A stretch of DNA of 47,690 bases, from NCBI GenBank assembly GCA_965368115.1, contig CBDULQ010000001.1, positions 1 to 47,690 of the forward strand, given 5' to 3'. Positions 1 to 47,690 of the stretch are shown piece after piece (position 1 is the stretch's first letter; each line of letters begins with the position of its first letter). This DNA comes from an uncultured Gammaproteobacteria bacterium (GTDB lineage Bacteria > Pseudomonadota > Gammaproteobacteria > SZUA-229). Position numbers and translations under genes: made by a program. The notes under the pieces are model-generated. The model was not told the origin of the DNA. It did not search any database and worked only from the letters and a program-made list of their open reading frames with translations.

Positions 1-27
1 GGTTTATTTCTTGCAGACGAGAGACGT

Positions 28-1116
28 ATGGCTGATAAATTTCATAACATTGAGGGCTTACAACGCACCATCCTGGACAATCTGAGCACCGCCGTCCTGT
101 TACTGGATGAAGACCTGTGCATCCATTACCTCAATCCAGCCGGAGAAAGCCTGTTTCATATCAGCAATAAACGGGCGCGCAATTTAACCCTTGGCAAGAT
201 TATGTTTATCGAGAGCGACTTTCAGCAACGGCTCAATAGCGCCATCAATGACAATCATCCCTTCGCAGAGCATGAAGTCAGTTTTCAGTTGCTGGCCGAC
301 CAGGACCGGCAGGTGAATGTGGACTACATGGTGACGCCGCTCAATGGCAGTAATGCAGAGGGCATCATGCTGTTGCTGGAAATTTCCCCGATGGATCGCC
401 ACATCCGTATCGCGCGCGAGGAGAAACTGCTCGCCGAGCAGAAATCCACCCGTAACCTGGTGCGCGGCATGGCGCACGAGATCAAAAATCCACTGGGCGG
501 CCTGCGCGGTGCGGCGCAGTTGCTGGAACGTGAGCTGGACAACGAAGACCTGAAAGAATACACCAGCATTATCATCGGCGAAGCGGATCGACTGCAGACC
601 CTGGTCGATCGCATGCTGGGCCCCAACAATATTCCCCGCAAACAGCAGATCAACATTCACCAGATCCTGGAACATGTGCGCCAGCTGGCGCAGGTCGAGG
701 TCCCCGACGGCATTTTTTTCAATCTGGATTACGACCCCAGCCTGCCGGAACTGATGGCCGACCCGGACCTGTTGATTCAGGCAATACTGAACATCACCCG
801 CAATGCGGTGCAGGCGCTGGGCGAGCATGGCGAGATTACTTACAAGACACGGCCGCAACGGCATTTCACCATCGGCCACATGCACCATCGCCTGGTGATC
901 CAGGTGGATATCATGGACAACGGCCCCGGCATTCCGGACGACATCCTGGAACACATTTTCTTTCCCATGGTCACCGGCCGCCCGGAAGGCTCGGGACTGG
1001 GTCTGTCCATTGCGCAATCGCTGATCAATCAGCACGGCGGACTGATCGAATGCAACAGTCGGCCGGGCAAAACCGTATTTACGATTTACTTACCTCTGGA
1101 GATAACGGATGACTGA
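28..1116 (+). CDS. glnL: Nitrogen regulation sensor histidine kinase NtrB
   Basis: 362-aa ORF. PAS-like N-terminus, H-box 'MAHEIKNPLGGLRGAAQLL', HATPase motifs (DNGPGIP, GSGLGLSIA). Its 3' end overlaps the ntrC start by 8 nt. Confidence 0.9.
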   Translation: MADKFHNIEGLQRTILDNLSTAVLLLDEDLCIHYLNPAGESLFHISNKRARNLTLGKIMFIESDFQQRLNSAINDNHPFAEHEVSFQLLADQDRQVNVDYMVTPLNGSNAEGIMLLLEISPMDRHIRIAREEKLLAEQKSTRNLVRGMAHEIKNPLGGLRGAAQLLERELDNEDLKEYTSIIIGEADRLQTLVDRMLGPNNIPRKQQINIHQILEHVRQLAQVEVPDGIFFNLDYDPSLPELMADPDLLIQAILNITRNAVQALGEHGEITYKTRPQRHFTIGHMHHRLVIQVDIMDNGPGIPDDILEHIFFPMVTGRPEGSGLGLSIAQSLINQHGGLIECNSRPGKTVFTIYLPLEITDD

Positions 1117-2512
1117 AAAACACATCTGGGTAATAGATGATGATCCTTCAATCCGTTGGGTACTGGAAAAAGCACTGAAACAGGCGGACATGAGCGTGAG
1201 CGCCTTCGAAACAGCCGATGACGCGCTGGATGCCATGGCCGGCGGCAAACCCGATGCCATTATCACCGACATCCGCATGCCCGGTATGGACGGCCTGGAC
1301 TTTCTCAAGATACTCAGCGATCAATACCCAAACATTCCGGTGATCATCATGACCGCCCATTCCGACCTGGACAGTGCGGTTTCGGCTTACCAGGGCGGTG
1401 CTTTCGAATATCTGCCCAAGCCGTTCGATATCGACGAAGCCGTCGACCTGGCACGCCGTGCCTGTAAGAAAAGCGAAGAGCAGGCGGAGCTATCCAGTAA
1501 CCAGGTGCAACAGGACACCCCGGAAATCATCGGCGAAGCGCCGGCAATGCAGGAAGTGTTTCGTGCCATCGGCCGACTGTCCCGGTCCAATATCACCGTA
1601 CTCATCAACGGTGAATCCGGTACCGGTAAGGAACTGGTCGCCAGGGCACTGCACAAACACAGTCCGCGTGCCGATCGCCCGTTCATCGCCATCAACACGG
1701 CCGCGATTCCGAAAGACCTGCTGGAATCAGAACTGTTCGGTCACGAACGCGGCGCCTTCACCGGCGCCCATTCGCAACGTCGCGGCCGTTTCGAACAGGC
1801 CGATGGCGGTACCTTATTTCTCGATGAAATCGGCGACATGCCGTCCGACCTGCAAACCCGTTTGCTGCGTGTGCTGGCCGACGGCCAGTTCTATCGCGTC
1901 GGTGGCCACACACCGATCAAGGCCAATGTACGTATCATTACCGCGACTCACCAGGACCTTGAAGAGCGCGTCAAACAGGGTCTGTTCCGCGAGGATTTAT
2001 TCCATCGCCTGAACGTCATCCGGATTCAGATTCCTGCACTTCGCGAGCGCAAAGAAGACGTACCCGCCTTGCTCAACCTGTTCCTGAAACAGTCGGCGCG
2101 GGAAATCGGCGTCGAAGCCAAACAGCTGTTGCCGGATGTGGAAGCCTATCTGTCCAACCTGGACTGGCCGGGCAACGTACGTCAGCTGGAAAACACCTGT
2201 CGCTGGTTGACGGTGATGGCGTCCAGCCGCGAAGTCCATATGTCCGATCTGCCGCCGGAACTGTTACCGGATGCGGTCGAACAGACCGAAACACCACAAC
2301 AGAACTGGGAAAGTGCATTACAACGCTGGGCGGAAAAACAGCTCGCTATCGGCAAGGAAGATCTGCTCGACGATGCCATGCCCAAGTTCGAACGCATCAT
2401 GATTGATGCGGCTCTGTCCAAAACCGGCGGTAAACGCCAGGAAGCCGCCAAGCTACTGGGCTGGGGTCGTAACACACTGACCCGCAAGATCAAGGAACTG
2501 GGAATGGATTAA
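1109..2512 (+). CDS. glnG: Sigma-54-dependent response regulator NtrC
   Basis: 467 aa. Receiver domain (DDDPSIR...DIRMPGMDG), AAA+ Walker A 'GESGTGKE', 'GAFTGA' sigma-54 contact loop, C-terminal Fis-type HTH. Confidence 0.92.
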
Positions 2513-2548
2513 TCAGGGAATGAACGGCTTGCCCAGGGAAGGGAACAT

Positions 2549-3280
2549 TCAAACCGTTTTACTTTCTTCATCGCGAATGCAGTTCAGGTAAGCCTGTTCC
2601 ATGGTTTCCGCTTCGAACCGTTGCTTGAATTCGTCTACCTGTCCGCTGAAGCGTAATTCACCGCGATGTAAAACCGCCATATGATCCGCCAGCTCTTCTA
2701 CATCGGCCAGCATATGTGAACTGAAAAAAATCGTCGCACCCGCCTGGTTGCTTCGTTTGATCTGTTGCTTGACACTTACACGTGCCTTTGGATCCAGGCC
2801 GCTCATGGGTTCGTCGAGAATGTACAGATCTTTATTACTCAGAAAACAGGCCGCAAGGCCGAGTTTCTGTGTCATACCCTTGGACAGTTCGCGTACCGAT
2901 TTCCGTAACGCGTAAGCATCCAGGTCAAATGATTGCAAAACCTGTTGTACCTGCTCATGGTTAAAACGCCGCCCCTGCAACTCACCCACATATTTGAGGA
3001 AGTCACCGGCTTTCAGATAGTAGGGTGGTACGAAACGATCGGGTAAATAGGCGAGGTGTTCACGTGCGCTAACCTGGCGATTGTTGTTTCCAAACAGAAC
3101 ACATTCGCCGCTGTCCATGGCAACAAGATCCAGCATGGATTTGATCAATGTGGATTTTCCGGCGCCGTTCTCACCCACGAGTCCGAAACAGCTACCGGCT
3201 TCGACATCCAGACTCACGGCATTTAAAACCGTCTGCTTTGCATAGCGAATCGATATCGAACGACAGGAAATGGCTTTCAT
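2549..3280 (-). CDS. ABC transporter ATP-binding protein (ABC-2/NosF/CcmA-like)
   Basis: 243 aa. Walker A 'GENGAGKST', signature 'LSKGMTQK', Walker B 'LYILDEP', H-loop 'SSHML'. Confidence 0.85.
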   Translation of the reverse strand: MKAISCRSISIRYAKQTVLNAVSLDVEAGSCFGLVGENGAGKSTLIKSMLDLVAMDSGECVLFGNNNRQVSAREHLAYLPDRFVPPYYLKAGDFLKYVGELQGRRFNHEQVQQVLQSFDLDAYALRKSVRELSKGMTQKLGLAACFLSNKDLYILDEPMSGLDPKARVSVKQQIKRSNQAGATIFFSSHMLADVEELADHMAVLHRGELRFSGQVDEFKQRFEAETMEQAYLNCIRDEESKTV

Positions 3281-3352
3281 TATTTTAGTTCTGGTCAGTC
3301 ACCGGTGGCTGTGCTGTTAGCATACTCGAAGCACCCGATTTCCCAAAGCAAC

Positions 3353-3380
3353 AAAAAAGCCTGCTAAAGCAGGCTTTTTT
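3353..3380 (-). terminator. Rho-independent (bidirectional-looking) terminator after the major pilin gene
   Basis: aaaaaAGCCTGCtaaaGCAGGCTttttt: 7-bp GC-rich stem, 4-nt loop, A-run and T-run on either side. Lies 21 nt past the pilin stop. Confidence 0.6.
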
Positions 3381-3400
3381 ATATTCAGGCATTGCGGCAA

Positions 3401-4060
3401 TTAAAAATTACGAAACACCGCAGCACAACGATCGATACCCGGTGTGTAGTTCGGCGCTCCCGCAGTACAGGCTGCGACGTTCTGTGCTCCACCACCACCT
3501 GCAGCAAGACGCATGCTGCCTGAGTCAGTACGACCATCATCGATCTTGCGATCAACCTCGGCCAGGATATCGGAAGGTATACCGTTACCGGACAACAACT
3601 CGTTACTGGTTGCTGTGTTGCCGCCCAGGTTGGCGAAAGTAATCACCATGCCGGTACCGAAACCATTATCGGGACAAGTGCCCACGACACAGTTGAACGT
3701 ACTACCGAAACCCGCGCCATCAAAATCACCCGAGATGAAACCGGCACCGGCCAGCTGTACCCAGACCTGGGTGCGGGTACCGTTGTTTTCGATGGTGCCG
3801 TCACCATCGCCATTGGCATAAGCGACCGGACCTGCCGGCAAACTGTTGGTCGCATCGTTGAAGTCACCGGGCAATGCGCGGTAGCGATCCTGAAATGCAA
3901 ACCAGGCTGCGGTCACGCCATCCACCTTGTTGGTCAGTGCACGCGCACGCGCGGAATTGATCAGCTCCTGACCTTTCAGCACACCACCCAGTAACAGGCC
4001 AATGATGACCAGGACGATGGCGATTTCGATCAGCGTGAAACCAGACTGAGACTTCTTCAT
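3401..4060 (-). CDS. Type IV prepilin / pseudopilin, probable major subunit
   Basis: 219 aa. Class III signal 'MKKSQSG|FTLIEIAIVLVIIGLLLGG' with Glu5. Gly-rich C-terminal half, 4 Cys. Good SD (ggagag), its own 143-bp upstream region and its own terminator. Confidence 0.85.
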   Translation of the reverse strand: MKKSQSGFTLIEIAIVLVIIGLLLGGVLKGQELINSARARALTNKVDGVTAAWFAFQDRYRALPGDFNDATNSLPAGPVAYANGDGDGTIENNGTRTQVWVQLAGAGFISGDFDGAGFGSTFNCVVGTCPDNGFGTGMVITFANLGGNTATSNELLSGNGIPSDILAEVDRKIDDGRTDSGSMRLAAGGGGAQNVAACTAGAPNYTPGIDRCAAVFRNF

Positions 4061-4092
4061 TCGACTCTCTCCAGAATTCTTTATTCGTTAGT

Positions 4093-4122
4093 TATATAGT
4101 TCAAAAATCAACACTTTACCAA
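4093..4122 (-). promoter_or_regulatory. Candidate sigma-70 promoter for the pilin gene
   Basis: Minus strand reads TTGGTA-18 nt-TATATA about 30 nt upstream of the pilin ATG. Picked by eye only. Confidence 0.25.
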
Positions 4123-4203
4123 GGCACTTTGGCGATTCCTGCGATTTCTGTCGTTTACAGTAATAATTCCTGTTAACCCCCTGATTTAAAGGGCAAAATA
4201 AAG

Positions 4204-4887
4204 TTAGTCAAGCGCAGCTAAACGTTGCTCCAGGAAGCGAATTTCAGCCGCATCACTGATCTCACCCTGGGCCAGTAGACCGCCGATGAGAATTTTTGCC
4301 GCTTCTTTCTCACCCATGTCTTCCAGAATCAGGATACGCAGGTCTTTGGCCCAGTAAGGCACATCGACTCCGGCCAGTTCGGCCAGGGTGTTGGCATACT
4401 TCAACGCGAGTGGTTTATCGTTCAACTCATGCTGCGCCTTGATCGCCGCATGGGCCAGCCAACGCCAGCGGGTTTGCGGTTGCTCGAGGGTTTTCTCCGC
4501 AACGAAATCGAGCATGATTCTGACCCGCCGCGGATCATTCACCTCGCTGTACACATGGCTGGCGACCAGCAATGGATAATTGTCATTCGGGTCCAGTTGC
4601 AGGCTCAGATTCAGCCACTGCACCAGGCGCTCGTAATCCAGCTCGCGAAACGGCACACTGATACCCGGCTGGTTGTCGTGTGCCTGCAACCATAAATCGA
4701 GCAGGCGCGCAGCGAGTATGGGATCGCCCAGCGTCGTCAACGCATACACCGACGTTGGCAAGGGTCTGGTCAGCGGCTGGTAAGTCGGCTGTGGTTGTCG
4801 ATCAAACCAGAACAGTTGCGCCAGCAGGGCCACCACTAACAGCAACCACACGCCTGTAGGTACATGATGTAAAGGCCGCTGTTTCAT
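4204..4887 (-). CDS. Membrane-anchored helical-repeat protein of unknown function (last gene of the filament operon)
   Basis: 227 aa. Single N-terminal TM 'GVWLLLVVALLAQLFWF', remainder helical and TPR-like in character. Start overlaps the upstream permease stop (ATGA). Confidence 0.7.
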   Translation of the reverse strand: MKQRPLHHVPTGVWLLLVVALLAQLFWFDRQPQPTYQPLTRPLPTSVYALTTLGDPILAARLLDLWLQAHDNQPGISVPFRELDYERLVQWLNLSLQLDPNDNYPLLVASHVYSEVNDPRRVRIMLDFVAEKTLEQPQTRWRWLAHAAIKAQHELNDKPLALKYANTLAELAGVDVPYWAKDLRILILEDMGEKEAAKILIGGLLAQGEISDAAEIRFLEQRLAALD

Positions 4888-5660
4888 GCGCTGATGTTCT
4901 TACGGTGAAAATCGACCAGGGCTACAGCCGATAACAGGGGGATATAAATCACCGCCTGTATCAACATGGCGGTAACCGATTGTGTGGTGTAGTCGCCATA
5001 GACCAGCCAGCTGGTCTGGCTGAAGCGGTCGAGTGCGGGTAACAAGACGTGAAGTAGCGAAAAGAATCCGTCGATGAACCGCTGGCCCAGGCTTTCACTG
5101 GTTACCAGGGGCCCTTGTGAAACCAGTACAATGGATTCAAGTGTTCGGGCCAGCAGGTAAAATAATAACACGCTACCCAGTCCTGCCAGCACGTGTCGAA
5201 AGCTGAAGCTTGCCACAAGGCCGAGACAACTCACGAGGGTCAGTTCAAACCAGTAACTCAGCGACCAGATTAATACTCCGCTACTGTCGGCATACAGACT
5301 CAGCAGCAATCCAAACGCAACACTGATCAGCAGGCTTAGAATCATGAACCCGCCCAGTTTGCCAAGAAAGTGTCCGGTTCTGGAAATCGGCAATGCCAGC
5401 ATGAACTCCAGCGACTTATCCTGCTGATCGCGAATGCCGGAGGATACAATCAAAGTCGCCAGTAGACCGATACCACTATAACGCAATAAATTACTCAGAA
5501 TCGCCAGCTGTATCTGGCGTTGATCGGTAATGGCAATATCAGCAACGAACTCGGTCACTGCGAAAGCGCTGATTAAAAAAATCGCCAGCATCCATAGCAG
5601 CCGATTTCTCACCGCTTCGATAAACGTATATTTGGCGATCACCCTGATCTGTCTGAACAT
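4884..5660 (-). CDS. ABC-2 family permease (NosY/GldF/PilI-like)
   Basis: 258 aa, about 6 hydrophobic spans. N-terminus 'AKYTFIEAVRNRLLWMLAIF' is typical of ABC-2 permeases. Confidence 0.75.
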   Translation of the reverse strand: MFRQIRVIAKYTFIEAVRNRLLWMLAIFLISAFAVTEFVADIAITDQRQIQLAILSNLLRYSGIGLLATLIVSSGIRDQQDKSLEFMLALPISRTGHFLGKLGGFMILSLLISVAFGLLLSLYADSSGVLIWSLSYWFELTLVSCLGLVASFSFRHVLAGLGSVLLFYLLARTLESIVLVSQGPLVTSESLGQRFIDGFFSLLHVLLPALDRFSQTSWLVYGDYTTQSVTAMLIQAVIYIPLLSAVALVDFHRKNISA

Positions 5661-5666
5661 AATTTG

Positions 5667-6431
5667 CTACAGCTGGCCTGCATCCAGTAGTTTATTGAAT
5701 AACACGGTCGGCGCTATCCAGATAATCACATCATCGAATTCCTGGGCAGCTGCCCGACTTGGATTGCGTGAAACATAACGGTCGTCATTCGATAACCCGT
5801 AATTTGGCAACCCGCAGTTTGATGCAATGTTCGCTTCGCCCGCATTTTCATTTTCATTGGCGCTGGCAAAAGTCGCCCAGTTCTTTCCGGTGGAATAGAT
5901 GACCGCAACGGCATTATCATTGATCGAGTTTGCGCAGGCTGAATCGGGACATATTTGCAGGTTGTTAGTTGCCATGAGTACAGCTACATTGGCCACACTA
6001 ACGCCTGCTGGATTACTATAAACATTATTCGTCGAGGTCGTGATACTGTACCGGTAGGGTTGTCCCCAGGGATCGGTCAACAACTGATCACAATTGACAG
6101 CGCCGCTTAAACCCAGGGTAGCCGCCGGAACAAAGCCCCGACCGCCATTTGTACAGGGAGTCGCCGGTGTCGAGCCTCCAGCCGGATTTTCACGACCCAG
6201 CGAATTCGGATCTGCCGGGCAGGGTAGACGACCATTCGCCAGCGCAAATCCATACAATGCCTGACGAATCTGGTCGAGCTGTCTGGATGCTTCCGCGACA
6301 TAACGTTTCTCCGATTGACTGCCCAACGGAATAATCAGATAGCCAATCATCAAACCAACCACCACCAGGACCACTGCCAGTTCGATCAGACTAAAACCGC
6401 GCTGACTTCGAATTGTTGATGTCATAGACAT
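5667..6431 (-). CDS. GspG-like pseudopilin with prepilin N-terminal methylation motif
   Basis: 254 aa. 'QRG|FSLIELAVVLVVVGLMIG', GspG-type 'DPWGQPYRY' motif, 'GRLPCPAD' motif, 6 Cys. Confidence 0.8.
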   Translation of the reverse strand: MSMTSTIRSQRGFSLIELAVVLVVVGLMIGYLIIPLGSQSEKRYVAEASRQLDQIRQALYGFALANGRLPCPADPNSLGRENPAGGSTPATPCTNGGRGFVPAATLGLSGAVNCDQLLTDPWGQPYRYSITTSTNNVYSNPAGVSVANVAVLMATNNLQICPDSACANSINDNAVAVIYSTGKNWATFASANENENAGEANIASNCGLPNYGLSNDDRYVSRNPSRAAAQEFDDVIIWIAPTVLFNKLLDAGQL

Positions 6432-7933
6432 TGCACCACACTCATATTTTCCTCAATACAGAATGCGACATCATTCATTGTTGCGTTCATGTAAGTGGCA
6501 TTGCCATTCAGATCGGGATAGTTACCCGGGTTGCTACCTTCCAGGTAGTTGGAAAGCACCGATTTGGTATCGACATCGATCGGGTCAACGGTACGAATCT
6601 GCCCGGCCAGTCTAGAACCGGAGTAAATGACGATGGCTGCATAATCTTCACCACCGACGATAATACAGTTGGTGCAGGCACCGTCAGCCGGTGTCGCCGG
6701 TAATCCTGCTGATGATGCAAAGTCGCCGGATACGGCATAAAAAAAGTGATCTTTCCAGTTCTCCCAGAAACGGCGCTCCGGACTGTTATAGTTTCCGCCG
6801 GGCCCGGCCAGGGCCCCTGTCTGAAAGTTGTTACAATCTGGAATCGCCTTTTCCAGCAGATAATGCGTCGGCCCATTCCCGATATAACCATCACTAATCG
6901 AGACATCAACCGGCAGGCGGCCGAAATAGGAGCCCGCCGTATCCGTCTCGATATACGCCTGGCTATCTCGATAATCGCCAGGATCCGTTGACGCCGGCCA
7001 GGGTAAATGAAAATGACTATTCGAGCCGCCCATGGTCGCATCGTTTGCCTGACCATAGCCTGCAATACAGTCTGCTAATGTTCTTGTTGTATTTTCCATC
7101 AGGGTCTGAAAATCGGGACGCTGACTAATCGCGTCGAATATATCCTGTTGGGTGATACCCACGATACGGTCGTTAATGTTGGTATCGAAAACACTGTTAG
7201 CCGTGGTGAATGTATCGGTCGTATCCACTGCACCACTCAAAGTTTCGTTACCGCCTTCGAGGAAATCCGCGGCAGTGTAATCCATTCCACATAAGCTACC
7301 TGCCGCATGCGTACCATTCTGGCCGGACAAAGCAGGTCCGGGTGCGATGACAACGGCCACCAGCCTGTCGTCAGCATTGCCGCCGATAAGAGGATTACCA
7401 TTCACGTCATTCAAAATAAAAGTTCCATTGCTATCCTGGTTGAGCATTTCGGAGCGCGACAGGCCCGCGGCATTATCCAGGTCATTACGATCATCCGGGC
7501 CGCTATCCTTGTATTCACTCGATACCGCATACCACAAACATTTTCCCGCACCATCCTTGATCGGCTCGACGCCCAGCTCGCCCCAGGGTAATCGCCCCAG
7601 AGCACTCGTATATTGAGCATTACAGGGCGAGTTGGGTTGCCCCTCCACACCGCCGGTATCCGGACAGGGTAGAAAGCCAAACAGCCCGGCATTCGGATTA
7701 CCGGCTGCCGACGCATTGTCGTGATTAAAAACCGCATACGCGATCAATGCCTGTTTAGCCTGCTTGAGCGCATACGATGTCGTTGCTTCCATTTCAGTCC
7801 GAACATCGATCATGTTGATGCTGCGTACAAGATAAGTGGATACCAGCAACACGATTACGATCATGAAAATCATCAGGGCGGCACCCGATTCGCGATATCC
7901 AGAGGCGCTGTCACGTTCCCGGTTCATGATCAT
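6422..7933 (-). CDS. Large Cys-rich minor pilin-like protein (PilX_N/GspK-like N-terminus)
   Basis: 503 aa. 'ESGAALMIFMIVIVLLVSTYLV' hydrophobic N-terminus without the G|F..E motif, 'GFLPCPD' motif, 10 Cys. Confidence 0.7.
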   Translation of the reverse strand: MIMNRERDSASGYRESGAALMIFMIVIVLLVSTYLVRSINMIDVRTEMEATTSYALKQAKQALIAYAVFNHDNASAAGNPNAGLFGFLPCPDTGGVEGQPNSPCNAQYTSALGRLPWGELGVEPIKDGAGKCLWYAVSSEYKDSGPDDRNDLDNAAGLSRSEMLNQDSNGTFILNDVNGNPLIGGNADDRLVAVVIAPGPALSGQNGTHAAGSLCGMDYTAADFLEGGNETLSGAVDTTDTFTTANSVFDTNINDRIVGITQQDIFDAISQRPDFQTLMENTTRTLADCIAGYGQANDATMGGSNSHFHLPWPASTDPGDYRDSQAYIETDTAGSYFGRLPVDVSISDGYIGNGPTHYLLEKAIPDCNNFQTGALAGPGGNYNSPERRFWENWKDHFFYAVSGDFASSAGLPATPADGACTNCIIVGGEDYAAIVIYSGSRLAGQIRTVDPIDVDTKSVLSNYLEGSNPGNYPDLNGNATYMNATMNDVAFCIEENMSVVQCL

Positions 7934-7934
7934 C

Positions 7935-8459
7935 CTAACGATCCTGAGGGGCGTCCGGTTGTGTACCTTCAGGACTTATTTGATCAGGTGGCGATTTTTC
8001 ACGGATCTTCTGCGCCAGGCTGGATTCTTTAATTTCGTAAGTATCCTGGATTTCCCGATCGAATTCGTTCCACACCTGGCCGGGTTTCAGTCGCACTTTC
8101 TGTCCATTGACAAACACCGGCACTTGCTCGCTCTGACCAATGGACTCGGGGTTCACGCGTATTCGTTCATCGATTCTTCGACCTTTCAGGGTATTACCAT
8201 CGTTAACCCAGGCCACATTCGGCGCGCCTTCCCGAATCATGATACCCTTCAGCTCCACCTGCGCAGGCGGTACGACAACTCCGGGATGGGTTTCGGTCTG
8301 TTGTTCATTACCCAGATCCTTGCGACGGCGTTTCGCATCCAGTTGTGCCCGCTCCATAGGCGTCGTGAACAGGCGTTCGAGCTGATTGATCGAAGGCTGA
8401 TCTGCGGCCTGCACCAGGCCGGTACTCAGCAGCAACAGGTACAGTATGCGGCCGCTCAT
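7935..8459 (-). CDS. Periplasmic PilP/MshK/GspC-HR-like protein
   Basis: 174 aa. Signal peptide 'LLLLSTGLVQA|AD'. Beta-rich segments 'VELKGIMIREGAPNVAWVNDG' and 'VFVNGQKVRLKPGQVW'. Function inferred from pattern and context only. Confidence 0.6.
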   Translation of the reverse strand: MSGRILYLLLLSTGLVQAADQPSINQLERLFTTPMERAQLDAKRRRKDLGNEQQTETHPGVVVPPAQVELKGIMIREGAPNVAWVNDGNTLKGRRIDERIRVNPESIGQSEQVPVFVNGQKVRLKPGQVWNEFDREIQDTYEIKESSLAQKIREKSPPDQISPEGTQPDAPQDR

Positions 8460-9079
8460 GAATCATCCTCCGTTTCACCCTGCGCATTCTGCTCATCCAG
8501 GGTTAACCACAATAATTCACACTCACCGACAAAATTGAAGCGGCTGTTGTTATCCAGGACTTCGACACTACGGAAGTTATTCTTCACCCGACAGTTGCTT
8601 ATCAGGCTCAGGCCTTCCGCCTGCTTATTCAGATCCTGCAACAGACCGAATAGATCGCCTTCATGCAGTAACTGAAAATCCAGCTTCATAGTGCTGGCAT
8701 AAATCTCCAGATCATCCAGATCGAGCTGAATGTTGTCCCTGTCGACCAGCTTACGTCGGCTAATATCAAACTTGACCGAGGGTATCCGGCGTTGCTCGGT
8801 CGATTTTTGAATGGTTTCAATCCACTGAATTCGATGCTCGTCACCATAAATTCCACGACGTTCGAGTTGCTCGAACTGTGACTCATAGGCACTCAACAAC
8901 TGTTCCCGGTCCAGCGCCTGCTGATAGCGAGCTTTCGCCTGCACCAGCGTATACTTGCTACGCTTCCAGTTTTCCTCGTACTGCTGGTGATAATATAGAC
9001 CTACACCAACCAGCAGCGCGCTGACAATCAGAGCGACAATGAAATACTGGACCTGACGCTTGATCTTCATCCATTCCAT
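8456..9079 (-). CDS. Bitopic PilO/GspM/MshJ-like assembly protein
   Basis: 207 aa. N-terminal TM 'YFIVALIVSALLVGVGLYY' followed by a coiled-coil and a small periplasmic domain. Overlaps both neighbours. Confidence 0.6.
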   Translation of the reverse strand: MEWMKIKRQVQYFIVALIVSALLVGVGLYYHQQYEENWKRSKYTLVQAKARYQQALDREQLLSAYESQFEQLERRGIYGDEHRIQWIETIQKSTEQRRIPSVKFDISRRKLVDRDNIQLDLDDLEIYASTMKLDFQLLHEGDLFGLLQDLNKQAEGLSLISNCRVKNNFRSVEVLDNNSRFNFVGECELLWLTLDEQNAQGETEDDS

Positions 9080-10650
9080 GCCGCATGCTCCGCCCGCATA
9101 GTGACTGTAAGGGTAAACAGCCCTGAATCTTCACGCGCGACCGGCTGGCTGTCGAGTCCGGCCTGCAAACTCAGATTCGCCGTTGATCGTACATCGATAG
9201 GCAGCTTGTCGATAACAACACGTAACACGTCCTTACGTGCACGCAACACTTCCGCCAGACGATTCACCTGGTCCACCGACTGTCGAATCGTGTCGGCACT
9301 CACCGGTACCCGACCCTTGATTTTGGCAAAATGATTGAGTTGGCGGGCCTGCAATTGTTCGGTATTGATTTTATGCTGCATATTCGGCTGATCCTCGCCG
9401 CGTTCCGGATCGATAGCCTGCCATTCGATTTCACGAATACTGATCAACGACAGATCATGGCCACTCAGGGTATGGCTCAGTTCGACGAAGAATGCCTGCG
9501 GCGAAACCTGTTTGCGTTGTTCGATGTAATTAACCGTATCGACCGTCGCCTTCATCTTCCGCGCCACTTTGAGACGAGGCTCCAGGCGCTTCAATTCCTG
9601 TTCGTAGCGCTCGTCGATACTTGCAGCTTGCTGGGCCAGGATGCCGGCCTCTTCCTGCAGGCGGTTCATGTCGATAAACAGGTAGACCATGGCCAGCAGG
9701 GACAACAGAATCATCGCCTGAGCCGATTGCTGCAACCACCAGCCGACCTGATTACGACGATAGACTTCGAAGTCTTCGCGATTACCATAATGGCCCCGGG
9801 AAAAATGGTCTTCCATGCATAGCTGAGCGAAGATACCGTTTCCGAATGGGCCGCTGATACCCTGGGTATCGACTTTTTTCTCAACCTCTGCCAACCGGTG
9901 TACCGATACTTCACGGAGCGGCGAAGACTGGCATTCGGCCAGAATCGAATCCATGTGCTCATCGCCGGCAATAATATGGATATGCAGAATTTCGTCGAAA
10001 CCGATGTGACGTTTGTTGGTGAGAAAACGTGCCGTCTGGTCAATTTCGTCGGATAGAAACTTGCCGTAGCTGTCGCCTTCCAGGCTGATAGCGGCTGAGC
10101 GGCTGGTCATCAATTTACCGTCACGGAAATAGGTTTGACGAACATTCGACGACACCTGTTGTGAAATCAACAATACATGACCGGAACGCGCATCGATTCG
10201 GCTGAGCACTTTTTTACTGACATGCGGCAAACTCCACATGCCGCTCACCGGCACTTCTTCCGCTTTCATGATGTCGAGCCAGGGGCGAATCAGGTCGATG
10301 TTGGTCAACGCTGACATCAGTACGATGTCATCCCGGCGCCCATCTTCTTCCCGACCCTGTACTTCATGACAGGTATACTGACGACTGCTACGATAGTAAC
10401 GTTCATTCAGTCGTTTAATCACCGCCGCACGGTCGGCGCCGCGTAAATGAGGGATGCTCTCGATACGAAAATCTTCTTCGATCACATCGACAAGCAGTCG
10501 TGCCGATACCTTAGGCGTATTCCGCAGATAATGTCGGAAATCGTCCAGGCCTTCCGAGTCCGGATTGAAATAAAAGGTGCCGGAGAACTTCCCGTTGATC
10601 CAGTGGAATACGGTGAGTCGATGGCCGGAGTAGTAAAATAATCGTTTCAC
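9067..10650 (-). CDS. Bitopic GspL / PilM-PilN-fusion (MshI)-like assembly protein
   Basis: 527 aa, GTG start with aggtgg SD. About 300-aa cytoplasmic domain, TM 'AMILLSLLAMVYLFI', periplasmic coiled-coil and C-terminal domain. Assignment is by architecture and position after gspF. Confidence 0.65.
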   Translation of the reverse strand: MKRLFYYSGHRLTVFHWINGKFSGTFYFNPDSEGLDDFRHYLRNTPKVSARLLVDVIEEDFRIESIPHLRGADRAAVIKRLNERYYRSSRQYTCHEVQGREEDGRRDDIVLMSALTNIDLIRPWLDIMKAEEVPVSGMWSLPHVSKKVLSRIDARSGHVLLISQQVSSNVRQTYFRDGKLMTSRSAAISLEGDSYGKFLSDEIDQTARFLTNKRHIGFDEILHIHIIAGDEHMDSILAECQSSPLREVSVHRLAEVEKKVDTQGISGPFGNGIFAQLCMEDHFSRGHYGNREDFEVYRRNQVGWWLQQSAQAMILLSLLAMVYLFIDMNRLQEEAGILAQQAASIDERYEQELKRLEPRLKVARKMKATVDTVNYIEQRKQVSPQAFFVELSHTLSGHDLSLISIREIEWQAIDPERGEDQPNMQHKINTEQLQARQLNHFAKIKGRVPVSADTIRQSVDQVNRLAEVLRARKDVLRVVIDKLPIDVRSTANLSLQAGLDSQPVAREDSGLFTLTVTMRAEHAAWNG

Positions 10651-10662
10651 AACTCAAACCAC

Positions 10663-11877
10663 CTATATATCCAGTGTCGATATGGTGTCATAGATCGGAC
10701 CCAGCACCGCCAGCATAATCCATAACATGATAGTACCGAGAATAACCGTCAGCACCGGACTGATGGCCGGTTCCAGCTTCTCGATCGCTTCGCGCACTTC
10801 ACGATTGTAGAAATAGCTGACATTGAGCAGCGATTTGTCCAGTGCACCGGTGTTCTCGCCAATGCGAATCATGCGAATCACAATCGCAGGGAACAGGTCG
10901 ACGCGTGCAAAACTTTCGCTGATTGAGTCGCCTTCGGCAATGTTTTCGCCCGCCTGGACAATGGCCTGCTTGAGAACATGATTATCGACCAGGTCCTTAC
11001 TGATTTTCAGACTTTCCAGCACGGTAATACCGGAGGCATACATCATCGCCATATAGTTGGCGAAACGGGCCAGCTTAATGCGCAATAACAACGGGCCGAA
11101 CAACCAGATTTTAAGTTTGAACATATCCAGTCGGTAGCGCACATCGGCATTACGGCGCGCGGCATTTTTAATGACAACCACGGCAGCTATGGGCATCCCG
11201 AAGACCAGGTACCAGTAGTCCACCATGAAATTAGATGTGGCGATCAGTGCCCGAGTATGCAACGGGATTTCGCCACCCATGTCCTTGATGAACGGGACCA
11301 GCTGAGGTAACAGATAGGTCATTAGAAAAGTCACCACGGCAAGTACCACGACACTGACAATGGTCGGATAAATCATGATCTTCCGAGTATGGGAAACCAT
11401 TTCGTCCTGCCATTTCAGCGTCTCTGCCATATCCTGCAATACCTCGGACAATCGGCCGCTTTCCTCGCCGACTTTAACCAGCATCACGTACACATTGTCG
11501 AACGTAGACGGATGCTCCGCCAGAGACGCGGAAAAGGTTTTACCCCCCTGGATATCGTCGATCACGGCAGCCAGTACATCTTTCAGCTGGCCGGTCGGCA
11601 AGCTGTCACGCAGATCCGCCAGACCCTCCAGAATGGGTACTCCGGCATTGGTCATCTGTTGCATCTGAAATGTGAAATTGATCAGGTCTTTACGTGTAAC
11701 GCCACCCACTCGACGCTGAAAACCAAACCCGCCGGATTTTTTTTCCTTACAGGTGATCAGGTCGAAACCCATGCTGGACAGACGCTGTTCCAGTTCCAGC
11801 ACATTATCCGCGTCGATCACATCGTTGCGAATGTGTCCCTGCTGGTCGATGGCTTTGTATTTAAACGTACTCGGCAT
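10663..11877 (-). CDS. Type II secretion / type IV pilus inner-membrane platform protein (GspF/PilC/MshG family)
   Basis: 404 aa. Duplicated GspF-type domain, 3 TM segments. ATG overlaps the ATPase stop (TAATG). Confidence 0.92.
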   Translation of the reverse strand: MPSTFKYKAIDQQGHIRNDVIDADNVLELEQRLSSMGFDLITCKEKKSGGFGFQRRVGGVTRKDLINFTFQMQQMTNAGVPILEGLADLRDSLPTGQLKDVLAAVIDDIQGGKTFSASLAEHPSTFDNVYVMLVKVGEESGRLSEVLQDMAETLKWQDEMVSHTRKIMIYPTIVSVVVLAVVTFLMTYLLPQLVPFIKDMGGEIPLHTRALIATSNFMVDYWYLVFGMPIAAVVVIKNAARRNADVRYRLDMFKLKIWLFGPLLLRIKLARFANYMAMMYASGITVLESLKISKDLVDNHVLKQAIVQAGENIAEGDSISESFARVDLFPAIVIRMIRIGENTGALDKSLLNVSYFYNREVREAIEKLEPAISPVLTVILGTIMLWIMLAVLGPIYDTISTLDI

Positions 11878-13604
11878 TACAGTCTGTCCGTCAGGTCGAT
11901 TACACGAGAAATTTCTTCCAGGCTGGTCAGGCCTTCCAGTACCCGAGCCGTCGCATCGTCCGCGAGGTTTCGGTAGCCAGTGGAACGGGTGTATTTCTTG
12001 ATTTCGCCCAGCGTGGCTTTGCGCGCAATCAACTCATCCAGTTCATCATCCATACGCAGTACTTCAATCACCGCGATACGTCCCCGGTAACCGGTACCGT
12101 CGCAATGACTGCAACCCGCCGCTTCATGGATGATCAGCTCGTCGTCAGCATCGACATTGAGCAGTTGCTTCTCGATGGCTTCCGCAGATCGTGGTGTTTT
12201 ACAATGGGCACAGAGTTTACGAATCAGTCGCTGCCCCATGACGCCGATGATGTTACCGGTCATGATGTCGGGCAACACACCGATATCCTGCAGGCGTGGA
12301 ATTGCACCGATGGCGGAATTGGTATGTAGAGTGGAATACACCTGGTGCCCGGTCATTGCAGCACGAAAGGCCATTTCAGCGGTGTCATTGTCACGAATCT
12401 CGCCCACCAGAATAATGTCCGGGTCCTGACGCATCAGCGAACGTATACCATTCGCGAAATCCATACGCACCACTTCGTTGATCGAGGTCTGGCGAATCAT
12501 ATCCATCGGATATTCCACCGGGTCCTCCAGGGTCATGATATTGACCTGCTCGGAACGCACATAGTTGAGCATGGAATAAAGCGTAGTGGTTTTGCCGCTA
12601 CCGGTGGGTCCGGTCACCAGAATAATACCCTCCGGCCTGGCCATCATCAGTTTCAATGTCGACAGGGTTTCCGCATGTATCCCCAGTTCATCCAGCGGTA
12701 CTATGCCCTTTGAACGATCCAGCACACGCAGTACGATGTTTTCGCCGTGGGTTGTCGGTTGTGCGGAAACACGAAAATCCACCGGCCGGCCGCGAATCTG
12801 TAAACTGATACGGCCATCCTGAGGTGCGCGGGTTTCGGCGATGTTCATATTCGACATGACCTTGAGGCGCACCACGATCGCCGACCAGTAGTCCTTGTGT
12901 AGACTACGCACCTGACGCAACACGCCATCGATGCGATAACGTAAACGCAGAAACGCGCCTTCCGGTTCGAAGTGCACGTCGGAGGCGCCCTTTTTCACCG
13001 CATCGGATAAAATGGCATCGACCAGGCGCACCAGCGGCTGGCTGTATTCGTCGCCTTCCGCTTCCAGACTGGCGTAATCGATCTCACCGGTTTCGATTTC
13101 ATGCAGAATTCCATCCACCGACAGTTCATAACCATAGAACTGGTCGATGGCCTGTTTGATTTCACCTTCGCCCGCCAGCAGCGGATTGATTTCGATCTTA
13201 CGACCCACCACGGCGCGAATACGATCCAGCACAACCAGGTTATAGATATCCGTCATCGCCAGATTCAGGCTGCTGGTGTCGGCATCGAAACTGATCGGGA
13301 TGACCGTGTAGCGACTGGCAATATCTTTGGGGATCAGTTTCAGCGCTTCCTGGTCGGGGATGGCATGATCGAGATCGACACTTTCCTTGCCGAGCATTTC
13401 ACCGAGCGCGTCACGCATGATCGATTCGGTAACGAAGCCCAGTGCAATCAACGCTTCGCCAAGCGGCTTGCCGGATTTTTTCTGCTCACGCAGAGCGATC
13501 TTCACCTGATCTTCGGTGACCAGGCCTTTATCAACCAGTTCTTCACCCAGGCGTTTTTTACGCGCCCTGAGTGCAGCGCCGATGTCGGTTATTTGCTCAT
13601 TCAT
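11877..13604 (-). CDS. GspE/PilB-family assembly ATPase with MshEN-type N-terminal domain
   Basis: 575 aa. Walker A 'GPTGSGKT', Asp box, Walker B 'ILVGEIRD', His box, tetracysteine 'CAHC...CSHC'. N-terminal 'RLGEELVDKGLVTEDQVKIALREQ'. Confidence 0.93.
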   Translation of the reverse strand: MNEQITDIGAALRARKKRLGEELVDKGLVTEDQVKIALREQKKSGKPLGEALIALGFVTESIMRDALGEMLGKESVDLDHAIPDQEALKLIPKDIASRYTVIPISFDADTSSLNLAMTDIYNLVVLDRIRAVVGRKIEINPLLAGEGEIKQAIDQFYGYELSVDGILHEIETGEIDYASLEAEGDEYSQPLVRLVDAILSDAVKKGASDVHFEPEGAFLRLRYRIDGVLRQVRSLHKDYWSAIVVRLKVMSNMNIAETRAPQDGRISLQIRGRPVDFRVSAQPTTHGENIVLRVLDRSKGIVPLDELGIHAETLSTLKLMMARPEGIILVTGPTGSGKTTTLYSMLNYVRSEQVNIMTLEDPVEYPMDMIRQTSINEVVRMDFANGIRSLMRQDPDIILVGEIRDNDTAEMAFRAAMTGHQVYSTLHTNSAIGAIPRLQDIGVLPDIMTGNIIGVMGQRLIRKLCAHCKTPRSAEAIEKQLLNVDADDELIIHEAAGCSHCDGTGYRGRIAVIEVLRMDDELDELIARKATLGEIKKYTRSTGYRNLADDATARVLEGLTSLEEISRVIDLTDRL

Positions 13605-15093
13605 GATCGAGCCGTCCTAACTGGTCGATGCGTGTCTGCACCGCTGCCGTGGAAAACTCAACCGTTTGCCGACCGGCCAGTTGCAGCGCCTGGCGGTAGA
13701 TGGGTAGCGCCTGCTGGTATTTACCGAGCTGATCCAGACTGACCGCCAGATTGTATGCGTAGTCTGCATTCTGTTTATCAACGGCCCAGGCATTGAAGAA
13801 CGACTGTTGCGCATCCGGCCAGCGTTGCTGATCCGCATACAGTGCACCCAGTGCAAAATGCAGATGCGCAGCATCGGGCTGTTCGCGCAACATGAACTTG
13901 ATGCTGCTTTCCGAACCAACGTCCTGATCGACGGCACTCAATCCGGCACGCGCGACACTGTCTTTGGGATCCAGCATCAACAGTTGGGTATAACGCGCAC
14001 GAGCCTGCGCGTACTGCTGTCGTTTCATGGCAACAGCGGCCACACCCAGCAGGGCATCACGATTACTGGCTTCACGTTGCAGTACCCGGCGATACAGCTC
14101 GTCCGCTGCATCGTACTGGCCGGCGTTAAAGGAACGGTAAGCACGCGACAATAACAGGTGCAGCGGGTCTTCCACCTGTTTGCGGGTAATTTCCATGGTT
14201 CTGGCCGGCGGCGCGATCCGGGGTTCAGGCTTCGCCTGAACGGCAGGCTGAGGCGGGGCGACCGATGATGCACTCGCCGTCTGTTTCGGTTCACTGTGGG
14301 ACGCCTGAAGCGCTAGTTGGCGAGCTGGTGCAGGCGGTTCGTTTATCGCTTCGCGACTCGATGCATCCCGCTCCGGGGCCGGATGTTGAACCGGTGTGGC
14401 TTGCGGTTGACGTTCCCGCACCTCGGCGATCTGTTGTCGAGAGTCATAATAGAAATAACTGCCACCGACCAGAAGGAAAAACAGGAATACCAGTATCCCC
14501 AGATCACGTAAACGACGGTTACGACGTTCGGTGGCATGACGACTTTTATGAATCATCATGTCCAGAGCGGCACGGGATGCCGGCGTATCCGCCGGTTTGA
14601 CCGGTTCGCCGGGTGGAGGCGTCATCTCAGTTGCTGGCGTAGCAACTTCGTCATCGGTTATGTCGGCGGGATTTCGTGCGACCTCATGTTCAACGGGTGT
14701 ATCATCCGGAACCGGCTCGCTCGGCAAAACCGGCTCATCATTTTCGTCACTGGCCAGTTCAATCGCGTCAGCATCGATCGCAGGTGGTTCGTCAAGCGCC
14801 TTGATCCCGTCGGCCGGTGGTTGGGGTTTCTCACTTAAGGTCGGCAGGTCTTCGCTAAACTCACCGCGAGGTCGTATGGCTTCGTGACCGTCTTCGATTA
14901 ACAGGGCGCTATCGTCCGAATCGGGTTCATCTATGGCTGTTCCTGCTGCCGATTCATCCTGCTCCTGTAAATGCAGTTCAAGTTCAATTTCGTCGTCGCC
15001 AGTCTGTGACCGTGCGGCGGCGTCATCGTCCGGTGTTGTCGACTTCTGTTTATCCTGGGCCGCTTTTTTCAGCGCGTCGAGCAATAGACTCAT
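13597..15093 (-). CDS. GspB/ExeB-like N-terminus, acidic linker, TM and TPR protein (MshN-like)
   Basis: 498 aa. 'MSLLLDALKKAAQDKQ' N-terminus, ~170-aa acidic low-complexity region, TM 'LGILVFLFFLLVGGSYFYY', Pro-rich linker, C-terminal TPR repeats. Confidence 0.8.
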   Translation of the reverse strand: MSLLLDALKKAAQDKQKSTTPDDDAAARSQTGDDEIELELHLQEQDESAAGTAIDEPDSDDSALLIEDGHEAIRPRGEFSEDLPTLSEKPQPPADGIKALDEPPAIDADAIELASDENDEPVLPSEPVPDDTPVEHEVARNPADITDDEVATPATEMTPPPGEPVKPADTPASRAALDMMIHKSRHATERRNRRLRDLGILVFLFFLLVGGSYFYYDSRQQIAEVRERQPQATPVQHPAPERDASSREAINEPPAPARQLALQASHSEPKQTASASSVAPPQPAVQAKPEPRIAPPARTMEITRKQVEDPLHLLLSRAYRSFNAGQYDAADELYRRVLQREASNRDALLGVAAVAMKRQQYAQARARYTQLLMLDPKDSVARAGLSAVDQDVGSESSIKFMLREQPDAAHLHFALGALYADQQRWPDAQQSFFNAWAVDKQNADYAYNLAVSLDQLGKYQQALPIYRQALQLAGRQTVEFSTAAVQTRIDQLGRLDHE

Positions 15094-15102
15094 GGCGGCG
15101 AC

Positions 15103-16704
15103 CTACTGGGTAGACTCGGTTTCAGGCAGGAATCTACGGTAATCGCGAAGGTCGCCGGACAGGCTGGCCTGGCGCACCACCACCGGACGAATGAAGATCA
15201 CCAGCTCGGATTTTTCCCGTTGATCATCTTCGTAGGAAAACAGCTTGCCTATCCAGGGAATGCTCGATAACACCGGGACACCGGTATTGCGTTTGTTTTT
15301 TACGTCCTGCATCAAACCACCGATGACGGCAGTATCCCCGCTGTTAACCTTGAGTACCGACTCGATCTCGCGCACCTGGACCACCGGAATTTCACTCACG
15401 ACCCCGGCATTGGCGAGAGCCGGGTTTGGATCGGCAACGCTATCGATGACTCGTGAAATGGTCGGCCGTACATTCAACGTCACCACTTCCTGTTCATTGA
15501 TAAAGGGCGTCACCGACATCACGAAACCCACTGGAACAGTGTTGATTTCGGTTTCGATGGTGGTTACCGACGCGCTGGTCGATGATGCCGCCGTGGTCTG
15601 CACCTCCACTTCGAAATACACCAGGTTATCGACCACTTTAAGCATTGCGGTCTGATTGTTCAGCGCAATGACTTTTGGGCTGGACAGCACCTGTACATCG
15701 CCGAATTCCTCCAGCGCTTTTAAGGTCAGGTTGAGTGCGTCACCGCTTACGGTATTGGCAATGGTCAGTAAAGAAAACGGCGGCTGGCTCAGATTTGTGC
15801 CGGCCAGATTGGTATTAAAGCTTACACCGTCAGCCGGGTCGGACGCGACCAGCGACCAGTCGACACCCGACTGATAACGATCACTCAGGGTAATCTCCGC
15901 AATGGTCGCCTCGATCAACACCTGGCGTTTAGCGCTGTTGAGCACATCATCGATGAAGGCCTGTACCAACTGGTGCTGTTTATAGGTTGCATTCACCGCA
16001 ATCACACCGGATTCACGATTGACTATAACTCGAGTGGAATCGGGGATGGCGCCGGCCTCCGACTGTTGCGGCAGTTCGCCGAGAATCAGGGCGAGGTTGC
16101 GGCTCAGGGTGGCCCACAACTGGTTGTCGGATTTCATATTCATCACGGTGGTCGAATCGTTACCGGCCGTGCTGGTATTACCCTGTCCGGCTGCAGCACC
16201 GGTTTTACCGACTGATGTGGCGACTGAAACCAGGCCTTCACTGCTGCGCGCCATGTTCAGATAATCGATTTTGTAATTGCGCACATAAGGCTTGTCCGCA
16301 CTCACGCGCAGATTGTCGCCGTCCAGCTCGTAACGAATGTCAGCCTGGCGGGTCAGGCGCTCCAGAATTTGCGGCAGTGTCTGGTCGATGGCATTCAGGG
16401 TCACGTTACCACTGATGTCCTGCCCGATATCGAGATTCAGTTTCGCGTCCCGCGCCATGGAAAACAGCAGCTCCCTGACCGGTACGTCATTCACCACCAC
16501 GGTATAGGTTTCCAGCGGCGGTCGTTGTTCCGGTTCGGGTAACAAAACAGTACGGTTGACCGGCGCGGGAATCGGCGCCGGAATATCTTTAACCTGGTCC
16601 TTGTCCAGATGTCCGGCGGATTGTTCCGGTGGTCTGGCCGGCGAACAGGACAGTAACAGTGTGACAACGACACAGATCGAAAAACATTGCTTGTACAGGT
16701 TCAT
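15103..16704 (-). CDS. Outer-membrane secretin, lipoprotein type (MshL/PilQ/GspD family)
   Basis: 533 aa. Lipobox 'LLLSC', secretin C-domain ('VPVLSSIPWIGKLF', 'ELVIFIRPVVV'). Confidence 0.9.
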   Translation of the reverse strand: MNLYKQCFSICVVVTLLLSCSPARPPEQSAGHLDKDQVKDIPAPIPAPVNRTVLLPEPEQRPPLETYTVVVNDVPVRELLFSMARDAKLNLDIGQDISGNVTLNAIDQTLPQILERLTRQADIRYELDGDNLRVSADKPYVRNYKIDYLNMARSSEGLVSVATSVGKTGAAAGQGNTSTAGNDSTTVMNMKSDNQLWATLSRNLALILGELPQQSEAGAIPDSTRVIVNRESGVIAVNATYKQHQLVQAFIDDVLNSAKRQVLIEATIAEITLSDRYQSGVDWSLVASDPADGVSFNTNLAGTNLSQPPFSLLTIANTVSGDALNLTLKALEEFGDVQVLSSPKVIALNNQTAMLKVVDNLVYFEVEVQTTAASSTSASVTTIETEINTVPVGFVMSVTPFINEQEVVTLNVRPTISRVIDSVADPNPALANAGVVSEIPVVQVREIESVLKVNSGDTAVIGGLMQDVKNKRNTGVPVLSSIPWIGKLFSYEDDQREKSELVIFIRPVVVRQASLSGDLRDYRRFLPETESTQ

Positions 16705-16722
16705 GTGGATCGATTTCCTCGT

Positions 16723-18105
16723 TTATTGCGTCGCGGCCAGACGTGTTTTTTCGATATCGGATCGAATGCCTTTAAGGGTGCGCAGAAACGCACCATCCTG
16801 CCGTAAACGATCCGGCAGCTGTTGCAAACCCCGGGTGGCGGACTGACGATCCGGAAAACGACCGAACAACACGCTATACACCTGCCGACCACCGATCAAA
16901 GCCTGGTACACGAACAGCTGGTCATTCTGCAGATCCTGCGCAGCCTGTTGCAGATACTGCTGCAATGTGGAGTCCGCCCACAGATCGATCAGTGTGAGTT
17001 GAATGGTAAAGTCATCGGCATCCGCATCGTTTAATAATTGCTGCGTCGCCTGCACGCGTTGATCCAGAGTGATTTCCCGATTCGACTGTGGAGGCGGGGA
17101 GACGGTGTCCACTGATTCAGCAACCCCGGCATCATCAACGTTAGCGGCCGTCGGCGTTGCGTTTTTAGCGGCAGGCTGTTGTTCGACTTCGACAAGGGTT
17201 TGACGGGCCTGGGGTAGCAGGGTACCGATCCACACCGCCACACCGATCACCAGCGTTGCCGCAACGGCGAACAGCAACGGACGCAGATTGATCGCGGCAC
17301 CGAAATCGCTATCCTGGGCGGCCAGTGCGATATGTCGGTTCTGCACACAATGTGCGCCGTCGGAATACACCGCCATCAGGGCTTTGTCTGCAAGAATATT
17401 GATGCGTCGTGTCAGGCCGTGGGATTTTTTTTCGATGCTGCGCGCGATGCGCGAAGAAAAAATATCCGGCCCGCGATAACCCACCGCGCGCATACGAAAA
17501 TTCAGGTATTCGTAAATATCCTGGCTGGGAAATGGATCCAGGTAAAAACTGTGAGTAATGCGTTCCTTGAGCTGGCGAATACTCGGTTCACGCAGCGTCT
17601 GGTCCAGTTCGGGCTGGCCGAACAGCACCATCTGCAATAATTTATGATCGGCGGTTTCCAGATTACTAAGCAGACGAATCTCTTCCAGGGTTTCGATCGG
17701 CATGCTCTGCGCTTCTTCTACGAAAACTACCACCTGCTTACCCTGAGCATGGCGCTCGACCAGATAATTCTGTAACTGTTGCATCACTTCCAGCCGACTC
17801 GATTCGTTGTCGATGGCCAGTTTCAGTTCGAAGGCGATGACATGCAGAATGTTTTCCGGTGACAGGCTGGGGTTGGCAATGTAGACGATCTCGATCTGAT
17901 CCGGCAGTTCGATTTCCAGCATGCGGCAGAGCATGGTTTTACCGCTGCCCACTTCACCAACCACCTTGATAATCCCCTCGCCACTCACAATGGCGTACTT
18001 GAGCGCTTCCAGTGCCGCACCCCGACGGTTGCCGGTGTAAAACAGGCTGGTGTCCGGGGTGATTTTGAAGGGCTGGCGTTGCAGACCGAAATGCTCGAGA
18101 TACAT
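16723..18105 (-). CDS. ExeA/GspA/MshM-like AAA+ ATPase with TM and C-terminal SPOR-like domain
   Basis: 460 aa. Walker A 'GEVGSGKT', Walker B 'VVVFVEEAQ', TM at residues ~275-297. C-terminus 'FTIQL...VYSVLFGRFPDRQSATRGLQQLP' resembles the DamX-type SPOR fold. Confidence 0.88.
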   Translation of the reverse strand: MYLEHFGLQRQPFKITPDTSLFYTGNRRGAALEALKYAIVSGEGIIKVVGEVGSGKTMLCRMLEIELPDQIEIVYIANPSLSPENILHVIAFELKLAIDNESSRLEVMQQLQNYLVERHAQGKQVVVFVEEAQSMPIETLEEIRLLSNLETADHKLLQMVLFGQPELDQTLREPSIRQLKERITHSFYLDPFPSQDIYEYLNFRMRAVGYRGPDIFSSRIARSIEKKSHGLTRRINILADKALMAVYSDGAHCVQNRHIALAAQDSDFGAAINLRPLLFAVAATLVIGVAVWIGTLLPQARQTLVEVEQQPAAKNATPTAANVDDAGVAESVDTVSPPPQSNREITLDQRVQATQQLLNDADADDFTIQLTLIDLWADSTLQQYLQQAAQDLQNDQLFVYQALIGGRQVYSVLFGRFPDRQSATRGLQQLPDRLRQDGAFLRTLKGIRSDIEKTRLAATQ

Positions 18106-18410
18106 GGTGTTTACCCTGGTTGACGGACAGGTTCAGTCACTATTACGGATGGGCAATCCCTGACTCTCATCGCATGCGATAGCGTATAAATTGACTATAG
18201 GTGATGGCTGATCGATAGTGGCCATCGCCGGAACCCAATGTCTGTTATCCGCTGCCCGTCTCCGCTATTTCGAGACATAGCGACAGTACCCAATATAAAT
18301 AGTGTTCTAGTGGGTATTTAGACGTTGGTCCGAAATTAGTCAATAATTAACGAAGCGTATTTATTTTCATGCTTGAACACTCTTCCATAACCTTTTGAAA
18401 ATTCACCATA

Positions 18411-18875
18411 ATGTTTCATATCGCCCTGTATCAACCGGAAATACCACCCAACACCGGCAATATCATTCGGCTGTGCGCCAATACCGGTTGCCAGCTACAT
18501 TTGATCGAGCCGCTGGGTTTCGAACTTGAGGATAAAAAACTGCGTCGAGCGGGGCTGGATTATCGTGAGTTCGCCGAGCTGAAAACCCATGCGGATTACC
18601 CGGCATTCAGGGCCGAACTGGGTGAAGCGCGGGTCTTCGCCATTTCCACCAAAGGACCGCATCACTACCATAAGGCCGTATTCAAACCCGGCGATGTGCT
18701 GCTGTTCGGTCCGGAAACCCGGGGACTGCCCGATGAAGTACTGAACAGTCTGCCGGCGCAACAGGTCCTGCGCATTCCGATGCGCGCGGACAGCCGCAGT
18801 ATGAACCTGTCCAATGCAGCGGCGGTGATGGTGTATGAGGCCTGGCGCCAGCAGGGATTCGACGGCGCGGTGTAG
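18411..18875 (+). CDS. trmL: tRNA (cytidine/uridine-2'-O)-methyltransferase TrmL
   Basis: 154 aa. '[26 protein letters not shown]' and the SPOUT C-terminal motif '[27 protein letters not shown]'. Confidence 0.9.
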
Positions 18876-18885
18876 GGTGAGGTGT

Positions 18886-19890
18886 TTACTCAGCGCGGGC
18901 TTCGCGGGCGAGCAGGGCATGCACCGCGTCTTTCGGCGACCGACCTTCGTAAAGCACCTGATAAGTCTGTTCGATAATGGGCAGTTCGACCTGATATTTA
19001 CGCCCCAGACCCACCGCTTCGCGGGCGGTTTTAACGCCTTCCACCGCCTGACCGATCTCGTCCCGGGCCTGTTGCTCGGATTTGCCTTCCGCCAGTTTCA
19101 GGCCCATGCGTCGATTACGCGACTGGTTGTCGGTACAGGTCAGCACCAGGTCACCGAGGCCGGCCAGACCCATGAAGGTTTCCACCTGGGCGCCCATCGC
19201 CTGACCCAGGCGCATGATTTCCACCAGCCCGCGGGTAATCAGCGCGGCACGGGTATTGGCGCCGAAACCCAGGCCATCGGCAATACCGGCGGCAATGGCC
19301 AGTACGTTCTTCAACGAACCGCCCAGTTCGACGCCAATCATGTCGTCGCTGGTATAGGCACGGAAATTCCCGTGATGCAGAAATCCCGCCACTTCCTCGG
19401 CAATCGCCCTCGAACTGGAGGCCACGGTGATGGCCGTCGGCAGATCCTGGGCCACTTCCCTGGCGAACGTGGGCCCGGAGGCTACGGCAAAGGATTTACA
19501 CTGCGGCAGTTCCTCGCCAATCACCTGGTGCATGAGTTTGCCGGTGCCTTCTTCCAGACCCTTGGTGGCCCAGACGAAATGATGATCCGCCCGAATCAGG
19601 TCACGTGCACCGCGGATGAAGCCGCGCACTGCATGGCTGGGAATGACCAGCAGCAGGGTTTCCGCCTGTTCGATGGTCGACTGGAGGTCGGCCTTCAACT
19701 GCAGAGTCTGTGGAAAGGGGATATCCGGAAGATAGAAGGGATTGCAGCGCTGCTCCTGCATCGCCGCCACGTGCTCGGGATTGATATCCCACAGCACCAC
19801 CTCCGGGTAAGCGCGGGCGATCTGGATCGCCAGCGCAGTACCCCAGGAGCCGGCGCCGAGTACGGCGATGCGTCGCGGTGCCGAACTCAT
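18886..19890 (-). CDS. gpsA: NAD(P)H-dependent glycerol-3-phosphate dehydrogenase
   Basis: 334 aa. 'IAVLGAGSWGTALA' Rossmann motif. Conserved secB-gpsA linkage. Confidence 0.93.
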   Translation of the reverse strand: MSSAPRRIAVLGAGSWGTALAIQIARAYPEVVLWDINPEHVAAMQEQRCNPFYLPDIPFPQTLQLKADLQSTIEQAETLLLVIPSHAVRGFIRGARDLIRADHHFVWATKGLEEGTGKLMHQVIGEELPQCKSFAVASGPTFAREVAQDLPTAITVASSSRAIAEEVAGFLHHGNFRAYTSDDMIGVELGGSLKNVLAIAAGIADGLGFGANTRAALITRGLVEIMRLGQAMGAQVETFMGLAGLGDLVLTCTDNQSRNRRMGLKLAEGKSEQQARDEIGQAVEGVKTAREAVGLGRKYQVELPIIEQTYQVLYEGRSPKDAVHALLAREARAE

Positions 19891-20351
19891 CAGTGAGAGG
19901 GCTGAGCCTGTTGCGCCGCCTGCTGCTGATGCTGCATGTACAGGGCGTTGAAATTAACCGGCGCCAGAATCAGTTGCGGGAAACCGCCCTTGGCGACCAG
20001 GTCAGCGATGGCCTCACGGGCGAAGGGGAACAGCACTTCCGGGCAATAGGCGCCCATCATGCCTTTCATCTGTTCTTCTTCGAAACCGGCCATCTGGAAT
20101 ACGCCCGCCTGTTTCACTTCAACCAGGAATGCGGTGTTTTCACCCTGTTTGGCGGTCACCGTAACCGACAGGACCACTTCGTGTACGCCTTCGCTGAGCG
20201 TCTTGCCTTCGGTGTTCAGCTGCACATTGACTTCCGGCTGCCAGTCGCCCTGTTGAAACACGCCCGGTGAATTAGGTGATTCGAAAGATGCATCCTTGAG
20301 ATAAAGTTTCTGAATCGCAAACTGTTGCTGATTATTCTGTTGATCGCTCAT
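19890..20351 (-). CDS. secB: Protein-export chaperone SecB
   Basis: 153 aa. '[19 protein letters not shown]', acidic/Gln-rich tail. Its stop overlaps the gpsA start. Confidence 0.92.
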
Positions 20352-20523
20352 TGTTCAAAACCCTGAATATTCGTTGTGGCGCCCGTGCCATCGCGATTTC
20401 GGCCAGGCGAGAAAGGCCGCAGAATACCACTAAAGTGGCCTGGCTGCGAATCCGGCAGGGGGTGTGGTCAGGCACCTGCGAACCGGGGTTGCCGACTATA
20501 AACCATGCAGGTGACAGAGCGGT

Positions 20524-20796
20524 TTAAGCGGGAGACTCGCCGTTGAGCAGCGGATCCAGTTCGCCTTTCCGCTCCAGCGCCGACAGGTCATCGAATCCGC
20601 CGACGTGGTACTCGCCGATGAAAATCTGCGGCACCGTGTTGCGGCCGCTACGATCTTCCATTTCACCGCGCAACAGGTCGTCACCGGTAATATCGATCAG
20701 CGTATAGCGGGCACCCTTACCGTCGAGCAGCTGTTTGGCCCAACCGCAATAGGGGCAGAACGGCATATGGTAGATGGTGATGTCGGGCTGCGCCAT
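20524..20796 (-). CDS. grxC: Glutaredoxin 3
   Basis: 90 aa. 'CPYC' active site, 'TVPQIFI' and 'GGFDDL' motifs. Confidence 0.9.
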   Translation of the reverse strand: MAQPDITIYHMPFCPYCGWAKQLLDGKGARYTLIDITGDDLLRGEMEDRSGRNTVPQIFIGEYHVGGFDDLSALERKGELDPLLNGESPA

Positions 20797-20801
20797 GACG
20801 G

Positions 20802-21224
20802 TTATTTCTTGGTGGTCGGCAGATTGGCATTGGCCCAGGCCATGATGCCACCAGCCAGGTTGAAGACGTTTTCGAAGCCAGCTTTCTTGAGACGTTTGCA
20901 GGCGTAGTTGGAGCGGCTGCCCGAACGGCAGTAAGCCAGAATCTTGCGATTACGGTATTTTTCCAGTTCGCTCATGCGCCCGTTGAGCTGGGCCATGGGA
21001 ATGTGCAGGGCATTTTTCAGATGGCCGCCACCGTATTCCTGGCTTTCGCGCACATCCAGCACCAGCACATCGTCATCCATCATTCTCACCGCGTCGGCGG
21101 GGCCCACCTGGGCGATGCCGCTGAGTCGGCTTTCCAGTTCGGTTTTGATGATGAGGGCGGTGACCAGTAAAAAGCCACCCAGCAGCCAGGGATGGTTGCC
21201 TGCGAATTCGATCAGTTGCGACAT
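20802..21224 (-). CDS. Membrane-anchored rhodanese-domain sulfurtransferase (YibN-like)
   Basis: 140 aa. N-terminal TM 'WLLGGFLLVTALII', active-site loop 'CRSGSRS'. Synteny with grxC-secB-gpsA as for E. coli yibN. Confidence 0.85.
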   Translation of the reverse strand: MSQLIEFAGNHPWLLGGFLLVTALIIKTELESRLSGIAQVGPADAVRMMDDDVLVLDVRESQEYGGGHLKNALHIPMAQLNGRMSELEKYRNRKILAYCRSGSRSNYACKRLKKAGFENVFNLAGGIMAWANANLPTTKK

Positions 21225-21257
21225 GAAGTTCTAGCCTGAAAAAAGAATGAAACCCAC

Positions 21258-21279
21258 CCAGCACCCGAGCAGGTGCTGG
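21258..21279 (-). terminator. Hairpin between the ArsR-family gene and the rhodanese gene (possible attenuator or terminator)
   Basis: CCAGCACC-cgagca-GGTGCTGG, an 8-bp stem. On the minus strand the T-run is displaced ~10 nt, so this is not a textbook terminator. Confidence 0.35.
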
Positions 21280-21300
21280 TTTGAGGATCAACACAATATT

Positions 21301-21636
21301 TTACTGGTCGTCCGGCCCGCGTTGCGAGCAGAAAACTTCCTGCATCATGCCGATCAAACGCAAGGTGCGGGCATCGCCCACCCGGTAATAAACCCGGTTT
21401 GCATCTTTGCGCGAGGCAAGTATACCCTTGTCACGTAAAATCGCCAGATGTTGTGAAATATTGCTTTGAGATGTACCCACGCTGTCAACTATATCCTGAA
21501 CGCTGACTTCCTGGTCTTTTAAGGTACAGAGTATTTTAAGACGCAGAGGATGAGACATAGCCTTTAAGGAGCGAGATGCACGGTCTATATCTTCTTCTCT
21601 GGTCATAAGATGGGTTTCTTCTGCATTCATGACCAT
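21301..21636 (-). CDS. ArsR/SmtB-family transcriptional regulator, SqrR/BigR/YgaV-like two-Cys type
   Basis: 111 aa. 'LKAMSHPLRLKILCTL' plus wHTH 'VSVQDIVDSVGTSQSNISQHLAILRDKGIL'. Cys37 and Cys103. The start could be a downstream Met. Confidence 0.85.
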   Translation of the reverse strand: MVMNAEETHLMTREEDIDRASRSLKAMSHPLRLKILCTLKDQEVSVQDIVDSVGTSQSNISQHLAILRDKGILASRKDANRVYYRVGDARTLRLIGMMQEVFCSQRGPDDQ

Positions 21637-21792
21637 GAGCTGACCTTCTTGTAAGAATGGTTAAGCATTTAATATTAGTAAACTGGTATAAAATAATACA
21701 TAGTTTTTTTCGTTTTTATGCAAAAAAACGGATGAAATCGCATAAAATCGACCTCGACCTCCGGCAAACGACATGATATCAATCGAGCACGC

Positions 21793-22971
21793 ATGAACCT
21801 TCGCCTGATAAGTCTTATTCTCCTCATCCCGCTGTGCATGCCGGCAGCTCGGGCGGATAGCGATTCCGCCACCGATTATCAGCTAAAACTGGACAATATA
21901 CGAGAAAAAATCACCCAGGTGCTGAACAGCCTCAACAAGGATGAAAGCAAACGCAGCAACGTGCGGGAAGAATTGCAGAAACTGGAGCGAAAAATCGCGA
22001 AAGTTGCAAAATCACTGCGTTCTACGCAGCGAAAACACAAAAAATCCGCACAAAAACTGGCGCAATTACAGGATCAGCTGAAGCAGCTGCGCAGGGATCT
22101 GAAGCAACAACGCCGACTGCTGGCCCGGCAGATCCGCTCCGCCTACGCCATGGGTCAGCAGGCACCACTTAAAATGGTGCTCAATCAGCAGGACCCGGCA
22201 CAGATGGGTCGAACCATGGTGTATTACGATATTCTCAGCCGCGAGCGTAGCCAGGAAATCGGCGACTACCTGCGCAGTATTCAGCGCAAGCAGCAACTGG
22301 AAGCCGGCATCGCCAGCACCACGGCCGAACTGAAGCAGCTGGTGGAACGCCGGCTGGCGGAGAAACAGGAACTGAGCCGGGCGCGCGGTAATCGCAAACA
22401 CCTGCTGGCCCGACTGGACCGCAGCATCGAATCCCAGCAAACCACCCTCAAGGACCTGGAGTCCAGCCGCAGTCGGATCGAGCAATTGTTGATGTCGCTG
22501 GGTGAACTACTGGCGGACATCCCCAGTGAAACGGTCGCCCAGCAACCGTTTTCCAAACTCAAGGGCAAACTCCCCTGGCCAGTCAGCGGTAAAATCAGCG
22601 CCAGTTTCGGAACATCACGACATCAGGGTGATCTGAAATGGAACGGCGTGGTCATCGACAGCAAGTACGGCACACCGGTCAGGGCAGTCGCCAACGGTCG
22701 TGTGGCCTTTGCCGACTGGCTGCAGGGTTACGGCTTTATCACCATCATCGATCATGACGACGGCTATATGTCCCTCTACGGTCACAATCAGGCACTCTAC
22801 AAACAGGCCGGCGACTGGGTCGAGGCCAGTGAAGTCATCGCCACCGTGGGTGATAGTGGCGGGCAAAGCGACAGTGGCTTATATTTCGAAATACGTTATC
22901 AGGGCAAGCCGGTGAACCCGGGACGCTGGTGTTCCAGGAGCGTTCACCATCTGGCATTGAAGGACGAGTGA
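21793..22971 (+). CDS. envC: Murein hydrolase activator EnvC-like (coiled-coil plus LytM/M23 domain)
   Basis: 392 aa. Signal peptide, long coiled-coil (repeated Q/L/K/R heptads), C-terminal LytM domain 'GVVIDSKYGTPVRAVANGRVAFADWLQGYG...YGHN'. Confidence 0.8.
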   Translation: MNLRLISLILLIPLCMPAARADSDSATDYQLKLDNIREKITQVLNSLNKDESKRSNVREELQKLERKIAKVAKSLRSTQRKHKKSAQKLAQLQDQLKQLRRDLKQQRRLLARQIRSAYAMGQQAPLKMVLNQQDPAQMGRTMVYYDILSRERSQEIGDYLRSIQRKQQLEAGIASTTAELKQLVERRLAEKQELSRARGNRKHLLARLDRSIESQQTTLKDLESSRSRIEQLLMSLGELLADIPSETVAQQPFSKLKGKLPWPVSGKISASFGTSRHQGDLKWNGVVIDSKYGTPVRAVANGRVAFADWLQGYGFITIIDHDDGYMSLYGHNQALYKQAGDWVEASEVIATVGDSGGQSDSGLYFEIRYQGKPVNPGRWCSRSVHHLALKDE

Positions 22972-23064
22972 TGGCGCTATCGCTCGATATTTTTTCACAC
23001 TAGGTTTTAATCACCAATTCCCGTTATCGTACGCATAGAGCAGCGATACGGGTGGAGCTATTGA

Positions 23065-24381
23065 ATGAAATTTCCATCAGGTTCGATCGCAGCACTCACC
23101 CTGACCATCAGTCTTGGCCTGGGCCTCGCCCTGGTCAATCCGGTACAGGGGCTGGAAGAGTCACCGCAGAAAGACGGCCTGCCGCTGCAGGAACTGCGTA
23201 ATTTTTCCGATATTTTTGCGCGTATCAAAACCGATTACGTCGAAGACACGGATGACAAGGCCCTGCTGGAAAGTGCCATTCGCGGCATGCTGTCCGGACT
23301 CGACCCGCACTCGGCCTATCTCGATCCTGAGGAATACAATGAACTGAAAATCGGTACCTCCGGGGAGTTCGGCGGTCTCGGTATTCAGGTCGGTATGGAA
23401 GACGGTTTCGTTAAGGTCATCGCCCCCATCGATGATACCCCCGCATACAAAGCCGGTCTGAAAGCAGGCGACCTGATCATTCGACTCGACGAACAACCGG
23501 TGAAAGGTATGTCGCTAAACGATGCGGTGAACATCATGCGTGGCAAACCCGGCAGTCATATTAAATTAACGGTGGTGCGTGAAGGTGAAAACAATCCGCT
23601 CAACTTCGATATCGAACGCGCCATCATTCGGGTTAAAAGCGTCAAGGCACGCCTGCTCGACAAAGACTACGGCTATGTGCGCATTTCCACCTTCCAGTCG
23701 CAGACTTCGGATCACCTCAGCGATGCCATCCGCGACCTGGTCAAGGAAAACAAGGGAGACCTGAAAGGCCTGGTGCTGGATCTGCGTAACAACCCCGGCG
23801 GCGTCCTCAATGCGGCCGCGGAAGTCTCCGACCTGTTTCTCGACAAGGGCCTGATCGTGTATACCCAGGGCCGGGTTAAAAATGCCGACTCCAAATTCAG
23901 CGCCCAGGCCGGCGATATTCTGCATGGCGTGCCCATGGCGGTGCTGATCAATGGCGGTTCCGCATCCGCATCGGAAATCGTTGCCGGCGCTTTGCAGGAT
24001 CACCGCCGCGCGGTGGTCATGGGCGCCAAATCCTTCGGTAAGGGTTCCGTACAAACCATTCAGGAATTACCCAACGGCGGCGCGGTCAAGCTGACCACAG
24101 CCCGTTATTTCACACCGTCCGGTCGTTCCATTCAGGCCGAAGGCATCGAACCGGATATCAAACTGGAAAACGTCACACTAACCGCTGTCAAGGACAACGG
24201 CTTCAAGGCGGTGAAAGAGGCGGATCTCGCCGGGCACCTTGAAAACCCGGTCAACGGCGAACCGGTCGACAACAAAGCCGAAGCCGATCAGGGCCTGGCA
24301 ACATCAAAAGACTATCAGATCAACGAAGCACTGAATCTGCTCAAGGGCCTGAACATTTTTCAACGGGCCAATAAAACCTGA
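23065..24381 (+). CDS. ctpA: Carboxy-terminal processing protease (S41 family)
   Basis: 438 aa. Signal peptide, PDZ 'GGLGIQV...AGLKAGDLIIRLD', catalytic 'GGSASASEIVAGALQD' and 'GKGSVQT'. Confidence 0.9.
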   Translation: MKFPSGSIAALTLTISLGLGLALVNPVQGLEESPQKDGLPLQELRNFSDIFARIKTDYVEDTDDKALLESAIRGMLSGLDPHSAYLDPEEYNELKIGTSGEFGGLGIQVGMEDGFVKVIAPIDDTPAYKAGLKAGDLIIRLDEQPVKGMSLNDAVNIMRGKPGSHIKLTVVREGENNPLNFDIERAIIRVKSVKARLLDKDYGYVRISTFQSQTSDHLSDAIRDLVKENKGDLKGLVLDLRNNPGGVLNAAAEVSDLFLDKGLIVYTQGRVKNADSKFSAQAGDILHGVPMAVLINGGSASASEIVAGALQDHRRAVVMGAKSFGKGSVQTIQELPNGGAVKLTTARYFTPSGRSIQAEGIEPDIKLENVTLTAVKDNGFKAVKEADLAGHLENPVNGEPVDNKAEADQGLATSKDYQINEALNLLKGLNIFQRANKT

Positions 24382-24392
24382 CAGGTGACACT

Positions 24393-24941
24393 ATGGCTAA
24401 AGTACTCGTACCCCTGGCTCAGGGCTGTGAAGAGCTGGAAGCAATCACCATTACCGATCTTCTGGTCCGCGCCGGCAACCAGGTCATTACGGCCGGGCTG
24501 GACGACCAGCCGGTAACCGCCTCGCGCGGCGCTCGGCTGTTACCCAATACCACCATCGATCAGGTCGCGAATGAACAGTTTGATCTGGTGGTGTTGCCGG
24601 GGGGCTTACCCGGCGCCGATCATTTGCGCGACAATGCCACGGTACAGAAGATTCTGCAGCAGCATGCGGCTCAGGATAAATATGTTGCCGCTATTTGTGC
24701 CGCACCGCGCGCACTGGCTCAGGCCGGCCTGCTGGAAGGCAAAACCGCAACCAGCTTTCCCGGCGCGCTGAACGATTTCGAACTCCCGTCTACACAGATT
24801 AAAGACAGCGCCATCGAAGTGGACGGTAAAATCGTCACCTCGCGCGGACCGGGCACTGCAATGGATTTTGCCCTGACCCTGATCGAACTACTGCAGGGTG
24901 CGGACAAACGTGAAGAGGTCAACCGGCAGCTGGTGCGTTAA
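24393..24941 (+). CDS. yajL: DJ-1/PfpI family protein (YajL-like deglycase/chaperone)
   Basis: 182 aa. 'VLVPLAQGCEELEAITITDLLVRAG', nucleophile elbow 'AAICAAP'. Confidence 0.82.
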   Translation: MAKVLVPLAQGCEELEAITITDLLVRAGNQVITAGLDDQPVTASRGARLLPNTTIDQVANEQFDLVVLPGGLPGADHLRDNATVQKILQQHAAQDKYVAAICAAPRALAQAGLLEGKTATSFPGALNDFELPSTQIKDSAIEVDGKIVTSRGPGTAMDFALTLIELLQGADKREEVNRQLVR

Positions 24942-24950
24942 ACAGACGCC

Positions 24951-25733
24951 ATGGAACGATTCAAATACATCGTTCAGTCACTACTGCTGTTAATGGTGTG
25001 TAGTTCCGCGAACGCCGCGGACCTGGAGCGCGAACAGCGCCTGAAGAACCAGATCATCGATTACATCCTGGATGGTGATCCGGTCATGCTGACGGCCGAC
25101 CAGCATGAATTTCTGAGTATTTATCAGCCGGCGGACGATGCGGATTCAACATTCGGTATGGTCCTCATGCACGGTCGCGGTTTTCATCCCAACTGGCCGG
25201 AAGTGATCTATCCCCTGCGCACCAGGCTACCTGCGGATGGCTGGCACACCCTGTCCATCCAGATGCCGGTTCTCGATAATCAGGCCACCTTTTATGACTA
25301 CCTGGACATCATTCCGCAAGCTTTCCCGCGCATTCAGGCCGCCATCGATTATCTCGTCGCACAGGGTGTGAACCGCATCGTATTGCTGGCGCATTCCTGC
25401 AGTGTACACATGAGTGTGGCCTGGCTGGCACAACGCGGCGATCCGCATGTAATCGGTTTTATCGGCGTTGGCATGGGCTCCACCGACAAGGGTCAGCCGC
25501 TACCCGAGCCGCTACCGCTGGACAAGCTGAATGTGCCGGTTCTCGATGTGCGCGGTGAACACGATTATCCCGCCGTGCACGGTCGCGCCCCGGAACGCTG
25601 GCGCTACCTGCAGAAAGCCGGTCAGGCCGGTTCAAGGCAGCTTGTTGTCGAGGATGCGGACCATTACTTTCGCGATCGCGGAGACGTGCTGCTGAATGTA
25701 GTCGAAGACTGGTTGCGGCAATTCAAACCCTAA
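24951..25733 (+). CDS. Secreted alpha/beta-hydrolase-fold protein (possibly DUF3530 family)
   Basis: 260 aa. Signal peptide 'LLLLMVCSSANA|AD', 'VLMHGRGFHPNWP', 'LLAHSCS'. Family assignment is tentative. Confidence 0.6.
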   Translation: MERFKYIVQSLLLLMVCSSANAADLEREQRLKNQIIDYILDGDPVMLTADQHEFLSIYQPADDADSTFGMVLMHGRGFHPNWPEVIYPLRTRLPADGWHTLSIQMPVLDNQATFYDYLDIIPQAFPRIQAAIDYLVAQGVNRIVLLAHSCSVHMSVAWLAQRGDPHVIGFIGVGMGSTDKGQPLPEPLPLDKLNVPVLDVRGEHDYPAVHGRAPERWRYLQKAGQAGSRQLVVEDADHYFRDRGDVLLNVVEDWLRQFKP

Positions 25734-26311
25734 CCGCCGTGCTGGCGACGCCATTCGAACAGGGCCAGGGTGAGTGCATGGCTCACGTTCATCGAACTGT
25801 TGATGCCGTGCATGGGAATATGTACCGCGGCCTGACAATGTTTCAACATCGCATCATCGATGCCATGTCGCTCCCCTCCCACCAGTAGCGCACAATGTTC
25901 CGGCAGCGATGTCTGATAAAGGTCCGTTGAACGACTGGTAATTTCCACCGCCACAAGCGGCGGCAATCGGCCGCAACTGGCAAGCAGTTCGTCTCGACTC
26001 ATCTCATCGATCTGCAGGTGACTGTCGCTGTTGCGCGCAATGCGGGTGATTTTTTTCATCCGTTCACCGACATTACAATCCACCAGAATCAATCGTCGAC
26101 AACCGGCAGCATCCGCATGACGCAGGACACTACCGATGTTCTCCGGTGTGTGCAGGCCGAAGGCGATGACCAGCGGTGCGGTAACATCCTGTTGTTGCTC
26201 ACGCTTTTCCGACTGGCGCTGATGTAAGGTCTGCGCCGACAACTGGCGGCCTGCTGGTGATTCGTCCGGGTCTGTCATAGAAGGTTCATTTAACTGAAAT
26301 AAAGGCATCAT
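25730..26311 (-). CDS. SpoU/TrmH-family RNA 2'-O-methyltransferase
   Basis: 193 aa. SPOUT motifs 'NIGSVLRHADAAG', 'LLVGGERHGI', 'IPMHGINSSMNVSHALTLALFE'. Confidence 0.8.
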   Translation of the reverse strand: MMPLFQLNEPSMTDPDESPAGRQLSAQTLHQRQSEKREQQQDVTAPLVIAFGLHTPENIGSVLRHADAAGCRRLILVDCNVGERMKKITRIARNSDSHLQIDEMSRDELLASCGRLPPLVAVEITSRSTDLYQTSLPEHCALLVGGERHGIDDAMLKHCQAAVHIPMHGINSSMNVSHALTLALFEWRRQHGG

Positions 26312-26354
26312 TACCGAACCCTAGAGTGACTGCAAATCGCACAGGAGTTCCGCT

Positions 26355-26564
26355 ATGAAATTTTACATCAAAGAGTGGGATGATCAGACCGTTTCACTGA
26401 TGACGTCCATGGGCCACGTACTGGGCTATTTCCCTTCGGTTTATGATGCCCTGCAAACCTGTGAAGCCTGGTATCAGCACAACAAAAAAGAACCGCAACA
26501 CGAAGTGCTGGTGCATAGTCGTGATACCGCGCCGACCGATTTCGATCATCCCGAGGCCGCCTGA
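26355..26564 (+). CDS. Small hypothetical protein
   Basis: 69-aa ORF with a good SD (aggag 7 nt upstream). No recognisable family. Confidence 0.5.
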   Translation: MKFYIKEWDDQTVSLMTSMGHVLGYFPSVYDALQTCEAWYQHNKKEPQHEVLVHSRDTAPTDFDHPEAA

Positions 26565-26580
26565 TAACGACCGGCTTCGG

Positions 26581-27849
26581 TTACCAGTCGAAACCGTAAA
26601 CGTATTTGAAAATCACCACGTCCAGCCGTGGAAACAGATCCTGCTGCTGTTGTAGACCAACGGCGTCCGCAGGATGGCTATCGCCAAACTGGCCATAGTA
26701 TTCCAGGCTGACCCGATAATTTCGTTGTCCCGGCAACTTTTTCCCGTATTGCACACCCAGTGTCAAGGCATCGAATTCCGCCAGCCTGAAATCGGCTGAG
26801 GCAAATTCGGGCAGCCCCTGACTTTGCGGCAGGCTGTGCCTGTAAAACTCCGCCGCCTGTTGTCGATAAAGGCGAATGTGCGGTTCAAGGTAACGCAACG
26901 CATCCAGTTTGTAACGATATTTCACATCCAGGGTATGCGATCGAATATCCCAATCATCTTCAAGGTATCGATAGGAAAGCGTCAGTATGTCACCGGTCAG
27001 GTTCAGCCTGTAGGCGCCGTACAGACTTTGCATAATGCGTAATCCGGGGCGTTTTTCGAACAGGTAATCCAGTGTGGCGCCCGGGTTGCTGCCGGTATCG
27101 TCGATCACGCTGAGCATTTTGTAGGGATCGGTCAGATAACCACTGTACCTGGAGTATCCATACCTTATTTGCATCAACGCACGCGGGCTCAGAATCTGGG
27201 TAACACCCAGCCCCAGTCCCTGCACCCGACGCGACACACTGGACTCGCCACGCGGCTGGGTATCGCCCGGGGGTGCCATAGACGCCAGTGGATCGGGGAT
27301 ATCACCCACCGGGTGCACACGGTCATATTCGAAATCCGCACCCAGTAGCAACGTGGTGTTGCGCTGATTGAAATCATGGCGAAGATCAACACCACCGCCC
27401 ATGGACAGGAAATCGAACTCCATCGACAGGTGCGCCTTGTAATCCAGCTCGGTGGTTTCGGAATAGGGCAGTGTCAGCAGAGTGGACACCCCCATACGAG
27501 TATCCATATGCGTATCGTCTGCAGGTAATTCGCCGGGGGCAACGCTGTAGGATCCTTCGCCGGATGCCATGGTAAAGGTCTGCACCACGTTGCTGGCGGT
27601 CGCCCCATTCGGTGTTGCGCCGGTAATCACATCCAGTTCACCATTGATCTGCAAACGTGCGTCGTCGTCCAGTTCTCGCGCACCGCTGACCAGCAGTTCC
27701 ACGCCGGTGTTACGATCCACTTCGATGTAATTCATCAAGCCCAGGTCGATCTGCCAGGGTTCAGCGGCCTGGGCGACGGGCAGCCCCCCCAGCAACCCGC
27801 CGCAAGCCAGTGCAAGGCGGTCACGAATGCGTGCTGTTTTCAGTTGCAT
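26581..27849 (-). CDS. Predicted outer-membrane beta-barrel protein (DUF3570-like)
   Basis: Start trimmed to Met60 of the 481-aa ORF, giving 'MQLKTARIRDRLALACGGLLGGLPVAQA|AEPW', a good signal peptide. Alternating beta-strand pattern, C-terminal 'YVYGFDW' aromatic terminus. Confidence 0.75.
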   Translation of the reverse strand: MQLKTARIRDRLALACGGLLGGLPVAQAAEPWQIDLGLMNYIEVDRNTGVELLVSGARELDDDARLQINGELDVITGATPNGATASNVVQTFTMASGEGSYSVAPGELPADDTHMDTRMGVSTLLTLPYSETTELDYKAHLSMEFDFLSMGGGVDLRHDFNQRNTTLLLGADFEYDRVHPVGDIPDPLASMAPPGDTQPRGESSVSRRVQGLGLGVTQILSPRALMQIRYGYSRYSGYLTDPYKMLSVIDDTGSNPGATLDYLFEKRPGLRIMQSLYGAYRLNLTGDILTLSYRYLEDDWDIRSHTLDVKYRYKLDALRYLEPHIRLYRQQAAEFYRHSLPQSQGLPEFASADFRLAEFDALTLGVQYGKKLPGQRNYRVSLEYYGQFGDSHPADAVGLQQQQDLFPRLDVVIFKYVYGFDW

Positions 27850-28073
27850 CCGCAACCTCCTCCCGAAAATCCACGCCCGCCGCTGGACGCTTCCTTGCTG
27901 AAATAAAAATGTTCGTCGAATCCTGTCATCGCCGGATCCTCTTCGAAAGACATACCCGGTTGCGCCAGCGTCGATTTTTCCCAGGCCGCGACCGGCGCCA
28001 GACTGCAGCCCTGCAGTAAAGTGCAAGCGATCACGACAGGTAAGCTAATCCAGCGATGCAGTTTGATAGCCAT
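27840..28073 (-). CDS. Small lipoprotein (DUF4266-like) with GGGCGCN C-terminus
   Basis: 77 aa. Lipobox 'LLQGC', C-terminus 'SGGRGFSGGGCGCN'. Its stop overlaps the downstream barrel gene start by 10 nt. Confidence 0.75.
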   Translation of the reverse strand: MAIKLHRWISLPVVIACTLLQGCSLAPVAAWEKSTLAQPGMSFEEDPAMTGFDEHFYFSKEASSGGRGFSGGGCGCN

Positions 28074-28222
28074 GGCAGTCCCAAGGATGATTTTTAATCA
28101 CAAAATCGTTCAGTATATCAGTTCAGAAAATCTTCGACACGCTAACCCCGACTTCTCTAAGTGGCTGTAAACACGGGATTTGTTCTATTTGCTTCTAATC
28201 CGCATTGGCGTAGTATTCAGGC

Positions 28223-29080
28223 ATGCAAGATTCACAGGACCATATTCCTGAATATACCCGCCAGGAACTCGAACTACTGCAACAGATCCTGCGCGACACC
28301 GTGCAGCCGGAAATGATCATTCTGTTCGGTAGCTATGCCCGTGGCGACTGGGTGGCAGAAAAAACCCCGGATGGCGTGCACTACCAGTACCAGAGCGACC
28401 TGGATATTCTGGTCGTCACTGAAACTGAAAGCCAGGCCGCAAGACTCGAAACCAATACCCCGCTCAACACCGCCCTGAGCCAGCGCATCAAAACACCGGT
28501 CAGCCTGATTGCCCACGACATTCAATTCCTCAATCGGCGACTCAAAAAAGGCCAGTATTTTTTCACCGATATTCAGAAGGAAGGCATTCTGTTATACAGC
28601 AGCGGCCGGTACACACTTGAACAGCCGCGTGAGCTGCACCCGCGAGAACGCAAATTGCTGGCAACCGATGATTTCGATTACTGGTTCGGTAAGGCGCTAA
28701 AACTGAAAAAAGGTTTCCAGTTGTATTTCGACGAAGGTGACTACAGCGAAGCGGTGTTTCTACTGCACCAGATGACCGAACGTTTTCTCGGTGCCATCCT
28801 GCTAGTGTTTACTCGTTACAAACCCAACACGCATGACCTGGGTAAACTGCTTAAACGCGCATCCAGCATCGAGCCACGCATGCTCAGCGTTTTTCCCCAG
28901 GGCAGCGAACAGGAATGCGAATGCTTTCAGTTGTTAAAAAAAGCTTATGTCGATGCGCGTTACAAACCGAGCTATCACATCAGTCGAGATCAACTCGCCT
29001 GGCTCGCTGAACGTGTGGCAATCCTGGAGCAGATGACGAAGGATTTCTGTAACGCAAAAATCGCTTCATTCGATCAATAA
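28223..29080 (+). CDS. Fused minimal nucleotidyltransferase (MNT) and HEPN domain protein
   Basis: 285 aa. NTase 'LFGSYARGD...SDLDILVV'. HEPN half 'LLHQMTERFLGAILL...NTHDLGKLL...DARYKPSYH' (R-x5-H). Confidence 0.8.
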   Translation: MQDSQDHIPEYTRQELELLQQILRDTVQPEMIILFGSYARGDWVAEKTPDGVHYQYQSDLDILVVTETESQAARLETNTPLNTALSQRIKTPVSLIAHDIQFLNRRLKKGQYFFTDIQKEGILLYSSGRYTLEQPRELHPRERKLLATDDFDYWFGKALKLKKGFQLYFDEGDYSEAVFLLHQMTERFLGAILLVFTRYKPNTHDLGKLLKRASSIEPRMLSVFPQGSEQECECFQLLKKAYVDARYKPSYHISRDQLAWLAERVAILEQMTKDFCNAKIASFDQ

Positions 29081-29092
29081 AACGCCTGCGAA

Positions 29093-30454
29093 TTATTTAT
29101 TATTGGTGGGTCGCTGCCAGCCGGTGATCGCTTTCTGTGGTGAACGACTGATCACCAGCACATCTTCATCGACATCTCGCGTCACGGTGGTTCCAGCACC
29201 GATGGTTGCGTTGGCACCCACGCGTACCGGTGCAACCAGTTGGGTATCCGAACCAACGAACACATTATCGCCGATAATCGTCTTGTGCTTGTTAGCCCCG
29301 TCGTAGTTACAGGTAATGGTTCCCGCGCCAATGTTGACGTTGCTACCCATTTCCGTGTCACCCACATAACTCAGGTGATTCACCTTACTGCCTTCACCAA
29401 TCGTCGCATTTTTAATTTCCACGAAATTGCCGACTTTAGATTTAGCCTGTAAATGCGTGCCGGGACGGATACGCGCAAAGGGGCCGATAGTCACATCAGC
29501 TTCAACAACGGCATTTTCAATCATACAGTGCGGCTCGATGGTAACGCCTGCTCCAATCTTCGAATTAATGATGACGCAATTTGCGCCGATCGTTACACCA
29601 CCGGCAATCTCGACATCGCCTTCCAGCACGACATTGATATCGATAAAAACATCGGGCTCGATGTTCAGATTTCCACGTACATCGAGGCGCGCAGGATCCG
29701 CCAGGGTAACACCGGCAAACATCAGTTCATCGGCGATATTACGTTGGTACACCCGTTCCAGCATTGCCAGTTGCTGACGATTGTTCACCCCTTCCACCTC
29801 AAATGACGCGCTCGGATGCGAGGTCTGGATTTCCACACCATCCGCTGCGGCGAGAGCAAACACATCGGTCAAATAATATTCGCCCTGGGCATTATTGTTG
29901 TCGATTCGATCAAGATATTTTTTCAACACATGGCCATTTGCGGCCAGCATGCCGGTGTTGACTTCGGTGATCGTCAATTGCTCGGCTGACGCGTCTTTTT
30001 GTTCGACGATGCCGACCACCTTGTCATGTTCGTTGCGGAGAATACGACCGTAACCGAACGGGTTGTCGAGATGGACGGTCAACAAGGCGATTTTATCTCC
30101 CATGTTTTCCATCATCTGACGCAGCGTATCGACACGGGTCAGCGGTACGTCTCCGTACAGAACCAGCACGTCGTTATCCAGGTTTACCGCCTGCAGGGCA
30201 TGTTGAACTGCGTGGCCGGTGCCCAGTTGTTCGGCCTGTTCTACCCAGCTGGCGGAAAAATGTGCGCAGCGTTGTTTAACCTGCTCACCACCGTGACCGT
30301 AAACCACAACGATTTCTTCCGCAGCCAGTTCGGTTGCGGCATCGTAGACATGTTCCAGCAGGGGTTTTCGGGCCAGCGGGTGAAGTACCTTGGGCAGGGT
30401 GGATTTCATTCGCGTACCCTTGCCAGCCGCCAGTATAACGACGCTCAATGCCAT
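29093..30454 (-). CDS. glmU: Bifunctional UDP-N-acetylglucosamine pyrophosphorylase / GlcN-1-P acetyltransferase
   Basis: 453 aa. '[14 protein letters not shown]', left-handed beta-helix hexapeptide repeats. Classical position downstream of atpC. Confidence 0.95.
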
Positions 30455-30551
30455 GGATCGATCCTTTTTATTCAGCCTGTTTCAGCGATTGGATCGATTC
30501 TAACACGGGATATGCCAATTGAGATGACCGGGACGGAGGAGCCGGTAATGA

Positions 30552-30968
30552 TCAGCTTTTGCGGGAACGCACTTTCTTAATGGTTTCCACCATGGCAGCC
30601 AGCTCTGCCAGCTCAGCTTTGGCGCGCGCAAAATCCATCTCCGACTGACGATCCGCCATGGCATCCTCGGCGCGTTGTTTCGCTTCCAGGGCTGCGGCCT
30701 CATCCAGATCGTCGGCACGGATTGCGGTATCGGCCAGGATGGTGATCATGTGGGGTTGCACTTCCATGACACCACCGGAAATGAAAAATGAGGTTTCCTG
30801 ATGGTGCGGATCACGAATCCGGACTTCACCGGGTTTCAACGCCGTCAGCAAGGGCGAATGGCGGGGTGCTATACCCAGTTCACCCATCTCCCCCGGTGCG
30901 AACAGCATGATCACCGGACCGGACCAGATCTGTTGTTCGGCACTAACGATATCGACGTGAATTTCCAT
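30552..30968 (-). CDS. atpC: F1 ATP synthase epsilon subunit, second (diverged) tandem paralog
   Basis: 138 aa, alignable over its full length to the upstream epsilon (roughly 80% identity by hand alignment). Intact N-terminal beta-sandwich and C-terminal helical hairpin. Weak SD. Located downstream of the atp terminator. Confidence 0.85.
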   Translation of the reverse strand: MEIHVDIVSAEQQIWSGPVIMLFAPGEMGELGIAPRHSPLLTALKPGEVRIRDPHHQETSFFISGGVMEVQPHMITILADTAIRADDLDEAAALEAKQRAEDAMADRQSEMDFARAKAELAELAAMVETIKKVRSRKS

Positions 30969-30999
30969 ATTCTGAGATTAACCCGCTAGCCGACAAAGT

Positions 31000-31020
31000 G
31001 CACCCCCTGAAGCGGGGTGC
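31000..31020 (-). other. GC-rich hairpin between the two atpC copies
   Basis: GCACCCC-ctgaagc-GGGGTGC, a 7-bp stem, 31 nt upstream of the second atpC ATG. Confidence 0.4.
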
Positions 31021-31027
31021 AGAAATA

Positions 31028-31054
31028 GAAAAACCGGCATAAAGCCGGTTTTTC
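31028..31054 (-). terminator. Rho-independent terminator of the atp operon
   Basis: gaaaaaCCGGCataaaGCCGGtttttc. The A-run/T-run makes it bidirectional. Lies 30 nt past the first atpC stop. Confidence 0.65.
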
Positions 31055-31083
31055 TGCGTTAGCTCAAATCACATTGTACGTGT

Positions 31084-31503
31084 TTAACGACGTGATCGAA
31101 CCTTCTTGATGGTTTCCACCAGTGCCGCTGCTTCGGCCAGTTCCGCCTTGGCGCGAGCGAAATCCATATCGGATTTCTGATCGGCCATGGCTTCTTCAGC
31201 ACGTTGCTTGGCTTCCAGGGCGGCCGCTTCGTCAATGTCGTCGGCGCGAATCGCGGTGTCGGACAGGACGGTGACGACATGCGGCTGGATTTCCAGGATG
31301 CCACCGGAAATGAAGAACGACTCTTCATTGTTATGCTCGTCACGAACCCGGATTTCGCCCGGCTTCAGTCGAGTGAGCAGCGGGGTATGGCGGGGCGCAA
31401 TGCCCAGCTCACCCATCTCACCCGGCGCGAACACCATGGTGGCTGGACCTGACCAGATCTGCTGTTCAGCACTGACGATGTCCAGATGAATTGTCATAGC
31501 CAT
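31084..31503 (-). CDS. atpC: F1 ATP synthase epsilon subunit
   Basis: 139 aa. '[16 protein letters not shown]...[20 protein letters not shown]'. Strong SD (aaggtggg). Directly follows atpD. Confidence 0.92.
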
Positions 31504-31517
31504 AATTCAGGCCCACC

Positions 31518-32909
<1,392 letters not shown>

Positions 32910-32967
32910 CTATATAACTTTAAAACTGTTTGCTCCCTCTCCCTGCCGGGAGAGGAGACTCAATCGG

Positions 32968-33828
32968 TTAAACCGCTGCGGCACCACCCACGATCTCGGA
33001 AATTTCCTGAGTAATCGCTGCCTGGCGCGCCTTGTTGTAAACGGTTTCCAGATCTTTAATGATGTCACCCGCATTATCGCTCGCACTCTTCATGGCGATC
33101 ATTCGCGCGGACATCTCACAGGCGATGTTTTCAACAACGCCCTGATAGACCTGGGATTCAACAAAGCGCATCAACAGGGCGTCCAGGATTTCTTTTGAAT
33201 CCGGCTCGTAGATGTAATCCCAGTGATGTTTCAGTTCTTCATCGGGCTTACCGGAAATCGGCAGAATCTGCTGTACTTCCGGCGTTTGCGTCATGGTATT
33301 AACGAACTCGTTATTTACCAGGTACAGCGCGTCGATCTTGCCTTCATTGTAGGCATCGAGCATCACCTTAACGGTACCGATCAGTTCATTAATATGCGGT
33401 GTGTCACCCAACTGTGTAGTTTGCGCTACCATGTTGGCGCCACGACGTTTGAAGAAATCAACGCCTTTGCGACCGATAGCGACAACATCAATTTCGACAT
33501 TCTTTTCGTGGAAGCCCAGCATGTCGTTGACTGTTTTCTTGAACAGATTGACATTCAGGCCACCACACAAACCACGATCAGAAGATACAACGATGTAACC
33601 GACTCGTTTTACTTCGCGCTCGATCATAAACGGATGTTTGTACTCGGGATGCGACAGGGCCAGATGGCCGATAACAGTCCGCATCTTTTCCGCATATGGT
33701 CGAGTTGCATTCATACGGTCCTGCGCTTTGCGCATTTTACTCGCCGCCACCATTTCCATGGCTTTGGTGATCTTCTGAGTATTTTTAATACTCTTGATCT
33801 TGGTCCGTATTTCTTTTGCACCCGCCAT
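32968..33828 (-). CDS. atpG: F1 ATP synthase gamma subunit
   Basis: 286 aa. '[36 protein letters not shown]', C-terminal '[15 protein letters not shown]'. Confidence 0.95.
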
Positions 33829-33840
33829 AATAGTCTCCGT

Positions 33841-35382
33841 TTAGTAAACGCCGTTGGCTTTGAATGCTTCGATAGCTGCAGACATTTTCGCAGCAATGTC
33901 GTCATTGAAATCAGCGTTTTCGTTGATCTCGGCCAACAGGTCGGCATTGTTACTCTTCAGATGAGACTGCATGGCCGCTTCGAACGCAACAATCTTGTTG
34001 GCCGGAACATCGTCCATAAAGCCTTTGTCTACCGCATACAATGAGAATGCCATTTCAGCAGTGCTCATCGGTGAGTACTGACCCTGCTTCATCAGTTCGG
34101 TAACGCGTTGACCACGTTCCAGCTGTGCACGAGTCGCTTCATCCAGATCCGAAGCAAACTGAGCGAAGGCCGCCAGTTCACGATACTGAGCCAGTGCCAG
34201 ACGCACACCGCCACCCAGTTTCTTGATGATCTTGGTTTGTGCCGCACCACCTACACGTGATACTGACAGACCGGCGTTGATCGCAGGACGGATACCTGAG
34301 TTGAACAGGTCTGATTCCAGGAAGATCTGACCGTCGGTAATGGAGATAACGTTGGTCGGTACGAAAGCGGATACGTCACCCGCCTGGGTTTCGATGATCG
34401 GCAGTGCGGTCAATGAACCGGTCTGGCCTTTCACTTCACCGTTGGTGAATTTTTCGACGTAATCAGCGTTAACGCGTGCCGCTCGTTCAAGCAGACGGGA
34501 GTGCAGGTAGAACACGTCACCGGGATAAGCTTCACGACCCGGCGGACGACGCAGCAACAGTGAGACCTGACGGTAGGCCCATGCCTGCTTGGTCAGATCA
34601 TCGTATACGATCAGTGCGTCCTGACCACGGTCGCGGTAGAACTCACCCATGGAACAACCGGAGTAAGGTGCGATGTACTGCATTGCCGCAGATTCGGAAG
34701 CGGTCGCGGCAACAACAATGGTGTGATCCATGGCGCCGTGTTCTTCCAGCTTGCGAACGATGTTGGCAACAGTAGAAGCCTTCTGACCTACCGCAACGTA
34801 AACACATTTAACGCCGGAACCTTTCTGGTTGATGATGGCGTCGATGGCTACGGCAGTCTTACCGGTCTGGCGGTCACCGATGATCAGCTCACGCTGGCCA
34901 CGACCTACAGGAACCATGGCGTCGATCGCTTTCAGACCGGTCTGAACCGGCTGGTCAACCGACTTACGCTCGATAACGCCGGGGGCAATTTTTTCGATCG
35001 GTGAAGACGTTGATGTTTCGATCGGACCTTTACCGTCGATGGGGTTACCCAGCGCATCGACAACACGACCCAGCAGTGCATCACCGGTAGGCACTTCCAG
35101 AATACGACCGGTGCATTTCGCCGTGTCGCCTTCGGACAGATGACCATAGTCACCCAGTACCACCGCACCTACAGAGTCGCGCTCCAGGTTCAGTGCCAGT
35201 GCGTATGTATCGCCAGGCAGTTCGATCATCTCACCGGCCATGGCGTCGGTCAGACCGTGAATACGGATGATACCGTCGGTCAGACTTACAATAGTACCTT
35301 CGGTACGAGCTTCCGCTTCGGACTCGAAGTTTTCGATTCGTTTCTTAATCAGATCACTGATTTCTGATGGATTCAATTGCAT
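33841..35382 (-). CDS. atpA: F1 ATP synthase alpha subunit
   Basis: 513 aa. 'GDRQTGKT' P-loop, full-length alpha hallmarks. Confidence 0.97.
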
Positions 35383-35398
35383 TGTTTAATCCTCTTGA

Positions 35399-35935
35399 TC
35401 AATGGTTCAACGCCTGGGCCAGCGAGCCCAGTCTAGCGTTTGCCGAACCATCAATGACTAAATCGCCAGCCCGGATAACGACACCACCGATTAATGATTC
35501 ATCGGTTTCGGTCACCAGTGTGACATCGCAACCCAGTTTCTTTTTGAGTGCCTCGGTCATTGCAGATAACTGCGCATCGCTCAGGGGGAAAGCCGATGTC
35601 ACGGTTGCTTCAACTTTGCTTTCTGCTTCGGCGCGAAGTTGCTCGTACATCTCAGCAATATCGTTTACCAGTTGCAGACGACCGTTTTCGGCCAGCAGCT
35701 TGACGAAGTTGGCACCGGCATTCGAGAGTTTGTCTCCACAAATGTCGATGAGCAGCTGGGCCTTATCGGCGGCACCCAGTTTGGGCGACTCCAGGGCTGC
35801 CTGCATATCGGCATTGGCGGTCAGCTCAGCCAACAGTGCCAGTGCTTCAGACCAGGCGGCCTGGGATGAATCAGCGCGAGCCGTTTCGAAAACGGCGCGT
35901 GCATAAGGACGGGCGGCAGTAGTGTTATCCGACAT
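35399..35935 (-). CDS. atpH: F1 ATP synthase delta subunit (OSCP)
   Basis: 178 aa. 'ARPYARAVFE', position between atpF and atpA. Confidence 0.92.
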   Translation of the reverse strand: MSDNTTAARPYARAVFETARADSSQAAWSEALALLAELTANADMQAALESPKLGAADKAQLLIDICGDKLSNAGANFVKLLAENGRLQLVNDIAEMYEQLRAEAESKVEATVTSAFPLSDAQLSAMTEALKKKLGCDVTLVTETDESLIGGVVIRAGDLVIDGSANARLGSLAQALNH

Positions 35936-35946
35936 GAGCGCTCACC

Positions 35947-36417
35947 TTATATCTGTGCGACCAGCTCGTCGACAATGTCGGCATGAGCTTTGGCATCGAT
36001 TTCGCGCTTCAGGACTTTTTCTGCGCCGGAAATGGCAATCGCCGCGACCTGCTGTCGCAGATGCTCTTTGGCGCGATTCACTTCCTGATCAATTTCAGCA
36101 TTAGCTGCTGCCTTGATCCGGTCAGCTTCTTCTTTCGCGCCGCCTTTGGCTTCTTCGACGATCTCGGAGGCACGTTTCTGTGCCTGGGCAACGATTTCAG
36201 CAGCCTGATCTTTAGCTTCTTTAATGTGCTGTTCGGCTGCTTTTTCTGCCAGTTCCTGTTCGTGCTTACCGCGTTCTGCAGCAGCCAGGCCATCGGCAAT
36301 CGTCTTCTTGCGTTCTTCCAGCGCCGCAATCAGCGGAGGCCAGACATACTTCATTACGAACCATACGAAAATGAAGAATGCAATCGATTGACCGATGAGG
36401 GTTGCATTAATGTTCAT
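35947..36417 (-). CDS. atpF: F0 ATP synthase subunit b
   Basis: 156 aa. N-terminal TM '[22 protein letters not shown]' followed by a long charged helix. Confidence 0.92.
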
Positions 36418-36468
36418 GCTCGTTCCTCTTGGTTAGTGGAATGAATCAATACTTACTTCAATCGGCCA

Positions 36469-36729
<261 letters not shown>

Positions 36730-36765
36730 TTAAAAGTTAAAAATCGTTACGATTCGAATTAAAAA

Positions 36766-38026
<1,261 letters not shown>

Positions 38027-38075
38027 TCGAAATTGCCCCCGCAGTCAACCGTTCAGGCCCGTAAAATGCGGGCAA

Positions 38076-38104
38076 ATTATAAGGAGTGCCCGAAACCGGG
38101 TCAA
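38076..38104 (-). promoter_or_regulatory. Near-consensus sigma-70 promoter of the atp operon
   Basis: Minus strand reads TTGACC-17 nt-TATAAT, with an AT-rich UP-like tract just upstream (aaaataaaaagacc). About 45 nt upstream of the atpI GTG. Confidence 0.55.
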
Positions 38105-38418
38105 GGCTTAATGGATTTATAAGGTCTTTTTATTTTAGAACATCATTATACGGTTATACGCTAGTTGCCATGCGGCTTACAGGGGTATTTAGCGGCCGTA
38201 AAACAATGCTGCACAAGCGCCGGATTGAGCCCGAATCAGCCCTTTACACGGCTTTGTGCCAGGGCCCGCTCACTGTAACATTGCGCAAAAAATAATCAAC
38301 GGCGGGTGAAAAATAATCGGTGTTTTTTAACCGTTTTTTTACCTTGAGTGTGGTATAGCGGCGCCGAATCGGCGCTGTTGCTGACCACAATGGATGTGAA
38401 ACGAGGAAAATCAGTGCA

Positions 38419-39321
38419 TCACTGGATGCGCGACAGGATACCGTCCAGTTCGTCCAGACTGGTGTAACTGATCACCAGCTGACCCTTGCCGCCGGATTTG
38501 TTGTGGATATTCACCGCGGCGCCGATGCGCTCGCTCAGCTCATCTTCCAGTCGCTTGATGTCCGGATCTGCAGCGGTCGTTCCGGTTGCGGATTTAGGGC
38601 TCGGGTTGAGATGTTTACGTACCAGCTGTTCGGTTTCACGTACCGACAGGCCTTTCTGCGCCACCTTATGGGCGATGGCACTCTGTTCGGATCCGCTCAG
38701 GGCGAGCAGTGCCCGGGCATGGCCCATGTCCAGCTGTTTCTCGTCGACCAGAGTTTTGACATCCTCGTTGAGATCGCGCAGGCGCAACAGGTTGGTTACC
38801 GAGGTCCGCGAACGACCCACCGCTTCCGCCACCTGCTGATGGGTCATGGCGAATTCATCGATCAGTCGCTGCAGTGCGCGGGATTCTTCAAGGGGATTCA
38901 GGTCTTCGCGCTGAATATTTTCAATCAGCGAGATCGCCGCGGCGGTCTGGTCATCCAGCTCTCGGACAACGGCAGGAATTTCACTTAAGCCTGCCAGCTG
39001 CGATGCGCGCCAGCGTCGTTCACCGGCGATCAGTTCAAACCGGCCTTCGGCCAGGGGACGCACCACGATCGGTTGCACCACGCCCTGGGCGCGAATCGAA
39101 TCCGCCAGTTCCTGCAGTGCTTCCGGCTCGAAGTGAACGCGCGGTTGATAAGTGCCGCGCTGGATCAGATCCACGTCGATGGTTTGCAATCCGGCAGCCG
39201 GAGTCGCAGGCACGGTTTCACTTGCCGGTGTGTGCTGCGGATTAGTCAGTTCATTGACCGCGGAAGCATTGCCCAGCAATGCATTCAGGCCGCGGCCTAA
39301 TCCACGTTTCTTTGTTGCCAT
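38419..39321 (-). CDS. parB: Chromosome partitioning protein ParB
   Basis: 300 aa. 'KRGLGRGLNALL', 'GERRWRA' ParB box, HTH 'THQQVAEAVGRSRTSVTNLLRL'. Confidence 0.93.
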   Translation of the reverse strand: MATKKRGLGRGLNALLGNASAVNELTNPQHTPASETVPATPAAGLQTIDVDLIQRGTYQPRVHFEPEALQELADSIRAQGVVQPIVVRPLAEGRFELIAGERRWRASQLAGLSEIPAVVRELDDQTAAAISLIENIQREDLNPLEESRALQRLIDEFAMTHQQVAEAVGRSRTSVTNLLRLRDLNEDVKTLVDEKQLDMGHARALLALSGSEQSAIAHKVAQKGLSVRETEQLVRKHLNPSPKSATGTTAADPDIKRLEDELSERIGAAVNIHNKSGGKGQLVISYTSLDELDGILSRIQ

Positions 39322-39342
39322 GTTGTAACCTTAATGATGTGA

Positions 39343-40143
39343 TCAGGCGACAGCACCGGTCGGTGCCTTGCTGCCGGATTTAACCTGTTTGCGGATAATT
39401 TCGCCGGCCAGGGAAAAATAGGCCAGCGCGCCGCGAGATGTCTTGTCGTATTTCAATACCGGCAAACCGTGACTGGGTGCTTCCGCCAGGCGCACATTAC
39501 GCGGCACCACGGTGCGATAGACGCGATCGCCGAAATGTTCGATCAGCTGTTCCGAAACATCGTTGGCGAGTTTGTTACGCGGATCGAACATGGTGCGTAA
39601 CAGACCTTCGATCTGCAGATTCGGATTCACGCTGCTGCGCACCTGCTCGATGGTGTCGACCAGTGCCGTCAGACCTTCCAACGCATAATATTCGCATTGC
39701 ATGGGAATCAGCACGCCGTCGGACGAGACCAGGGCATTCAGGGTCAGCATGTTTAATGAGGGCGGGCAGTCGATGATGACGTAATCGAAATCGTTTTTCA
39801 CCGCATCCAGTGCATCGCGCAGGCGGCGCTCACGTTGATCCGCGTTCATCAATTCCACTTCCGCGGCGGTCAGATCGCTGTTAGCCGGCAGCACCGAATA
39901 GCCGGCCTCGGCGACAAATTCGATACACTGCTGTATATTCACTTCGCCCAGCAGGACATCGCAGACGGTATATTCCAGATCATACTTATCAACGCCACTG
40001 CCCATGGTGGCATTACCCTGTGGATCCAGATCGATGAGGAGAACCTTGCGCTTGACCTCGGCCAGTGATGCGGCCAGGTTGACCGAAGTGGTGGTCTTGC
40101 CCACACCGCCTTTCTGGTTGGTTACTGCAATAACTTTAGTCAT
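39343..40143 (-). CDS. parA: Chromosome partitioning ATPase ParA (Soj)
   Basis: 266 aa. Deviant Walker A 'NQKGGVGKTT'. Confidence 0.93.
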   Translation of the reverse strand: MTKVIAVTNQKGGVGKTTTSVNLAASLAEVKRKVLLIDLDPQGNATMGSGVDKYDLEYTVCDVLLGEVNIQQCIEFVAEAGYSVLPANSDLTAAEVELMNADQRERRLRDALDAVKNDFDYVIIDCPPSLNMLTLNALVSSDGVLIPMQCEYYALEGLTALVDTIEQVRSSVNPNLQIEGLLRTMFDPRNKLANDVSEQLIEHFGDRVYRTVVPRNVRLAEAPSHGLPVLKYDKTSRGALAYFSLAGEIIRKQVKSGSKAPTGAVA

Positions 40144-40754
40144 GACTTCTTAATCGTTATCAGGTGTCGTTCTTCTTCCAGCCAGGCGACCTGTAAGTCA
40201 TGGCTGTCCAGTCGTTGGTAACCCGCGGGCAACTCGGGAAGCGCCTCTTTACCGACCATGGCCAGTATCCGGGTAGATGATGTTACCAGATGTTGGGTGC
40301 GTTCCAATATAGTATTTATCGCCGCGAAGGCCCGGCAGGTGATGATGCCGAAGCGGGTATCGGTCCGGTAATCTTCCACTCGGCCATGAATAACTTCAAG
40401 GTTATCAAGCCCTAACTCGATTTTGACCTGGGTGAGAAAACGGGTTTTCTTGCCGTTGCTGTCGAGCAGCACAAACTGATAATCGGGCCGACACAGGGCC
40501 AGCGGAATACCGGGTAAACCGGCACCGCTGCCCACGTCGAGCACCGGCGAATCATCGATGAAGGGCAGAATACTGAGGCTGTCCAGCAGATGGCGAATCA
40601 CCATCTGGTCCAGATCGCGGATAGCGGTCAGGTTGTAAGCCCGGTTCCACTTCTGCATCAGCTTGAGATACGCCAGCAGTTCGGTCTGCACCTCAGCCGT
40701 CACTTCCAGGCCCATGCGATTCAGGCCCTGGAACAGTCTCAGTTCCGCGTTCAT
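40140..40754 (-). CDS. rsmG: 16S rRNA (guanine527-N7)-methyltransferase RsmG (GidB)
   Basis: 204 aa. SAM motif 'VLDVGSGAGLPGIPLA'. Overlaps the parA start (ATGA). Confidence 0.92.
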   Translation of the reverse strand: MNAELRLFQGLNRMGLEVTAEVQTELLAYLKLMQKWNRAYNLTAIRDLDQMVIRHLLDSLSILPFIDDSPVLDVGSGAGLPGIPLALCRPDYQFVLLDSNGKKTRFLTQVKIELGLDNLEVIHGRVEDYRTDTRFGIITCRAFAAINTILERTQHLVTSSTRILAMVGKEALPELPAGYQRLDSHDLQVAWLEEERHLITIKKS

Positions 40755-41213
40755 TCAGTCCTTATCCACGGCCTTGCTGGTAAAAGTATCCAGCGCGCCG
40801 GTAATCTTACCGATGATGGCAGCGTTTTTCAGTTGATGGCGTTGCTGCAAAGCACTCGGCTTCAGGTAACTCAACCAGACCTGGCCCTGGTCGTCGCGCC
40901 AGGCCAGCGCTTTCATGGGTAGTTCCAGACCCATCATGGGCGCTTCGCGCATCAGCGGCGAACCGGTTTTCGGGTTACCGAAAATCAGCAGCTGACTGGG
41001 TCGCAGCGTCTCCCCGACCCGCTTCGCGCCGGCCCCGTGATCAACCCGGGCGAAAATGGTAATACCTTTGGATTCGAGAACCTTTTGCAGACGATCGATG
41101 GTTTTATCGACAGGATAGGGGCTTTTCTTACTGATAAACAAATCGGAAGCATGGCCGTTTGCGACCATGAACAGACTGCCGAGTAGCAGCGTCAGGCGTG
41201 CGACTTTTTTCAT
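40755..41213 (-). CDS. Secreted DUF302-domain protein
   Basis: Start trimmed to Met16, 'MKKVARLTLLLGSLFMVANGHA|SD'. DUF302-like core 'KGITIFARVDHGAGAKRVG...LLIFGNPKTGSPLM'. Stop abuts the rsmG start. Confidence 0.72.
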   Translation of the reverse strand: MKKVARLTLLLGSLFMVANGHASDLFISKKSPYPVDKTIDRLQKVLESKGITIFARVDHGAGAKRVGETLRPSQLLIFGNPKTGSPLMREAPMMGLELPMKALAWRDDQGQVWLSYLKPSALQQRHQLKNAAIIGKITGALDTFTSKAVDKD

Positions 41214-41283
41214 TTTGAATATCCCTGTTAGCGTGGATGACCCTGAATAGATGCACACTCTGGCATAAAAATTCGTTTAAAAC

Positions 41284-43179
41284 CTAGACGGCTTTCTGGT
41301 TTGCTGCGAAGCCATGTTTCTTGATGTGCACCATCAACAGGGACACCGCCGCCGGGGTGACGCCGGAGATGCGGCCCGCCTGGCCCAGGGTGGCAGGACG
41401 ATGATCGATAAGTTTCTGCCGCACTTCGTTGGACAGACCGCGCACCGCCGTGTAATCGAAATCCGCCGGAATCGGGTTGTCTTCATAACGTCGCGCTCGG
41501 TCGATCTCGTCCTGCTGGCGACTCAGATAACCTTCGTACTTGGCCTGGATCTCCACCTGTTCCGCCACCAGCGGATCACTGGCCGGAGGCCCCAGTTCGG
41601 GCACCGAAGTCAGTTTAGCGTAATCCATTTCCGGTCGGCGCAGCAGATCGATAGCGCGAGCTTCCTTACTCAGGGGTTTATCCAGAATGGCGGCCACGCC
41701 GGCACCCGCATCCGACTGCGGCTGGACCCACAGATCCTGCAAACGTTGCTGTTCCCGTGTAATGGCTTCACGTTTTTCACTGAATGCGCGCCATTGATCC
41801 TCGCCCAGCAGACCCAGATCCTGGGCGATCTCCGACAGGCGCAAATCGGCGTTATCTTCGCGCAGCGTCAAACGGTATTCGGCGCGGCTGGTGAACATGC
41901 GGTAGGGTTCGGCCGTACCGCGGGTAATCAGGTCGTCGACCAGGACTCCGATGTAAGCCTGGTCCCGTTTCGGATACCAGGGTGCCTTGCCCTGCACCTG
42001 CAAACTGGCATTGATCGCCGCCAGCATGCCCTGGGCGCCGGCTTCTTCGTAACCGGTGGTGCCATTGATCTGGCCGGCGAAGAACAGACCGCCGATGTAC
42101 TTTGTTTCCAGCGTCGGTCGCAGATCCCGCGGATCGAAATAATCGTATTCGATGGCGTAGCCGGGCCGGGTGATGTGTGCGTTTTCGAAGCCCTTGATCG
42201 ACCTGACCAGTTCGAACTGCACGTCGAAGGGCAGGCTGGTGGAGATACCGTTGGGGTAGATCTCCTGGCTACGCAGACCTTCCGGTTCGATGAAAATCTG
42301 GTGCGAATCCTTGTCGGCGAAGCGCACGATTTTATCTTCGATGGACGGGCAGTAACGCGGACCCACACCTTCGATCACCCCGGAATACATGGGTGAACGA
42401 TCCAGGCCACCCATGATGATTTCATGAGTACGCGCATTGGTGTGGGTAATGTGGCAGCTGATCTGCTGCGGATGATCCGCCAGCGACCCGGTAAAGGAAA
42501 ACACCGGTGTGGGCGTATCGCCGGGCTGTTCCTGCAGTTCGGAATAATCGATGGAGCGCGAATCGATGCGCGGCGGGGTACCGGTTTTCAGTCGACCCAC
42601 GCGCAGCGGTAGTTCGCGCAGGCGTTCCGACAGGGTCAGGGACGGCGGATCGCCGGCGCGGCCGCCGGAATAATTACTCTGGCCGATGTGAATCAGGCCG
42701 CCCAGAAAAGTACCGGCGGTGAGCACCACGCTGCGGGCATGAAACTTCAAACCCATCTTGGTCACGACACCGGTGACCCGGTCATTTTCGATGATCAGAT
42801 CATCCGCTGGTTGCTGGAACAGACTCAGGTTAGGCTGGTTTTCCAGAATATCGCGGATCGCATACTTATATAACATGCGGTCGGCCTGGGCGCGGGTGGC
42901 GCGCACCGCCGGACCTTTGCGACGATTGAGCACACGGAACTGAATACCGCCGCGATCCGCGGCTTTCGCCATGGCACCACCCATGGCGTCGATTTCCTTC
43001 ACCAGGTGACCCTTGCCGATACCGCCGATGGCCGGGTTGCAGCTCATCTGGCCCAGGGTTTCGATATTGTGGGTCAGCAACAGGGTTTTCGATCCCATGC
43101 GCGCAGCCGCCAGCGCCGCCTCGGTACCGGCGTGACCACCGCCGATGACTATGACATCGTAGGAATCTGCATAAAACAT
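41284..43179 (-). CDS. mnmG: tRNA uridine 5-carboxymethylaminomethyl modification enzyme MnmG (GidA)
   Basis: 631 aa. '[23 protein letters not shown]' FAD motif, full-length GidA hallmarks. Confidence 0.96.
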
Positions 43180-43319
43180 GACTGCTGACCGTCAGAAATT
43201 TTCGAGCCGCGTATTATCGCGTAAATGACTCTGGTTAAATAGTGTTCAATTTATATTTTTCGGCTTTGCGATCTCGAGTCGCGTTAAGCCGGTTCCTGGA
43301 GAACAATTCCTTATAAATA

Positions 43320-44651
43320 TCAGGGTTGCTTGCTTTCGAGTAAATCAATCGGATTACCCCGAGCCAGGAATCGGCGCAATTCTTCAGATATTCTGTCGTC
43401 GTTTGCAACACGAAACCAGAACTCCCTTGCAACCTGCTTTATGTTGTCTACCGTTTTCTTATTGGTGATAACGGGTTTAATATCAGGTGCAATAAAATTG
43501 TACTGACCAACTTCATCCCCACTCCTGGGCGCAAAACCCATCGAACACATATCGTATGCGGGCAGTAATCTGAAAACATGCCCGTCAATAGCCAGACTTA
43601 AGTTGCCCAGGTGCATATCGGTATTGTTGATCAAACGTCCAAAATGCCACAGACCCTCGGCATCAATTACATGTGTATCGTTAACCAGGCCTTTTTGATG
43701 TAAACCCACCATAACATTCGGCCAATTGCTGCCCAATCCCGTAAACTCTGCGTCCACCGCCTGTAAAGAGATCATCGACAATCGTCCATCCTGTCCGGAG
43801 CGATCAAAACGAATGGATTCCAGAAAAAGCCGGCCTTGTTTTTCTATTAACCGCGTTTGTGCCGCTGGAAAACCCGTTTCATTCAATACCTCTGTTGCAT
43901 GGAATTCTGTGATTAAAATATCCCGCCAGCGTCTGGATAATTCATTCTTCTCTTTCGGGGAAAACTTAACGATCACATGCGCGAATCTTTCTGCACTAAA
44001 CGCCGTAAATTTGGGTTGTTCTCCGCCTGCCGATGATCCAGGAATAGAACCACTCATAACCGCATCGGCCAGTGCCGGATAATCGTTTTCTTCAACCGGT
44101 GTCGGTTTTCGAGTAACTCTATAAATAGCCTGCGGTCCGAATTTGAAATTCCCCGGCAGATCATCACCATTAGAAATCAAATACCGTCCGATGTGATTTG
44201 ATTGCCAATATTTTGTATCTTCAGGAAATTCTCCGGACCTGCTCGCCATGTCTTTCGCTATCTGTCGGCCTAAAAAACCCTGCGGTGCCAGGTCATATAG
44301 AAAGTAGGGCAAGTCATCATAAAGACCGTCACCTTTTTCACCCAATAGCACCTGAGGCATACCGGCTCTGGCATCAACGTAAAATCCGCCGTGCGCCAGA
44401 GGACGGATATCGGCAACAGGAACCCAATTGCCATAAGGATCTACCATGACCAGTAAAAGCTTGTCATCCGCCCCATAAGCATTGGTCGCCAGAGCGTATC
44501 GGCGCGACCGACCTTCTTTGAGCGTAATAACACGATCACCCAGATTCCTTAATTGCCTGGCGACAGCCGTCTGACTCAAACCGGTAGTGGCCTGAATTTC
44601 CTTAGAACTCGCTGGGCCTTGTTCAAGATAGTCTTTTATATTCATCGCCAT
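43320..44651 (-). CDS. HipA-family Ser/Thr kinase with fused N-terminal HTH domain (YjjJ/HipH-like)
   Basis: 443 aa. wHTH 'SSKEIQATTGLSQTAVARQLRNL', Gly-rich loop 'SSAGGEQPKF', catalytic 'NNTDMHLGNLS', Mg-binding 'LLPAYDM'. No adjacent hipB-like ORF. Confidence 0.85.
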   Translation of the reverse strand: MAMNIKDYLEQGPASSKEIQATTGLSQTAVARQLRNLGDRVITLKEGRSRRYALATNAYGADDKLLLVMVDPYGNWVPVADIRPLAHGGFYVDARAGMPQVLLGEKGDGLYDDLPYFLYDLAPQGFLGRQIAKDMASRSGEFPEDTKYWQSNHIGRYLISNGDDLPGNFKFGPQAIYRVTRKPTPVEENDYPALADAVMSGSIPGSSAGGEQPKFTAFSAERFAHVIVKFSPKEKNELSRRWRDILITEFHATEVLNETGFPAAQTRLIEKQGRLFLESIRFDRSGQDGRLSMISLQAVDAEFTGLGSNWPNVMVGLHQKGLVNDTHVIDAEGLWHFGRLINNTDMHLGNLSLAIDGHVFRLLPAYDMCSMGFAPRSGDEVGQYNFIAPDIKPVITNKKTVDNIKQVAREFWFRVANDDRISEELRRFLARGNPIDLLESKQP

Positions 44652-44681
44652 GGTGATTACTAATTTATTGCTTAATAATTC

Positions 44682-44779
44682 GACTAGAATAGATAAATAG
44701 AATTTTCTAAAAAAACATTTATTTAACTTAAATTATTGGATTAATCAACTAAATTTATGACTAGAATTAAATAGTATAG
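44682..44779 (-). repeat. Two direct repeats in the AT-rich region upstream of the HipA-like gene (candidate operator)
   Basis: Plus strand: GACTAGAATagatAAATAG at 44682 and GACTAGAATtAAATAG at 44759. On the minus strand these read CTATTTA..ATTCTAGTC. Confidence 0.4.
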
Positions 44780-44853
44780 TTCAGGACAGATCATTAGAAT
44801 ATTATCGAATCAGATCGGATCGACCTCTGATTCAAACGGCCGGCTCAATAGCC

Positions 44854-46200
44854 TTATTTACCGATACAGAAACTGGAAAAGATCCGCCCAAGCAGATCGT
44901 CGGAGGTGAATTCACCGGTAATCTGGTTCAGGGCTTCCTGGGCCTGGCGCAATTCTTCCGCCAGCAATTCCCCGGCCCGCAGGTTTTCAAGATTATGGCG
45001 CGCGATGGCCAGGTGGTCCCGCGCCTGATCCAGCGCATCGAGATGACGGCGGCGGGCACTGAAGCGGCCTTCCGTGGATTGCACATAACCCATGCTGGTT
45101 TTCAGGTGTTCCCGTAGCAGTTCGAGCCCGTTTCCGGTTTTCGCGCTCAAACGGATCTGCACACCCTGATCCGTCTCGGTCAATCCGGCTTCGCGACCGG
45201 TGATGTCGATCTTGTTGAACACCCGGGTGATGCCGAGTTGTGGCGGCATGCGGTCTTCGATATCCAGGTGATCGTCGCTGCGGTTCTGGTCGTCCAGCAC
45301 CAGCAGCAGGCGATCCGCCTGCTCGATCTCTTGCCAGGCACGGCGCACCCCTTCCTGTTCCACCGGATCGTCGGATTCCCGCAAACCGGCGGTATCGATG
45401 ATGTGCAGGGGCAGGCCGTCGATCTGGATATGTTCGCGCAGTACATCCCGGGTGGTGCCGGGGATATCGGTGACGATGGCCGACTCCCGCCCGGCCAGCT
45501 GATTCAATAAACTGGATTTACCCGCATTGGGGCGACCGGCGATGACCAGGGTCATGCCTTCGCGCAGCAAACAGCCCTGGCGCGCCGAGCGGAACACCTG
45601 ATCCAGCGCCGTCTCGATCTGGCCCAGTTTTCCAGCGATGCGGCCGTCGCTGATGAAATCGATTTCTTCCTCGGGAAAATCCAGCGCGGCTTCAACATAT
45701 AGCCGAAGTTCGATGATGTTCTCTACCAGATCATGCACGGTTCGCGAAAATTCACCCTGCAGGGAACGCACCGCCGCCTGCGCCGCCGCCGCCGAATCCG
45801 CTTCGATCAGGTCCGCCACCGCTTCCGCCTGGGCCAGGTCCATTTTGTCGTTGAGAAAGGCCTGTTCGGAGAATTCGCCGGCCCGGGCCATGCGCGCGCC
45901 GAGTTGCAGCACCCGTTGCAGCAGCAGATCCAGCACCACCGGACCACCGTGGGCCTGCAACTCGAGGACGTCTTCCCCGGTGAAGGAGTGGGGTTTCTGA
46001 AAATACAGGGCGATGCCGGTGTCGATGGTTTCGCCATCCGCTGCACGGAAGGGCAGATAGTCAGCGTTGCGCGGGAAAGGACATTTACCCAGCACTTTGT
46101 CTGCTATTTCGCGGCATTTAGGTCCTGATACCCGAATAATACCGACACCGCCCCGGCCCGGTGGCGTAGCGATAGCAGCGATGGTTTCAATCGGACTCAT
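44854..46200 (-). CDS. mnmE: tRNA modification GTPase MnmE (TrmE)
   Basis: 448 aa. '[20 protein letters not shown]', G1 '[10 protein letters not shown]', G3 'DTAGLR', C-terminal 'CIGK'. Confidence 0.95.
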
Positions 46201-46218
46201 GGCGATACTCGTGCAATG

Positions 46219-46262
46219 AAAAAGGGCTCGGCAACCTGAATACTAAACAAGTTGCGAGCCCT
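46219..46262 (-). terminator. Rho-independent terminator after yidC
   Basis: Minus strand: GGGCTCGCAAC-loop-GTTGCCGAGCCC followed by TTTTT. One-nt bulge in the stem. Confidence 0.55.
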
Positions 46263-46287
46263 TCGCGATGGATCAGTGCTGAATCGA

Positions 46288-47690
46288 TCAGCTCGAGGCT
46301 TCGATGCGTTTGGTAATCACCCACTGCTGGGCAATGGACAGCAGGTTATTCACCACCCAGTACAGCACCAGACCGGATGGGAACCAGAGGAAGAACACGG
46401 TGAACATTACCGGCATGATCTGGAACAGCTTGGCCTGCATGGGATCGATGGGCGCGGGATTCAGTTTCTGCTGCACGAACATGGAAATACCCATGATGAT
46501 CGGCAGTACGTAATAGGGATCTTTTTCCGACAGGTTGGTAATCCACAGGGCAAACGGCGCATTACGCATTTCCACCGATTCCAGCAGTACCCAGTAGAGG
46601 GCGATGAAAACCGGTATCTGCACCAGGATCGGTAAACAACCACCCAGCGGATTGATCTTTTCTTCCTTGTACATCTGCATCATCGCCTGGGACATGCGCT
46701 GGCGATCATCGCCGTAACGTTCTTTCAGGGTTTGCAGACGCGGTGCGACCTTACGCATTTTCGCCATGGAACGGTAACTGGTTTCCGACAGTTTGTAGAA
46801 CACCAGCTTAACGGTCAGGGTCAGGAAAATAATCGCCCAGCCCCAGTTGTTGAATAGCTTGTGGTACATCTCCAGCAACCAGAACAGCGGCTTGGCCAGA
46901 ATGGTCAGCATGCCATAATCAACGGTCAGTTCCAGACCCGGTGCGATGGTTTCCAGGCGATCCTGTAATTTGGGCCCGACCACCAGACGGCTATGGAAAA
47001 CACCCTCTTCACCGGCTTTTACGGTTTGCGCCGGGGAACGCAGGCCGAGAATGAAACGGTTATCGCTGGGGTGGAGGGAATAAGCCAGGTTCTCTTCCTG
47101 CTGATCCGGAATCCAGGCCGCCAGGAAATAGTGCTGAATCATCGCCACCCAGCCGCCGGCCATGTCGAGCTTCAGATTATCTTCCTTCATGTCAGAGAAA
47201 CTGACTTTATCGTAGTTGAGTTCCTTGTTGTAAACGACGCCGCCGGTATAGGTGTAGATGAACTGGGATTCCCGTTCATCGTCTTCGGCGCGGATCAGCT
47301 GACGGAACTGGGCACCGGACCAGTCGCTGCTCGGTTTCACCTGATGTGTCACATCGATGACATAACTGTCGCGTTTGAAGCTAAAGATCTTACTGACGTT
47401 TACACCCTGGTCCTGCCAGTGCAGGGTTACCTGTAGTTCGTCTTCACCTTCACCCATGCGGTATTCAGTTTTGTCCGCAGAATAAATAGCCTTGTTATCC
47501 GGCGCCACAGAAGAAGAAGACAGCAATCCGGACTGGGCGACGTGAAACTTGCTTTCCTTTTCGGTGAACATCTGGACTTTCTGGTCCGGATGTTCGGAAT
47601 CTTTGGGATAGTCGCGCAGGAACAGTTTATTGATCGCACCACCGCGGGTGTCGATTTCCAGTCGATACAGATCGGTCACCACATTAATGG
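46288..47690 (-). CDS. yidC: Membrane protein insertase YidC (N-terminus runs off the window)
   Basis: At least 464 aa in frame to the window edge. Conserved C-terminal core 'LGGCLPILVQIPVFIALYWVL...FLWFPSGLVLYWVVNN'. The periplasmic P1 domain is truncated by the window end. Confidence 0.93.
   Translation of the reverse strand, partial: INVVTDLYRLEIDTRGGAINKLFLRDYPKDSEHPDQKVQMFTEKESKFHVAQSGLLSSSSVAPDNKAIYSADKTEYRMGEGEDELQVTLHWQDQGVNVSKIFSFKRDSYVIDVTHQVKPSSDWSGAQFRQLIRAEDDERESQFIYTYTGGVVYNKELNYDKVSFSDMKEDNLKLDMAGGWVAMIQHYFLAAWIPDQQEENLAYSLHPSDNRFILGLRSPAQTVKAGEEGVFHSRLVVGPKLQDRLETIAPGLELTVDYGMLTILAKPLFWLLEMYHKLFNNWGWAIIFLTLTVKLVFYKLSETSYRSMAKMRKVAPRLQTLKERYGDDRQRMSQAMMQMYKEEKINPLGGCLPILVQIPVFIALYWVLLESVEMRNAPFALWITNLSEKDPYYVLPIIMGISMFVQQKLNPAPIDPMQAKLFQIMPVMFTVFFLWFPSGLVLYWVVNNLLSIAQQWVITKRIEASS

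Follow-up and report, generated by a model that had tools for sequence, protein, structure and literature searches.

The locus reported here has its relatives among the MSH systems, such as the MSHA adhesion pili of Vibrio and Aeromonas; these systems were defined as being encoded at a single locus, without a peptidase and with a 'loner' major pilin (PMC6668835). In the published model the mandatory genes are pilin, mshE, mshG, mshL and mshM (PMC6668835), and for V. cholerae MshE the control by c-di-GMP was established (PMC4624765). The canonical layout, mshIJKLMNEGF-BACDOPQ, was confirmed by us in Aeromonas and Legionella loci. The window analysed in this work, i.e., a stretch of 47,690 nucleotides from an uncultured gammaproteobacterium, contains counterparts of all five mandatory genes and fits the MSH definition, being single-locus and peptidase-free with a detached major pilin; however, the order of its genes differs from the canonical one, as a first-pass annotation of this DNA had claimed by comparison with Vibrio. 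It is rather probable that a complete type IV pilus machine, belonging to an MSH-related lineage and contained in one locus, is encoded here; surface attachment is its most likely role, and a c-di-GMP-gated adhesive pilus is the function that we consider most likely.

The locus comprises 12 closely packed minus-strand genes (Table 1), and rechecking of ORF coordinates, strand and junctions gave exactly the coupled ORFs and separate pilin that had been annotated. The genes are either separated by gaps (18, 9, 12, 1 and 6 nt) or overlap (13597-13604, 11877, 9067-9079, 8456-8459, 6422-6431 and 4884-4887). Beyond this run, at a distance of 143 nt, lies the detached prepilin gene, which is followed after another 120 nt by a gene for an ABC ATPase. 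A chance run of ORFs is excluded, since the same gene order was found in dozens of independent genomes; this comparison of synteny also revealed a large conserved family of which the locus is a member, something that a single sequence could not have shown to the earlier reader. The domain search detected Peptidase_A24 in 0 of the 34 scanned ORFs of the window, thus no prepilin peptidase was found. Its absence had been correctly noticed, but it had been counted as an oddity; MSH loci generally lack this gene (PMC6668835), and its absence is therefore no anomaly. The window contains no retraction ATPase, and neither the MshB/C/D/O/P/Q nor the GspH/I/J set was found at the locus, in agreement with the annotation, which had noted that MshB/C/D/O and GspH/I/J were not recognisable.

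Table 1. Features of the filament locus and the evidence on which each assignment is based (positions in the window).
Feature	Position	Strand	Basis
MshM-like AAA+ ATPase, 460 aa, with TM segment and C-terminal SPOR peptidoglycan-binding domain	16723..18105	-	AAA_22 + SPOR
MshL-type secretin, 533 aa	15103..16704	-	TIGR02519 pilus_MshL
MshN-like bitopic TPR protein, 498 aa	13597..15093	-	TPR families, N-terminal motif
Assembly ATPase, 575 aa, MshE/PilB/GspE family	11877..13604	-	T2SSE + MshEN
Inner-membrane platform protein, 404 aa, MshG-like	10663..11877	-	T2SSF
Bitopic alignment protein, 527 aa, predicted PilM/GspL fold	9067..10650	-	AlphaFold2 + Foldseek
Bitopic protein, 207 aa, PilO/GspM/MshJ position	8456..9079	-	Position + topology
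Secreted protein, 174 aa, PilP/GspC-HR/MshK position	7935..8459	-	Signal peptide, position
Variable cassette: 174-aa gene end, 503-aa and 254-aa genes, permease gene start	5640..8022	-	blastn vs L001
Pilin-like protein, 503 aa, without Glu at +5; proposed apical (tip) subunit	6422..7933	-	AlphaFold2, N-terminal motif
Prepilin G|FSLIE, 254 aa; proposed minor pilin	5667..6431	-	N_methyl, DPWGQPYRY
ABC-2 type transporter permease, 258 aa	4884..5660	-	ABC2_membrane_2
Membrane-anchored helical-repeat (TPR-like) protein, 227 aa	4204..4887	-	TM topology, conserved position
Prepilin G|FTLIE, 219 aa; proposed major pilin	3401..4060	-	N_methyl
Intrinsic terminator after pilin gene	3351..3382	-	Hairpin folding
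ABC transporter ATP-binding protein, 243 aa; ABC-2 permease partner	2549..3280	-	ABC_tran

The annotated list of parts proved essentially right, as the AAA_22 and SPOR, secretin, TPR, T2SSE with MshEN and T2SSF domains were recovered, as was N_methyl in both prepilins (254 and 219 aa). Judged from the protein sequences, the core of the locus is of MSH type. The best reference matches of the secretin, ATPase and platform protein are Aeromonas MshL, MshE and MshG, respectively, and small NJ trees place both secretin and platform with canonical MSH, apart from T2SS and T4aP. The secretin passed the NCBIfam equivalog TIGR02519 pilus_MshL (266.7 bits vs cutoff 250.2), with the GspD, PilQ and SctC models scoring far under their cutoffs, and in its tree a split with 100% bootstrap sets the family and canonical MshL apart from GspD and HofQ; a lipobox, LLSC, read at residues 17-20 of the translation, indicates that it is probably a lipoprotein. 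The platform protein (T2SSF at 1.7e-50) scores 192 bits against Aeromonas MshG vs 168 bits against E. coli GspF and joins MshG with 92% bootstrap. The assembly ATPase (T2SSE 1.3e-128, MshEN 1.4e-15) matches Aeromonas MshE over its full length with 361 bits, yet its scores against GspE are about equal to those against PilB or MshE, and the split which decides between MshE, GspE and PilB affinity has 41% bootstrap. The MshE-type c-di-GMP motif RLGEELVDKGLVTEDQVKIALREQ occupies residues 18-41 of this protein, and the corresponding model NF053729 was passed with 64.9 bits vs cutoff 38.

The AAA+ protein (AAA_22 at 2.4e-29; SPOR 23.2 bits vs cutoff 21) is 44% identical to Aeromonas MshM over 270 aa, and BLAST found no similarity between it and E. 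coli GspA. It differs from canonical MshM of about 295-303 aa by an extension with one TM segment (residues 268-300 by hydropathy) and SPOR, the latter found in 12 of 27 orthologues, which gives it an ExeA-like layout (ATPase-TM-peptidoglycan-binding). The 498-aa protein, with a TM segment (195-216) ahead of its C-terminal TPRs, begins with MSLLLDALKKA, a motif that is kept in 52/56 orthologues and resembles the N-termini of MshN from Aeromonas (MSVINQMLKDL) and Legionella (MSLLNEMLKDL).

The alignment proteins are less readily recognised. The 527-aa protein has no Pfam, NCBIfam or PDB sequence match (canonical MshI and MshK, too, are almost undetectable by Pfam), but its AlphaFold2 model (pLDDT 80.9) was matched by Foldseek to P. 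aeruginosa PilM (E=3e-11) and the cytoplasmic domain of V. cholerae EpsL (E=3e-8), of which EpsL gives the highest target-length-normalised TM-scores (0.57-0.64). The model comprises a cytoplasmic actin-like domain and a TM segment (308-331), followed in the periplasm by a long helix and, at the C-terminus, a small alpha/beta domain; the protein is thus predicted to be a fused PilM/GspL-fold protein with the cytoplasmic-TM-periplasmic layout of GspL, in line with its annotation as GspL/MshI-like. Its family counts 2,203 clusters at 50% identity. The 207-aa protein has an N-terminal TM segment (8-32), and its gene always follows the 527-aa gene in relatives; Pfam, PDB and hhalign searches gave no significant match, and in 1/29 orthologues GspL_C was matched at 2e-4. 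For the 174-aa protein, whose gene position is also conserved in relatives, hhalign yielded weak matches only, one of 49 columns to MshK (E=0.005) and one to the HR region of GspC (E=0.047). Neither protein has significant similarity to the PilO/GspM/MshJ or PilP/GspC/MshK references, so that the labels PilO/GspM and PilP/GspC, given to them earlier, were not confirmed by any sequence method tried; from position and membrane topology we infer that they may be the respective equivalents.

Three pilin-like genes had been counted at the locus, of which two encode classical prepilins, the only canonical G|F(T/S)LIE N-termini in a six-frame motif scan of the entire 47.7-kb window, while the third, 503-aa product is pilin-like but lacks Glu5. 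Its AlphaFold2 model (pLDDT 82.9, pTM 0.83) shows an N-terminal helix of 60 residues (13-72) and a large, confidently modelled Cys-rich head, without a PDB structural match at E<=0.001 or a PDB sequence match; a QxGxALL N-terminal motif and many invariant Cys are kept across 40 homologues, and the hhalign match to GspK is confined to the N-terminal helix. The 254-aa prepilin (N_methyl 3.5e-6) carries the GspG-like motif DPWGQPYRY and a weak T2SSG match at residues 115-134, reaches 46 bits in the GspG equivalog vs cutoff 88.85, and matches GspG and geopilin in the PDB profile search via the N-terminal helix only. Both genes lie in a variable cassette: between the window and the relative L001, blastn found two collinear blocks, 88-90% identical, that flank a gap without nucleotide similarity, and at the two positions L001 encodes proteins of 384 and 239 aa with 27-32% identity. 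It was reported that Glu5 is invariably missing from PilK/GspK homologues and that the tip adhesin CpaL is large and minor-pilin-like (PMC13533445). The long N-terminal helix, the absent Glu5, the size and the replacement of the cassette between close relatives suggest that the 503-aa protein may be located at the pilus tip, in a model that is incomplete, as GspI/J-type partners are absent.

In a PDB profile search the 219-aa prepilin (N_methyl at 7.2e-8) was matched to PilE of N. meningitidis along some 100 residues (E=1.3e-4); its first 30 mature residues are invariant in the family alignment, and it ends with CAAVFRNF. Its gene is followed by a strong terminator hairpin, AAAAAAGCCUGC-UUUA-GCAGGCUUUUUU (dG -23.6 kcal/mol, z=-3.47), and 0/200 shuffles fold equally well. 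No consensus promoter was found before the gene in the window, so that the annotated separate transcription unit is borne out there at its 3' end only; a sigma54 promoter precedes the pilin gene in 24/32 relatives. Because of the PilE-like sequence, the invariant alpha-1 helix, the own terminator and the sigma54 promoter in relatives, a fibre is favoured over a pseudopilus. We consider it unlikely that the locus encodes a T2SS-like machine, in which a short periplasmic pseudopilus of the GspG-like 254-aa protein, with the GspK-like 503-aa protein as its cap, would drive folded proteins through the secretin with no long fibre. The 219-aa pilin, which is probably transcribed separately, resembles the major pilin of an extended fibre, and the small number of pilin genes, the DPWGQPYRY motif with its T2SSG match, the GspL layout of the 527-aa protein, the EpsL TM-scores, the ExeA-like AAA+ layout and the ATPase, with its near-equal scores and weakly resolved split, which all speak for secretion, are set against a secretin, platform and AAA+ protein that side with MSH and not with Gsp/Hof references. 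Moreover, the GspD, GspE, GspF and GspG equivalogs all stay well under cutoff, a GspC with HR/PDZ domain is absent from the locus, as are GspH/I/J, and no candidate exoprotein genes were found linked to the locus. The term 'T2SS hybrid', applied earlier, is therefore overstated.

In the proposed pilus machine, whose completeness is argued from the PilM/GspL fold of the 527-aa protein and from the bitopic topologies, the 219-aa major and 254-aa minor prepilins, together with the 503-aa protein, would enter the inner membrane by their N-terminal signals and be processed by a peptidase encoded elsewhere, as is typical for MSH. Binding of c-di-GMP to the MshEN motif may then activate the MshE-like ATPase, so that the MshG-like platform polymerises the pilins, and the 527-aa protein with the 207-aa and 174-aa proteins would connect this motor to the MshL-type secretin. 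By analogy with ExeAB, the MshM-like and MshN-like proteins may aid assembly of the secretin through the peptidoglycan. Finally, the 503-aa protein could prime assembly at the tip and display its variable Cys-rich head outside.

The pilin gene is bracketed by genes of an ABC-2 transporter. The permease call of the annotation was upheld: the window copy has several TM segments and is weak (ABC2_membrane_2, 17.9 bits), but 20/21 orthologues match ABC2_membrane_3 or ABC2_membrane_2 clearly (best E=2e-11). The partner ATPase (ABC_tran 2.4e-23; DrrA/GldA-type subfamily matches all below cutoff), whose gene had been left unnamed although a transporter was noted, directly follows the pilin gene in relatives with 50-55% identity. 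The 227-aa protein has an N-terminal TM segment (8-30) and weakly matches TPR proteins of designed type (E=0.0018). None of its 1,646 homologues is named or has a Pfam domain, and its gene always lies between the permease and pilin genes in relatives. Permease, 227-aa gene, pilin and ATPase keep this order in loci that range from those of Gammaproteobacteria to one on a contig from a soil metagenome, and in a Magnetococcales MAG the prepilin gene still adjoins the ABC ATPase gene, so that the embedded ABC genes belong to the conserved gene set of the locus. The module occurs in 24/24 loci with CPDNGFG or CAAVFRNF pilin motifs and in 0/7 loci with the other pilin type, a correlation that reflects two or three independent evolutionary events only. 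From this linkage and co-variation, the permease, ATPase and 227-aa partner may help to handle or export this subtype of pilin, a role also reported for PilGHI of M. xanthus, where deletion of pilG, pilH or pilI was reported to abolish pili (PMC3724824).

ABC-2 transporters are often glycan exporters, and the ATPase resembles GldA/DrrA-type subfamilies, which could mean that the filament machine and the transporter export a non-pilus cargo, e.g., a polysaccharide or lipid-linked polymer, with the pilins as a piston. It is highly improbable that they do, as neither the window nor the relatives were found to have glycosyltransferase, Wzx/Wzy or exosortase genes within the locus or next to it. 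The best NCBIfam match of the AAA+ protein, an XrtA/PEP-CTERM-associated ATPase model (208 bits, below cutoff), points the same way as the transporter; however, Aeromonas MshM matches the same model (232.6 bits), thus the match carries no specific information.

Returning to the MSH-related pilus, it may be asked whether the locus is an ordinary MSH pilus, with trivial drift in order and accessory genes, that TXSScan would call MSH and whose ABC neighbours are unrelated. The five mandatory genes and the missing peptidase would agree with this, as would the Pfam/NCBIfam score pattern of Aeromonas MSH core proteins, which is nearly the same as that of the window, the near-invisibility of canonical MshI and MshK to Pfam, and one entire subclade of the family that lacks ABC genes. 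Yet such a reading seems unlikely, since in NJ trees with few references the family is monophyletic (100% bootstrap), and each of the four core proteins places it outside the MSH clade of Aeromonas and Legionella. More than 40 loci share the family's own gene order, the 503-aa and 254-aa proteins stand in place of the MshB/C/D/O/P/Q tip set of canonical MSH, MshM has gained the TM segment and SPOR domain, and even in distant loci the ABC genes hold their positions round the pilin gene, and they follow the pilin subtype. By these trees the locus is best described as a separate, unstudied sister lineage of MSH, not canonical MSH, which accords with the earlier view that it could not be placed inside a characterised clade; the secretin and platform phylogenies assign it to the MSH side, and that of the ATPase is undecided at its critical split. 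The family was found in 177 species genomes, mostly of uncultured Gammaproteobacteria, and is recognisable as far as the Magnetococcales MAG, with all homologues annotated as 'hypothetical'; its culturable carriers include the Duganella and Sulfuricella relatives. Also against an ordinary MSH pilus, most members have the sigma54 pilin promoter and a PilSR-like sigma54 two-component pair.

The arrangement of 12 minus-strand ORFs described in the first-pass annotation was recovered exactly in a six-frame ORF list, where neighbouring ORFs are separated by gaps of 1-18 nt or overlap by 1-13 nt. The run is followed by a 143-nt gap, the gene of the 219-aa prepilin, a 120-nt gap and a last ORF, which had been left unnamed and encodes an ABC transporter ATPase. 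Most of the labels given to the other ORFs were upheld by Pfam and NCBIfam matches, i.e., AAA_22 with SPOR, secretin, TPR, T2SSE with MshEN, T2SSF, two N_methyl prepilins and a weak ABC-2 permease. The whole window contains only two canonical prepilin N-termini. Since the locus is flanked by housekeeping genes (ntrBC, spoU, gpsA, secB, atp, parAB, rsmG, mnmG, mnmE, and yidC) and its base composition equals that of the rest of the window, it belongs to the chromosome of a gammaproteobacterium, close to the origin, and is not an island.

Positions of the features discussed, in the window unless another contig is named
Feature	Position	Strand
Probable MSH-like pilus locus	2549-18105	minus
Run of 12 ORFs	18105 to 4204	minus
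ABC transporter ATPase gene	2549-3280	minus
219-aa prepilin gene	3401-4060	minus
Conserved CTATATAA block	~4086-4093	minus
TGGTAAAGTGTTGAT, withdrawn as a decayed sigma54 site	4107-4121	minus
Putative swapped cassette (503-aa and 254-aa genes)	5640-8022	minus
Cassette position in the close relative L001	12629-14625 of L001	
Gene in the 503-aa position of the soil metagenome contig L095	13021-16038 of L095	
Interval covered for sigma54 regulator, kinase and pilin-promoter site	2549-18410	
DUF3530 gene	24951-25733	plus
DUF3570 gene	26581-28026	minus
Polbeta-type nucleotidyltransferase and HEPN ORF	28223-29080	plus
HipA_C-domain gene	43320-44651	minus

[quoted passage not shown] The locus fits this definition: all five mandatory genes (mshA being the pilin gene) have counterparts, as judged by proxy models and reference matches, all the components lie within the locus, and no prepilin peptidase (Peptidase_A24) is found among the 34 window ORFs scanned. 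The missing peptidase, which had been listed as an oddity, is therefore expected and no anomaly, since MSH loci by definition lack one (PMC6668835). The secretin passes the MshL equivalog TIGR02519 (266.7 bits, cutoff 250.2) and stays below the cutoffs of the GspD, PilQ, and SctC models. The ATPase clears NF053729, the model of the MshE-related c-di-GMP motif (64.9 bits, cutoff 38). This predicted c-di-GMP motif comprises residues 18-41, and a strict regular expression detects it in 46 of 67 orthologues.

Canonical MSH systems were represented by Aeromonas caviae (L086), with the order mshH-I-J-K-L-M-N-E-G-F-B-A-C-D-O-P-Q adjoining mreB, and by a replicon of Legionella adelaidensis (L087), where pilin genes are followed by I-J-K-L-M-N-E. 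The 4.94-Mb A. caviae record (NZ_AP026896.1) is filed as "plasmid pKAM479_3" and is evidently a chromosome, as its msh locus adjoins mreB. The pattern of model scores of the Aeromonas MSH proteins is nearly identical to that of the window proteins. In BLASTP comparisons the AAA+ protein was 44% identical to MshM and matched E. coli GspA only over the Walker A stretch (E=0.02), which ruled out the initial expectation of an ExeA/GspA-like protein in favour of an MshM-like one. The secretin scored 152 bits with MshL, vs. 105 bits with HofQ and 89 bits with GspD, the ATPase 361 bits with MshE vs. 326 bits with GspE, and the platform protein 192 bits with MshG vs. 168 bits with GspF. The MshN-like protein has an N-terminal motif in common with canonical MshN. 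In neighbour-joining trees (100 bootstraps, two MSH references only) monophyly of the family, that is the locus and its relatives in other genomes, had 100% support for every protein but MshM, whose tree gave 74% to the split of the family from the references. The secretin tree set the family together with MshL apart from GspD and HofQ (100%), the platform tree grouped it with MshG (92%), the MshM tree placed it beside canonical MshM with GspA remote, and in the ATPase tree the split that would place it reached only 41%. For secretin, platform protein and MshM the family is sister to the Aeromonas and Legionella clade and lies outside it in these two-reference trees; it appears to form a clade separate from canonical MSH.

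The main alternative is that the locus serves T2SS-like secretion instead of building a pilus. Its ATPase, platform and secretin belong to superfamilies common with the T2SS (Gsp/Eps/Xcp), one of its pilins lacks Glu5 as GspK does, and the GspG-like motif of the 254-aa prepilin, the GspL-like layout of the 527-aa protein and the ExeA-like layout of the AAA+ protein all speak for such a role. However, the Gsp equivalog models failed (GspD 166.6 vs. a cutoff of 351, GspE 518 vs. 630, GspF 323 vs. 424, GspG 46 vs. 88.85), the secretin and platform trees set the family apart from the Gsp references, and neither Pfam/NCBIfam, BLAST nor hhalign detected similarity to GspC, GspH, GspI, GspJ, or GspM among the locus proteins, where a GspL-like fold and one Glu5-less pilin are all that is present of the GspC, GspH/I/J/K and GspL/M set; the nature of the 219-aa proposed major pilin is also against secretion. 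The best-supported reading is an MSH-related adhesive pilus, the components of which would form a fibre. A match to the "atypical T2SS" of Geobacter, considered early, was dropped because of the gammaproteobacterial origin of the window and its clear MSH affinity.

Other machines resemble the locus in part. The type IVa models were not reached (PilB 511 vs. 675.65, PilQ 126.7 vs. 284.35) and the retraction ATPase PilT is absent from the window; the PilM-like fold forms part of a fused protein, and the family secretins are separated from HofQ. The AAA+ protein, composed of AAA_22, a TM segment (residues 268-300) and SPOR, has an ExeA/GspA-type architecture, and as in ExeAB/GspAB a bitopic AAA+ protein with a periplasmic peptidoglycan-binding domain is accompanied by a bitopic partner, both genes adjoining the secretin gene. 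Yet the ATPase domain is of MshM and not of GspA type, the peptidoglycan module is SPOR, and the partner is an MshN-like TPR protein.

With canonical MSH (V. cholerae MSHA, Aeromonas Bfp) the locus has in common the MshL-type secretin, the MshM-type AAA+ protein, the MshN-type TPR protein, the MshE-type ATPase with c-di-GMP motif, the MshG-like platform and the one-locus organisation devoid of a prepilin peptidase gene. The differences concern, first, the gene order, which is M-L-N-E-G-I'-J'-K' in the locus (I', J', and K' denote the 527-, 207-, and 174-aa genes standing in the positions of MshI, MshJ, and MshK) and I-J-K-L-M-N-E-G-F in canonical MSH. The family MshM-like protein has ~460 aa with a TM segment and SPOR, whereas canonical MshM has ~300 aa. 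MshH, MshF, and MshB/C/D/O/P/Q are absent and the locus has the Glu5-less 503-aa protein and the 254-aa prepilin; in BLAST and hhalign no similarity to MshI, MshJ, MshF, MshO, MshP, or MshQ was detected beyond pilin N-termini. Unlike in canonical MSH, ABC-2 transporter genes surround the major pilin gene, and relatives of the locus carry a sigma54 two-component pair. The first-pass annotation had already noted that the order departs from the canonical one, which holds in all mapped loci, that the MshB/C/D/O and GspH/I/J sets are not recognisable, which Pfam/NCBIfam, BLAST and hhalign bear out, and that ABC genes are embedded, the positions of which proved to be conserved in relatives. The locus thus combines an MSH-type core with alignment proteins, a putative tip protein, a peptidoglycan anchor, a mode of regulation and an ABC partner of its own.

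The alignment proteins were approached through structure and profiles. In the AlphaFold model of the 527-aa protein, which is confident (pLDDT 81), a cytoplasmic domain of actin-like fold is followed by a TM segment, a long helix and a small alpha/beta domain; Foldseek matched it to PilM (E=3e-11) and also to the EpsL/GspL cytoplasmic domain. No profile similarity was found between the 527- and 207-aa proteins and MshI/J, GspL/M, or HofM/N/O, profile searches of PDB sequences with the 527-, 207-, and 503-aa families returned noise only, and no family recurred consistently when every member of the 207- and 174-aa families was compared with Pfam at E<=5. Comparison of the alignment and tip families by hhalign with E. 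coli GspL/M/C/K and HofM/O/P and with Aeromonas and Legionella MshI/J/K yielded nothing significant, the best results being a weak one of the 174-aa family with MshK (E=0.005) and one with GspK via the N-terminal helix only. Their position and topology suggest that the 207- and 174-aa proteins would take the PilO/GspM and PilP/GspC roles, respectively.

The 503-aa protein starts with a 60-residue N-terminal helix, lacks Glu5 and contains many invariant cysteines. Since Glu5 is missing from all PilK/GspK homologues and the Tad protein CpaL provides a precedent of a large pilin-like tip adhesin (PMC13533445), it may be read as the apical subunit. In GspK/PilX/MshP and in CpaL, as in the 503-aa protein, a hydrophobic N-terminal helix lacking Glu at +5 is combined with a large extra domain, and the genes adjoin other pilin genes. 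However, GspI/J-type partners are absent from the locus, and the model of the 503-aa head (pLDDT 83, pTM 0.83) has no structural neighbour in the PDB, GspK included. Because this model is confident and has no such neighbour, the head is a candidate new adhesin fold. The 503- and 254-aa genes occupy a stretch that has no nucleotide similarity to the corresponding stretch of the close relative L001, which encodes 384-aa and 239-aa proteins there; elsewhere the two loci are 88-90% identical in nucleotide sequence. This stretch appears to be a swapped minor-pilin cassette; parts that are exposed and diversify would be expected to diverge in this way. In the soil metagenome contig L095 the 503-aa position is taken by a 1,005-aa protein that has no Pfam match, so the putative tip protein has a size range of twofold or more across the family. 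The 219-aa pilin is PilE-like over ~100 residues. With one giant Glu5-less pilin and one minor pilin, the locus is informative on the minimum size of a tip/priming complex.

The ABC-2 permease assignment was confirmed in 20 of 21 orthologues. Its 227-aa partner is membrane-anchored and weakly TPR-like and belongs to a family of 1,646 members, none of them named, and the ABC ATPase gene comes directly after that of the pilin. All 24 loci have the module whose major pilin carries the CPDNGFG or CAAVFRNF motif, and none of the seven with the other pilin type has it, a correlation that stands for few independent evolutionary events only. In M. xanthus, PilG, PilH, and PilI are the ABC set of the type IVa pilus cluster (PMC6060248); this transporter adjoins pilA and its loss abolishes piliation (PMC3724824). 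The gene setting is alike in the two cases, with the major pilin gene adjoined by genes for an ABC ATPase, an ABC-2 permease and one more membrane protein, but the M. xanthus machine is a T4aP and the locus is MSH-like, and the gene order also differs. As the transporter co-varies with pilin subtype, the locus is informative on the function of pilus-linked ABC transporters such as PilGHI.

The 527-aa protein, in which no Pfam domain was found, served as a signature of the family. Its 179 indexed homologues are without exception "hypothetical" and come from uncultured Gammaproteobacteria, and an exact-match look-up of it gave no match. Searched as a profile against 1.84 billion representatives, it matched 2,203 clusters at E<=1e-3, the clusters being defined at 50% identity. 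When a single genome of each GTDB species was scanned, the protein was present in 177 genomes, nearly all of them MAGs with the labels Gammaproteobacteria, Thiotrichaceae, Arenicellales, or Cellvibrionaceae, with a few Betaproteobacteria and one isolate, Duganella sp. When the 14 window proteins were mapped onto 83 fetched loci, a single conserved order emerged: MshM-like, secretin, TPR, ATPase, platform, 527, 207, 174, 503, 254-aa prepilin, (histidine kinase), ABC permease, 227, 219-aa prepilin, ABC ATPase. In gammaproteobacterial loci the block is often bordered by spoU/gpsA at one end and by ntrBC at the opposite end. A Magnetococcales MAG has the machine genes in the same order and also a prepilin gene adjoining an ABC ATPase gene, and the soil metagenome contig keeps the full order, the ABC permease and a 227-aa-like gene included. 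The locus is thus a member of a conserved family and no one-off, and not one of the homologues is annotated.

Papers that name mshL, mshM, mshN, and mshE together concern almost exclusively Vibrio and Aeromonas, and in the reference classification MSH figures merely as the clade that surrounds the system of Vibrio (PMC6668835). Against this narrow base of studied MSH pili, the locus reveals a large sister lineage. Its carriers are mostly uncultured proteobacteria of marine, sediment and groundwater habitats, which probably use it as a main surface-attachment device. A tentative proposal, to which we assign rather less than an even chance, is that these loci constitute an unrecognised type IV filament subfamily, sister to MSH and widespread among uncultured Gammaproteobacteria, Betaproteobacteria and Magnetococcales, and that in this subfamily the ABC-2 transporter is the obligate partner of one major-pilin class and a single large Glu5-less pilin of novel fold, encoded in a strain-swapped cassette, replaces the I/J/K/Y1-type tip complex. 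For specialists the locus is a useful extension and not a startling one, and the general picture of type IV filament function is unchanged.

Regulation varies within the family. Most relatives (among them L003, L007-L018, and L095) have a sigma54 response regulator gene upstream of the mshM-like gene, and in most a histidine kinase gene is placed between the 254-aa and ABC permease genes. In 24 of 32 loci the sigma54 -24/-12 motif TGG(T/C)A(T/C)-N5-TTGC precedes the leader-cleavage codon of the pilin by 84-206 nt. Neither the regulator, the kinase nor the pilin-promoter site was found in the searched interval of the window or in L001, and the three have been lost in the lineage of the window. 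The alignment shows that the window and L001 retain the conserved CTATATAA block and that the -24/-12 element next to it in relatives is missing, for which reason TGGTAAAGTGTTGAT was withdrawn as a decayed sigma54 site. A sigma54 consensus search of the window gave fewer matches than chance. A consensus promoter and terminator scan did no better than shuffles and missed the terminator of the pilin gene, the 3' end of which is a strong terminator, as folding confirmed.

The analysis establishes the genes present, the kinship of the core proteins, the fold of the 527-aa protein, the signal sequences of the pilins and the conserved linkage; that a fibre forms, that c-di-GMP is bound and what the 207-aa, 174-aa, 503-aa and ABC proteins do is inferred. 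In the proposed mechanism of the MSH-related pilus the assembly ATPase would bind c-di-GMP and be activated by it, as was shown for V. cholerae MshE (PMC4624765). The 219-aa pilin would be the major subunit of the fibre and the 503-aa protein could form its tip. The pair of the MshM-SPOR and MshN-like proteins would help the secretin through the cell wall, and the ABC transporter may act on the pilin.

Several other genes of the window deserve mention. A HipA_C-domain (toxin kinase-like) gene lies between mnmG and mnmE, with a GC content of ~0.46 vs. 0.53-0.58 around it; a toxin-antitoxin module may have been inserted here, in the vicinity of the replication origin. An ORF that adjoins glmU combines a Polbeta-type nucleotidyltransferase with HEPN in a local GC dip (~0.50); such pairs are common in toxin-antitoxin and defence modules. 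Two large proteins of unknown function, DUF3570 (E=3.6e-106) and DUF3530, are encoded between protease genes and the atp operon.
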